A stretch of DNA of 64,000 nucleotides, taken from assembly GCA_964106645.2 (NCBI GenBank), contig OZ067040.1, one strand, 5' to 3'. Below are positions 1 to 64,000 of this stretch, piece after piece. The stretch's first letter is position 1. Each line of letters begins with the position of its first letter. The position numbers were made by a program, and so were the translations under genes. The notes beneath the pieces were generated by a model. It did no database searches. It had not been told where the DNA came from and saw only the letters and a list, made by a program, of their open reading frames with translations. The DNA is from Podarcis pityusensis (Eukaryota).

Positions 1-1328
1 AAAATGTGGGGGGGGTGGGGAACCAAACCAAAACCCAAACAATTGCAAAAGTTATTTCCTTATGATGGTGAATTGGATCAGTTCCTACAACTTTTTGTCT
101 GAGACCCAAGGACAGTTGTGGCTGCTTTGTGATAAGAAAGAATTATTCATGTATTCTGACTGGCAGGCGGATTGCATCCTTTTTATGTAAAACTGCTGAA
201 AAAGATAAAAAGCAAGCAATGCAAATGTTTTAGGAGCTTTGAAGCAAACAATTGATGTTGGACCAACTGTTTTCCCGCTGTAGGGCAGCCTTGTTTGTTT
301 ATTAAACTGTGTCTTCAGCAACAAGTGCTCCAAGGATGGGTTACAATTAAAAAACCCCACACCAAAACAATAAAAGAGGAGCAGTCAACTGTTTTCAGGT
401 GGAGGGCTGTATTTAGGGTGAAGTCTGCATGCTGGTGGAAGTGGGGCAGCGCTTGGTAGATTTTGGTAACATGGAAGTCATTTGGTGATAACATTCAGTG
501 ATGATGGGAAATATTCAGCATCAGTGGCAAGGCAACTTGGGAGAAGAGGAGCTAAAGAGAAGACTCCAGTGGGTTACTTGTAGCCCATAGACCATGTGGG
601 GTGGGGAAATCCCATGAATAATATAATGCAATACTGAAGTAGTAAATATCTTAAGTTTTATCTGCTGTTTTTAGTGCACTGCAATCCTAGACACGCTTGC
701 CTGGCAGCAAGTCCACCAAGAAGACATGTATAGGACTGCACTGTCAGTCATATTAGGAGCATTAAGTATAATTTCAAAAGAAATTATGTCCTAACATGTT
801 ATGAAGAGATGATTAAGAAGTCCTAGTCAGAGTGTTGATGGTTTGGGATCAGAAAATATTGAGAGAATTTGTACTGGATCTGAATTCTTTTCCCTTGTTT
901 TATTCATAGTTGAACCCTGTTAGTTGTCTCTTCATTACCATGCCCATAACATCTTGATTCTGATTAGATTTAATTTTCACCTTACATCAGAGTTCTTAGA
1001 CTACTGTGTAGCCTGGGAAAACAAGGAGACCTCATTGGAAACTGACTGCTGTACAAAATACGAGTTGCTGAAGATATCACATATGACCAATAACTGAAAG
1101 TGGATTTTTCTGGGTGCATGAAGAAATCATTAGATGAGCCTACAGCTGTGGTTAATGTACTATAGCCAAAACCAGTTTGCTGCCCACAATTCTCGTGAAA
1201 ATTCTTCTTAATTTTCTTCTCCTTCTCCAAATGTTCAAATATTGTCCAGATACTGATACGTGACAGTTGGTATTTTCACTATATTTGATCAATGACTTCC
1301 AGTGGTATTTAATATTTAGTATCAGCAC

Positions 1329-1677
1329 GGGTTGTGCTGTGGGTTAAACCACAGAGCCTAGGACTTGCCGATCAGAAGGTCGGCGGTTCGAATCCCCGCG
1401 ACGGGGTGAGCTCCCGTTGCTTGGTCCCTGCTCCTGCCAACCTAGCAGTTCGAAAGCACGTCAAAGTGCAAGTAGATAAATAGGTACCGCTCCGGCAGGA
1501 AGGTAAACGGCGTTTCTGTGCGCTGCTCTGGTTCGCCAGAAATGGCTTAGTCATGCTGGCCACATGACCCGGAAGCTGTACGCCGGCTCCCTCGGCCAAT
1601 AAAGCGAGATGAGCGCCACAACCCCAGAGTCGGTCACGACTGTACCTAATGGTCAGGGGTCCCTTTACCTTTACCTT
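1329..1677 (+). mobile_element. Sauria SINE (Squam1), nearly full length
   Basis: tRNA-type head with B-box GGTTCGAATCC, conserved core, (ACCTTT)n tail. 9-bp TSD TATCAGCAC at 1320-1328 and 1678-1686. Closely similar to the copies at 20240, 44703 and 45777. Confidence 0.95.
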
Positions 1678-4078
1678 TATCAGCACAGATAGTGTATTAA
1701 ATCACAGTGGCTTTTAAATTTTCTGCCTACATCAGCTCATGCCAATGAAACACTGTGTGTCTGCCAGGTTACATTGAAGTGGATCCTGGGCATGTCCTAG
1801 GCTGCACATTGTTTTCAGATGAATTAACTGTGTGTTTCCTGACTCAGTATTCACTTTGGGCTGTACATCAGATATCCATGATGGTGGACAAGCTATTTCA
1901 TGCACCAATAGGCCTCTAAAGAAACCAGGATTTTCCACAAAATAGTTTGAATGCCACTGTTACATTTATGGGAGAATGCCATCAAACATAACTATGTACA
2001 ACTGCTAGTTAGTGAATTAAGGAGTTAAGGACCATAGAGTTGAATTTCAAGATAGACTCAGTTATGTCACACACCCCTCTCCTCTGGAGAAAAAGTGAAA
2101 CTTATTTCCTCTTCTTCTCTCTCTCTGCACCATGTAACCAACGAAGTAAGCTTGCCCCTGAACTTACAGCATGTGTTTAGAAGGATATTCTGTATTTTCT
2201 ACCCAAGAGTATTTTGCCTATATTATACTTGCTGCTACATGGTAGATTGCATGATTGAGACACTGGATTTGTAAGTAAAATGTTTTAAACTTACTTAACA
2301 GTGTGTGGTCTGCTCATTGCAAAAGGGTAGCTCTGTGCTAGCCCTGTGTTTTGAATCCAGACACCAGCCAATTCTTTTGTTGTTCACCCACACATATGGG
2401 TCCACGGGGATTCATATATTTAAATTCCCAACAACAATATATTTGATGGTTGACAGTGTTGAATAGTTGACATTCAAAGTATTTGGTAGTTGACATGCAG
2501 TAGTATTAGGATTTAATAGCATTTGATTAATAAAATACAGTAATTTAACAGTTGACAACCTATGAGATTTCTTATCTGAAGCTTGCCAAAACCAAAATAA
2601 TCAACAGAAGTCAACAAGTCTACAGCATTTACATTTTGAAACATTAACTGGTGAATTTACTTCATATAAATACAATAATCAGCTGGAGAAACTGAAAGCT
2701 TTGCAGAATTTAAAAGATTCGTGGATATTTGACTCAGTTCTTATTCTTAGGTGATGTGACTGGTATAAGTGTGGGGAAGATGGATGTGCACTAATGAGTG
2801 GGCATGAGACGACTGGGAGAATATCATTGAAAGAGAAGCTTACAAGATGAAGAATAATTATCACAGCCGATTTAAGGCAGCCAGATTTCTCTGCACACCC
2901 CAAAATGGAAGATAGTCCCCCGGCAAAAAAAATAGGTTAATCAATTTTATATTTCAAAATAATGAAAAGGAGATCCAACATTACGTATTTGGTCGTTGTT
3001 TTGTGTTGCATTGAGATGTGCTGGTAGTGTAACCGCCCCACCTTAAGTTCTTTTCCTTTCTCTCCTAGCTGACTGTCTATGTCAGGGGAAGCAGAAGGCT
3101 GTGCTTGAGTTCAGTGAGCTGGAACAGCATATTGATACACAGAGCAGGAATCTGCTCAAAGAGTGATGCACTTGGCAATAAGCAGCACCTTGAGTTCAGA
3201 CAGAATGCACATCTGTGCCTCGTTGATAATGTAATAACCTTCATTACATCTTTGGCTGAGAGCACCTGTGCATACCCCTAAGAAGTCAGCCCAGGGCAGC
3301 CATTTTGATTGAGGTGATATTAACGGATCTCATTAAAACTGATGGCTATAGTGGTGCCCAGCAGCCCTGCTGCAGAAGGCATCTGCTGACATTTCTGTTA
3401 TCGGCCTCAGTTTCCAGGACTTCATCACTCAGCAATAAAAAGTTTGCTCAATTTTGAAGTAGAGCTGCGATACACTTAAAAAGAAAGAAAGAAACTAAGA
3501 TTATTTGAAATGAATTACTTACTCATCCTCAGCTTTCATTCTGATTCTGTCATAAACTCACAACATCATAGGCTTTAGTTATGCAAAACTATGTGATATG
3601 TTATAACACACTTAATTTTCAGATGGTGTAAGAGAATGCAATCAGGCTTTCTCTCAGACTACAATCTGAGGCTGATAACTGGCATTTATCCTTCATCACT
3701 TGTAGAGGTGAGATGATTGCTCAGTTCTCTGCTACAAAAACTAGGGATATATGTTCAGTATTCAAATACATGGGTTGGATAGAGGGGATTGATAAATATC
3801 AGCAGAGAAGGTAAGGTCATGTAAATCTAGACAAAAGAGATCAGTAATTTGCTGAAAGCTGGACTGAGGCAGATCTGACCTAGGTGAACTGCTCAAGGCT
3901 CTCAGCCAATTAGATGTCTGAGGATCAGAAAGATGTTGCAGTGGGGCTCTGGGGAACCCTGAAATCTAGGGGAATACTCTTCCAAACTTCATCAGTAAAG
4001 GAACTATAAATTATCAAGATTCATTATTCAAATTTATTAGTCATTTCCATAAACATAAATGTGAAAATGAAATGTAGG

Positions 4079-4753
4079 CACAGGTCAAATCTGTGTCCAG
4101 GGCAGCTGTTTACCAGCTCCATCTGGTACGTAGGCTGAGACCCTATCTGCCTGCAGACTGTCTCACCAGAGTGGTGCATGCTCAGGTTATCTCCCGCTTG
4201 GACTACTGCAATGCGCTCTACGTGGGGCTACCTTTGAAGGTGACTCGGAAACTACAACTAATCCAGAATGCGGCAGCTAGACTGGTGACTGGGAGCAGCC
4301 GCCGAGACCATATAACACCGGTCTTGAAAGACCTACATTGGCTCCCAGTACGTTTCCGAGCACAATTCAAAGTGTTGGTGCTGACCTTTAAAGCCCTAAA
4401 CGGCCTTGGTCCAGTATACCTGAAGGAGCGTCTCCACCCCCATCGTTCTGCCCGGACGCTGAGGTCCAGCGCAGAGGGCCTTCTGGCGGTTCCCTCATTG
4501 AGAGAAGCAAAGCTACAGGGAACCAGGCAGAGGGCCTTCTCGGTAGTGGCGCCCACCCTGTGGAATGCCCTTCCAGCAGATGTCAAAGCGATAAACTGAC
4601 ATTCAGAAGACATCTTAAGGCAGCCCTGTTCAGGGAAGTTTTTAACGTGTGATAGTGTATTTTTGGTTTCTATGGAAGCCGCCCAGAGTGGCTGGGGAGG
4701 CCCAGCCAGATGGGGGGGTATAAATAAATTATTATTATTATTATTATTATTAT
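4079..4753 (+). mobile_element. 5'-truncated L2-clade LINE (ORF2 C-terminus, 3'UTR, (TTA)n tail)
   Basis: ORF 4093-4599 has L2 motifs SRLDYCNALYVGLP, LQLIQNAAARLV and HITPVLKDLHWLPV. (TTA)n tail at ~4729-4753. Flanking direct repeat AAATGTAGG at 4070-4078 and 4754-4762. Confidence 0.92.
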
Positions 4754-4906
4754 AAATGTAGGTCTTCCTAGAACTCAAAATAATGTATTAACCAATGTGA
4801 GTGTGTGCGTGTGCACGCACCCCCCCCCTTTAGAAGAGATTCTTTCTATGTTGTCTTAGAAATATACAGTATTCAGAACATCTTTTTATGTTTGTAGAAG
4901 TCATTA

Positions 4907-5131
4907 CAGTAGTACCCCGGGTTAAGTACTTAATTCGTTCTGGAGGTCCGTTCTTAACCTGAAGCACCACTTTAGCTAATGGGGCCTCCTGCTGCTGCCG
5001 TGCCGCTGGAGCACGATTTCTGTTCTCATCCTGAAGCAAAGTTCTTAACCCGAGGTACTATTTCTGGGTTAGCAGAGTCTGTAACCTGAAGCGTATGTAA
5101 CCTGAAGCGTATGTAACCCGAGGTACCACTG
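4907..5131. mobile_element. Tigger-like (Tc1/mariner-pogo) MITE, family T1
   Basis: TIRs CAGTAGTACCCCGGGTTA / TAACCCGAGGTACCACTG with TA on both sides. Several copies in the window. Confidence 0.9.
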
Positions 5132-5967
5132 TATTCCAATTCTTGGACATCATAAGATCTGTTGGAAGTTGGAGGAGAATAATAGCTGGGAACACAGTTG
5201 TCCACCTACTTAGCCCAGAAATTTTGTTCTTTTATAGTTTAATATATAGTTGAACTATATATATTTCCCTCCCTGTATGTACTTTCCTTCACTGCTTTTA
5301 AACACCTAAAAAAAAAAAATCACAAGGAAAGCTGCATCATGACTAGCTGCCCTCTAGGAGGCAGTATTAATCCTGGATTTCCTGAGTGGTGATGCATTGC
5401 TAATGTCCAGAAAAACAGGCCAATACACATGCTTTAAAACTTTTATTTGCATGCATGTTGTCTGGGCCTAAAGAGAACAAATTAAGACAAAAAGGTGAAG
5501 CATCAGGCCAATAATAAAAAGCGTGCAATTATTTCAGATTTATATACCTATTGACAATATGAAAATATATGCAGTGTCTGTTTTGTAAACAATGGTTTTG
5601 GAGTTCCGACATTACAGTTTTTGAGAAAAAACTAGGCTCTCTTGTGTTACTTATTATATTATTATCTAAGTGATGTATCTGGGGAGAAAGGAAAAGCTGA
5701 GATGTGAAATATTAAAGGTGACTAGATTCGTGATCTGAAAAATACTGTGTTCGATGGACTTTGATGTTTTCACGTAAGCATGCTTTAAAAATACAATCTT
5801 ACTGTTCTTGGGCTGTGGCTGGCAGCCTAGAAAACAAGAGATGCCAAAACTGATTTCTGTCCTTGGTCTGAAATATAGTGTAGGAGACAGAAACTGCTTC
5901 TAATAAACAATTCTGCATAAACATTGCCAATGGAGTCACCTCATTGGATAAGGCCTTTGTGTATTGT

Positions 5968-5996
5968 GGTTGGTTGGTTGGTTGGTTGGTTGGTTG
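5968..5996. repeat. (GGTT)n microsatellite
   Basis: Direct tandem repeat. Confidence 0.9.
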
Positions 5997-7136
5997 ATTG
6001 ATTAATATGGACTCTGTGGGATCAGAATCTAGAAGGTCTTGGGGTGATATTTTGTGTGTCCAATGAGCTCAATAGGAGTCATGTAAGAATGTCACCTTTC
6101 AGAAGTATTCACGAGGAAGTCAATGGGATTATTTGCCTGGTTATTCACAGCCTTATATTTGTGAATGGCTGACTCCTTATTGTGCCTTATCCTTTGCTTT
6201 TAAATTGTGCATTATTGTACTCACAAACAGTGATTGATTTATGCTAATAACATTAAAAAGCAGGAATTTTTTTTAAGTGTACATTCCTATAGGAGTGTCT
6301 TTAGATTTTTAACTTTGAATCACCGCCTTCTTTTGTGCATAACTATTTGCAGCATGTTTTTGTTTCTATTGATCTTATTGTATGGTCTGGCATTTATCCT
6401 CTATATACTTAGAGCAACAGAAACAAGATCTCAGTTTCAAAGCTATCCAAGAAAATGGAGAGCTGAGAAAATGGAAATAACTAATAGATTTTTCACTTTG
6501 TTGAAAACCATCATGTTTCACAGATATGAACCACATGCAATACCTTATTTCTTTTACTCATTAGAGCATCCACTGCCCTGTACTGATATTTATTAATTTA
6601 AACTTTGTAGACAGTCCACTGCATCCTTCTTTACTTTGATAGAAGCAGAAACTAAAGAGTGAAGGGCATCCTCCAGAGGCACTTAAATCGTAAAGAGAAA
6701 GAGGAGCATTCTTGCTCATGTTTTACATTTATGCTTTAAGTTTGGTGGTGCGCTGTGTGAATACTTTAGATATACTCACAAATCCTGTACCATTAAACCT
6801 ACATTTCACTCGGGTTTGAAGAACAAAGCTCCCAACATATCTTAGTAGCTTTGGATTGCACATGGCCATTTCACTTCCACGGATGTGTGTACTGCAGAGG
6901 CACAGTGAGTTCGCTCTGATGTAAATACATAGGGATCCTATGATTGACAGTTGTGAGGATACTCGCTTTATGTGGGTTGTGCTTAAGTGAATCAGATGAG
7001 ACTGAAGGGGCCTCTGGGTAGGTAGGAGAAGGCAATAGAGAAGCAATGACTTACCTTAACATAGACTCTTCTTTTTGTAAATCGTTAATATAGTTTAGAT
7101 TATGTTTATGGACATCCTGGATTCTGCAAGTTATTA

Positions 7137-7518
7137 CCATATTTTTCGCCCTATAGGACGCACCGGCCCATAGTACGCACCTAATTTTTTGGGGGGGAAA
7201 TAAAGGGGGGACACCCGAGCTTCCCCCGACCCCAGCCCCCAGAACAGGCAGCTCTCCGCAAGCCGTGGGAGCCCGGCGCCGGGTCCCACGGCTTGCGGAG
7301 AGCTGCACGAAGCTAAGCCTGGGCGCGCTGCGTCTCCCCGCTGTCCCCCAGCTTGTGGGGCTGGCAGCAGGGAGAAGCGGGCTTCTCCCCGCCGCCAGCC
7401 TCCAAACCAGGTCGGGGGATAGCGGGAAGGCGCGCTGCATTCGCCCCATAGGACGCACACACATTTCCCCTTCATTTTTGGAGGGGAAAAAGTGCGTCCT
7501 ATAGGGCGAAAAATACGG
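7137..7518. mobile_element. Tc2/pogo-type MITE, family P, copy A (complete)
   Basis: TIR CC(A/G)TATTTTTCGCCCTATAGGACGCAC / GTGCGTCCTATAGGGCGAAAAATACGG, TA TSD, repeated subterminal TAGGACGCAC motif, palindromic GC-rich interior. Confidence 0.9.
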
Positions 7519-7600
7519 TAATCTAAGAAAAATGCACCATTTAAGTTGGCTCTATCCTGCTGATATGCAGCTATGTATCAGGTAAGCCATTTTTAAATTG

Positions 7601-7736
7601 AGACCCTCCAAAGGTCCATATTTTCCAGGAACAGTTGTAGATTTACAGAAGCCATCCTGGTTTCTGATTTGATGCCAGAATGTCCTGCTTTTCCTTAGGA
7701 CGTCCTATTTTCATTGGAGAAATGTTGGGGGGCATG
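7601..7736. mobile_element. Short non-autonomous DNA transposon (probably hAT)
   Basis: Imperfect TIR AGACCCTCCAA / TTGGGGGGCATG. Direct repeat TAAATTG at 7594-7600 and 7737-7743. Confidence 0.6.
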
Positions 7737-8437
7737 TAAATTGGCTGTATTTTCTAACCACAGCCAATGTAGACTTGAGACACTCACATCCCAATACAAA
7801 AATGCCCGCAGTTAACACTTTAAAAAACAGGGATTTTGATTGGTTGCCTTGACAATGCTTTGATTTCTCTCTCCTTTTTTAATAAAATAGCTCAGCAGCA
7901 AACCTTTGAGGGAGAGCAAAGGATAACCATAGGAAACTAGCATAACTCTTCATTTCCCTATGGAGTCTAGTCATAAAATTGTCTGAAAAGGGAAGAACAG
8001 TGAAAACAAATGTGGATTAATAGTTTTCTGTATGCAAGATTTTATGAGCGCTCCATTTGCCAGGGCTCCCCAGCTCAGCTGTGCTGTGCATACTGGGAGA
8101 GGAGTAAGCAGACCAGCTTGCTTCATGCTCTGTTGATGAATACCAATGAGGCTGCTCATGACAGAAACAGGCATTGCAATCTGTGTTTGTATTATGACAA
8201 AGTTAGTTTGTGATTTTTTTGTGTGCATCTACATATTCAAAACCAGTTCAAATTCAGTGCTGTTGGACAATCATTTCTGAAAAATAGGGACCGAGCAATT
8301 GCAAACAACTTTGTTTAGTAATAATAATAATGTTTTTTCATGTTGGACAGAAGCAACAGAAAATATAAATAACCGAAATAACAACAGAAACAATAATAAA
8401 TAAAATGTTGTTTATAACTGAGATAACTATGATGCAA

Positions 8438-8620
8438 GGCTGTAGCTCCATAGTAGAGCAACTGCTTTGTGTGCAGAAACTCCCAGGTTCAATAGGCAGC
8501 ATCTCCAGGTGGTGTTTGGGAATCTGAAACCCTGGACAACTGCTGCCAGTTAGTGTAGACAATACTGAGCTAGATAGACCAAGGGTCTGACTTGGTATAA
8601 GGCTGCTTTCTATGTTCCTA
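8438..8620 (+). mobile_element. tRNA-derived SINE with CR1-type tail (Squam2-like)
   Basis: Head GGCTGTAGCTCCATAGTAGAGCA...CCAGGTTCAA (tRNA-Ala-like A/B boxes). 3' end GGTATAAGGCTGCTTTCTATGTTCCTA. Confidence 0.75.
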
Positions 8621-8706
8621 ATGGAAAGTTACGCTGGAACTTTCAAAGCTGTCTTATTCTGATTCAAACTATTGAGCTTTCAATCCCAGTATTATCTACT
8701 ATGACC

Positions 8707-8864
8707 AGTGGTGGACCTTGGGGGCTCAAATTTTGGCGGTGCCCTGTGCAATGCCAAAAATTGCCCTCGTCTCTTGCCTTCCATTCTGCATCATAGTTGT
8801 GGCACTCCTGAGGCTCCACTCCCAGTGTGGCCACACTACTCATGCTCCCCTAAATTTGCCTCTA
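8707..8864. mobile_element. Old short DNA-transposon-like repeat (second copy at ~39400-39555)
   Basis: Shares blocks GGTGC-CTGTGCAA-GC-AAAATT and CCCAGTG-G-CCACACT...CATGCT with 39400-39555. Degenerate CAGTGG / GCCTCT ends. Confidence 0.5.
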
Positions 8865-10802
8865 CAAAGACTGACAGTGGATTTCCAAGCAGTCAGATCC
8901 CTACTACCACATTTGTCAAGCAAAGAAGCTGAGACCTACCTCGTGAGTTGTGGTTCCTCCTCACTGCAGTGGGAAACAAACTTTAATTAACACTGCTACT
9001 ATAAAAACATCCTACAAGAGCATGCCTCAGAATGGTCCTAATCTGTTCAGGGGTTTCTCCCAAGCCTCTGGAGCAGATCTGGAGGGGGCAGGGGACATGC
9101 AGGGAGAGAAGAGGGAGAGGGCACCTGTTGCACAGGTTGAAACCAACATCATCACCCTGTCTCTTTCTCTTCATGTGGATCATGCCCTCCACCAAGCACG
9201 CACTTTCACCCCAATCATTACCAAAATCCACATGAAGCTACTCTGACAGTTGGAATAAAACAGCAACAAAGGTTGGAAGCCCTCTGATCAATATACAGTA
9301 TATTTTAAAATAACCATTTTTTATTGTTTATATACTCTCAGCTCCCCGTCTTGTCCTGAACTCCCATCTCAGGCCTTCAAAACCTGCCAAGAACTTAAAG
9401 TGAAACAAAAAATAATTTACTTCTGGAAAATTAATCCACTCTTGAATTGAGTGCAGTGCAAGCAGCTAAAAAAGAAAAAGAAAAAACACCCTAGTATTCA
9501 AAAACCCTGCATGTATAGAACAAGTAACACCCTACTGTTCCCTAATGCAGATGACTCCCCATGAAGCAGAAAAAAAGGTCCAGGATTGCGAAGTGACCAG
9601 AATACTCTGTTCTGTCAATGGTCTTTTCATAGAATTCAGCTGCACCCTTATACCCACTTACTTAAGAGAAAGTCCCATTCAACACAATTGGCTTCACACA
9701 GAAATAAAAAACAGCAGCATATCTCCAAGGACTTCTGCAATTGGAGAAGGGAAACAGTGTCATTTCTGTTCCTCCTCCATGGCTGCCCTCCTGTTCCCAA
9801 CAGCAGCAGTCTGAAAGATGCTGTTGGCTGCATTTCTGAGCGCCTTGAGGATGGGGCTTAGGGGTCTCATTGCAATGATGACACTGTGATTGACGGCCTG
9901 GTGCCCACATAGCTCTCCAGAACTAGCAGCCAACAGCCTCACCCAGACGAAGTTACTGGATAGGTGGCAAGCTTCCTGTTGGAACCTGGTATTCTCTTAT
10001 GTACTAGGAAAAAGCCTCTAAATGCCCCAGTGTAGTTATGAGGCTGGTCTGAGATTACCATACTTGCAGTGGATCAAGGCATGGATCTTTGCCCTGCAGC
10101 TGGAACACAACATGCCCATACTGAAGCATGATGCTGCAATCCAGCTAAGGAAATCACCCATGTAGCACTTGTTTGCACATGCTGTTTCAAATTCATCAGA
10201 TATACTGGCCTGAGCTTTGTACCCCTTCCCAAAAAACATATTGGGCTGTGTGAGAGAGAAAGGAATGGTGTTAAGTTTTTGTCACATAAGAAGCAAGTGG
10301 TACAATGGGCTCAAGCCATGTGCTCTTTTATGTGTCACAAATGTTATAGGCTGGCTCTAATGGTGTGACAAATACTTTGCAAAAAGAGCTGAAATCTAAC
10401 TAGTTCATACCTCCTATGGCAGCTTCCAAATATGTCACCTGATTATGTGCTTAAAATTAAATTGGTATTTTCCCCATATAAGCATAAAATATTCTTTTCT
10501 GAACGAAAATCTTAAAAGGAAGTTTTGAATGTATATTCAGCTTACTTGGCCCAAGATACAGTGAGCCACTGAGAAGTAGTGTTTACCACTGTGTACCCTG
10601 GCATCAGTCTTCTTCCTTTGCAGCTGCTATTTACCAGACAGTATTTGTACTGAATGTTGCTGGCAGGAAACGTGGTCTGCTAATACTGAGAAGGACTGAG
10701 AAATTTTCACACTGAGTGCTGCTGCTGACTGCTTAGAAGTATTCAGATCAGGGATAGTTCTACAATAGCATTGTACTACAGCAGGTTCAGAAGAAGGGAA
10801 TA

Positions 10803-11043
10803 CAGTGGTACCTCGGGTTAAGAACTTAATTCGTTCTGGAGGTCCGTTCTTAACCTGAAACTGTTCTTAACCTGAAGCACCACTTTAGCTAATGAGGCCT
10901 CCAGCTGCCACTGCGCCACCGCCGCACGATTTCTGTTCTCTTCCTGAAGCAAAGTTCTTAACCCGAGGTACTATTTCTGGGTTAGCGGAGTCTGTAACCT
11001 GAAGCGTCTGTAACCTGAAGTGTCTGTAACCGAGGTACCACTG
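10803..11043. mobile_element. Tigger-like MITE, family T1
   Basis: TA-CAGTGGTACCTCGGGTTA ... TAACCGAGGTACCACTG-TA. Confidence 0.92.
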
Positions 11044-11352
11044 TATACTCAGTGGCCTTTATTGCACTCATCCTTTAAGTGGGGTGGGTAGGACTTGTCC
11101 CTTCTGAATACATTTTTGGATGACTATTTTAGATTTTCTGTATTGCTGATTTTATATCTCATTTTACTTTTTTGTTATTTCTACTTGCTAGTCGCTTTGG
11201 GAACCTGAGTGCAAAACTGTGAATAATAATAACAACAACAACAATCATTTTTACTGTAAGATAAAAAATACACAAGGTTATATATTTTACTGGGTCACGT
11301 TCTTCTAGTGTAAAAATACAGTATGTGTGTTTCCAAATTATATGGAATATTT

Positions 11353-11806
11353 CTTCAGGACTGCAGCCTGGGCTCTCACTCCCAATTCAGACACAGAGGG
11401 TCTGAGCAGATCCATCAGACCAGTGGCACTGGAGGGAATGGTGCTGGAAACTGATGCAGGGCCCCCTGCATTATGACTCATCACTGGACCCCAGAATCAG
11501 GGACCTCTGAATCAAGACCTCTTGAGCTCCACCATACCTTTAGAGTCTGCATCCTCTGAGGAACTGGTCCCTCCATGCCAGGGACCTACATACCCCATGT
11601 CAGCCTGTCAGTGCAGGCAACGAGCCCAGAGAGAATACTCAGAGAGGAGGAGGCCTGTCCCTTTAAGGAGGGCTGTTCTGGACATAAAAGGCTTCAGTTA
11701 AATCACTGACAGAGGAATTTAAAGCTTTTCTTGGTTCTGTAACCGCTATCCTACTTTGCTGTCTTGTCCTATGATGTGGAATAGGCTTCTAGTCAAGCGT
11801 AGGACA
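11353..11806 (+). mobile_element. Possible degraded solo LTR
   Basis: GC-richer ~450-bp block beginning (C)TTCAGGAC and ending AGGACA, flanked by ATTT on both sides. Internal CATAAAAG TATA-like motif. Confidence 0.4.
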
Positions 11807-14433
11807 ATTTCACAAAAAAGTTTTCACATTTTTACACCTATCCAATATTGGTCTCTTGTTTGCTTTGATCACTGCAATAGTTATCTATATTTATCACAGA
11901 AAGAGCCAAAGGCTATTGTTTTTGGCTATGAATGTAGCACAATGTTGACACTTACTGTTGGCCTCCTGGTGTGATGATATATACACAATGTACTAAGTGC
12001 TATATTAAAAGCAAGCCAGTTGTCTAAGACTGGAATCCTGACCCTACTACTGGGAGTAAGGCCCAATGAATTCTCTAGGACTTTTGAGTAAAAATGGCTA
12101 GGATTGTGCTCTTTGTTAAGTGTGGGGGATATGTTGGAATATTTTTCTTGTGGGCCAAACTGAGGGATCCATTAGCAAAATATTATTTTGTTAAAGCAGT
12201 TTCAAGATATCTAAACTGAAAAGCACTTTTAAAAGAAAAAGAGACAGGTTCCTATTTATTATTTTAATTATTGATAGGGTTATCTCCCAGTCTCCCAAAT
12301 GCATTTCTTCAGGATTTGCCTCATCTCCTTCACCTTCCGAGTAATAATCAGAGCTCTTAGGTGAACCTGAGATGTGCACAATAGGCAAACCTTGGGATGT
12401 AGCTTTAGTCACAGGAAGTTAGTTTGATCCTGCTAGTGATGAATCCCACTGGTAACTGAAGTGATGTATATATTTATTGAGGAGAATACCTGAAGGGTTG
12501 TGTGCCATATAGGCTTGCCACATCATCAGTTTGATGCTTTTTGCCACTAATGTGGGAAGTATGAGGAGGTGGGTATATAAACACACTGTTTTACAGTGTT
12601 TTATGTAACATTGATATTGGTGGACACAATTGCCTGTGCCGATTCTATATTTAGCAGGTTTATCAATCCCCATATTTTTTGAAGAGTTACTATACATGGT
12701 GAGCCCTGTGTGTCTTATTCTTAAAGGTAGGATCACAGTACTCAACTATTTCAACAAATGGGAGATTTGCCAAATGTGCTATACTCTAACAAGTATTTGT
12801 TGCCAGAACACAACGCAAAAGGGAGAGCTTCTTCGCAGAGCATCCAATAGTACTCTCAGAGTTACTGCTTTGTTTTTGGAGCTCGAAGAGCAGCATAGTC
12901 ATGAAACAGCTGAAACAAATGAACAATAAAGTCATTTATTTATTTATTGCATAGAATAGATTCATTCTTCGTTCTGATAGCAGGATTCTAATCTTGGAGC
13001 CTGAGTACTTCTTAGCATTGTAGTTTATTTTAAAAGAAATACAGAAAGCAGAATATGGAATACTATAAATCTTTAAGTCTATGGTTGTTCACTATTGTGG
13101 AATGCTAATAAAAGTATTTTACACTGCCAATTTGAACTAGCACATAACAATAAAAGGTACTTTGTTTTAAGAACTGGAAGACAAAGAGACAAAAGTGAGG
13201 GAGGGGATTCACTTGGGAGTCATGAATGCTAAAAGGGTGTTTTCATTCTCACCTTGAATGTGTCTACATGGAAATAAATCCCACTGAGATTAATGGAACA
13301 TAGTTTATAGCAAGCAGGCTTTGCACTGCAGGCTTTATAGAGAGATGGTAATCAAATATTACTTATTCAGAATTTGTCATCTTGGAGAAAAAGTATGGCA
13401 ACATATTTAATTGCACATAGGATCTTTTATAACAATCCTAACATGAGCATGATCACCTTTAGTTCATGTATCAGCCTCCCATATAGCCTTGGGCAGAAAT
13501 ATAAATTTGGAAGTGTTTTTTAGTATTAATTATTAAGTTGGCTTTTAATTAATGCTTGCCTTTTCTTTAACATTCATGGTCATTCAGTTTGTGGAGGGTA
13601 TATAATTCTTATCATATGACAGGGCTATATTCCTGATTAGATACATCTGTAGAGTGACCCTGTTCCTTGTTAAACCCTGCTGTTGACAATAAATGAGAGG
13701 CTCTTCTAAATTGGATTTGGACATGCACATTCAAGCACAAAGTGTTTCAGGGAGAATTTTGCCACTCTGAAATATTTTATGCTTCTCTTAGGCTAAAATC
13801 CTAAACACATTTACACAGGGAGTAAACCGCATTGAAAAGAGTAGCACTTACTTCCAAGTAAGCATGCATCACATTTGGTCCTAATTGCCATTATCTATAT
13901 CACCATCATTGGTAATAATCCTGAATAATAGCTGGAATAAAAGGAATAAGGAAAGAAAAGTAGTAGTATGAAAAGGATTAGGTAGGCTGACAAAAAACAA
14001 TCCCAACAATGGTAAATATAGAGCTAGAATGAGCAAAAATGTCTACATTGCTAGCTGTTTAGAGAATCAGCAGGACATGGGGGAGGGGGAGAGATCATTG
14101 CCAGGAAGCCAGTTAATCATAGGAAGTCCTGCCATTCTCACCATCTGCATTTGTTTGTTTGTTTGTAAGCAAGTGGTATTGAAAATGACACTTAAGATTG
14201 CCCTGGGAGGGGAAGGGGGGATGAAGAAAAGGCCAGAGGCTTCGCTGCTGCTGGGAGGCCCTGCCTTCCTTTGAAGTGAGATCCAGCGAGGCCAGAAAGG
14301 CCTTAACTCTCCCTGGAATTGTATGAAGTGTCTGAACAGCATTTCTCTCACTTTGCGTGTATTGATTTATTTTCCCCTGATCGGGACCATGTATGTGGGT
14401 TCCACGGATGACATTTATCCTTAATGTGGAGTT

Positions 14434-14570
14434 TATAAAATAAAGTGCCAGTTGTATTGAGGATGGTCGTTTCTAGCTGATGGGCAAATACGTTGTGAAG
14501 TACAGAATAGTGTCTGAAAGGCCGCCTTTTGAAGAGAGAGCTGTTTTCGTATTGGCACGCCATGGTAAGT
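14434..14570 (+). promoter_or_regulatory. Candidate TATA promoter and alternative first exon of SASH1 ending in ATG
   Basis: TATAAAA at 14434-14440. CACGCC-ATG (14562-14564) is immediately followed by consensus donor GTAAGT. Phase 0 matches SASH1 exon 2. Local CpG retention. Confidence 0.4.
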
Positions 14571-15206
14571 AATGATGGCTTTTAGATCATTTTGGGTTTG
14601 GGATATTTTGAACCTTCATGTAACGCTGATCTCCTTGCACAGATGTGTTTTCATTTATGTACCCAAAGTCAATTGCAGCCACATTTTATACTGATTATGT
14701 ATTTGGGATATGCAACTTCTTGATTTTTTAATCTGATCTTTCATGCAAAATTTAGAAAGAAAACCTATACTTAGTTTACTGCTCAGCAACTCCAATTGCA
14801 CTTCAGTAAATTTTAAATTGTTAGTTACATTCACTAAATGATTCACTTAGTGAACTAGGTTCTCAAGCAAATGTGTTTAGGTTCAGGGTGTAAAATATCT
14901 ATAATCATGGCATAGCTCTCATATAGTTACTGCAAAAAAAACCAAATAAGTTTCAGTTAATGGTACCTAAATAGTATTGAAAGAAACAAAAGTAAAGTGT
15001 TGAGAGAGAGAGAGAGTGTGCCAGTTTTTAACTTTGCATTAAACACTTCTCAATTAACAGGGTTGCATTATTAGGTCTTTAATACTTTTAGGTTGACATT
15101 AGTTGGACATAAGCTCTTTCTGAAATCAATTTTCTTCAAAGTAAATGTAATTAGGGTTCAGGTCCCAACCAACAAATGCTATTTAAACACTTTAACTACT
15201 GTAATA

Positions 15207-15209
<3 letters not shown>

Positions 15210-15246
<37 letters not shown>
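15210..15246. repeat. (CA)n microsatellite
   Basis: Direct tandem repeat. Confidence 0.95.
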
Positions 15247-15249
<3 letters not shown>

Positions 15250-15634
15250 TTTGTGTACAAACATACACACCAATATGGATGCATTACATAAATACCAATA
15301 TACATTATGGTGGGGTGGGGGAATATTTAATTCAAAAGTTGTTTGTTTAAAACATGGCCAAAGGAGGAAACTACCCGTATTTAGCTTGTATTCCAAATTA
15401 AATGATGCAGCCAAACATTTGTTTGGCAGGCTTTGATGCTACATTTTCCTAATTTGGTCTGAAAGAACTGCAGACTGTATTAAACACAATTCCCTCCCCC
15501 GGAAACTATTTCCCCATTAATTTATTTACCTAGTTGCATAGATTGACCCTGATGCAAAAGCATATGTGACTCAAAATTTAAAATACCAAATTGTTACATT
15601 GATCCTAATAAAGATGTTTATTATACCTGTACTA

Positions 15635-15818
15635 CAGGCGACCTCCCCATTTACGCAGGTTCCAGATGTGCACCACTGTGCATTGATCCGAACCCAGAAG
15701 TGACCCAAAAACGTCACTAAAAGGGGTGGGATGGGGCAGGGGCGGAACAGGATGTTTGCAGGCATTTTCAATGGTGTTTCAAATTTACACAGCGTAAATT
15801 GGGGGGGGGGGTTCGCTA
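15635..15818. mobile_element. Tigger-like MITE (second family), degraded
   Basis: TA-CAGGCGACCTCCCCATTTACGC ... GCGTAAATTG(n)TTCGCTA-TA inverted termini. Confidence 0.65.
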
Positions 15819-15820
15819 TA

Positions 15821-16036
15821 CAGTGGTACCTCAGGTTACATACGCTTCAGGTTACAGACTCCGCTAACCCAAAAATAGTACCTCAGGTTAAGAACTTTGC
15901 TTCAGGATGAGAACAGAAATCGTGCTCCGGCGGTGCGGCGGCCCCATTAGCTAAAGTGCTGCTTCAGGTTAAGAACAGTTTCAGGTTAAGAACGGATCTT
16001 CGGAAAGAATTAAGTACTTAACCTGAGGTACCACTG
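15821..16036. mobile_element. Tigger-like MITE, family T1 (opposite orientation to 4907)
   Basis: TA-CAGTGGTACCTCAGGTTA ... TAACCTGAGGTACCACTG-TA. Confidence 0.92.
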
Positions 16037-17856
16037 TACTTCCGTTTGGTGTGTGTTGTGTTACTTCTGGGTACTAAACAGTGTTGGTTCTAGGTTACTA
16101 TTGCTATGTAAAATATTACATAAATCTATGTTAGACAGATAAAATCATAAGGCTATAGGGCAGTCACATCTTTAAGAGAACCAACCACAACATCACAAAG
16201 TTATGAATAATTTAACAGCTTGCTCATAACTCTTTCTCATACTGGATGCCACAATAGCACTGTGTGTTTTCTCCTTTTAATCCTGGGGACAGAACTGGAA
16301 ATAACTGTTTCACTTTTTAAAGAAAAATGTGGAGAGAACAGCTATTGCTTCTTTGACTCTGTAGTCCTTGACGCAACCTGTAATCTGTTCATCACTCAAG
16401 AGACTAATATAATTGTCCACAGAATTCTTCCTGCACTCCATCTTAAGACTGTAACTTTTAAACTGCAGACATTAGAACGTTAACAACATGCCCTATTTCT
16501 TCTCCTCCTCCCTCTTGTTATGTTTAACTTCCAACCTGAAGCATACTCACAACCCTGGGACCTTTCTAAAGTTGTTTTTAATAAAGGTATTATTAGCATA
16601 AAGCAGCAGTGGGGAACCCTCCTGTTCACGGGCCTATTTATTTAGACCCATGAGACTGCTTTCAATGAGCCACACCCGCCCACCCAATATGTGACATCAG
16701 ATTGACATGCCCTTCAACTAGCCCTGCGCCCTCATGTCTCCACATACAGCATTAATCTTTGGTAGAAAGGAACCGTGATGGAACATGGGGGCAGCTCACT
16801 TGAATAGGGCATAAGCGTTCTCTCACATCTAATCTGAGGGATATGCCTTAGCTGTGGCGCAGGCAACACAAGTCATTGCTTGCACTGTGCTGTAGCTAAA
16901 CCCCATCCAGAGGCGTGGATCATTTGACACATTTCCATGTGTTCACACTTGGGAATTTCCTTGACAATTTATACACTTTCTTCTTGTATTTGTTTGTATA
17001 GTGAAGGCCAAAAGCCCGAATACGATTTTGCCAGGTGGGGAAAGAGTGCAGCGGATATGGAATAGAGTGCTTATTTTTGTGACATTTTCCCCTTAACAGG
17101 CCTTTAAAAAAGCACCTGGGAGCCAGCCAGCCTAAACGGTTGGCAGTGTTAGAATGTCTTTCATAGCCAGCTATGGAGTGACTTCGGGGGCAAAAATAAA
17201 GTTTATAAGCCATTATAAAAGATCCACTGTCCCCAGTTTATTCAGAGGAAATCTTTAAGCTCTGCAATTTTAAAATAAAGACCTGCCTAAAATTGAACTT
17301 GAATAACAGTGAGTCTCGAGATGAATCAAATGCAGCAAGATTTGTTCTACATAAGTTCATAAGTTCACTCTAACAGGCTGGAAAAGCCAACCGTGCTGAT
17401 CAAACATGACTAATAATCACACAAGAGATTGATGGGCTTGTTTTTCTTATGGAGCATGTGAGGTAATTCCCTGACAATTAAGTTTCCATTGTACTGCCAA
17501 ATAATACTAAAAGCTTTTTGCATCGTTGGCTTTCATGTAAAACTTCACAGCAAAGCAGCCAGCACTGATTCTGCAGTCTAATACTTTCTTAACTTACCTG
17601 TAGTTGCTGTCACAACCTCATTCCAAGAGGGGCATGGATATCTCAGATGGTTGTAGGGTAGGCATTTTCTCTAGAGGTCAATCCAGGACATTGCTGCTGC
17701 CACAGGAACCATTCTTTAAAATCAATAATTCTGAAAACAACAATTTGTTAACTTTGTGAAAATCCTGTTTCCATCAGGGACTTTCTTCAAACAGCTAGTC
17801 TTTATACAACAGCCTTTATAATACACATGAATTCACATGTTCCCTGACTGTAAAAC

Positions 17857-17902
17857 CTCTCTCTCTCTCTCTCTCTCTCTTTCACACACACACACACACA
17901 CA
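17857..17902. repeat. Compound (CT)n(CA)n microsatellite
   Basis: Direct tandem repeat. Confidence 0.9.
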
Positions 17903-18419
17903 AAACATGTGTACATGCACAAATGAGAAACATTGTTAAAATGAAAGCATTTAAAATTAAAACATTGCCCTATCATGTAGTTTCTATGAGACAATAGAAA
18001 GGCCTGGATATTTACTCCATTTGACTTTCTGCTACATCTGTCTGCTCTTCCAGATCTACAGCAATCAACATGTGTGTTGCCCAAAGCCAAAGTATGTCCC
18101 TGTGTTCATGGACTTGATCCAAAAATATCAGTTGCTCACTTTGATCTGCAAAGATCTTGTTTTCTTTTATAATGAAAATTTCAACAAAAACAAGGCATAG
18201 TTTTCATGGAGACTGGAGAGTATACTCTGAGGAAATCCGACATAAATGGCCACACGTATTTTAATTAGTCATCAAAATTATATTTGCATATACACAGAGA
18301 GATCTGCATATACTCGAATCCTACATAACAACCTTGATTAATGTGTACATTTTACTCATCCAGATACACAGGGTAACTCCCCCCCCCCCTGAATCCAGGG
18401 CACAGCCCATGATCCACTC

Positions 18420-18566
18420 TTTATTGTTCTAACAAGGTTAAATAGGTTAGTCTCTGTGATAGTAGCCGGTCCATGTCACCTAGGGAGTTGTATGGGTGAG
18501 TGAGGATTTGAACCCGGGTCTCCCTAGTTCTCCTCAAACACTAGAATTACTACTTCACACTGGCTC
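18420..18566 (-). mobile_element. Old MIR/Ther1-related SINE (Squam3-like) fragment
   Basis: Reverse complement begins GAGCCAGTGTGAAGTAGTA... with B-box GGGTTCAAATCC, like the head of the SINE at 46596. Confidence 0.6.
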
Positions 18567-18789
18567 ATGCCCTATAATTTGCAATATTCATAAATCCTAT
18601 TCAATGTTTGTGGTGTAGTAAAGTAGCAAATGTTATTCTATGCAAGTATAAAGAGCTACTATACATTGGGGCAAAAAAATTCTAACTTCCTGTATTCTGA
18701 ATGGGGCTGAGTTTGAGCAACATATCACTATTTTTTATTATTATTCTGTTATGAAGAGCAGCATATAAGTGAAATAAATAGATCACAAA

Positions 18790-19470
18790 AAACATTATGA
18801 CCAAGAATAGAAAAATATTTAAATACCGGTACATTAGAAATAGGAAACCGCAGTTGGGCCTTTAAGAAAACAAGGAAGTCAAAGGTGTGCTAAAGGAGTA
18901 GGAGGAGATTACAGAAAAGCTGGATGAGTTCTTTGTATCTTCGCTCTGGAAGATGTAGAACAGATCCTTGTGGCTAAATTTACTTTCTCAGGAAGGGAGT
19001 CTAAGGAAATGTGGGACATAGCAGTGAAAAGAGATGGAGTTCTAAGCCTAATTAATGCACAACTTGAGAAAAGAGACAATGCATGTATTTTTGTAAACTA
19101 AGAAATATTTAGTAAATATTTTTTTAAATTAATTAATTTAAAACTAACAAATTACTAGGTCCAGCTGGCATCTGCTCAAGAGTTCTTAAAGAACACAAAT
19201 GTAAAGTTGCTGATCTTCAAACAAAAATATGTAATTTGTCCTTATGATCAATCATCATACTTGGAAAGTATGATCAATGTAACACCAGTTTTAAAAATAG
19301 GATCCAGGAGATTTCTGTGGAATTACTGGCTGATGCTTACTATGTGTTCCAGGAAAACTGGGGGAAAGCATAATTAAAGATAGAATTACCAAACATATAA
19401 AATAACAATCATGCTGATTTATTTGAGAGTGTCAGTAAATATAAGAAAAAGAGATTATCCATTAGACATA
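18790..19470 (+). mobile_element. Degraded CR1 LINE ORF2 fragment (region upstream of and into RT)
   Basis: Frameshifted remnants of CR1 motifs GPxGIxxRVLKE, NVTPVLK, PGKLGESIIKDRI. Confidence 0.7.
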
Positions 19471-20243
19471 TTCATTAGTAATAATAATTAGTAACTGTGC
19501 TTTTTTCGGGGGGGGGAAGGTTGGGGAACGCATCACAAATTTTGTTTATTTATTTAGTTGTAAGTTTTGTGGCAACATGCCATATTTTATTAAACAATTC
19601 TTGTACAGTTGGAATAATATGTAAATGCACTTTAGCTGCTCTTTTGGCTGCAGTTAGTAAGACAAAATTATAGTCTTCTGGTCACACCATATTTTTAAAG
19701 ATAATGCAGAAGAATTTGTCAATGACCTTGTTATGTGATAACCACTCATTTCTGTATATATGATTTTTAGAAACTTCCATCATATATGTATATAGTCTGG
19801 TGCATTCCCTCCTGATTTCCAGCATATATCACTATCACTTGGGTATATCTCTGCCAAATGATGCAGGGTCAATTACCAACCATATAACATTGTATAAAGA
19901 AAAATTATGTTCATGCAGGGCAATTAAACTTTATTAGTGATAAATATTTATTTCCAACTAATATTCAGAGTACCTCTGCTTCCAACAGCAGAAGTAGAAT
20001 ATATCGATGGTACATATTCACAATGGCTATATGTTAGCTCCTGGATCAGAGGTAACACGCTTTTGAATACCAATGAATTGTGGACAAACTGCTGAAAGAA
20101 AGCCCATTACGGCTTCTGACTCTATGCAGTGTGCAACCACTGCCTTCTGGTGTCCTCTGAGAGTTTCTCCAGCCTGACTAACCCTGAGAGGAAGGCTAAT
20201 AAGTACTCCATCAGTAAGGAGCTTTGTGATCAGACAAATGGTA

Positions 20244-20587
20244 AAGGTAAAGGTAAAGGGACCCCTGACCATTAGGTCCAGTCGCTGATGACTCTGGGGT
20301 TGCGGTGCTCATCTCGCTTTACTGGCTGAGGGAGCTGGCGTACAGCTTCCAGGTCATGTAGCCAGCGTGACTAAGCCGCTTCTGGCGAACCAGAGCAGCG
20401 CACGGAAACACCATTTACCCTCCCGCCGGAGCGGTACCTATTTATCTACTTGCACTTTGACGTGCTTTTGAACTGCTAGGTGGGCAGGAGCTGGGACCAA
20501 GCAACGGGAGCTCACCCCATCATGGGGATTCAAACCGCCAACTGATCGGCAAGCCCCAGGCTCTGTGGTTTAGACCACAGTTCCACC
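20244..20587 (-). mobile_element. Sauria SINE (Squam1)
   Basis: (AAAGGT)n tail at left and reverse-complement core. Flanked by a ~91-bp direct duplication (20153-20243 / 20588-20679). Confidence 0.93.
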
Positions 20588-23574
20588 TCCTTTGAGAGTT
20601 TCTCCAGCCTGACTAACCCTGAGAGGAAGGCTAATAAGTACTCCATCAGTAAGGAACTTTGTGACCTGAAAAAATGGTACACCTGTTTAAATTGTTCCAC
20701 TTACCATAGCAGAATGACCAAATCAGACATTCAAGCTACAAAGCCATTGATCTCCATTCTGCTTATAGACAGGATCTTAATTACTGTACTGCTTTTTGCT
20801 TTTTGCTTTTTAGTGGTTAACATTTTCAGATGAAGCTATTTTGCATCTATACATCTCAGAGACAACAGTAGCATTTGGAAAAGGGAAAATTGAATAAGCT
20901 TTAATATAATCAGGGACTTTACTGAGGTTTGTGTGGTCTGCCACAAGTCACTGGTTCTCAGGCAGCTCTGCATGAGCTGCATAATTTTTCCCTTCAAGGC
21001 ACATCTTTTGAATCCCAAACCATTTGCCGAGAAGACAAATCTTTCAGCCTATATGCACTTCAACAGATAAAGAGTAACCAAACGTTCACCAGGTAAATTG
21101 AAATAGAGAGAGGAGCTCATTTGACATGACCCATGTCCCCCGAGAAAACCAACCAAAAATGTGGATGAATTAAGCTTTTTCTTTCAAAATCAGTTAAAGT
21201 TCATTATTTTTTAAAAACCCTCAGGGCCATATTGCAGTAGTGCAACATTAGTAATCACAGGGTGCTATTTAAAGTCTGTTTCACTCACAGGATTAAACTG
21301 TATGGTAGAAATATTCCAAAACTTTCCCAGGACGACTGCTGTGGTAAAAGCTAGCACAAGAGTTGCATTGTATTATAGAAATACCAAGACCTGTAGCAGA
21401 GTATTTGCTCTTTCTCCACCCTAAGCAGGTGCTTTGCGGATTTGGACATTTGTTGAGCAGATGGGGTGTCATCTTAATGGTGCATCCATTTGATGGGGTC
21501 TTAACATGAGATTCTCAGTGTCTGAAATTATATGGGCATTGGACTTAAAGTGACTCCTTTTTCCTTGAGATAAATATCCTGTTAACTAGCTTGCCAGAGA
21601 CAGAGAACTTCTATAATAAGAACATACTTTGTTTTCATGGGTTTTTTATTATTATTCTAGACATCACACATAAAACATCTTTCACTTAAATATATTTGTT
21701 TCTACAAGGAAGTTTTGTTTTATTTTTTAAAAAAGCATAATGATTCTAGGAACTTCTTAAACCTTAAATTGGTAAGGCCCCGCAGCCTGGCAGGAGGTAA
21801 TCTAAATACACACATGAGTACTGGTAACTTGCAAAATAATGTTCTTTATGATGTAAAACTCTTATTCTGGATTTGAATCCAGGTCAAAGATGAAGACTCC
21901 AAGCTGCATGTTCACATCTGTAGTTTCTTGACCACATATAAATTATGTGTAGAAACAGTTGTGTAGGTTACAAAAAATGTTTGTAAATTTAAGTACTCAT
22001 TACATGCAGAGTTACATAACTTTCTATATTTCCCACTCTGTGCTCCAGATCTCAGCATTGGGTCACATGACATGTTTATGATTTGGGGTTGAATGTCCAA
22101 GCCATGTGCTGGCGTGCTGGGTCATGAACATGTGGATGTTGTATATGTTGTGCATGACAAAGGTGGAAGAAGGTAGGGTTGCCATACTTATATAAGCACC
22201 CACTGTCCACCCATCCTCCTTTGATCATTGGCACCCATGTACCCACCCCTTGGGACCAAGCAGGAATCTGTGTGTGGGGTTTTTAGCCATTCCACAGTGT
22301 GTCTTGCTGGACTGGTTACAGTGTGAATACTGTGTTTAAACAGGTTAATTTGCCAGGAAAATTCAGGAAAGAAAGAAAGCCTGGTAAGGTCAACTAGGTG
22401 AACCCCTTAGGCACCTTTGAGAGTGATAGGAAGCTCCCAAGTCCTGCAGCTCAGAGCTAGGGGACCCAGGACAGGATATGAACTGCATTTGGAACCATCT
22501 TCTCTCATCTGCCTGGAGCTATGGGCCCCCAGGGTGATTATGAAAGTAGGTCTCCCTATTCACCTTAACGGTGCAGTTTGGGGAAGGGCACAGGCTGAAT
22601 TACATGATCACAGTGGGACATAGTCATATAGCATGTGATCATGATTTTTAACGCCTTTGTTTTTTACTTTGTGGCTTGATATTCCTTTTACGGATGCAGA
22701 GCTTATGCATCTACACTTTTTGAAAATAAGTATTCACAGCTGGTTGCACAGAACTGAATGTCCTCCATTAGTGAGGCACTTGTAGAAACATCTTGCAAAT
22801 ACCGGTACATGTAAGTACTGTATATACACAATACAAAAGTGGGGAAAGTCAGCATACTTGGTAGTGAGTTCTTTGCCATGTCTTTCAAAGCATGACTTCT
22901 GCATGACTCAAAAGCACATGAAAGCTACCTAAACAACTGAAATCACACAATCAGCAGACGTGTTAGAGCCTTGTAACCCTGAGAGATTTTAATTCAAAAC
23001 TAGCAAAGCTGGGATCAAGTCAAGACACACAAAGGAATGGCAATATCCCAAGCATGAATACATTTTAATTGCAGAGTATATGTGAGCTAGTAACAAATCC
23101 TTGCCCCCTGGCAGCTGTAACTGAATGGATCCTGCCCTGCTGAAACATACTGTGTATGAGAATTTGTCTTCCTTTAGCTTCAGGCTGCCCCTCTGGCAAC
23201 TGTCATCCACAATCATATCAATTACATAAAACTAGATTTGTCCAACCATCTTGTCTATACACTGACAGTCTAATAATGTGACCTGCTGTATTTCTCTAGC
23301 TCTATTTCTAAGGGAGCTTGAATCATCACAGCTTTGCACATACATTCATGTACACCCACAGACTTCTTCCGTGATGTCATGCTCTACTGAAAAATGCAGT
23401 CAAAACTCGCTTCATGGCTTGCCATGTTCTGCAGTATTCATTACAGACACATTATAATGTGTAATGACTTGCACAGGTACAGCCTAAGGGAAAAACTAGT
23501 TAACTCAAATAGTGGAATACTAGCACACAACACAAGATGCTGTATTGCTGAGTTTAATTAGTATATGTAAAATT

Positions 23575-24405
23575 AATAGAATTGTAGTTTGAAGGGATCC
23601 TGAGGGTCATCTAATCCAACCTCCTGCAATGTGGGGGTCTCAACTACATCATACATGACAGGTGGTCATCCAATCCCTGCTTTAAACCTCAAAGGTAGGA
23701 GAGTCTACCACCTCCTGATGGAGCCCATTCCACTGTTGAACACCTCTTCCTGATATTTAGTTGGAATCTCCTTTCTTGTAACTTGAATCCATTGGTTCGG
23801 GTCTTAGCTTCCGGAGCAGGAGACAGCAAGCTTGCTCCATCTTCCATGTGACAGCCCTTTAGATAGTGGAAGATGGCTATCATATGTCCTCTCAGTCTCC
23901 TCTTTTCCAGGCTAAACATATCCAACTCCCTCAAACATTCACCCTCTTCTGCACGTGTTCCAACTTGTCAATATCCTTCTTAAATTGAGGTACCCAGAAC
24001 TGGTTACAGTACTCCAGATGTGGTCTGACAAAGACAGAGTAGAGTGGTACCATTACTTCCCTTGACCAGGACACTATACTTCTGTTGATGCAGCCTAGAA
24101 TAGCATTCACTTTGTTTTGCTGCTGCATCACATTTTTTACTCATGTTAAGCTTGTGGTCTACTAAGACCCCTATATCCTTTTCACATGTACTATTGGCAA
24201 GCCAGGTGTCCTCCACCTTATATTTGTGCAGGTGGCTTTTCCTGCTTAAGTGTAGAACCTTACACTTGTCCCTGTTGAAATTCATTTTGTTAGTTTTGGC
24301 CCAGTTCTCCAATCTGTTAAGGTCATCTTGAATCATGATTCTGTCTTCTGCAGCACTGGCTACCCCCTCTCACTTTGGTGTCATCTGCAAATTTGATGAG
24401 TAATT
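23575..24405 (-). mobile_element. CR1 LINE 3' fragment (RT C-terminus and 3'UTR)
   Basis: Minus-strand ORFs give [37 protein letters not shown] and FSLEKRRLRG. KFADD-coding sequence at ~24380. ATTCT-type tail. Confidence 0.93.
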
Positions 24406-24414
24406 CCAGTTACT

Positions 24415-24640
24415 TAGAGCCCTTTTGGATAAGACCAAAGGTCTATATAACACAGTATTCTCACTGTGGCCAAGTAGATACCTTTGGGAAGCCCCAGGAT
24501 GTGAGTACAATAGCTCTGTCCTGTTTATGCTCCTCCAGCAACTGATATTCAGAGAGGTATACTTCCTCTGATACTGGACATAGTTCATAGCCCTCATGAC
24601 TAGTAGTCATTTATAGCCTTCTGTGAATTTGAGTAATTTG
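24415..24640 (-). mobile_element. Second, older CR1 3'UTR fragment
   Basis: Resembles squamate CR1 3' ends (GGATAAGACCAAAGGTCTAT...CACTGTGGCCAA...TAGTAGTCATT). From recall only. Confidence 0.55.
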
Positions 24641-24992
24641 GTGGTGGAGCAGTAAATTCAGAGGTGCAGGCACTCTTCCTTCAATATCAGTCTTATAGTT
24701 GAGTGTTGACAGGATTGTAGCCAAAGCAGGATCGCTGAGAAACAAGGGAAAACCCAGGGTTCCAGAAAAAAAACCTAAACCTTTAGGGAGAAGAAACCCA
24801 AGCAGCAAAATAAACAAAACTTTAACCCAAACAACCTAGGGAGAAATGACCTTGCTCAGCGGCCACAGAATGCTGAGTATCTGTTGGGATAGGAAAAATG
24901 GGAAGAGTGGAAATGACTATCTTAGAGAAGGGGATAGCCTTGAACCCTGAAGAGGAGCACATCTCAGTGCCATACTTATTAATCATCATTTA

Positions 24993-25202
24993 CAGTCATA
25001 CCTTGGGATAAATACGCTTCAGGATAAGTATTTTCGGGTTGCGCTCCGTGGCGACCCAGAAGTATCGTCGCATGCGCAGACGGTCAAAATGACGTCACAC
25101 GTATGCACGGAAGCGGCCAGATGGGCTGACGCGTCTTACGTTCTGTTCAGGATGCAAATGGGGCTCCGGAACGGATCCTGTTCACATCCTGAGGTACCAC
25201 TG
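24993..25202. mobile_element. Tigger-like MITE, T1-related subfamily with different interior
   Basis: TA-CAGTCATACCTTGGGAT ... ATCCTGAGGTACCACTG-TA. CpG-rich interior. Confidence 0.8.
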
Positions 25203-25752
25203 TATTAAATTTAAATCATGATCTGCCTCCCAAAGGAACCCAGGGCAGCATTTTGTTGCAGATTCCACTTGAAATAGATATGCATAAGATATTAAGAACA
25301 ATGTGTATCATAAAATTATTATTCCAGATGTTCTTATATAAATGTTGCCTCTTTTCAACCAGCTTTGTGAGCTTTCCTGAGGGTCACACAGATTTGTGTA
25401 CATCATGCATACAGATTTTTATCATCAGTTGGAGCTGCAGCAATAAAAAAAATCAGACCTTTTGATTCATTAATATGGCAGTCAGTTCTAAATGAGAGCA
25501 TAAGAAATGACTGCATATTCTCCACATTGCCTGTGTTCTAAGAATATCAAATATTTACACACTATTTTGGGAACTGGTATATTTCAGATGCAAGCAATTC
25601 TCCTACATTGGTTAGGAAGCCTCTCAAACAGGAGAAGCCAATTCCAGGAAAAACATCCGCCTTGTAAACAGAAATTTCTAGTTTAAAAAATATAGTTGCT
25701 ATCCCCATTTTTGTCCTCATTTTTCACTGCACAGCACTGAGATACTGTAGCC

Positions 25753-26343
25753 CAGGGGTTTTCAACCTTTTGGGGTCCACGACTCCCTTGACCAACTACA
25801 TTCTTTCTGCAGCCCCCCTGTGGAGCTCAGGAGCCCAGTTGTGTCACCCCTTGCCTGCAGAGATGGCAGCCTCTTACCCTTTTTCAAACACCCTCCCTTG
25901 TGAAGTGTTCCTGTAGCTTCCTCTCCCCTCTCCTTGGGAGTCCTCCGGGCAGCTGCTGCCCTGGTCTCTGAGCTGCACACCCCACCCCAAAGAGAAGTAT
26001 CTCTTCACACTGCCCCACAGGAGCCTGGGACCTGACTGTCCATTCCCAACAGCAAGGGCTGGCAGACTGGCTGCCTGGACTCCCTCGCCCGCCTGCCTGC
26101 TTGCTCTGAGGCTGCCTTAGTTCCTGGTAACCAGCACCCCCTGAGCAGTCCCAAAGGCACCATTCGCTTGGGGAGCTTGTAGCCAGGGCTGTTGCAACAA
26201 ACAGCTGTGCAAGCCTTTGGGAGGCAGAGATGCAAGAGAGCATCAGAGGAGGGAGGGAGGGAGGGAGGGAGGGAAGGAAAGAGGGACAGAGGCCAGCGTT
26301 GCCTGCAGCACCCCTGACCATCATTCAAGGCTGAAAACCACTG
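25753..26343. mobile_element. hAT non-autonomous element
   Basis: TIR CAGGGGTTTTCAACC / GGCTGAAAACCACTG. 8-bp TSD CTGTAGCC / CTGTAGTC. Confidence 0.88.
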
Positions 26344-26827
26344 CTGTAGTCTAATTCAGCTAACATGTCTACTCAAAAGTAAGCGTTATTGAAATCAGCG
26401 GGCTTTAGTCTTAGAGGCAATCTTAACCCTACTTACCGGTACCTAAGTGCCATGACTTTTCCTGGGGCGAAGCCATTGAAAGGGCAAGTCAGTTGGCAGT
26501 CTAATCCTATGCATGTTTGCTGGGAAATGAATCCTACTGAGTTTAATGAGACTTGCTTCCTATTCCCTAGTAAGTGTAATGGTTTATTGTTTTCAGTTTC
26601 CAAGGTATACTTGGGATGCAATCCAAAACACTTGCTAAGAAGTTATTCTTATTAAACAGAAGAGAACTTACTTCTGAGAAGACTTCAATAGGACTGAACT
26701 GTTAATTCCTTTCTGATATATTTTGGACTGGGGTTTTGAGGGGAGAAATTTTATTAGTTTTAGTTTTCTGTATTATTCATGCAAAGAATAGCATATTACA
26801 AGCACAGTTAAGACGTAAAGAACCTCA

Positions 26828-26829
<2 letters not shown>

Positions 26830-26860
<31 letters not shown>
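26830..26860. repeat. (CTG)n trinucleotide repeat
   Basis: About 10 units. Explains the poly-L and poly-S in the ORF track. Confidence 0.95.
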
Positions 26861-26864
<4 letters not shown>

Positions 26865-27362
26865 TTGTGTGTTTGTGATTTTACAAGAAACATGTCTAAT
26901 TGCACTACAATGTGGGTGAAGGTGCCAATCTGACTACATTTGAATGTAATTAAGTATAGGCAGGCAACATTGGCATTTGGATGTCCATCAGATTTGCCAC
27001 CACACAATGTAATAAGGTGGTAAGACACAAAGGTTGGGTGATCTGGGCTACATTGATTAATATAACAGCAGATCTGCCATAGGATATCATGGGGTTGTGT
27101 TTTCCTTACCACTTTTCTTGAGCTTCACTCTTAAAGGTGCCTAAGAGTGCTCATCAAACCTTAACTACCGAATGACTTTCCCGCACCTACATTTGAATAT
27201 GTCAATTTAATCAATTTAATGACTGAAATCTGTTAAGTACACCCACCACCCAATGAGTACATAGCGGGAAGAGGGGGGGAGGCACCAAGGCCAGTCAGCT
27301 GATGGGGAAAAATGCCTACTCATTCCCAGACAGTGATCAGAAAATGCCTATATTGAATAAAG

Positions 27363-27641
27363 CAGGGGTTGGCAAGGCTTACCTTGCCTGGGCCGGTTCA
27401 CTGGCACAGAGCCCCCTCCATGGGCCAGATCGCGTGAGCACTCCCGCCTGCGATTTCCAGCATCTGCGCAGACGCGATTTCCTGCGCCGCGAAAGTGGGT
27501 CCCCGCACCGTGCTGCGCCGGTTTAGCACAGCGCGTGGGGACTTGCCGAGTGGGCAGCTCGGTTCGGGGGTGGATCGTGGGCCGGTAAAACAACCCCTGT
27601 GGGCCACTTGTGGCCCATGGGCCTTAGGTTGTCGACCCCTG
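27363..27641. mobile_element. hAT (Charlie-like) MITE
   Basis: TIR CAGGGGTTGGCAA / TTGTCGACCCCTG. Perfect 8-bp TSD GAATAAAG (27355-27362, 27642-27649). Confidence 0.92.
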
Positions 27642-30600
27642 GAATAAAGGGTGGGGGGAGTGGGTACAGATAAGCCAAAGACACTAAATGAGAGATGGTG
27701 TGGGCTTAAATAACCCATAGTCTAACCCCACCACCCAGGCATCTGTGCAAGTATATAGGCACACTTGAAGCTGAAGTTGTGGCCTTTCTCACCTAAGCAT
27801 CCAAAAGGGAGCCTGCCACTGCAGCTGGTTTGGGGGCAGTGGGATCCCAGCCACAGTTCCTAATCCAGCAAATGATATGCATGTAGAAGCTTAACTGGAT
27901 GTCAGGGTTGACTGTACGTCATATAAAGCTTATATAACCAATTAAAAAAAAATTGGTGTGTGCTTAAATGCTGAAAGAATATGCCAATAACCTTTGAACA
28001 GCAACACATCAAATTAGTTTCCACCAAGCATATCATGACAAAAAGAATGTTCCATAAATTAGGTAAAAACTGCCTTCTTTAATTAAATGTGATTATTGAG
28101 CCAGTACTTGCAACAGATGCAAAGTTTTGTACGTTTTGGGGGATGGGAGTGCTTTAAAAAAAGATAGCAACAGTCTACCCTTGAAGGTCAAACTTTTTAA
28201 AAAAACTTCCCTAGAAATGCATCTTAACAGAACTTGAAAAGCTTTTGTATTATCACTGATGCGTTTCACTGGTCGTAGAGAGAAAAATTCCTCCCGCTCG
28301 TCCTTCCCCCATAATAATAATCCTTCTCTTCAGTAACTCCTCAAAATATTAATTGAGAGAATAGCTTGAAGATACGTTCTGAGGAGTGCTTAAGCCTGTA
28401 TTCACTTGCCTTTCTGTCTCTTTTTAAAAAAACTGAGTAAGTTGATTGGTGAGTCCTGAAAATCCACAGTTAGTGATATAAGGCCTCTTCTCACTTTAAT
28501 TACTGTTTGACAGGCACATTTACTTTCCAGCTGAGCTGTCCTAAATGGAAGCAGCTGCTTTTTAAAACTATACCCCATTCCAAATCCCTACCTTCAATAT
28601 TTTTAGGACATGAAACCTGTAAGTCTCCTTCTGCTTCCTAAAGTTTGAAGGAATTAGACTGTCTGTTCATGTTTATGGTACAATATCACAAACTTTCCGT
28701 GTTGCCATACAAAGGTAGACAGACAGATACACTCGATGGATTGCTCTTGATTTTTCATTGTTGGATAGAGCAATCACTGTTGCTAGGAGCAGCAGAGCAG
28801 CGGATCAGCTGCCAGATCCAAAGCCCTATGAGTGGTGGGTATCAAATTTGTTGCAGCAGTTCCAGGCTCATACAGCTGAGGGGCCCACATCATGGGATCT
28901 AGCAGAATCACAGCCCTGTAAAACATTATTTCAGGACCTTCTGCTGGCTACAGTTGGTGGTAATCAATCTACAGTGCTTTCCATCGCCACAGAGAATACT
29001 TCTTCACTGGTGGAGGCCAGTGGACAAGAACACCCTACTATAGCCTAACCCTCTCCAGCAGCAAAAATAGGGGGTTAGGATTGCTGCCTTATGCACTTGA
29101 TTGTGAACAATAGATGAAGACCTATAAATTATTAAAGTCACTAGAAGAAGCTTGGATTAAACCAGTTTCAGGTATAATACATGTATCAAAAAACTGATAG
29201 TTTTCAAGTGTATTCTATTCACTGTACAATCAGTTGAAAAAGTTGCTCTTGGAAAGAATATGGCAGTAAAAACCTCACATAACTGCAAATAAATTCAATT
29301 TCAAATAGTTCCTGCTGTTTTTTTCATAAAAAACCCCCCAGGGCATTTATTTTCTTAACAATTTTTTGCAACAGGAAAATACTAGTTTCCGTTTGGAATT
29401 TCTATACCAAGTTACTGTATTTTGTTATTGGCAAACAGTCCACATTTGTCCTCGGGAAGACGGTCATTTATTTCTTCTTCACATTAAACAAGGCAAGAAG
29501 GGAAACAGAGGCCCAGATGATTAATCCTAATCCAGAAACAGATGTAACTGGCAGACAATTAGATTAGAAATATCGAACTACTGTCTAGTGCTGCATGTTG
29601 TGTTATTAATATGTTAAATGTGTTGGCAGTAACCAGTAAATCTTTGTGGCTTGGTGAAGTGGAATTTAAGACAAATAGATAAATTGAAGCAGAACAATAA
29701 TTATAAATAATTTGTTTTGATTTTTTTCTTGTTCAGGCTGGTGCAGTTTCCTCTGTTTAGACTGGCATATGTAGGCTGCAATTCTATGCACTTTAATATG
29801 GGAATTTAACTGAGTCAGCATGCATAGGATTGCACTATTAGATTAGTACATGAAGATTGTGACACTTTGAAGTTAACCTTGTCCTTGTTTTGTAGATCTT
29901 TACTATCTCCCCAGGAAAATGTATCCACTTGAGTGAAAGGGGGCACAAAAAATGGGAATGGAATTTTATCAGCTATTGCATTTATTTTCTGATATGTCCT
30001 TGCTGCCGTTTCTCCTCCTATCTGTCTCTGGCTTTTTTCCATTATTTATTATTTAATTTGTATTTTGTCCACCACCACTTTTCTGCAAACAAGAAGCCTT
30101 CCATATTCATTTTGTGCTGTTATGAGTTATCTACTCGTTTGTCATCAATGTGGTTACTCTTGAATATGCCATATGGTCTTCAGCAGAACTAACTTCTGAA
30201 TAAGTGTGTTTTTAAGATTACTCTTTTATTGCAAGCAGTACTTTGTTGGGAACCTGTCATGAAGACTCAATGCAAGATACATGGGAGAGCTTGGAGGGTT
30301 ATAAAAACCAGCTATAAAGAGGAAGGTGGTGGTGCTTGTAGCCCACCAAGACTTGGGAAAACAGAACTAGAGAAAACAGAAACTATGTTTAAGACATTGG
30401 GATTAAAACTCAGGTTTGATTTTTGCTTAGAAAGTTGTTGTGTAGTAATGGGAGTGGCTTTTAAGTGGTCTTACTGCATAAGTCATGTATTATCAGAGGT
30501 CCACAGGACATGAGGCTATTGTTGTGAACATGTGTGCAGGACAAAAGGATATGATCCTTTCCTTTTTCCTTCTGACTCAGAAAGATTGATACAGTCCTAG

Positions 30601-32426
30601 GGGTCTATGTTTAGAGTTGGCTAAATATTGTGAGATGACGGCATTTTGTCTCTGGCACACCTTCTCTTTCTGATCTGTAGATTTAAAGTGAGCATAGGTT
30701 TGCAGTGCACTTTTGGTTAGCAGTTGACTTTTGTTGTTTGTGAAATGGAATGGTTTAAAATATGTACTGTATATGTATGCACACACAAAAAGTTCTTCTT
30801 GGGTAACTGCTTTCCACAGATGGAATACAAGCTGCTCATTTTTGTGTTTGGGCTGAAGGCTTCTTAGCCTCTGATATGTGTTACATGGTATAAAATGGCA
30901 TGTAGTATGTTTCTAAGTACTGTAATTCCAGCATCTCTAATAGAACTGATAAGTAATTTCTCTTCATTATGTTTAATACTATCTGTGTTTAATGCTATTT
31001 TTTCATTGGCAACGTGTGCATTCATGGTTTTGTTTGTCATTATGGTTTGTATTTTTGTGTTTTTATATTCCAAACCGCCCTATGCTCCTCAGATGAAATG
31101 GTATAGAAATTTAATAAACCACCACCGTGCAAATCCTATAATAAATGCAAATACTAATGAGTATTCATGTAATCCATAGAATAGACTGTTGGACTACTTC
31201 CTGGTAGATCTAGTTTCAGTTCCTTCATCTGCAGTAATTTTACTGCTTAGCTCAAACAAGTCACTTTCAACGTGTGAAAGAAGAGTGATAGTACCAAGCC
31301 TCCTCTGCAGAAATGAGCTTTGTATACATGCATTCAATGAGTCTTGTGAATTAGGATTTTTAGTGCCGGCAATAGTACTTTTGGCAGACGTATCCAGTAA
31401 CTTAATACACAGGTATTAAAAACTGAGTGTCACCCGCCCCAGAGAATCAAGCTATACACATCTAAGACTTCAATGGAGAATAGCTGGGCAGGAGTTAATA
31501 TCCACAAGGGTAGCTCGGTAACTATATGTATTTATTTGGTGTGAAGGAATTAGTTTGTGGTTTGGGTTATTTAGCTAACATGCACACCATACGCACAAGA
31601 AGGAACTAGGCATAGGAGAAAATTAGGAGGGGGAGGTCGAGTTCAGCACAACTCTGGGAGGCAAACTAGCCTTCTCTTTCTCTGGGCTCACTTTGCAGAG
31701 TAGGCTTCAGACAATCAAAGCTGGGCAGGGAGTACCAGAGGCTGGTTTCTAAAACAGACGGATACAGGAAACAGCAAACAAATCTCAAAGCACAGCCTCA
31801 CTTAAAGGTAGCAGATGTGGAGGCTGCCATGTGTAGGGAAAGTACCTCTGGAAGACAGGACAGGAACAAGATATACCTTTCCTGGACCTGTTAGCCAATC
31901 CTGAAGAATTGGAACTGGGGCATGTTGAAACTAGGTCAGGAAGGGAAAATAGAAATGCAGCAGGCAAGAGGAGGCCCAGAAATGTTTATTATTATTATTT
32001 ATTTATTTCACAAGATTTATACTCTACTTGAGATTGTATATTAAAAATAATCAAAGTGGTTTACAAAAAGATAAAACAATAAATAGCTGTATAGATTGAT
32101 ACAATATATATTTGATTTTTAGTGCCACACATATAATACTAAAATATTCAGTTATATCAGTTTAAAATCCTACGGAATAAATGAATAAGTGTGTCCCTCA
32201 TAGATATTACACTTCTTGAGTTCCAAAGGAACCCAAACATAATTCAGGAATGCCACATTGACCATATTTACAGACAGAAATATCTGGATTTTCTGCTTGA
32301 TGAACTACTCCTTACAGTGAAACTTTTGTGAACTGTAAGCCTTTCTGGCTTGCAGAAATCAGCATTGTGTGAACATAGCATACTGTATATGCCTAAGTGG
32401 AAAGAATTTAATGCAGATTCTTTGGA

Positions 32427-32560
32427 GGTATAAGCAAACTCAGCCCTCCAGAGGTTTGGGGATTACAACTTCCATCATCCCTAGCTAATAGGACCAGTGG
32501 TTAGGGATGATGGGAGTTGTAGTCCCAAAACATTTGGAGGGCCGAGTTTGCCTATGCCTG
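32427..32560. mobile_element. Palindromic hAT-type MITE (related partial copies at ~54905-54985, 57712-57771, 59235-59350, 63903-63945)
   Basis: Whole element is an imperfect inverted repeat (GCAAACTCAGCCCTCCAGA...TGGAGGGCCGAGTTTGC). Flanks CTTTGGA / CTTTGGAC. Confidence 0.82.
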
Positions 32561-34161
32561 CTTTGGACTAATGCTTTACTTTGGTCTATTCTTTAAGGTA
32601 AACTACATAAAGTGCCCAGCTCCAGTTAAGAGTGCATATCAATGACATCAAAACAACAATCACCACAGGAAAGCAAGATGCTTCTCTTCTCTTTTTGTTT
32701 TCAAGTGTAGTTCTCTTTTTGTTTTTTAGTGTAGCTCTCTTTTGCCCATAATAGCTATACACTCCTGTGTATAGCAGAACACTCCTGATATAAGCGTTCA
32801 ACTTTCTTTCTGATTGTCCTGTGTTTTGGCAAGTACTCTACAGCCAGCCTGAAAGTTGCCAGAAGCAGAAAGGTTTTCCATGCTGAGCATGCTTCAGCAA
32901 GTCTGGGCTAGATACTGTCTGGCAAAGATGCTTGTATTATGATGACCCCCTTCCTGTTATTTGGGATCCAGCCTGTTTACCTGACTCATCTGCAGGGTGG
33001 AGTGGCCGCGTGCTGTCTCAAGGGGCTTCTAAGCACTCAGTGTAGTGTGTATGCTGATAGAGATTCCCTGGAGCTTGTCATGTAGTAAATTACTGAGTTT
33101 TGAATTACAGTTATGTTTTCTGGGTGCAGTGTTGGAACTACCACAAAGAGGGGCCCTAGGCTTGATAATATTGATAGAATGGTGACTAATATGTTTCTCC
33201 CACAGTACATGCTTCTGACCACTGCTTGGTCATGCAAAGCTTTGTGTTGTACATTTGTACAGTGGCAGTTTTGCTGCCTCAGTCTTGTGCAGAGCTACAT
33301 AGCCACACCATTACAGGATGATGGCTGATAGGATGAGGATGGCGCTGGTGCAAGGTAACATAGAGGCTCGCCATACATATATCCTCCAAAGAAGCATAGG
33401 ACCGCACTTTAAGTGTCAGACGGAAGAAATGCTTAAGTGGCGGGAAACAATAAATGGACAGGGTTGGAGAAATTGTGTTATGTTTGGTACTGAATTAGAG
33501 AACAACACATGTCACTCCACACCATGCACTTGCTTCCTCACTTGTGTGCATAGTATCATTTATGAATGGCATGTCCATGTACAATTTTTGGCTTTTGTCT
33601 GCATTATACATGTGAGTGGCTGCTTTTAAAAGACTGCCCAGAGTATAAAACAGTTAAGAGTGTTAGCAGCAATGGAAGGACCAGATCAGCAAGGAAAGAA
33701 CAGTGGGTATATTTTGCTCATGTAAAAGAACTCACAGTGCTATTCCTTGTAATTCTGTGAAGTTCACTGTATATCTGAAACATCAGCTTTAGAAAGTGCA
33801 AACTTCCTGATTAGATTAAGTGTTTGTTTAGTGTCAACGCCTACTGATGACCATTTAATTGAAATGCAAATGGTAGAACTATGTGTAAACATCCAGATAT
33901 TTTGAGTCTTGGTGGGAGTTGAGACAGGAAGTAGAGACTGACCATACCACAGTAGTTTAGCATAATGTGTCTGAATTCTGTCTAATTTCAAACCATAACC
34001 TAAAAAATCCCTCTCCCATGTAGCCTGGGAGATATTTTATTTATAAAGAACTGTTTGCTTCCATAAACAACTGTTTTTAAAAATTGCATAATAGATCATC
34101 ACACTCCCCCTTCCTAAGGCATTTGTGTGGCTATAATTCACCAGAAAGGGATTTCAGTTTA

Positions 34162-34286
34162 TGCATCTGACAGAGTGGGTGTGAATCCATGAAAGTTTAT
34201 GCCATGATAATGTTGTTAGTCTTAAAAGTGCCACAGGACTGTTTTTTTTTTCCCTGTAAGAGACTGACATGACTGCCCCTCCAGAA
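34162..34286 (+). mobile_element. Penelope-like element terminal-repeat remnant with degenerate hammerhead ribozyme motif
   Basis: GCATCTGACAGAGTGGG..TCCATGAAAGTTTATGC followed by TGTTAGTCTTAAAAGTGCCACAGGACT...AGACTGACATG, as in reptile Penelope 3' ends. Confidence 0.7.
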
Positions 34287-34732
34287 AAAGGGAGAGAAAA
34301 AGAAGTGAATAAAATGTTGCTATCGTTAGGCTGCTATCCTAAGCATAATTGCTTGGAAGCCAAATAAACATGGTTAGGAATTGGGGTGTTTGGCTTGTTT
34401 GCTTCACTTGTGTAATTTCTGAAGCCCTCTGTATTATAAAGTAGCTGTGTTTAACAATAGTTTCTTTTCTTCCTCCCTCTGAACATTTTCATTGGGGCTT
34501 TGTTTGCCACCCTGGTCTGCACAAACAAGTAATTGTGGGGTTCTTCAACCACCACCACCTTTGTTGGTTCTGTTGGCTCATTCACAAAATCCACTATGAG
34601 TTTTCTTGAACATGTTGTTATTGTTGTTGGCATCTATCTGTCTTGGGAGACAATGGAAGAGTTCACCTTCAGGGGTAAAGTCAAACTGTTGGCCAGTTAC
34701 AAAGCCTGCTGTGGCTGTAAGGACCGAAGCCA

Positions 34733-34963
34733 CTGTGGGACCTCAGGTTACAAATGCTTCGGGTTACAAACGCTTCAGGTTACAGACTCTTCTAACCCAG
34801 AAGTAGTACCTTGGGTTAAGAACTTTACTTCAGGATAAGAACAGAAGTCGCACGGAAGCGGCGGGAGGTCCCATTAGCTAAAGGGGTACCTCACGTTAAG
34901 AACAGTTTCAGGTTAAGAACGGACCTCCAGAACGAATTAAGTTCTTAACCAGAGGTCCCACTG
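34733..34963. mobile_element. Tigger-like MITE, family T1
   Basis: CTGTGGGACCTCAGGTTA ... TAACCAGAGGTCCCACTG-TA. Same interior as 15821. Confidence 0.88.
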
Positions 34964-34967
34964 TATT

Positions 34968-35102
34968 CATAGAATTGCAGAGTTGGAAGTAATCACAAGG
35001 GTCATCTAGTCCAACCCCCTGCCATGCAGGAATGTTTTGCCCAACTTGGGGCTTGAACCCACAACCTTGAGATTAAGAGTCGCATGCACTATTGACTGAG
35101 CT
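34968..35102 (-). mobile_element. tRNA-Lys(CTT)-derived SINE with CR1-type 3' tail
   Basis: Reverse complement of 35039-35102 is AGCTCAGTCAATAGTGCATGCGACTCTTAATCTCAAGGTTGTGGGTTCAAGCCCCAAGTTGGGC (tRNA-Lys-CTT-like). It is followed by GGGTTGGACTAGATGACCC...ATTCTATG, matching the CR1 tail at 23575-23630. Confidence 0.85.
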
Positions 35103-35304
35103 GTATTCAGTCTATATTGTCCCAGGGTAAATGCTTAAGGAAATGCACATTAAGAGAAAAATTAATTAATCATGGGAGAGAAGACACATTCTTTGATGTC
35201 GTTGGGCTGCAGAAATATTTGTCTTTCAAATAGCTTCTGTGAACAGGCATGTTCATGAGTATAGTGTTTTGCTTGTGGCGAATGAGTACTGAGGGGTTTT
35301 TAAT

Positions 35305-35400
35305 ATTTATTTATTACATTTATGTACCACCTTTTCCTCAACGGAGCTCAAGGTGGTGTATATGGTTTTCTGTTCCTCATATCCTCACAACAACCCTGTG
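35305..35400 (-). mobile_element. MIR/Squam3-like SINE 3' fragment
   Basis: TTTATTTATT tail, GAGCTCAAGGTGG and ATCCTCACAACAACCCTGTG core. Confidence 0.6.
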
Positions 35401-36659
35401 TTACATGACTTCAGAACACAAGAACTAGAGCTGGGTGGACAATATCTTCCCAGTTGTTAACACTGGATCATGGTAATGTGGTGACTTTTCTGTTAGCGAC
35501 ATATACTGTCAATTCATATACTGTATGTACCTAAAACCTTATTGTTTGAGTCCTGGTTGAACAATTCAAGCTGGAAAAGTCACCTTCCCAAGGAATGAAT
35601 AAAACTTCTGAATGTATATGAATAGTAATTACTGACTTAGACATATTACCTATATGTAGATTTGTGTCATCATGTTGTGAGTCCCCTCTCCAGGCTACCA
35701 TTCTGCATTCCCAGCTCCCGTAGGAGAAACCGTAGTAACGCATATGATGGTGGGTGCTAGTCCATTATAGTAAGTAGAAGAAGCAGATGTCACAAATGAG
35801 ATGGGGGATGACTTAGTCTTAACATAAAACATCTGTGTGCGTGCTCTGCTTTGCGCCACTTCTCAGGCCTTATGCAGACATTCCTACATTAGGGGAATGT
35901 GCATATCATTATAATGTTGGCTGATTCTCTCTCTCCCCCCCCCCCGCTTACATGTGCATGGCACATGTGCATAGTGACCCCCCCCAGCATGTTTAGGCTT
36001 CACTTATATGTGATTAGAGCCTACGTGCATTGGCATCTACATACAAATGTAAATATACACACATGCTTTCCAGTGCACAGAAGTCAGGTGTGCTGGTGGA
36101 GGCAGAGCCAGCTGCTATGAGCTTGATAGCACTACTATCAAAAACATATGCATAAGCTACTCATTGCATTTAGGCACGCACCTAAAATGTTTCAAGGACA
36201 ACTTTAGTGTGCATACATGTTCGCATGTATCACACATATGATGATGATGATGATGATACAGCCACAAACATCAGGAAGTTGTGATTCGCAGTACAGCTTT
36301 ACCTCTGATCAAAGTATAAAATTACCTTTATTGTGCAGCAGTAAAAAAAATTGCTCCAAAAACACGCACTATTATTTCTCAAGGAGACTTGCTAGTTTGC
36401 TGGGATGCTGAAACGTGAGAGACCCTGCTACAGAATGTGCCTGTGTAAAGAAACCGAGCCAATATCATGGTGGGCACACAGAAAAAAAGTGCAAGGCTTT
36501 CAGCCTAAGTTTCATGAGCTTGTTTTTCTGACAGAGGTGGGTGGAAATTTAGGCTGCCAGACTCAAGTAAAAGGGTTCCTAAAAGGAGGAGGAAAGGAAA
36601 CCTTAAAGAGGGCATTCCTGAAATCCTTGCGGGAAGCTGGGTTGGCTTAAACATTAACC

Positions 36660-37560
36660 CTGTTGAGTGGCGAGTGTGTTAAGTGCGTGTCTGCGTGGTG
36701 CGACTGGAGAACTTGGGCCAGTCGGCCAGAACCTTCAGCGAGGCTGCTCTTTCAACAGGCGATTTGTTCGCCTGTCTGGGGCTCATTGCCATGCGAAAGG
36801 GGCTGACATCAGAGCACCTTTTGTTGCTAAAAGCTCTTTTCTCTGGAGAGAGACAGAGAGAGCAGTCATGTGGAGATGGGAGAGCCCATGTAGAGGGAAA
36901 GGGGGGAGGCAGAGAATTAGAGTTACCTACGAACTGAAAACTCAGCGCTGGCTCCTGATTTGAGGAGGGGGAACCTTACCGAAAGACTTCCTTTGGTGCC
37001 AGATGTATTTTGGGCCTGTGGGAAGCGATTCCCTCTCCCCAAAGAGGCGACCGCGACTCTCTGGAGCACCCCTGCGCGAGGGAAAGGTGGTCACGGCCAG
37101 CTTTGCTTTGCCACCCTGTTGCTCACGGCTCCAAGCAGGCAAAGTTTGTGCGGGGCATGGCAGTTTCTAGACGTGCCAAGAGTTGAGCCCGGGAAGGAGC
37201 TGCAGGAGGGAAGCGTCGGGCGCCTCCTCTGCTCTCTTCTGGGGCTGGAGCCTGGCGGGAAGGCGAAGGCAGAGGCGGCATGATGGAGTAGCCGGGCGGC
37301 GGCGGCGGCGGCGGGTCTGGCTTGAGCGCAGGGCTTGAGCCGGCGGCGGGGCGTGAGGCGGGCAGCGTCGCCCTTGGCTAGAGTCTCGGTCCGGTGGGGA
37401 GCGCGCCTTGAGCTTTGCTTTCCGAGGAGGCGACTATGGAGGAGGAACAAGCCGCCGGCGCCGAACCCCAGGAGGACAGCAGCATGCCCGAGAGTTTCTC
37501 CAGACTCTGGACGGATGTCATGGGGATACTGGTGAGTGACTGGTTTGGGTGGATTGGGAG
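36660..37560 (+). promoter_or_regulatory. SASH1: CpG island, promoter and 5'UTR of SASH1
   Basis: Sharp rise in GC and CpG in non-repeat sequence leading into the ATG at 37436. (GGC)n tract at ~37295-37313. Confidence 0.85.
37436..37531 (+). CDS. SASH1: SAM and SH3 domain-containing protein 1, first coding exon (32 aa)
   Basis: MEEEQAAGAEPQEDSSMPESFSRLWTDVMGIL. FSRLWTDVMGIL matches the SASH1 N-terminus. Donor GTGAGT at 37532, phase 0. Confidence 0.96.
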
Positions 37561-38750
37561 AAGTGGAGAGGGGGCTCGAAAGCTACCCAGCCTTGGCTGT
37601 GAGGCTGGTGGCTTTGACATCTCCTGAAAGTCATTCTTGGGGCGACTCAGTGCAAAAGTTCCTCTTTTGCGGAGCAAAACTTAAGAAAGGAATCCACGGG
37701 TTGTTTACGGAGAAGGATCCAATGGGGTTTCTTGAGCCTGTGCTAAGTCGTGAGCCCTTTACGACCCAAATTGCCTCCCCCCCCCCCCCTTGAATAGCAC
37801 CTGTTGTAAAAAGTTAGTCAGATGAAATCAACATTACATTACAAGCACCTGCTTTACTATTCTGCTCCCTGTTGGTTTGCTTGTCCCGGCTATTCTTTAG
37901 GCTTAGGTCTCCATTTGTTGGAAGAATTGAATGTTGAGGTGGTGCTGTTTTTGGCTTTTTGGACGATCACTTTCATCTCAGCCTAATCACGGTTTCTGAA
38001 TATGATTATGAGCAATGTGCCTGCTTGTAATCTGTCAGGTATCCTTGGGGATTTAATTTCAGTGGTAAAAGTGTAATTTCCACCAGTGAATTTTGCATAC
38101 CTATCAAATAGATACTGTATTGCATGATTGAACCTCCTTTCCCAAGCTGATGTGTAAATTCTGCTACTTTTTTCTCTGCCTCTTAATGTATGATGTATTG
38201 AGGAGAACCTGTGGTTTGTTAAACTTGTGCAGTTTCAACTTTGCCTGAACCAATATTTTTAACTGTGACTTTGGATTTCACACACTTTTTTTTAAGAGAG
38301 AGAACTGTAGAGTGATTTATCAGGTCTTCTATGGTGTATGCATGCAGAGAATTAAATATTTCTAATACTCCTTTCATGTTGCTCATTCTCTTCCTCCCTC
38401 CCCTGAGGTTCAATAATTCAATAGCTACGGCGGATCAAAAATGTTCAGCTACACCATACATGCCCTGAATTTAATTAGTTCAACTACTTTAACCACACCA
38501 GTTGCGGAATGGGGCTAGACCTGACTAATGGAAAACTTAACTCTTTCAGTATTTTTAAAGTGTTTATTGGCAGACAAGCAAAAGGAGAGTAGAACTGTTG
38601 TGATCGAAACTGTTTACTGACAGTTAACTGTAAGAAAAATAATAAGAAAAAGAACAATAATTGGATTGCCCCCCCCCCCAGTGTTTCAAACTGTTAGAGT
38701 AGTATTTAGCCTTGTGACCTCAGGCTAATTAAATTATATGCATTCCTAGG

Positions 38751-39690
38751 TATTATTATTTATTGCTTATAACCCCTTTATCCTCAAAAGGAAGAGTGGT
38801 TAACAATAGACATAAAATAAAACAATAAAAATAGTGTAAACAACACATTAAAAATGAATTAAGCAGTATGATACAATTATCACAATCCAAAGCAGTCAAC
38901 AGCACAATAAAATATATCAACAGAACCACCCTTCTCATGCTCTGAAGGCTAATATAAATAAGTTGATGCTCAAATGGGTATAGCAATCTGAATATGCACT
39001 AGAAGAGAGTTCCACAAGTGAGTTGCTGCTGCTGAGGGCTTACTGAACGAAGGCATTACTAGCAGAGCCTCTCCAGCGCATCTTAAAAGCCCACGTTGGG
39101 TGGTACTGAGTGAGATACTTCCTCAAGCTCGGAGGCCCTGAATCATTTAGATTTATATTCAAATACTGTACCAATACCTGGAATTGTGCCCAATAGCTTA
39201 CAGAACAGCCAGTGCAGTGCAGTGCAGCACCTGCAAGATTGGTGTTAGGGAATTCCACTTTGCTGCCTCAGATAGGAAATGGGCAGCAATATTATGTGCC
39301 AACCGCATCTTCAGTACTTTCTTCAAGGACAACCCCACTTACAGCAAAATACAGGAATCCAATTTTGAGGTTATCAGAGCATGGACCAATCACCACTGGT
39401 CCACTGGCTTTGGGCTCTCATATTTCAGTGGTGCGCTGTGCAACGCTAAAATTCAGTGGTCCTGCCTGCTCAGTTCTACAGCATTGTTTTGGTGCCCCCT
39501 GCAGGGTGGTGCCCAGTGCGACCACACTGGACATGCTACCTTAAAACCGCCTCTGCCTAGACCTCTGTAACCAAGTTATCTAACAGTGTATCTTGGGCAT
39601 CAGTTGAAGCTAGGCGTTAGTTAGCACTGCTTGCCACTGTGGCCGCCTGAGCATCCAGTGTTGTATCCAGGAGAACTCCCAAACTATCCC
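38751..39690 (-). mobile_element. Old L2 LINE 3' fragment interrupted by a short insertion (~39390-39560)
   Basis: Minus-strand remnants like WAQFQVLV and SKLDSC. A/T-rich (TAT)n tail at left. Confidence 0.65.
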
Positions 39691-40043
39691 CACATGATTG
39701 TCTGAAGATTTGGGAAGAATGAATCTGTTCTACTGAAAAGTTTTAGGTAGAATAAATAGCTCCAGAAAATGTCACAGGTTTTACAGAAGTGAGAGTTTCT
39801 GTTCTATGTATCTGAACTTGATTTGCCTTTATTTCAATTTACAGTTATCATAGATTTCAAAGGTTGTTGTTGTTATTAGTAGTTGTTTTTTGTAAAACTG
39901 TGTGTGCTACATACAGTAATCTCAACAAGCAAGTAACTCAGAATTATCTCCTTTATGCTCAGTATCAACCTTTGTTACAAAGTTCATACCCACAATAGGC
40001 CTCCATTTCCATCTCTCCCCCCCACAAATGTATTAATATTACG

Positions 40044-40190
40044 TATTTATTATTTTTATACCCCACCTTTCTTCATCAGTGGAACTGAAAGTGGTGTACA
40101 TGGGATTCTCATGTGATCTCCCATCCAGGTACTGATCAGACTTGCTTAGTTTCAGTGAGGTGTTGGCCTCCATGTTTCTTCAGATCATGG
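40044..40190 (-). mobile_element. 5S-rRNA-derived SINE-like element with L2/MIR-type tail
   Basis: Reverse complement of 40102-40154 is GAAACTAAGCAAG..TCAGTACCTGGATGGGAGATCACATGAGAATCCC, matching 5S box A and box C. Then ...AAAGGTGGGGTATAAAAATAATAAATA tail. Confidence 0.7.
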
Positions 40191-41547
40191 TCTAGCACTC
40201 AAAAAAAGGAGACCCAGATAATAGGGGAAAGGAGAAGGGGAGGAAGGAGGAAGGAAAGAAGGTAAAAAAAACCCTAAAAAAAGAAAGGCAAGCCAGGGAT
40301 AAGGAGAGAAACAAGGGACACTGGTACCAGGCACTGTTGCTTGAGGCAGGTGGGGACAAGCAGCAATCAATGCATTAATTCCTTACATTCCACATTATTA
40401 ATACATGTATTCATTCATATGTTGAACTACGACAACAGCAATGGGATTTATTTCCTCTGCTTTTTATTGTTTTTTTAAAAAAACGAAAATAGTTGACTAT
40501 GGATGAGGTTACACGGAGTGCAATTTCTGGCAAATTTTGGTACTGTGGGAGATGTACAAGGTGAGACAAACAGAGTTTAACTGGGTGTCTGGAGAAAGTT
40601 AATGTAGCAGAGAAAACAGCAACCTTAGTTTTGCCAGTTTCATAGTGCAGTTGCCGGGGCAAAATGAGTCATTATAGCTGGTAATTCAGTGTGAAGATTC
40701 AGTGATGTAGAGTGTTTCAGCTTTAAAATGATGGAATAGCTAAACATCTCCTTTGCCTGCACTTTTATCACTTTAGAAACAAACAAAGAGAGAAGTCTTT
40801 ATGCTCATGTCTGTGGGAGCATCTGTAGGGGCATAAGGAGTGGTGGGAAAGTGCTCTTCTTATTCAGCAGGTATTATGGGTTAGGGGAGCTTTGACTTTG
40901 ACAGACATTTACTATGAGAGGGTCAGCAGTAAAAGAGAACTTTGCAAAGATCTCATTTGGAAACCTACATTTTTTCAGGAAATTGTTGTGGATCAAATCT
41001 TCCCTTGGTTTTGGTCTATGCAAAAACTTTTACCAGGCATATTTTGAATATTACATTTTTTAAAAATCCTAGGATACAATAGGAGATGCTGATTATGGTA
41101 TTATGTTAAATTGCAGTTATGAAAGCTGGCAGTGGAAATAGAGCCAATACAGTTCTTCACTGATTTCAGTCAGATTTCCCCCCCCCCCCCGTAGTAATAA
41201 TAATGGGAATAATAATGAGATTTTTTTTTGCTCTGGGTGTCATGAAGGTTGTGCATTTATGACAGTTTAAAAACATTTGCTTACTACAGATGAAATATAT
41301 GCAGGAATGAGAGTCAGCATTTGGATTTGCTGAACTGGAAATGACTGTCCTGTTGCTTGTCCTAGCTAATTAACCTCATGAAATATTTCAGTACTAGTCA
41401 TTGCATTAGAATGTAAGCATGTAAGAGTAGTTTTCCTGGTTATTAATTGGGTCGATAGAGAATTAATTGTTTTTTTAAAAAACCATCCTGCTGTAGTGTT
41501 CTACTAATCTTCCATACATGCGTACTCTGTGTGTGTAGACTTTATAG

Positions 41548-41780
41548 CAGAGCTTTCCAAACCTTTCATGTTGGTGGCACACTTTTTAGACATGCATCAT
41601 TTCGCGGCACAGTCAGTTTTGCATCATTTCGCAGCTCAGTAATTCAGTTTTACTAGCAAACCAGAGGCTAAACTAACCCCTTTCCAGCTCCGGGAGCAAT
41701 GTGGGGAGCGTTCGCGCGACACACCTACACACTGCAGCTGACACACGAACGTGTTGCGACACACAGTTTTGAAAGCTTTG
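41548..41780. mobile_element. hAT MITE
   Basis: TIR CAGAGCTTTCCAAAC / GTTTTGAAAGCTTTG. Perfect 8-bp TSD CTTTATAG. Confidence 0.92.
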
Positions 41781-42532
41781 CTTTATAGTATACGCTTACG
41801 CATTTTTTGCTCTCAGTCTTGTAACTCGTTTAGTGCAAGTTGTAGTTATGAAGTTTAATCTTTGTAGGGAATCTGAAATGTATCCTACTTTGCATTCTTG
41901 ATCTTTTGATCAGAATAAATTATATATGTTCAAAGAAGCCAGTGGGGTTTCTGTTTCATAACAAAACTAAAATTAGAATTACATTTCTCTGGTGCAAGTG
42001 TAATTTTACGAATTCCTATTACAGCAATAGGAATAACCCTGCTAACATTCTTTTCAGTGTGATATGTGCAGCAGAACTTTCTAGATGATTATTCCTGTTT
42101 TTTATAAGTAATACTGAAAAGTGTTGGACAAGAAATTCTGCTTATAATATAAAATGCTTTAGAAAAATTTTCTGTAAGAATTTCTTTCTGATGCTAGATA
42201 TCTTTATTTGGATGGATTTGTGAATAATATACTTTAAGTATATGTATATATAATATTTACGAGCCTTAATTGGAAAATACAATTTTATTTTATTTCTTAA
42301 GAAGAACGTTTTGGGATAGTCTGCTTTAGGCTTGCAAAACTATGCTAAGTGAACAAAAAGCATAAGTTCATTATGGTTTAGTTGGCTATTGCTAGCAGTA
42401 TGTAAAAGAACAGTTTCTCTGTATTGAGGTGAATAATGCCAGCTTACATATGCATCAGGAATATTAACTATTGGCACACATAACTTTGTCATATGTTGTA
42501 GCATTCCTACCCACATTTTTTTTAACAGTCAG

Positions 42533-42954
42533 CAGTGTTGTGTTAGAAACTAGGATAGGAGCCATGTGGCTTCCAGGACCTAGGTTGTGGACACCAAAAC
42601 AAAAGGTCTAGGCACCATTTTTTTTTCAGCCCTGCAGGGGGGAAAGAAAGCTGCCAGGCAAATCAGGGGTCTACAGGGAAGCATGGCAGCAAAGAGGTGT
42701 CTTTTGCTACCGCCATACCCCGCCAAACACATTCACCCAGCAGCAAAAAATAATAATACACATCTTTTGCTCCTTCGCTGCTGGGCAATTCAGGTGGGGG
42801 TAGCATGGCAGCAAATGATGCATGTCTTTTGCTGCCGCTGTGCCCAGCAGACCAGCTGACTGTAGCCCGGCAGGTGGAAATGTTAGGCACCAAGGGTGGT
42901 CCCTGAACATCTCCAGGCAAAATGCGACTGGCGCCCAGCTAATTTCGAACGCTG
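42533..42954. mobile_element. Old hAT-like element with repeated internal hairpins
   Basis: Termini CAGTGTT[GTGTT]AGAAACTAG / CTAATTTCGAACGCTG. Flanks ACAGTCAG / GCGGTTAG differ only by transitions. Confidence 0.55.
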
Positions 42955-44702
42955 GCGGTTAGATTGAGGTTTTGTCCCACATCTCCCCAAAAGTTACCTT
43001 TTTATAAAAGCTGGATGATTGCTGGAAGACACCCTTGTATAGATCCAGGAAGATACCTGGGAGATGAGTGTTGCTTTTTCTTAAAGCAAATCCATAGCTA
43101 AGCGAAATCTTCAGTAGAATTCACATTAGCTACACCCAAACCAAAATTAATTTAATCTTGATCCTGCTGCAGAACCCTTTCCTCACTGTCTTTAGTTTGG
43201 AGAAGCATTAAGCTCTCAGTCTATAACCACAGGTGATGGTTATAGAGGTGCTGGTAATTCTCCAGTAGTTTGACCTTACCCATAAAGGTGCACTGTCCCA
43301 TTGTCTCCTAAGACAGTCCAAACATATGGATTTTAAACAATTGATTAACACCCAGAGAGCTGTATGTGGCATTTGTATTCCACTGTTCTTGACAGACTTC
43401 CTTGTGTTTCCCAAAAGGCCAGTCATGAGGTTTAAGAGACCTCCAGAACTGCATGTGATGTGGGGAGGTGTACAGCTGAGGGCTGTGTGGAAATGAGCCT
43501 CTGTCAAAGTGCATTCCACACATGCACACGAGTCTTCAGATCACTACTGTTTACTATACATAATTCCCAGCTTAATGCAGTTTATTCAAGTAAAGTACAT
43601 AGAAAAACAATTGGGACTTTGGGAATTCTAGATTTAAAACAAGAATATAAGCCAATTAAAAACTTAAGTGCAGGCTAGATATTTATGGTTGGGGTTCAAG
43701 TTGTGCAGGTATGAATTTTTCCTTCCGTTGTTAAGCTAACTACATTTTCCCTTGTTTTCTTAAATGTTGAATTCACTCACACTAACCTAGCTGAACAGTT
43801 AAGCATTTCATTCAACTGTGGAGAATAAAATAAGCATTGCAGCTGAAACCGCCCCTCCCTGGTCCAGTGTGAGCACTTCCTCTCTTTTGCCTTTTGTAGG
43901 AACATATGAATAGCCTTGCTGGATCAAACCAAACACACATGGTTGTGCTCTCCAGTAACTGGTAAGAGACACTTTCTCAAATTGGCAGAAGCTGAAGGAG
44001 AAAGAGTATGCAGGAGACAGTGTGAGCCACCTCTTAACACTTATTTCCAAGACTGTCTTAATCTCTTTCTAGGGCCCAACAGTTGAATGAGATAATATTT
44101 GATACAAGCCTTTTCCTTCCATAACGCAAATGTTTCAACCAAACATCTTTCTTTGAACAGAGCTCAATCATTTAATATAAAAGTCTGATTTGCTTTTTGT
44201 GATGCCCCTTTTGAATGGCTTTGCATCAGAGAGCCAGGTATGTTCTGCTTTAAAAAACAAACAAACCAATCTCATGAGTGCAGGTGTTTTTGTAGAGTCT
44301 TACTTGGCTGTAAAACAATCCGGCTGTTAAGAATGTATTAGTATCTATGGTTTAAATTGTTGTTTTTCATGTCAAAGAAAAGTAAATGACGTTTTTTGAA
44401 TTCTACAAGGGGAATTAGGAAAACAAAGATGTTACATTCCAGCAACTCATGAGATTTTGCTGTCACACAATTGAAATTAAAGACATACCCAGTGGCAGTT
44501 AGTGCCTCCAGAAAGTGGAAGCCCACCGAGTCCATCCTCGTCCAGCCGTTCCCTTACAGCCAACAAAACTCCACCTCCCTGACCCTTCCATTTCCATCCA
44601 TGATAACTAAATTGAACCTCCATGTTCAGAATTTTATACCTGTCACTACTTTATCATGGGATGAATACGATGATGTCTTTATGCCATTTGTAAGCTTTCT
44701 GC

Positions 44703-45049
44703 GGGACGCGGATGGCACTGTGGGTTAAACCACAGAGCCTAGGACTTGCCGATCAGAAGGTCGGCGGTTCGAATCCCGCGATGGGGTGAGCTCCCGTTGC
44801 TTGGTCCCTGCTCCTGCCAACCTAGCAGCTTGAAAGCACGTCAAAGTGCAAGTAGATAAATAGGTACCGCTCCGGCGGGAAGGTAAATGGCATTTCCGTG
44901 CGCTGCTCTGGTTCGCCAGAAGCGGCTTAGTCATGCTGGCCGCATGACCCGGAAGCTGTACGCCAGCTCCCTCGGCCAATATAGCGAGATGAGTGCCGCA
45001 ACCCCAGAGTCGGTCACGACTGGACTTAATGGTCAAGGGTCCCTTTACC
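44703..45049 (+). mobile_element. Sauria SINE (Squam1), full length
   Basis: GGGACGCG start, A/B boxes, CCTTTACC end. Perfect 12-bp TSD TAAGCTTTCTGC. Confidence 0.96.
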
Positions 45050-45776
45050 TAAGCTTTCTGCAGATGATGATGTTGAAAACTGAGTAATGCAGTAGAAGGC
45101 AACAAGTTGTCTTACTTAAGACCAAGAAAACGAGTCAATGGCAGAGGTAGGATTTCAGCCCTAAAATGAAACACCCAAAATAAATGAGTCGTTTCAAATG
45201 CTTTCAGGGTGCACTGGAACTCAAACCATGGTGTGCACACTGGTGCCCTTGGGTTGAATCATTCAAAACTGTAGGGTGGTGGAAGAGGAAGGGCAACATT
45301 GTTCTCCTAACCTACAACATTGCTTCCCCCATCTCGCCCCCTCTTTCCTTGAGGAGGAAACTACTGGATTCTGACTTTGAATGGCTCCAACTATCTTGGT
45401 TTGTCAACCTGTTTAGAGGTGTAAAATGCATGGAAACCTGAAAGCTATAGGGTAAAAATTTTACATTCCTCCACAGAAAAAAAATACCCCCAGAAAGATT
45501 GGAATATATGCCATATATGCAATACTCATCACACACTTAGATATGCTTACTCAGAAGTAAGGTCCACAGTGTTCACTAGTAAGTGTGCTTAGGATTGTTT
45601 GATTATTTACAAACCCAAACTTACTACAAGTACATGAAATGTTTCGTAGTATTGTACTGTTAGGTATTTCATGAAATATAAAAGTATAAATGCTATAGTT
45701 TTATTCAAACAATGATAAAATATGCCTAGCATTAGTGATAGACTACAAGCTTCTGTGCCCTATGGTCCCCAATTAG

Positions 45777-46127
45777 GTAAAGGTAAAGGGACCCCTGGCC
45801 ATTAGGTTCAGTCGTGGCCGACTCGGGGGTTGCAACGCTCATCTTTCTTTATTGGCCGAGGGAGCCGGCGTACAGCTTCTGGGTCATGTGGCCAGCATGA
45901 CTAAGCCGCTTCTGGCAAACCAGAGCAGCGCATGGAAACGCTGTTTACCTTCCCGCAGGAGTGGTACCTATTTATCTACTTGCACTTTGATGTGCTTTCG
46001 AACTGCTAGGTTGGCAGGAGCAGGGACCGAGCAACAGGAGCTTACTCCATCGCGGGGATTCGAACCGCTGACCTTCTGATCAGCAAGTCCTAGGCTCTGG
46101 TTTAACTCACAGCGCCACCCGCGTCCC
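45777..46127 (-). mobile_element. Sauria SINE (Squam1), full length
   Basis: Reverse-complement copy ending CGCGTCCC. 15-bp TSD ATGGTCCCCAATTAG (45762-45776, 46131-46145). Confidence 0.96.
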
Positions 46128-46595
46128 TTCATGGTCCCCAATTAGTTTTTGCCAATTGGTACAGCTGGGAGAAAGAAAGAAAGCTGAATATCAAAATAAA
46201 AATACTAGTAAACAAAGGCAGGTTTTAGTATCTAGGCTTAAAAACAATAGATAATTATCACTATCATATAAAAACAGAAGAAACTTGAGGTGGTTAAAAG
46301 TGAAGAGATTTATGAAAGCAACATTCATTGTAATAAAATTACAATAAATTCTGCAATAAAATAATGGTAATAAATTTAAATATTTATTAAAAAGTAATTA
46401 CTCCTTTCAGTTATGATCTCATCTGGTGAGTGCTGACTGGATTATAGCTAAAGTTGTCCAATGTTTCTGATTATTTTTTTCCTGCCCCCTCCCCAAACTT
46501 TCACACTTGCTAGTTTCCCTGTTTGCTTGGTTCTTTGCTTTCATTTAAAAAAAAAAACTTTTCATAAAGTTGGAGGCTGTCACAGAAAAGGCCTT

Positions 46596-46840
46596 GAGAG
46601 CCAGTGTGGTGTAGTGGTTAAGAGTGGTAGACTCGTAATCTGGGGAACCGGGTTCGCGTCTCCGCTCCTCCACATGCAGCTGCTGGGCGACCTTGGGCCA
46701 GTCACACTTCTCCGAAGTCTCTCAGCCCCACTCACCTCACAGAGTGTTTTGTTGTGGGGGAGGAAGGGAAAGGAGAATGTTAGCCGCTTTGAGACTCCTT
46801 AGGATAGTGATAAAGCAGGATATCAAATCCAAACTCCTCT
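46596..46840 (+). mobile_element. Squam3-type (Ther1/MIR-derived) SINE
   Basis: GAGAGCCAGTGTGGTGTAGTGGTTAAGAG A-box, GGGTTCG B-box, CORE-like GACCTTGGGCCAGTCAC, end ATCAAATCCAAACTCCTCT. Confidence 0.85.
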
Positions 46841-47336
46841 TGGTGTTATGGATCTCCATCAATCTTCCCTAACCAAAGGATGCTAAGAAGCTGTCCAAAG
46901 TATGTCACAATTCATATAACAAGTCGGAGGATAGCTGGCAAAGGTGCAACAAAGGTGGGATGCAGTTCTGGTTAAATGATGGCAAAGGATAACAGGGTGG
47001 GAGTGGGGTAAATTGGATTTAAAGTATATCATCCTTAAGCAAAATACCATTCCCTGTTTGTAAGGAGTAGGATGGCTAATGCACATGTAGGTGTTTCCTG
47101 ATATAAGTACATCTCCCGTTTAATGTCAGAAGAGCCAAAAATTGTTTCCATGCCTTAGAAGCAGCTGGGCCTAATGAAGATTTTAACACACCACCATGAC
47201 AAAAGTGTCTTTGTTCATAGGGAAAGAACATATGTTTTTTTAAAAAATAGTCCTTGAGGCCTTACCAGTAATGGAACAATTTTTAAAATGGTAGAAATGG
47301 AATGAAGCACATTTCATTTTGAACAAAGTATATTTA

Positions 47337-47845
47337 CCGTATTTTTCGCCCTATAGGACGCACCGGCCAATAGGACGCACCTAGTTTTCAGGGGGGGGAA
47401 ATCAAGTAAAAAAATATGATCCCCCCCCCCCGCAGCTCTGGGAGCAGTGGACAGGTTGCACGCAGCCTGTGCGCTACTCCAAGACCTTCTCCCTGCTTTT
47501 GTGGGAGGTGGCGGAATTCCCCCACCTCCCGCAAAAGCCCACAGGAGCCCAGCGTGACTCCTGCGAGCTTTTCGACCAGGAAGGAGAAGGGACTGAAACG
47601 GCCAGTCAGTCCCTTCTCCCTCCTCGAGGAAAAGCCCCCAAGAGCGGTGCGCTCTTTAAAGGGTGTGCGGCTCCTGCGGGCTTTTCTAGGAGGTGGGGGA
47701 ATTCCCCCCCCCTCGTAGAAAAGCCAGCAGAAGCCACGGAGCCCATTTAACGAGTGCGCGGCTTTTGCCTGCTTTTGCAGGAGGTGGGGGAATTCCCCCA
47801 TCTCCTGCAAAAGCCCACAGGAAGGTTGGAGAGTAGCGGGAAGGC
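47337..47845. mobile_element. Tc2/pogo-type MITE, family P, copy B (right end missing)
   Basis: TA-CCGTATTTTTCGCCCTATAGGACGCACCGGCC..TAGGACGCAC left end as in copy A. Hairpin interior. Stops at AGCGGGAAGGC, where copy A continues into its right TIR. Confidence 0.88.
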
Positions 47846-47926
47846 TATAGAGTGAGATGAGCGCACAACCCTAGAGTCTGTCAAGACTGGCCCGTACGGG
47901 CAGGGGTACCTTTACCTTTTTACCTT
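47845..47926 (+). mobile_element. 5'-truncated Sauria SINE 3' end (different subfamily)
   Basis: GAGATGAGCGCACAACCCTAGAGTC...GGGGTACCTTTACCTTT, homologous to but diverged from the other four SINE tails. Confidence 0.8.
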
Positions 47927-48509
47927 AAAATCAAAAGCACAAGTTGTGCTTCCAGAATATTTGATGCTTAGTCCAAATGTGTGTATGTGTCTTAATTTTC
48001 TTGTATTAAGAGAAGCATTTTTCTTTTGCCCTGTTTAGAATTATTGATTCAACAACTCAAGGAGAGGTTCAGAATGTGATCTTATTTTCAGTCTTATTGG
48101 AAACTGATACTTTATTTAAGGAAGTATTTCTTGTAATTGTATTATTGTTGGATAAATTAATAGAAATCATGACAGACTTTATAGAACTATTTCACAGAGG
48201 AAACACCATGAATACATTAAAAATATTTTTTCCAAGTTGGGTGTGACAGGAAAATAGGATCCTTGTTTGATGTTTTGGGTGCCAAGTTAAAAACTTAAGA
48301 TGTAGTAAAATTCTAAAAAATCATATTTATAAGAGTTTGTTTGAAATGCAGTTCAAATCCTGGTTCTGAATGTTCTTGATAGCCTGTATTGGCTACTAAC
48401 AATTTCACTTGGTTCGCTTTTCTTTCATGTCTGATTACCACAAAATGTACCTGTATTTGAGATCCTTACACTTCTGATAATTTATGATAATATCGCATAT
48501 AAAACAGGT

Positions 48510-49035
48510 AACAGAAGCATAGTGTCCAGATCAAGGAAAACAATTGTTCTGCTCTGTGCTATCCTGGCCACATCTAGTGCTGGACATTTAAAGACGGATA
48601 TTGTTAAACTGAAACATGTCCTGAGGAATATGATCAAAATGGTGGGGGGTATGGATGGAAACCAAGGCCTATCCTATGAGGAGCTATTGAAAGAGTTGGT
48701 TTTACTGAGCCTTTATAAAAGAAGAGTAAGGGGAGACATGATAGTAACCTTCACATATCCGAAGGGCTGTCACATAGAAGATAGACCAGATTAATTTTCT
48801 GTTGCTCTGGAAAAATACTGGGTGGAAGTGGCAGGGAAGCAGGCTTCAGGTAAGTGTTTGGAGAAACTTGGGCAGGGGGCAGCCTGCTTCAGTAGGTGGT
48901 GGGCACTCCTTTGCTGGATGTATTTAAGTGGAAGTTAGATAACTGTCAAAGCTGCTGCTGTTGCTTCCTGCACTGTACAACAGGAGATTGGACTAGAGAG
49001 CTTCCAATATCTCTTTAAACTTTGATTTTGTGGTT
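48510..49035 (+). mobile_element. Degraded CR1 LINE 3' fragment
   Basis: ORF 48522-48794 has SYEELLKEL..SLYKRRVRGDMI..KGCH. 3' TTGGACTAGA motif. Confidence 0.8.
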
Positions 49036-52000
49036 AATTCATTATACAAAGGGCTAATGTTTAAAACACTAAAGGATAAAAATTGATGTAATCATAATTC
49101 TAAAAATAAAAAACTCCACAGCAGATCCCTCAGCTGTGGTGTAAGTCTGCTTTCTTCCTGGCTTTGCAGTTTGACAAATGTACATGCATCCAGCACTGCT
49201 TCAGCTGTTACCCCTTTTTCTTCACCAATGCTTAAGGCAGGTTGCCTGTCCTTCACTGAACATTTGTAAAGTGTCATGTAAAACGCTTATACATATTTAC
49301 ATTCGTCTCTTAGCTTGGAAATAAAAAGAAGCTTTTTAAATTATGCAGTACTACTCTGGAAATTGAGTGGTGAAGGCTACTTGGTGACCTGTTGGATGCC
49401 ATCAATCAGTGCTTTCCATGACCAGCTTCTGCTGCAAACTTGCAGAATTTATTACTATTTTTTAAAACTTCCAGGAAGAGGAAGGGTAGTTTGCTTTGAA
49501 TGCAGTAAAAACGCTTGCAGATCAGCCCCAGTATGCTAATTGCATTTATTTATGTAAATTCTATACTGCCCTTTGATGTCAGTTTTCAGGGCAGTTTACA
49601 GATAAAAATGTGAATGCAAAAAATAAATTAAAACGTCAAAAACAGCAGTTAAAATTAGCAATAAGTACTTTGAAAAGCCTTTTTTTAAAGCATAGGCAGG
49701 GGGGAAATGACATGTAGGAGAACCCTGTGTTGCAGCTTATCACTGTTATCAGCACTGCCCCTCCTGGAACTAGAGCAGCACAGGTGTGGAGAGCAGCGAC
49801 AGCATTGGCTCCTCCCAAGTGGCCCAGGTCATCTTCTATACATTTTTGCATAATGGAAATGAGCCAAATTATGAAGGCAATGTGAAAAGGCGCCATTACA
49901 GTAGTATAAATGTGTGCGCACATGTGCACACACAGTCAGAAATGTTCAAGGGACATAGTAAGCTTCTCAAATGATCAAGATTTAAAGATTTTCACTAATC
50001 TCGACTCACAACAGAGATATCTATTTATGGTTCAGTGCACATCTGTGACTATGAGTAGCTTAAGAGATATCAGGACTGAGATTCAAATATGTGTGCTTTC
50101 CAAAACATCTGCTGTCATGATGTGGATTAACGCATACTTTAAACGCTTATGTATGTGCTTGGTGAGTAGCATCTATTAGGCCCTGTTTTTGTATTGACCC
50201 AGGATGCCTCCTCAGCCTTTGCTTATTCTCTTATCCAAACCACTGTAGACGTGTCATGTTTTTGCACTTTCATAACTCAATCCATGGGATGAAAAACTGG
50301 AAAGTATCTACAGTACATTTCCCCTTTGGAGCCTAATATTAGTCAGGACCTGGTAGTGCTACATGATATGGGTGAAAGGTTGTATTAAGAAATTGCAGTA
50401 CAAGGCAAAGCGATCAAGGGAGGCGCTGTGGTCCATCACCCAGTGTTATATTGATCTCATAGCCTATCTAGTTCTTGACTGCTGCTATAGATTTAAAGCC
50501 TCAGGCAAACCAGGGCCATGTCCAATGCTGTGCTGATTGCTTTTTTACATTTTTAAAAAAATGCAGCATGTTTTTCTGCTGGTGGGTAGAGTGAGATATT
50601 AAATTCTATTTACTTGAGAAAAAGCTGGCTGTTTAGCCTCATCAACAGGCACTTTGGCCATGATGAAGCAATATGGGCATATAAGATCATAAAAGAATAA
50701 AAATTCCAGATCCAAGAGTGGAAAGGCTTATAAACTGGCAAGACATAAAGCTTTTATTAGCCCGCTGATATCCCTAATTGATATAAACATGAAGCTCAGC
50801 ACAGGCCCCAGTACTTAGAAGATATGCATCTAAATAATATTTAAATGGATATTCACAGTTTAAAGCCCACAGGAGGGTGATTGTACTTGTTTTAATTAAA
50901 TGAGCTGAACCCCCCTGGATAACGGTGCATTATTCCTCCCAAATAGAATAGTATTTGTGCATAAGATTTTTTCTGCTTGGCTGGGACAGTAAAAAGCCAA
51001 ATGCTAGTACTGTACTGAGATCCATGAGATTTGACCTTGTATCACTGGTATTTTTGTATATTGTTATCTCTGCTTATGTGACCTTCTGGCAGCTGATCCG
51101 AGGAACAGACACCTTACCCACTTGGTGTGCAATTTCTGTTGGGGAAGTGCAATGCTGCTGTCTGCTCAGCTGTAAGCCCAAACTATTGCAAGCCCAGGCT
51201 GTTGATTGATCTGCAATAGGTGGGAATTGAACAGTGTTATGGTCACCACACTGTCGCTGAGAGGGAGGCAGCTGCTACCAGGAAAGTGTGTCTTCATGAC
51301 AGACTGGTTTCATTGAAACCACAGCTGTCTGTCTTGTCTATGAGGAGAAAGGGAAATAAAGAACTTCACAGGCAGGAAGTACTTACAGGACATGGAAGTC
51401 CAGGGGAAGATGGACCGGTGAACACTGGACAACTTTTATCTGGTCCCTGGTAAGACCCTGGAGGGCTAGTAAGTGATACTGGAGTAATTTTACAGAGAAG
51501 GTGTGAGGTTTCAGAAAGCCTCCCCCTGGGAGAGCAATAAGGGCAAGAGGTGTATGAGAGAGGATGGAGGGTAGTGTCAATAGGGAGTAGAGAAATGCGA
51601 GGTCAAGAGGAGAAGAGAAGCGAGAGACAAAGGCTATCCCATGGGTGTTCTACCCCATGCTTGCTGACTTGGGGCAGGCCGAGGACACCAGCAGCCTAAT
51701 TATTATTTATATCCCATATTTTCCGCTGAATTCGGTCTAGACAGAAACGACATCTGGGTGGATAATCAGAGAAGCCTGTGAAGCTAGGATTGGAGACAGC
51801 TGTCATCACTGAGTACAAATTCAATACCCCTACCTATCAGAAAGCAGGTTGAGCTTCTGCTTGTCCCAGAGCCAGAGAACCCACTTACCTGGGATCCTGA
51901 AGCTCCTCCATAACTCTCCCTTCCCTGAGAGTAATGGTGCTAATATGATAACTTACCAGATTCTGAAACCAGTGCTGGAACTTGAGGAGGAAACAAACAA

Positions 52001-52955
52001 ACACAGTAAAGCAGTGGTGCTGTGAACTCCTGCCCCCAGACCCTTTCACATATATTGTTTATTGGTTGGTTGAATATAAAATAAACACTTGATTAGTTAA
52101 GTGATTGAACAAGACTACTGTAATGTGGCCTAGTTGCTATTGGGCCATAAACCTCAATATATCTGCCTTCCTACCTCCTAAGGCCCTCAGAGAACAACAG
52201 AAAAAAATTAATTGATTTACCAGTCATAGTTATACTTTTGTGAATTATTCTAACTCCTCGTACTCATGTTATTTAAATGCGGCCTTTTTGTCTCTCTACT
52301 TCCAGAATTGTATAGCCCCTTTGACTTTGTAAGCTGAAAAGCTAAACAGAATGTCATTGTTTATATCCTTTAGGCAGTAACACCCAATTTTGTAGCAGTT
52401 AAGGATTTCCACAGGAACTCTCTTTCTGGAAGTGGATGGATTGCAGCTAGCAGAGCTGTAATGCACAATTCTTGTTTGTGTACCCTTTCTGTTCTGCTAA
52501 TAAGAAATTTTTATGTGATTTGGATAATAGGCGTTTTCGGAAGCTGCGTTTCATGACGTTGGTAGTTAAGGGAACATATTTCTGCCATAATCGGTTTGAC
52601 TGATCTTGTGCCAGAGCCTTACCAACAACATGGAGTTGTTGTTAGAATGAAAAGAGTGGGATAGAAATATGATAAATCTGTTTTCTGATTAAAAAAAATG
52701 ACTGTAAAAACCAGTCCACGTTTACTTTGCATGTATATCTTACTGGAACCTGAGGTCTTTGGAATTAGGCTGGGTAGCAAGTAATCTTGCACCCTGCATT
52801 GTAAATAGCTGGCTTCATCTGCAAAGTGCATAACACCAGTGGACACAAACTACTGTAGCCTTAAAGCCAGTTAGGAATGTACAGTACAGTTTGAGGAAAT
52901 TATTTACATATGTCAGTTTTCTGTAGTTGCACACTAATCATAATACTTCCCAGTA

Positions 52956-53049
52956 CAGTGGTACCTCGGGTTAAGAACTTAATTCATTCTGGAGGTCTGT
53001 TCTTAACCTGAAACTGTTCTTAACCTGAAGACCACTTTAGCTAATGGGG

Positions 53050-53081
<32 letters not shown>

Positions 53082-53195
53082 GCCACCGGAGCACAATTTC
53101 TGTTTTCACCCTGAAGCAAAGTACTTAACCCAAGGTACTATTTCTGGGTTAGCGGAGTCTGTAACCTGAAGCGTATGTAACCCGAGCTACCACGG
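52956..53195. mobile_element. Tigger-like MITE, family T1, with internal (CTG)10
   Basis: TA-CAGTGGTACCTCGGGTTA ... TAACCCGAGCTACCACGG-TA. Confidence 0.92.
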
Positions 53196-54749
53196 TACAG
53201 TACACATTTTTTTGAAGCGGCACAATTCCAGAAACCAGTCTTAATCAGTTCAGCAGAGCTTGCACCCAGGTAAGTGGGGTCAGGTATTTAACCTGTGTTC
53301 TCAATATGCTTAGTATAGATCTTGATAACCAGGACAACAAATTTGTGTAGTGGTGCACCAAAGGGGGAGAAAAATTAAATTGCCTCCTTTGATGGAGAAA
53401 ACCATTAGATACAACCTGTAGGTGGGAATTCTAAGAATGCCCAGAATTGGCAGAAATGTCATCAGTTCATTTATCTTAATGAACATCACTGCACCTCCCC
53501 CCCCAAAGAAACCCCTGTAGTAGTTTGGAGAGATATCAAGATTGCTGAACCTTCCACTGGACCATAATATAATTAAAACACTTGACGTTTTCATACGAAT
53601 GTTCTTAAAAGTTTTTTTAAAAATCAGTTTTGTTCATGATTGGTGATGACTGTTTTAGTTTTATAGGCAGGTTGAATATGAGAGATACTGTATAATGCCT
53701 CTGTTACACTGTAGAATGTATGAAACTATAATAGGGATTTTTCTAAGGAATGGATCCATGTGTTCCTCAGCAGTTTACATTTCCAATCAGGTAAGGAGTG
53801 GGCGGCCCATGATGGATTCATTGATCCCATTGTATACCTTTCCCTGTTGTGCAGCTGTTTACGCCTCCAGTTAGCTGGGCACCCCAGAGAAGGGAGGCAA
53901 ATCAGCAGGTATGGGAGGAGGGGGCTGATCAAATCACATTTAGCATATGTTTTTAATGCAAGCACATCTTAAATTCCCTGACTGCATCTATCCTGACATT
54001 TCTTGGTACATGCTTTCTAACAGTTTTGACTTTGACTTTGACTTGGGCTGGAGTACTTCATTGACTTCAAAGACCTGCTATCTATAACCTGTCATGCTTA
54101 TAGATACAACAAAAATAGTGGGAGGTGTCCAGTGCTCCTTTTTTGCTTGTGCATGAAAGTTCAATTTGCACAATGAAACTTTCCCTTACTTGGTTCTTCC
54201 TTACAGCCCCCTCCCCCCACCCCGGCAGACTGTCAAAACCTGCTCCAGAAGATTGGGGGGGGGGGGGACACAGATACCCCGAGCAAATGTATGGGAATGT
54301 GTGCAGATAGGGAAGAGAAGATGTAAGCCAGAATAAGCATAGTACAGCTCAAAGCAACAATCAGTATTGCAATAAATACAAATTTTTTGTGTAGTTGAAG
54401 GCCGGATTATTAAACAACCAAACCCTGAAACTAATAAAATCATAAAGTGCTTCAGAGTTATAAAGCAAGACACCTTGCCAGCCTGCACTATCTGTAATTG
54501 TAATTGATTTTTTTATTTTACAGTTTTTTTGGTCATACTAAAACTGAAGGCTCACTAAAGATGTATACGTAGAATAAGTATTAAATACAAATCTGGCTGG
54601 AATTCTGGCTTCTTAAGAAAACTGGCCTACTGGCAGCAATAATCACATGATTCAGTCCTGAGGCAAACCAAGCAAAAACATGTTGATCTGAGTTGAGGCC
54701 TGTGTGCCAGTTCTGACTCCTTCTGGTCTGATTTTACCAGGCATGGGAA

Positions 54750-54830
54750 ATATGGCCAGGCTACCTCCACGCTGGGCTACTGCAGTGCATTGTATAAGGG
54801 GCTGCCTTTGAAGACTCCCATTAGTACAAT
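54750..54830 (+). mobile_element. Small L2 ORF2 fragment
   Basis: Encodes TSTLGYCSALYKGLPLKT, homologous to SRLDYCNALYVGLPLK at ~4190. Confidence 0.6.
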
Positions 54831-55810
54831 GTTATGGGGGACACCCCCCCCACACACAAAACAGCTGTTGTGGGGGCTCAGCTTGCAACAAGTAACTTGC
54901 CAGTGAACTCTGATCAGCCCCAGTCACCATAGCCAATGGTCAGGAATGATGGGAATTGTAGCCCAGCAACTTCTTGAGGGCCTCATCACTGTTTATGAAA
55001 AACGGGATATTGGTATGTGTTTTCTGAAGTGGGGGTGGTTTTTTTTTATTCATATGTTATGTTCTAACCCAGCTGCTCCTAAACTTGTGAAGCACAGGAA
55101 TTGGTGAGCAGATGGAACAGCTGATAGAAGCAAACAGGCATTCAGGCTATGCCTAAGTTTTCCAGATGTTTTTCTTTTTTAAAAAAAGAATCTTCTAGAA
55201 TTTTTGCACTATCTCTTACTTCAGAAACCATGCTTCCTATTTTCTTTTTTATTACAATTTTGTTATAGTGATTCTAGGCTTGCCTCTTGGTAGAAAAGTT
55301 GCTCTGGGGCTTTCATATCCTTTTATTTTGCTGCTGTACATAGCTCATTGGTACAAAAGACACACAGTTAACGAGGCTGTTGAATATCTCTTGAGATGAA
55401 CATGTGCCACCACTAAAATGAAACAACTGTGTTGCTTTTTGTAGCTGATCGTGTTAAAGCATGGTTTTTCTAAATGCTTCATATGGTACTGGAATTGTGA
55501 TTTATTGTATTTGTGTTTCTGTAATTATTTATGCAGATGAGAAATTTGAGTGTTCATAGTATAATATGAAAGAACTAAAACAAATGTAGTTCAACATTTA
55601 TGTAGGGCTATTTTCTAAGCTTCAGATTAAGCTGACTATCAATATTTCTATTCAAGGATATTCTGTAAAATTTAAACCTTTTGGTATTATGTATGGAGTC
55701 ATAGAAGTGGAGATGAAGGCTGGGAGTGTTCAGTGCAAAAAAGGAACAACATGAGTAATGTGTGTGTTTTCATACTGTGCAGTTTAATTACCAGGCAGTT
55801 TAAGTTACCA

Positions 55811-56047
55811 GGTACCTCTAGTTATGAACTTAATTCATTCTGGAGGTCCGTTCTTAACCTGAAACTGTTCTTAACTAGAAGCGTGCTTTTGCTAATGGGG
55901 CCTCTTGCTGCCGCTGTGCCACCGGCACACGATTTCCATTCTCATACTGGGGCAGAGTTCTCAACTCGAGGTAACTCTTCCAGGTTAGCGGAGTTTGTAA
56001 CCTGAAGCGTTTGCAACCAGAGGCATTTGTAACTCGAGGTACCACTG
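55811..56047. mobile_element. Tigger-like MITE, family T1 (left TIR damaged)
   Basis: Same interior as 10803. Right end CTCGAGGTACCACTG-TA. Confidence 0.85.
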
Positions 56048-59000
56048 TATAGCCTTTCAAGATCAATGAGCCAAATGCAACTACTGCAGACTTTCACAAA
56101 AGAACTGCTGACAATTAAGTGAGAATATAAAATGTAACTCGTACGTTTAGGCAGCACATTGGCATGTGGCAAACACTAAAGCCTCTCCTCATCCAAGAGG
56201 GGAGGTGTTGTGGGCGGGACGCGATTTCTGCATCACTCAGGGGGCATTACGCCCCCTGCCCCACTCACCTGGCTGGTGCACCACGCCCACAGGTAAGCTC
56301 CCAACCGGGCGGCTTGGAGGGGGCGTGGTTTGCAGTTTAACTTACTGCTGTGCCAGCCATTGCGCCTCATTTTCCGCCTTCTCGTCGCGAACATAAAGAA
56401 GGCATAATCAAGGGAGAGTAGAAATGGCTGTGGAGCTTGCTCAGCTCAGACTTTGATATGAGCTTCAGAGGCACATAAGACTTACCTTAAGGAAGAGGTG
56501 ACCTTTACAAGCCTCAATATTATTATTTTTACTTGAAGTATAATTGGAGCCAGAGATGAGGAATTCCAGCATCCTTGTGTGATCCCCAGAATACCCTACC
56601 TGCTTTCCTCAAAATAGTTACCGGTTAGCAGTGTTGGGTGGCACATGGTGATAGGGAAAGAGGAAGGTCTGTTCCTTTCTCCCCTTTCTTTCTAGTGACC
56701 TGGCATTCTGCATAGCCATCACTCCTCTTGCTGCCACTGGCCAGGAAGTATTTAATGGGTGCAGGGCATTTGGAGGACTCAAGAAGCTGATGGGCTAAGG
56801 GTGCTGCATGTATTTTAAAGAAAGTAATATACAGCAACTTATATACTTCTTTTTCATTATGTATACATAGACATAAACAATTCAAAGGAAAATGGAAAGG
56901 ATAATGCTATTATTGGTAAAAATGTTATTATTAATATCCTGTTTCCAGATTGTCTTGGAAAACAAGACAAGTTATTGTTTGGGCAAGCCAGTGAGCTTGC
57001 CAGTGGGTGTGAGCTTGCCATCTCTAATGGAGAACAATGAGGACAAGTTAGAAGGTATGAATGCTAACCGAGACAAGTGTAGATTTTTGTGTAGTTTACA
57101 TTTATTCTACAATAGCTTCTGTGTTGGGTATGTTAAACATGGTCTCTTCAATTGTCCAAGTTCAGCTCTGCTAGAAAAGGTTTCTGACTTTGGAAAGGTC
57201 TGTGCAGATTATTGTTGGAGAGATGAAACTTTACTACAGTACCATATATAAATTATATCCAGGTGTTTTCAGTGTAGCAATTAGAAAGAAATCTGTATCG
57301 TATTTACCAAGTCTTAGATCTTACCATTCCTGTTTGCATTTCTTATGCTATCCAAACCAAACATATGTTAGTGCAATGTAAGATCATATTCCACATAATT
57401 TTTCATGACTGGCTTTCTTATTCCGGCTGAAGTCTTAAAGATAAACTGCTAATGTTTGCAATGGCTTTCCACACAGTGACTCTTGTGTCTTGAATTAGCT
57501 CAAATGGTGTCTTTCTATTAATTAATTAATTTATTTATCTATGTATAGTCAGGGCTTAGCATGCAAAGCTTTTTACAGGAGGAATACCCTTTCTCTATTT
57601 TTTACCTCCTCTATTATGAGAAAAGCATGTCTTTCCAGCCAAGTCCAATATTTCATTTTATTATCTGTATCTTGGGACAAATGCTAGCATCGACTAGCAT
57701 GGTCCTGCTAGCTAGGGATCATGGGAGTTGTAGGCCATAAACATCTGGAGGGCCGAGTTTGAGGAAGCCTGCTTTAGCAGAAACAAAAATAGATGAAACA
57801 CTCTTCATCCAAAAATGGATGCAGAGTGGTATAGAAAGGAATATGAAATATCCAAATACAATATGAAACATAACAAGAAATTCAGTACAATTAGGAGGAA
57901 TAAAAGCTTTCAATTAGCTAAAAATACCATAATCCAAAATGACTGGACAAACAAAGGTTTTTACCTGGTGCCAAAAAGCATACCTCCCTCAAGAGGGCAT
58001 TCCGCAGTTGGGGCACCACCACAGAGAACACTCTTATTATTATTTTTTACCTATGTAATGCAATTCTCCTAAAGATGGGCACACTGAGAATGGCCTCCTG
58101 ACAATCTTAATACACAGGCAGGTTGATACAGGAGATATTTTGCTGATGGCCCGCTGGCTAATCTGTATGCATGGAAGGCTAACATTTCCCTCTTCCTCAC
58201 ATTGGCCCAACAAAGCAGCAGTAATGCACAAGTTCAAATGGCATGTAAGAATATCTCAGAACTGGTACTTGATGCACTCTAGCTTTAGATTTGCTAAAAA
58301 TATAATAACCCTTCTCTTAGAAGCAGTCTTATGATGTATAGCAGCCCTCCTCAACATCTATCCTTCCAAGAGGCAGGTTGCCCTTATCATGCTAATTCTT
58401 TTTCCACATCTAGAGATCAGATTAAAGCACTGAGGTGCCCCCACTATACATCAGATTCCCACCTTTGCCCATTTGTCAATATGTTCATGTAAACTCTAGT
58501 AGATTCTAAGGCTTGCTGATTATTGATGATTGTCCATAGCACAGGGCTCTTCCACAAATGTTCTTAAGTTAGGTTGGGCTTAAAAAACAAAAATCTGAGC
58601 CAAAGACTCTTTCTTGGCCAAGCTTATTTCATTTACTTAATGCAAGATGCCTGACAAAACGCTACTTCCTATTATCTTTAACATCAAGTACAAATGATGT
58701 TGCCAGTACATTCATCAGGCTGGTGTGTGGTGACCAATAAATCTAGCTCAGTAAGTACCAGATCATTATAACTTGTCTTTGTTATTCACTCCATTAACAT
58801 CAATCATGATGGTTGCTTCTGGTATTCACATGGTCCCAGACTAATTCTCTAGGAATTCAATAGCAATCCATCATTTATGCTGTATGGTATTATGTTGCCA
58901 AAAAATCTGAAGCATTTATAAGAAGGGAATATTCCAGTGCAAATGACAATCTCAAAAGGAAGTGTTGAACACCTGCTGTTCTGAAGTGCTATAAGTTCTT

Positions 59001-59470
59001 TACTTTTACTAGGTGTTTGCTTCTTCTCTCTTAAAATATGATTTTTTCTTTCACCTGGCTGTTTCCTCTATACTGAGCCTTGCATTCTGTGAACATGCTG
59101 TGAAACAGTATGTAGTAGCAGACAGCACATTTATTAGTTTTTATTAAAGTTTTAACTTATTTGATTCAAGAGTTGGATCAATTATGCAGTATGTCTTCTG
59201 GAAGACGTTTCTCCCAGTGAAGTGGCTCTCATTTAGCGTTTGCCAACCTGATGCCCTCCAGACATTTTGGACTACAGCTCCCCATTAGCCTCAGCTACCA
59301 TAGTCGTTGTAATCCAATACACCTGGAGGGCACCAGGTTGGCAAAGGTTGAACTATAGAATGAATTTCCGATGCAGCAGAGCTGATATTGGCAAAAAAGC
59401 TCATGTTAACAAGTGTACATATCTCCCAGGCCTGGAAACTAGATATTGTTAGTGCTGTTATTTGTGTTTA

Positions 59471-60611
59471 CCGTATTTTTCGCTCCATAGGACGCACTTT
59501 TTCCCCTCCAAAAATGAAGGGGAAATGTGTGTGCGTCCTATGGAGCGAATGCAGGCTTTCGCTGAAGCCTGGAGAGCGAGAGGCATCGGTGCGCACCGAC
59601 CCCTCTCGCTCTCCAGGCTTCAGGAAGCTATCCGCAAGCCTTGCAAGCCCGGTGGGAGTTCCCGCGGGCTCACAAGGCTTGCAGGCAGCAGCCTGCAGCC
59701 CCGGCGAGTGTCCGCAAGCCTTGCGCGCCCGGCAGGAGGTCCCGCCGAGCGCGCGAGGCTTGGGGCAGCAGCCTGTCGCCCGAAGCACGGGGAGCCCTCC
59801 GGAGGGCTCCCCATGCTTCGGGCGAGTGTCTGCAAGCCTTGCGCGCCCGGCAGGAGGTCCCGCCCAGCGCGCAAGGCTTGGGGCGGCAGCCTGTCGCCCG
59901 AAGCACGGGGAGCCCTCCGGAGGGCTCCCCGTGCTTCGGGCGAGTGTCTGCAAGCCTTGCGCGCCCGGCAGGAGGTCCCGCCGAGCGCGCGAGGCTTCGG
60001 GCGGCAGCTTGTCGCCCGAAGCACGGGGAGCCCTCCGGAGGGCTCCCCGTGCTTCGGACGAGTGTCTGCAAGCCTTGCGCGCCCGGCAGGAGGTCCCGCC
60101 CAGCGCGCAAGGCTTGGGGCTGCAGCTTGTCGCCCGAAGCACGGGGAGCCCTCCGGAGGGCTCCCCTTGCTTCGGGCGAGTGTCTGCAAGCCTTGCGCGC
60201 CCGGCAGGAGGTCCCCCCCAGCGCGCAAGGCTTGGGGCTGCAGCTTGTCGCCCGAAGCACGGGGAGCCCTCCGGAGGGCTCCCCTTGCTTCGGGCGAGTG
60301 TCTGCAAGCCTTGCGCGCCCGGCAGGAGGTCCCGCCGAGCGCGCAAGGCTTGGGGCGGCAGTCTGTCGCCCGAAGCACAGGGAGCCCTCCGGAGGGCTCC
60401 CCGTGCTTCGGGCGAGTGTCTGCAAGCCTCGCGCGCCCGGTGGGAGGTCCCGCCGAGCGCGCGAGGCTTGGGGCGGTAGCCTGCAGCCGGAAGCACGCGA
60501 GGCTTGGGGCGGCAGCCGCGGGGGGGGGGATAATTTTTTTTATTCATTTCCCCCCCCAAAAAACGAGGTGCGTCCTATGGACCGGTGCGTCCTATAGAAC
60601 GAAAAATACGG
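59471..60611. mobile_element. Tc2/pogo-type MITE, family P, copy C (complete, opposite orientation to A and B)
   Basis: TA-CCGTATTTTTCGCTCCATAGGACGCAC ... GTGCGTCCTATAGAACGAAAAATACGG-TA. The left ~80 bp is the reverse complement of copy A's right end. Confidence 0.93.
59705..60480. repeat. 118-bp GC-rich tandem array (6 full units plus a partial seventh) of paired hairpins inside MITE copy C
   Basis: CGAGTGTC recurs at 59705, 59823, 59941, 60059, 60177, 60295 and 60413. Confidence 0.97.
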
Positions 60612-63548
60612 TATATGTATACTGGAGGTAATTTTCTAGATAGCTTTTAAAAAGATTTTAAAATGTATTAGTCACCTTCTTTAAACCTGCATTGGTTGTT
60701 TTCAATGTCAGTTTATACATAAATTTACAGTTCATTGTACATTGTTCTTCCAACAGATCAGTAGGTATTGCTTATGATCTCTGACATTGTCTGATATATA
60801 GGGCCTTTTCAATAATCATTGGTGGCTATTTACTGAATTTTTTATTTTTAAAATATATTTTATGGCTTTTAAATGCATTTTCATAGGCTTTGTTGCTAGG
60901 TTTTTAAAATAGGCCTTTAATTTAATTACAGATTTTCAAAATAAAGGTATGATTCATTGATTAAACGTATGTGATAAACATGGCTGGATCAACCCATTTG
61001 AATTATAAATAAAATCTGGTGTATCTACAAGCAGCATTAGCTATGACTCATAAACAATAGAGCAGACTGACAATAAAAGTAAGTTAAGCTTCTTGTTGTT
61101 CATGTTGGCATTGTTATATTGTTTGAACTGTGGCAGTTCCAAGTGAACAAGTGATAAGGTTACTGTTGGATAAACAGGTTAAAAAAAAAAATCCTTGTTT
61201 GGAATTTAATCTGCCAGACCTACAGGCTCAGAAGTTTTTCTAATCAGCTTGCCAGGTGCTTTGCATGCAAGTGATTGATCTTTGGCTGAAGTACTGGATA
61301 AATCAGAGGTTCCAGTTACTTTCACGTTGTGGGTCTGGCAGCTCTTGGCTCATGCAAGGATTCACAAATACTGTTCTTTATGGCTGGTTTCGAACTTCTT
61401 GATCTAGTCAAGAATGTAATTCCCCAAAGGTGGTCTGTTATAGTTATAAGTTATATAGATTGACATTTCCTAGGAAAGTAGTGGTGAGTTGTGGATTGTG
61501 TTTGAGAGTGATGGAGGAGATGCCTTTATTTTTCAGAGTTAATTCTGCAACCTATAGCTGTTTATTCAAGTGTACTTCTTATTATTCTTTGAATATGCCT
61601 AAGTAACTTGAATGGGGGTTGCAGCTAAATTTATGTACAGCTTGCCTTTTCGTAATTTAAAAGCAACATGGTAAAATAACATCTAGAAATCGAAGCTTTG
61701 GAAGGTTAAAATAAAACAGATTGGCCTGTAAAGAATGATAATGATTAGCTGTGGATAGTGAACTGGCTTTCTTGGTCTTATAACAAACTCATGCAATTCA
61801 AGCTATGTAGAACAAAGTTGTGACTGATTTTGTTTACATTACGAAAGCTGTGGACCACATGCTATTTATGATACTATGAGGTGGGTAGCAGCTCATAGGA
61901 GCCAATTAAATAGCACTGTGTTGTTTCTATCTTATCTATCTCTTGCTACTTCTTCCATAGTGCTGCCATTTCTGGAGGAATTTTGAAATAGGTTGAGTCC
62001 CCTGATTGAAGCTTTGAGGGGGGTAAGACTGTAGCACTTAAAGTCACGGCAATAGGTCAACCGCAGAACTTGGCAGACCAGCAAGCAGGCAGCAGCAAAA
62101 TGCACAGAAGGATAGTCCAGTGTCAGGATCTGGGGATAGTGCATAGTGATTTCCAATAGACTAAGGTACAAGCAACATTTTATGATAATCATGTGGTTTG
62201 CCCTTGAGTGCGATAATTTTCTTTATTTCTGTAATTATTTCTTAATTAAATTTCTACCTCTCCGTTCCTCCCAAAGGAGCCCAGGATGGCAAACACCAAA
62301 GTGGTAAAACAACATGAATGAAATTATCTGCAGGAAAGTGTATGCTTTAGGCTCACCTCTCCACAGCTTAGACTTCAGTTAACGGGGCATTGAATTTCTT
62401 CTGCAGCAAGTAGTCAGGCAAAACTAGCAAGCACTCAGGCAAAACTGGTGTGTCTCTTGTTGCAACTGGGAGTGGCATGGTGGCAAAAATAGGATGCCCA
62501 AAACTAAGGAAAAGAGGTCATTGGTATCCAAGAGTGTTAGCAAGGAAACACTTGAGGGACAGGAGTAGAGCAGTCTTGCTGCTAGATAGTCCAGAAACAG
62601 TATATATATCCAATTATCAGGATCCTTGATGCCCCAGGCACTCCGTTAGCACACCAGAAGTTTCCAGAGTCCTAGACCATAACATTCAACTATTTTAAAC
62701 CTACATTTGGAATTGCTTAATGTAACTGTAGAGCATGGCAAATAACCTTTCTGATAGCAGGTACAAGTCTAGTCTTAAGTATGCCCTGAACATCTATAGC
62801 CATTTTAAAAAAACAAAAACCCTCCTACCCAGTTAAACAATCATACTTAGTGTTGCTTTAGTAATTCACTGGCATGCTTACGTTCTGTCTCATTTTATTT
62901 CAGTGCTTTCCAACAACATGATTTGAACACTGGTTTGACAGGAGATTTTGTTGATAAAGTGATGGCATTGTGCAAATAAAAGTGGCTTTCTCAAATGCTT
63001 TAGAGTATATCCTCAACACATATCCTATGGATTCAATATTGACAGAGCAGTACAGCAGTAAATCTTTTGTGGATTAATTTGAAATTGGTATTTCCAGTTT
63101 CATTTATCTTTATAGTACAGGTAAAAATAAGTTCTGAAGGAAAATATGCACTGGCTCAATTAACTTTCAAGTTCTATTACGTTTGCTAATCTTCTGGTAT
63201 ATTGACAGACTACCTTTGCGTTGTTTATAGGTATAACCTGTATGCTAATATAAACATAAAGACTTTATTATCTGTTCTTGCTTTTAAACACTGCTTATGA
63301 AGTTTCTGGATGGCTTTTAAGGTTTGACATTCACTAGCTCAAATGCAAACATGTTTGCCTGGGAAGACGCTTGAATATTGGGGAAACGTTATTGTCTACA
63401 GAAACAGTTCTTTAAAAGTAGTAGTCACTATAATTCTTCAAGAGCTTTTTACATCAAGATGACAAACTTCATATTGCACTTAAAATAGTTTATTCATGTC
63501 CACTGAAAATGGTTTAATAATAACCATTCCTTTCTTATTTTTCTGTAG

Positions 63549-63677
63549 GATGGATCATTGGGCAACATTGATGACCTGGCTGAGCAATATGCAGAATATT
63601 ATAATACCTGCCTTACTGATGTATGTGAGAGGATGGAAGAGCTTCGCAAACGGAGGGTTTCCCAAGACCTTGATGTG
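63549..63677 (+). CDS. SASH1: SASH1 exon 2 (43 aa)
   Basis: [43 protein letters not shown], near-identical to mammalian SASH1. AG acceptor at 63547-63548, GTAAGT donor at 63678. Confidence 0.97.
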
Positions 63678-64000
63678 GTAAGTGGATAAGTAATAGTGTC
63701 CACTGATACTTGCATTAATAGTGCAAGCTAATACTCATTTTAAGAGCTCAGGAATGTTTAGCCTCGTGTCTAGGAAAACAATATTCAAGATCAGTTTTGC
63801 GTTGAATACACAGATATAATCTTTGTTAAGTAGAAATCCATCCATTTAATAGTATTCTGGAAGGGCTGGGGAGGGGGACTTATTTTAAATTATACTTTAA
63901 CCCAGTCTTCCCCCAACCTGGTTTCCCCTAGATGTTTTACACTGATCTCCTAAGCAATTTTTTTCTGCGCCCCTACTCCTTTCAAGAGCTCACTGATTTT

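What the first reader, a model, noticed from the sequence alone, without database searches (positions are those of the whole stretch)
7137..60611. Tc2/pogo-type MITE family with fixed ends and interchangeable palindrome cassettes
Seen: copies at 7137-7518, 47337-47845 and 59471-60611 share a ~27-bp TIR (CCGTATTTTTCGCYCYATAGGACGCAC), TA flanks, extra subterminal TAGGACGCAC motifs and asymmetric subterminal blocks. Their interiors are largely different, yet each is made mostly of strung-together GC-rich hairpins. A has a ~59-bp near-perfect palindrome (GCAGCTCTCCGCAAGCCGTGGGA...TCCCACGGCTTGCGGAGAGCTGC). B has GGAATTCC-centred hairpins. C has a 62-bp palindrome plus a 118-bp array. Known: CCGTA-starting TIRs with TA TSDs are typical of Tc2/pogo elements. 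Inference: a lineage of non-autonomous elements that builds, swaps and amplifies hairpin modules, perhaps by template switching during gap repair, and so spreads CpG-rich structured cassettes. I cannot tell whether it is already in repeat libraries.
Basis: partly seen in the sequence, partly recalled or inferred. Interest (0 to 1): 0.75.

Follow-up and report, generated by a model that had tools for sequence, protein, structure and literature searches.

The report
Hairpin-filled Passer mini-transposons in lizard DNA
These are small non-coding jumping elements of a known transposon family (Passer) in lizard DNA, unusual mainly because their middles are built of GC-rich hairpins that get copied, rewritten and recombined while the ends stay fixed.

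Summary
The observation largely holds. A (7137-7518) and C (59471-60611) are complete TA-flanked elements with 27-bp TIRs. B has only one end; its other ~87 bp are missing and a SINE fragment abuts it. 18 of 19 strong hairpins in the window lie inside the three copies (3.2% of the DNA).

The asymmetric ends are not novel. By eye they match published autonomous Passer (pogo DD35D, Tc2-like) elements of lizards: 72/86 nt to the Podarcis muralis element, 51/60 to the Anolis element.

The interiors are not unrelated cassettes. A and C share one hairpin; A and B share an outer arm. C's 118-bp unit is an 80-bp unit plus a 38-bp insertion that made a new hairpin. B is a decayed array of four related hairpins. 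Homologous hairpins differ on both arms at once, as expected from template-switch arm rewriting. Five Podarcis gene models read through further copies; two combine the window's modules in new ways.

Verdict: non-autonomous Passer derivatives, a new variant of a known kind. Fixed ends with recombined middles and MITE-borne arrays are described; all-hairpin nested interiors were not found in 10 literature searches. Dfam/Repbase and genome-wide copies were not checkable.

The parts
7137..7518 (-). Copy A, complete non-autonomous Passer-type element (382 bp), TA on both sides
   Evidence: orientation inferred from published Passer rows
7137..7204 (-). A, 3'-type end: TIR 7137-7163 (one change, G to A in the CpG) plus direct copy of the inner TIR motif at 7171-7180
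7248..7306 (.). A, hairpin H2a (26-nt arms, 96%), homologous to C's H2
7315..7322 (-). A, orphan 8-mer equal to the outer right arm of C's H1 hairpin; its partner arm is absent from A
7330..7433 (.). A, long imperfect hairpin H1a (104 bp)
7435..7518 (-). A, 5'-type end (84 bp): TIR 7492-7518, small hairpin 7464-7489, inverted inner TIR motif 7440-7458; 81/84 identical to C's
47337..47845 (-). Copy B, truncated: 3'-type end present, 5'-type end (~87 bp with its TIR) missing
47337..47430 (-). B, 3'-type end: TIR 47337-47363, direct motif copy 47371-47380; 88% to C over 94 bp
47468..47845 (.). B, outer arms (about 47468-47495 and 47819-47845) enclosing the whole array; the right arm is homologous to A's H1a arm
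47495..47814 (.). B, four related hairpins (47495-47538, 47567-47635, 47680-47724, 47771-47814; centre spacing 85-101 bp); the second has a 25-bp nested hairpin at its apex
47847..47926 (+). 5'-truncated 3' end of a ~340-bp SINE family (75-81% to four near-full copies in the window); the name Sauria/Squam1 is recalled; not part of the element
59471..60611 (+). Copy C, complete element (1,141 bp), TA on both sides, inverted relative to A and B
59471..59554 (+). C, 5'-type end (84 bp); 72/86 nt by eye to the start of the published Podarcis muralis autonomous Passer
59562..59623 (.). C, hairpin H1c (62 bp, 31-nt arms, 94%)
59631..59710 (+). C, 80-bp unit (hairpin H2c plus linker), the shorter and presumably ancestral form of the array unit
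59703..60497 (+). C, 118-bp tandem array, 6.7 copies; each unit is H2c plus a 50-bp hairpin H3 made by a 38-bp insertion in the linker; six full units differ at 1-7 positions
60520..60611 (+). C, 3'-type end: direct motif copy 60568-60577, TIR 60585-60611

Best explanation
A, B and C are non-autonomous derivatives (MITE-like) of a lizard Passer transposon (pogo DD35D; Tc2-like). They keep the 5' end (TIR, short stem-loop, inverted inner motif) and the 3' end (TIR, direct inner motif) that a Passer transposase elsewhere in the genome would bind, and insert at TA by cut-and-paste (inferred). The interior carries no gene and is free to change. Three processes shape it. (1) Short-range template switching between hairpin arms creates hairpins, extends them at the apex and rewrites one arm from the other: the pattern is shown, the mechanism is inferred. 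(2) Tandem duplication multiplies a hairpin unit: shown in C and B. (3) Exchange between copies at shared arms, or loss from longer composites, gives different combinations in a fixed order (5' end, H1, H2, 3' end), partly nested with outer arms kept and loops replaced: inferred. Gap repair after excision is the likely setting because it copies from a related element by error-prone synthesis, but this is not shown. The hairpins are most likely a mutational by-product carried along by transposition, not a selected function.
For: Ends, by eye on published rows cut at 400 characters: C's 5' end matches Podarcis muralis Passer at 72/86 ungapped positions, and two TIR changes are mirrored in the inner inverted motif. 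B's 3' end matches Anolis PasserC at 51/60 and the TIR at 25/27. The same two end types recur in snake, turtle, frog, fish and arthropod rows. No transposase domain in 188 of 188 ORFs of 70 aa or more.

Building: the 118-bp unit is the 80-bp unit plus 38 bp, with the flanks changed so that they pair. One B unit has a 25-bp hairpin inserted at its apex.

Arm rewriting: A's H2 and C's last unit differ at 4 of 12 outer-arm positions, all 4 on both arms, 3 of them transversions, none one-sided. B units have 5 of 21 pairs with two-sided change, reached by 5 of 500 shuffles; 92.9% of cells pair versus 54-64% when slid. One two-sided change links the TIR and inner motif of A versus C.

Combination: A-C share H2, A-B share the H1a arm, B-C share the longer 3' block. 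Podarcis muralis gene models read as H1c then an H2a-type arm (P0006), H1c then an H2 variant (P0003), and a whole copy with an H1c arm, about 1.5 H1a and H2a (P0007); P. lilfordi has the 118-bp array (P0004) (control 12 of 1069 host 9-mers match).

Precedent: arm homogenisation by template switching (PMC8604942, abstract); quasipalindrome mutation during break-repair gene conversion in yeast (10.1101/2023.08.09.552703, abstract).
Against: Only three DNA copies were seen, one of them truncated. The other five are peptides from gene models, which can contain false splices or frameshifts, and P0008 shows only an end plus one arm. The A-C interior score (39) barely exceeds the shuffle maximum (37), and A-B is not significant without its position (21 of 500). 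MAFFT aligned A's H2 to C's differently and gave only 2 two-sided pairs of 23, so the 4-of-12 count depends on anchoring by hand at the outer arm. One search has only four related sequences and a structure derived from them. Several variants in C's array are CpG transitions that could strike both arms independently. No outside copy of B's modules was found (0 of 798 candidates). The peptide hairpin test was positive for P0003 (0 of 300 shuffles) but also for one of two negative controls (3 of 300), and a cruder version was not significant (54 of 1000). Differential loss explains much of the mosaicism without any swapping.
Confidence: 0.7

Rival explanations
1. All copies are deletion and duplication derivatives of one longer composite ancestor, perhaps the GC-rich 5' region of an autonomous Passer, with no exchange between copies. 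The combinations reflect differential loss.
For: Module order is the same in A, C, P0003, P0006 and P0007. P0007 holds an H1c arm, H1a and H2a together, and A keeps an orphan H1c arm. The published Podarcis Passer has GC-rich tandem repeats just inside its 5' end and was the only row holding an 11-mer of C's linker (weak, the motif was chosen after seeing the row). A turtle Passer row has a palindrome with ~90-bp arms in its 5' region (by eye).
Against: H3 and the B apex hairpin are gains, not losses. Two-sided arm differences need rewriting. Four of six short window motifs were absent from the visible first 400 nt of all rows in the Passer table. B's units resemble nothing in C.
Confidence: 0.2
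2. The hairpins are selected, for example to help transposase synapsis or excision, to promote copying, or as structured RNA or CpG regulatory modules.
For: Every interior is almost wholly paired. Two-sided changes are also what selection on structure leaves. CpG content is high.
Against: Length, number and sequence of hairpins differ freely (382 to 1,141 bp). No Rfam match in the window. Template switching gives the same signature without selection (PMC8604942, abstract). High CpG also follows from youth.
Confidence: 0.07
3. The interiors are independent small palindromic elements inserted into Passer ends.
For: B and C interiors share nothing detectable. Nested capture is described for Anolis hobo elements (PMC3014272, passages).
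Against: No direct repeat of 4 bp or more flanks any of 7 modules tested. No module occurs elsewhere in the window outside the three copies. Modules occupy the same slots in different copies.
Confidence: 0.03

Closest known systems
Passer (PS) family, pogo superfamily, DD35D; lizard members Pomu (Podarcis muralis), Zovi, Anca-PasserC (PMC9976928, PMC7386202; passages and supplement rows seen)
   Same: TA TSD, short CCGTA-starting TIR, and both asymmetric subterminal blocks (72/86 and 51/60 nt by eye).
   Different: No transposase; interior made of hairpins. The TIR differs from the Podarcis row at 5 of 27 positions, so that exact element may not be the mobilising partner.
Anolis non-autonomous hobo_AC and Tc2-related TcMar-N families (PMC3014272; passages seen, supplements not available)
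   Same: Lizard non-autonomous families with similar ends, family-specific middles and inter-element recombination. TcMar-N4 and N6 start with CYGTA/CCGTA and have TA TSDs.
   Different: hobo middles are captured TEs and genomic DNA. The word 'palindrom' does not occur in that paper. The TcMar-N4/N6 TIR sequences differ from this one.
MITEs carrying internal tandem arrays: Xenopus miDNA4 (Tc1/mariner), Xmix/Xstir, clam DTC84 (reviews PMC12628747 and PMC9659126, passages; PMC3879986, search listing)
   Same: A unit inside a MITE present once or as an array of variable copy number, as in C and B.
   Different: miDNA4 is proposed to have captured a pre-existing repeat. Here the unit's 80-bp precursor sits beside the array and the added hairpin arose in place.
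Template-switch hairpin formation and arm homogenisation (PMC10710096, PMC8604942, 10.1101/2023.08.09.552703; abstracts seen)
   Same: Single events that perfect or create stems, and two-arm multi-base changes.
   Different: Described in primate genomes and yeast genes or reporters, not as the builder of a transposon interior, in what I saw.

Membership tests
Passer (pogo DD35D; Tc2-like) | TA target-site duplication | tested here: met
   TA on both sides of A and C; B has TA at its intact end. Empty sites not seen.
Passer (pogo DD35D; Tc2-like) | Short TIR (<30 bp) beginning CCGTA | tested here: met
   27-bp TIR, 5 copies; 25/27 by eye to the Anolis PasserC TIR
Passer (pogo DD35D; Tc2-like) | Subterminal homology to autonomous members | tested here: met
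   By eye only: 72/86 to Podarcis and 51/60 to Anolis; rows are cut at 400 characters
Passer (pogo DD35D; Tc2-like) | DD35D transposase with BrkDBD/HTH_Tnp_Tc5 (defines autonomous members) | tested here: not met
   No such domain in 188 of 188 ORFs. These are therefore filed as non-autonomous derivatives by their ends, not as autonomous members.
Passer (pogo DD35D; Tc2-like) | Mobilised by a Passer transposase | not testable with these tools
   Needs the host genome and a transposition assay
MITE | Non-coding, TIRs and TSD, short | tested here: met
   A is 382 bp with both TIRs; C is 1,141 bp because of its array
MITE | High copy number | tested here: inconclusive
   3 copies in 64 kb and 5 Podarcis gene models suggest abundance; no genome count was possible
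MITE | Uniform size and sequence within a family | tested here: not met
   382, >509 and 1,141 bp with different interiors; better seen as several subfamilies sharing ends
Named Dfam/Repbase family | Match to a library consensus | not testable with these tools
Nested independent TE insertions | Own TSD around each module and free-standing copies | tested here: not met
   0 of 7 modules have a flanking direct repeat of 4 bp or more; none found outside the elements in the window

The most novel reading that the evidence does not exclude
A lacertid Passer lineage works as a hairpin factory. Repeated excision and gap repair drive template switches that build, perfect and nest GC-rich palindromes in Russian-doll fashion (outer arms kept, loops replaced by new hairpins or arrays), and recombination between copies reshuffles them. 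Thousands of such copies would record quasipalindrome mutagenesis in a vertebrate germline and seed CpG-rich hairpins, minisatellites and possibly small-RNA precursors.
Probability: 0.4. Interest if true: 0.6.

Novelty: new variant of a known kind. Interest (0 to 1): 0.4.

Why it matters
The element class is ordinary, but the interior is a compact, high-copy record of how palindromes arise and are maintained. If the pattern holds genome-wide, the family would allow the rate and rules of template-switch arm rewriting to be measured in a vertebrate, and would test whether gap repair after transposition drives it. It would also link a known transposase family to the birth of GC-rich minisatellites. 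Practically, consensus-based repeat libraries will split or miss such interiors, and five Podarcis gene models already contain translated copies, probably as annotation artefacts.

Tried and rejected
Searches that found nothing useful: TIR scan of bacterial and archaeal genomes, 0 matches. Rfam and tRNA scans of the window, 0. Pfam on 188 of 188 ORFs of 70 aa or more: 5 weak hits below cut-off, none a transposase. Protein search with A's read-through peptide at near lengths, 0 of 25 candidates, and with B's at longer lengths, 0 of 798.

Dropped or inconclusive: P0005 (1 of 3 hits) was dropped as a chance match; it gave no tblastn hit to the window. The first peptide palindrome test was not significant and failed on its positive control; the second also fired on one of two negative controls. 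One search's arm table had off-by-one coordinates and was replaced.

Rejected: B as a complete copy; nested TEs with their own TSDs; the ends as a novel architecture; the long ORFs over C as genes (all six frames are open because of the GC-rich array).

Literature: 10 searches showed no title or abstract start describing hairpin-built Passer/Tc2 MITEs in squamates. Only listings were seen for most hits, and subscription papers, Repbase reports and Dfam are outside the library. Supplements of PMC3014272 could not be read and may hold relevant consensus sequences. Passer table cells were cut at 400 characters. Viral and metagenome contig collections stayed unchecked, and no eukaryote genome collection was available.
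Full report
Observation. The TIR pattern occurs five times in the window, against none in shuffles: both ends of A, both ends of C and the left end of B. A and C are flanked by TA on both sides. C is inverted relative to A and B: A's right 84 bp equal C's left end at 81/84, and A's left end, B's left end and C's right end are 87-89% alike. B is incomplete. Its last bases align to A's sequence just inside A's right end, then the next ~87 bp are absent and the 3' end of a SINE follows at 47847-47926. The junction fits either a deletion into an older SINE (3-bp microhomology) or loss of the terminal stem-loop with the TA kept; I cannot tell which. The hairpins are real: 18 of 19 found by a window-wide scan fall in 3.2% of the sequence, and folding z-scores are -12.7 to -27.5.

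Host. The window is vertebrate-like DNA (41% GC, CpG o/e 0.31). It holds four near-full copies of a ~340-bp SINE that I recall as Sauria/Squam1 (the family is described as squamate-specific in PMC10058329, passages). Read-through peptides of the elements hit only Podarcis gene models among named hits. A lacertid lizard is the inference.

What the ends are. Passer is the DD35D family of pogo transposons, with short TIRs and TA TSDs (PMC9976928 and PMC7386202, passages). PMC7325037 reports TC2-like pogo elements in fish, gecko and snake; that TC2 and Passer are the same group is my inference. Supplement rows were compared by eye. The autonomous Podarcis muralis element (3,014 bp, 425 aa) matches C's left end at 72 of 86 ungapped positions, and two of its TIR differences are mirrored in its inner inverted motif. 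Anolis PasserC matches B's left end at 51 of 60 and the TIR at 25 of 27. Many rows show the same two end types. Rows starting with the stem-loop end lead into a sense ORF, and rows starting with the direct-repeat end lead into the antisense transposase C-terminus (motif recalled). The stem-loop end is therefore the 5' end: C is plus, A and B are minus, and B lacks its 5' end. No ORF in the window has a transposase domain (188 of 188). The asymmetric blocks are inherited Passer anatomy.

What the interiors are. In transposon orientation, A is 5' end, H1a, H2a, 3' end. C is 5' end, H1c, an 80-bp unit containing H2c, 6.7 units of 118 bp, 3' end. The 118-bp unit aligns to the 80-bp unit with one 38-bp insertion in the linker, and the flanks changed so that a 50-bp hairpin (H3) results. 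B is four related hairpins spaced 85-101 bp apart, one with a 25-bp hairpin added at its apex, all enclosed by outer arms whose right arm is homologous to A's H1a arm. A and C share H2 (0 of 500 shuffles, a narrow margin) and a colinear junction. A and B share 23 bp next to the end (21 of 500 without regard to position). B and C share no interior but share the longer 3' block. A keeps an orphan 8-mer of H1c's right arm. No module has a flanking direct repeat (0 of 7) or occurs outside the elements.

Arm rewriting. Anchored at the outer arm, A's H2 and C's last unit differ at 4 of 12 positions, each on both arms, three of them transversions. An automatic alignment placed A differently and gave 2 of 23 such pairs. 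B's four units show 5 of 21 pairs with two-sided change (5 of 500 shuffles), with the caveat of four related sequences. Within-hairpin identity exceeds same-side identity between hairpins (11.2 vs 9.3 and 10.8 vs 9.2 of 12). Template switching is known to homogenise arms (PMC8604942, abstract), to create hairpins in one step (PMC10710096, abstract) and to perfect quasipalindromes during break-repair gene conversion in yeast (10.1101/2023.08.09.552703, abstract). Some variants in C's array are CpG transitions that need no such process.

Copies elsewhere. No eukaryote genome could be searched, so I used read-through peptides. Two of four protein searches found nothing. The other two gave six distinct proteins, five of them Podarcis gene models and one chance hit that was dropped. 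Mapped to the window's modules (12 of 1069 control 9-mers match): P0006 is 5' end, H1c, H2a-type arm. P0003 is 5' end, H1c, H2 variant. P0007 spans a whole copy: 5' end, H1c left arm, about 1.5 H1a, H2a, 3' end. P0008 is 5' end plus H1c arm. P0004 (P. lilfordi) is the 118-bp array with unit-length changes. Modules thus occur in combinations not seen in the window, always in the same order, and H1a can follow an H1c arm. These are peptides from gene models, so junctions may be artefacts.

Mechanism. Shown: TIRs, TSDs, the hairpins, in-place gain of H3 and of the B apex hairpin, tandem amplification, two-arm differences and mosaic sharing. Inferred: mobilisation by a Passer transposase, template switching as the cause of the two-arm changes, exchange between copies, and gap repair as the setting. 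Confidence is 0.7. The main rival (0.2) is differential loss from one composite ancestor, perhaps the GC-rich 5' region of an autonomous Passer. The Podarcis row has GC-rich tandem repeats there and shares an 11-mer with C's linker (weak), and a turtle row has a long internal palindrome (by eye).

Known or new. Lizard non-autonomous families with shared ends, different middles and inter-element recombination are described for Anolis hobo, and Tc2-related non-autonomous families exist there too (PMC3014272). MITEs with internal arrays are described (miDNA4, Xmix/Xstir). An interior built wholly of nested, arm-rewritten GC-rich hairpins did not appear in 10 searches, which cover open-licence papers only. 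Dfam and Repbase were not testable; the family is probably present as uncurated consensus sequences in lizard repeat libraries (judgement). Verdict: new variant of a known kind, interest 0.4.

Noticed in passing
window 4896-5134, 10792-11047, 15816-16046, 34732-34968, 52951-53200, 55811-56051: Six copies of a second ~230-250-bp TA-flanked repeat (77-87% alike) with an internal 16-bp tandem unit; it looks like a Tigger-type MITE (label recalled).
   Followed up: partly
window 1337-1670, 20245-20587, 44713-45050, 45775-46121: Four near-full copies of a ~340-bp SINE with an ACCTTT-type tail, 84-95% alike; recalled as Sauria/Squam1.
   Followed up: partly
window 20153-20243 and 20588-20679: A 92-bp direct repeat (93%) flanks the SINE at 20245-20587, far longer than a usual target-site duplication.
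   Followed up: no
window 32426-32559 and 57700-57775: The one strong hairpin outside the three copies: a 134-bp palindromic repeat (62-nt arms) with a partial second copy; a separate MITE-like family.
   Followed up: partly
window 36900-37700: CpG island (o/e 0.71) with a likely first coding exon at 37436-37531 followed by a GT donor. The peptide end resembles the SASH1 N-terminus from recall, unverified; B and C would then lie downstream, possibly in intron 1.
   Followed up: partly
window 4078-4599 and 24004-24369: ORFs that look like decayed LINE reverse-transcriptase C-terminal regions (CR1/L2-like by recall); no Pfam hit.
   Followed up: no
P0003, P0004, P0006, P0007, P0008: Podarcis gene models (Ig-like, RNase H/RT, NUP42, Sushi, hypothetical) contain translated copies of this element, probably annotation artefacts; P0007 reads through a whole copy in one frame.
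   Followed up: partly
PMC9976928 Table S1, Cuora mccordi row: An autonomous turtle Passer has a palindrome with ~90-bp arms inside its 5' region, seen by eye; palindrome building may be wider in the family.
   Followed up: no

Follow-up and report, generated by a model that had tools for sequence, protein, structure and literature searches.

Introduction

Tandem repeats carried inside MITEs are established, with miDNA4, the Xstir/Xmix repeats of Xenopus laevis and others as examples in the passages cited here (PMC9659126, PMC12628747, PMC12054243). In Xenopus tropicalis, miDNA4 is described as a Tc1/mariner MITE with an internal satellite monomer, for which microhomology-driven gain and loss has been proposed (PMC12628747, PMC9659126, PMC12054243); a stem-loop replication mechanism has been proposed for Xstir. 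Tandem repeats also arise from a DNA transposon in the case of Tetris in Drosophila virilis (PMC4079207, passages cited), and in squamates the sSat repeats have units of ~70-290 nt (PMC10702118, passages cited). With respect to transposon ends, the closest described element is Anca-PasserC of Anolis carolinensis, which is listed in the pogo superfamily with a DD35D motif and a TA duplication (PMC7386202, Table S1), and the passages cited from PMC7325037 report TC2-like elements for gecko and snake.

Here we describe a tandem array inside a MITE of Podarcis pityusensis. The whole stretch of DNA analysed, 64,000 nucleotides of contig OZ067040.1 (GCA_964106645.2), is referred to as the window. 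Compared with what the cited passages report, the focal MITE has the TIR-(repeat)n-TIR layout of miDNA4, some copies having one monomer and others an array. However, miDNA4 is 63% AT and is proposed to have captured an existing repeat, whereas the focal unit is 74% GC, contains two hairpins and comes from the interior of its own MITE. As reported for Xstir/Xmix and Tetris/TIR-220, the repeats derive from internal sequence of a non-autonomous DNA transposon; those systems went on to form free arrays, whereas no free array was seen in the window, and the Tetris repeats lie within long TIRs while the focal units lie between short ones. The array also resembles sSat as described in PMC10702118, where short arrays come from part of an interspersed repeat and have distinct leading and trailing monomers, but the source of sSat is a SINE and its location subtelomeric, while the source here is a DNA transposon and the location intronic.

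The non-autonomous TcMar-N families of Anolis (PMC3014272, Table 2) are similar in being TA-flanked and abundant, with CCGT/CCST-type ends and lengths of 400-1,400 bp. However, their listed TIR sequences differ from the focal TIR, and the word stem "palindrom" is absent from the main text of that paper. Likeness to Anca-PasserC, as listed in its table, extends to CCGTA-type termini, the TA duplication and a 27-bp TIR with 2 mismatches. The focal MITE differs in having no transposase and GC-rich hairpins in place of the coding region, one Anolis end having been compared. A title and abstract search of the open-licence literature found no description of a hairpin-interior MITE family in lacertids.

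Results

The host gene

None of the five peptides scanned, both SASH1 exons among them, matched a Pfam family, so SASH1 was identified by homologue search. SASH1 is linked to human pigmentation disorders. Two exons lie in the window:

37436..37531, + strand, first coding exon of the SASH1 isoforms with a short N-terminus (homologue search)
63549..63677, + strand, SASH1 exon 2 (homologue search)

The second exon matches Podarcis lilfordi SASH1 isoform X4 with 100% identity and, among the matches listed, those of P. muralis, P. raffonei, Lacerta agilis and Zootoca vivipara with 95%. The first matches the initial 32 residues of five of the eight named lacertid isoforms (97-100%). For these, the array lies where the original prediction had placed it, in intron 1, which is 26,017 bp long; the remaining three isoforms have a different, longer N-terminus that is unmatched in the window, and for them the array is in a later intron. 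Three named Podarcis SASH1 isoforms have an alternative N-terminus of 163-185 residues that splices onto the same exon 2. Since this N-terminus is unmatched in the window, an upstream promoter outside the window is implied. The predicted distance of ~2.9 kb to exon 2 corresponds to the 2,938 bp that separate the exon from the MITE end (3,052 bp from the array end).

The array-bearing MITE

The array had been predicted to lie inside a MITE. This was borne out, and the MITE could be assigned a type from its ends. Its parts outside the six complete units are:

59471..60611, no strand assigned, element classified by TIR comparison as a non-autonomous PasserC-type (pogo superfamily) MITE, 1,141 bp
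59471..59497, + strand, left TIR, 27 bp
59562..59623, no strand assigned, hairpin 0, a palindrome of 62 bp without a spacer that lies beyond the array (arms of 31 nt, 94% complementary)
59635..59702, + strand, diverged leading monomer, consisting of an older hairpin 1 and a short linker
60411..60518, + strand, diverged partial unit 7 and trailing remnant
60520..60557, no strand assigned, G10 and C8 runs around an AT-rich spacer, with a similar block in the sibling at 47337
60568..60611, - strand, right TIR (60585-60611) and, 17 bp further in, a direct repeat of the motif

The array takes up the greater part of the element, which is flanked by TA on both sides (59469-59470 and 60612-60613). Its TIRs are identical at 25 of 27 bp, and the inner 19 bp of the left TIR recur in inverted orientation at 59531-59549 (19/19 complementary). 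The one Anolis PasserC end compared differs from the focal MITE by 2 mismatches in 27 at each end. Across the window it matches five sites at 2-3 mismatches in 27, compared to no matches in 100 shuffles; the five sites are both ends of the focal MITE, both ends of a sibling copy (A) and the one end of a second sibling (B). No transposase reading frame was found within the 64-kb window. Because of the TIR match, the TA flanks and the lack of a transposase frame in the window, we classify the focal element, from its sequence, as a non-autonomous PasserC-type MITE.

Among the TIR-like motifs, all four in the focal MITE have a T at a position where all six in siblings A and B have a C. This difference may represent a change made in concert by the subfamily in the motif that the transposase presumably binds.

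Structure of the array

The 118-bp array with two hairpins per unit was confirmed. TRF extends it slightly beyond the 59705-60480 first given, to 59703-60497 (period 118, 6.7 copies, 94% matches, 0% indels, score 1394). Its components are:

59703..60410, + strand, six complete 118-bp units (TRF, in-register comparison)
59715..59762, no strand assigned, hairpin 1 of unit 1, 14-bp stem (sequence)
59833, 59951, 60069, 60187, 60305 and 60423, start positions of the other copies of hairpin 1
59894..59943, no strand assigned, hairpin 2 of unit 2, a perfect 50-bp palindrome (sequence)
59776-59825, 60012-60061, 60130-60179, 60248-60297 and 60366-60415, copies of hairpin 2 with one mismatch

Units 1-6 differ from one another at 2-7 positions per 118 bp (mean 5.2), without indels. 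Hairpin 1 occurs seven times in the array. Hairpin 2 consists of 25+25 bp without a spacer and, as predicted, is perfect in unit 2, while the five other copies carry a single mismatch each; at least 11 perfect pairs surround its centre in all six. The copy at 59894-59943 is the longest perfect palindrome of the window. When flanks are included, the arms of hairpin 2 grow to 33-34 nt (85-91% complementary) in five of the six units. Folded as RNA, one unit plus 20 nt reaches -106.5 kcal/mol (z = -9.8), and none of 200 shuffles was equally stable. The array is 74% GC and contains 96 CpGs, with a CpG o/e of 0.88 compared to 0.31 for the whole window. No further copy of the 118-bp unit is present elsewhere in the 64-kb window.

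Both flanks of the array are compatible with deletion across hairpins. The leading linker fits hairpin 2 minus 38 bp internally, with 5 mismatches in 30 nt at the best-fitting split. For the trailing remnant, the best-fitting split is a deletion of 82 bp that runs from the left arm of hairpin 2 into the right arm of the following hairpin 1, with 6 mismatches in 40 nt. Both fits have free parameters; deletions of this kind would be expected from slippage over a folded template.

Sibling copies and hairpin interiors

Two further copies with the same type of ends were found, so that three MITE copies with differing interiors lie within 64 kb:

7137..7518, - strand, sibling MITE A, 382 bp, complete and TA-flanked, with the same ends as the focal MITE
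47337..47846, - strand, sibling MITE B, with one end only, cut at a SINE fragment

Sibling A has 3 differences from the focal MITE in the first 83 bp. Its interior contains two long hairpins, one of them homologous to hairpin 1, and no tandem array. Sibling B matches the Anolis PasserC end in 48 of the first 55 bases by eye, the inner repeat included, a comparison with that single published end. Its interior cannot be aligned to the focal interior and contains four long hairpins with degenerate repeats ~90 bp apart; this would be a second, older case of internal tandemisation among these PasserC-type MITEs. A second end of sibling B was looked for in the window and was not found. The copy breaks off against 80 bp of a SINE-family fragment (47847-47926), and its interior is bracketed by an inverted pair (47464-47489 / 47821-47846).

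Folded as DNA, siblings A and B have z-scores of -13.6 and -14.3. When inverted repeats with arms of at least 18 nt and spacing of at most 40 nt were counted over the whole window, 20 of the best 25 of 27 fell inside the three MITE copies, which together span 2,033 bp (14 in the focal MITE, 2 in sibling A and 4 in sibling B). A stricter statement, that every long palindrome lies within the MITE family, holds for spacers of up to 12 nt (11/11) but fails at the wider spacing. Of the closely spaced inverted repeats, the longest one (32426-32559; 58-nt arms, 86% complementary, 18-nt spacer) lies outside the MITE copies and is unrelated to them. This fold-back element has a relative near 57700-57775. 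Because the sibling interiors differ in sequence yet are chains of hairpins, palindromes are, as far as these copies indicate, a trait of the MITE family.

Other repeats were noted in the window. A ~345-bp repeat, which resembles the Sauria SINE, is present in four copies (1337-1676, 20239-20587, 44703-45050, 45775-46127) that are 84-95% alike, with CpG o/e of 0.58-0.87. Another repeat, of ~240 bp, is flanked by TA, has CAGT-type ends and contains a short tandem of 16 bp; it has six copies:

4896-5134, 10792-11047, 15816-16046, 34732-34968, 52951-53200 and 55811-56051, copies of the ~240-bp repeat

Judging from its ends, this repeat is probably a Tigger-type MITE. Open frames at 4078-4599 (+) and 24004-24369 (-), presumably 3' fragments of LINE reverse-transcriptase ORFs, gave no Pfam match at E 0.01.

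Age and turnover of the units

The original prediction described the array as nascent, built by stepwise and recent duplication. The stepwise part stands. As predicted, units 4 and 5 have in common two variants that the other units lack (unit positions 65 and 111). The four-gamete test fails for position 71 when paired with 45 and with 53, indicating exchange points inside units, and a two-unit duplication followed by a one-unit duplication would fit the variant pattern. Recency fares less well and is weakly supported. No two units are identical, and the smallest distance, between units 4 and 5, is 2/118. Private changes in units 1-6 number 2, 0, 1, 1, 1 and 2, or 7 in 708 bp (1.0%; dispersion p = 0.79), which is consistent with one common age for all units; units 4 and 5, with one private change each, are not measurably younger than the rest.

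Given this even spread, duplication looks finished. All duplications may precede a single time point, which could be the insertion, so that the array may have arrived ready-made; expansion in a donor copy before insertion and expansion in place soon after are both compatible with the data. The absence of identical units, in the one haplotype available, argues against rapid copy-number turnover, while six units and 13 events are too few to set aside ongoing expansion or slow turnover.

These observations bear on whether the array arose at this locus as a VNTR or a nascent satellite, with a copy number that is still changing. The units are arranged head to tail as in a VNTR, the two derived variants shared by the closely similar units 4 and 5 speak for this reading, as does the nested and mosaic pattern of shared variants, and sibling A has a single hairpin-1 homologue and no array. 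However, the lack of identical units and the uniform private counts fit one age, and the unit has no second copy in the window. Furthermore, satellite DNA is long, heterochromatic and free of its parent, whereas here there are only 6.7 copies, in an intron, euchromatic and between intact TIRs. We therefore regard a locus-born, still changing repeat as unlikely.

The outer monomers preserve a different state. The leading monomer and unit 7 share states that are absent from units 1-6, suggesting that the edges hold older sequence and that the middle was homogenised, as is usual at array edges. Where the left arm of hairpin 2 ends on its outer side, two adjacent bases in both outer monomers mispair with the right arm; in units 1-6 the same two positions are replaced by bases that complete the stem. 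The unit-7 arm forms 10 of 13 stem pairs compared to 13 of 13 in unit 6, with one of the three differences private to unit 7. We infer that the two-base replacement is a signature of fold-back template switching, which, in the passages cited, can give full pairing in one event (PMC10710096).

The same sequences could be read as the outcome of selection at the level of the transposon, if structured interiors were mobilised or repaired better and the hairpin chain was therefore regenerated. All three copies are hairpin-rich despite their differing sequences, and the hairpin-1 homologues differ yet each pairs with itself. Template switching alone, however, is described as yielding self-complementary variants without selection (PMC10710096, passages cited), and the argument draws on three copies and is compatible with the neutral reading that we prefer. 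Transposon-level favour thus seems to us an improbable addition.

CpG content and variants

The original prediction held that the CpGs of the array were barely decayed and that it could act as an ectopic CpG island. By composition (o/e 0.88) the first statement is correct, but most variants between units sit on CpGs. Nine of the 13 variant events fall at CpG positions, which make up 34 of 118 sites (p = 0.003); without two sites of ambiguous polarity the count is 7 of 11 (p = 0.008), and against G/C sites only the two p-values are 0.02 and 0.04. For transitions alone, of which 5 of 8 are at CpGs, p is 0.049 against all sites and 0.14 against G/C sites, and four of the nine CpG events are transversions, which are not directly explained by deamination. 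The clustering is moderate evidence for germline methylation, as judged from the variants. Eight of the nine CpG events change the G on the + (sense) strand and one changes the C, although these numbers are small.

The usual CpG-island thresholds are exceeded (795 bp, 74% GC, o/e 0.88), and the array equals the exon-1 core in o/e. However, ten further copies of young repeats in the window have an o/e of 0.47-0.87, and siblings A and B have 0.78 and 0.57. Because other young repeats are equally CpG-rich, youth explains the CpG richness of the array, and with CpGs mutating preferentially, an island function is not supported by the sequence.

Cruciform, RNA and coding potential

Cruciform extrusion had also been predicted. 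In the cited descriptions, PATRRs have 1-3 G+C in the central 20 bp and lengths of ~190-600 bp, and an AT-rich centre is a prerequisite for extrusion in vivo (PMC1851657). Hairpin 2 is centrally symmetric but has 16 G+C in its central 20 bp and arms of 25 bp, so its sequence does not support extrusion. Because the centre is GC-rich, hairpins on a single-stranded template are likelier than cruciforms.

As RNA, hairpin 2 would form a continuous 23-bp stem with a 4-nt loop, and the stem extends imperfectly to 33-34 nt. In the local fold, no stretch of the array longer than 8 nt is unpaired, so that there are no free basal segments. Microprocessor is described as preferring stems of 36 +/- 3 or ~35 with loops of at least 10 nt, while loops of 3-23 nt are described as compatible though less efficient (PMC5340965, passages cited). 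With its shorter loop and its lack of unpaired flanks, hairpin 2 is predicted to be a suboptimal, though not impossible, Microprocessor substrate, and modelling thus gives little backing to the pre-miRNA-sized stems that had been proposed. A known RNA family was rejected, since Rfam returned no match at gathering threshold in the whole 64,000-base window. In unrestricted folding, the palindromes of neighbouring units pair into longer duplexes, so some A-to-I editing is conceivable.

Selection on structure was rejected, as there is no covariation in units 1-6: none of 37 pairs is changed on both sides. Changes in hairpin 2 account for 4 of the 13 events compared to 5.5 expected (p = 0.29), so it is not depleted of them. 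In unit 7, one hairpin-1 pair is C-G where four units have T-A and two have T-G; CpG decay on both mirrored arms would give this two-sided change without selection.

All six reading frames are open over 59364-60631 (289-392 codons). This is because the unit contains no stop triplet on either strand, and a coding role was rejected on the ground that the open frames follow from a stop-free GC-rich unit. One of the six array-crossing frames was scanned against Pfam and matched no family. It should be noted that gene predictors could call spurious proteins across the array. A G-quadruplex was likewise rejected, with no four-tract match on either strand at loop limits of 7 and 12.

Taken up by the host, the array would serve as an unmethylated intronic CpG island or enhancer, or would give small RNA or edited dsRNA within the SASH1 pre-mRNA. 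Its island-like composition is what such a role would call for, the array must be transcribed along with the intron, and five of six units offer the extended hairpin-2 arms; in primates, some intronic miRNAs are reported to have originated from hairpins made by template switching (PMC10710096, passages cited). Against this stand the missing Rfam match, the continuous stem of 23 bp and loop of 4 nt with little unpaired sequence, the preference of mutations for CpGs, the equal CpG richness of other young repeats and the absence of compensatory change in units 1-6. We consider host co-option very unlikely.

GC-rich palindromic tandem repeats are hard to sequence, but an assembly or sequencing artefact, or foreign DNA, can be dismissed with near certainty: all six units are distinct and without indels, the TIRs and TA flanks are intact, the sibling ends occur elsewhere in the window, and a blastn search of 72,556 plasmid and 50,697 phage records gave no match at E 1e-3, on which ground a bacterial REP/BIME-like or vector origin was rejected.

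Discussion

The reading that we consider probable is that a hairpin-rich PasserC-type MITE had its interior multiplied by replication errors and is now a decaying, neutral passenger without host function. Its ends, the TA flanks, the siblings with hairpin interiors and the unit variants are observed. For the rest, a PasserC-type MITE would have inserted at a TA in SASH1 intron 1, as a member of a family in which the ends that bind the transposase stay fixed and the interior, a chain of GC-rich hairpins, keeps changing. The hairpins would fold on the single-stranded template during replication or gap repair. Fold-back template switching could then copy one arm from the other and so perfect a palindrome, and slippage over the folded hairpins could add modules of hairpin 1 plus hairpin 2, or delete across them. 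Switching and slippage together would have made the homogeneous middle of the array. Since then, each unit would have acquired ~1% private change, preferentially at CpGs, as for methylated, unselected repeat DNA. The most likely origin of the array is therefore template switching and slippage at hairpins, of the kind already described for miDNA4 and Xstir.

Several points count against this explanation. Thirteen events leave room for mild constraint, and the window contains three family copies, one of them truncated, without a transposase. The two-sided hairpin-1 change in unit 7 and the position of the longest inverted repeat outside the family also fit it less well.

More tentatively, PasserC MITEs of Podarcis could act as hairpin factories, whose interiors are rewritten into perfect palindromes and multiplied by slippage; this is possible, although we would not expect it. 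That transposition also scatters CpG-dense, dsRNA-forming cassettes from such factories into introns, and that the focal copy, polymorphic in presence or unit number, tunes SASH1 through small RNA, editing or a methylation switch, is far-fetched. A regulatory role in SASH1 would matter more than the rest, and nothing found here supports one.

The array is one more tandem repeat grown inside a MITE, a route to satellite DNA that is known in frogs, flies and molluscs. Its specialist interest lies in the family more than in the array, with near-identical ends, ever-differing hairpin interiors and outer monomers that preserve the state before the palindrome was perfected. If this reading is correct, these MITEs would be a natural record, in many copies, of template switching and of how a transposon begins to turn into a minisatellite.
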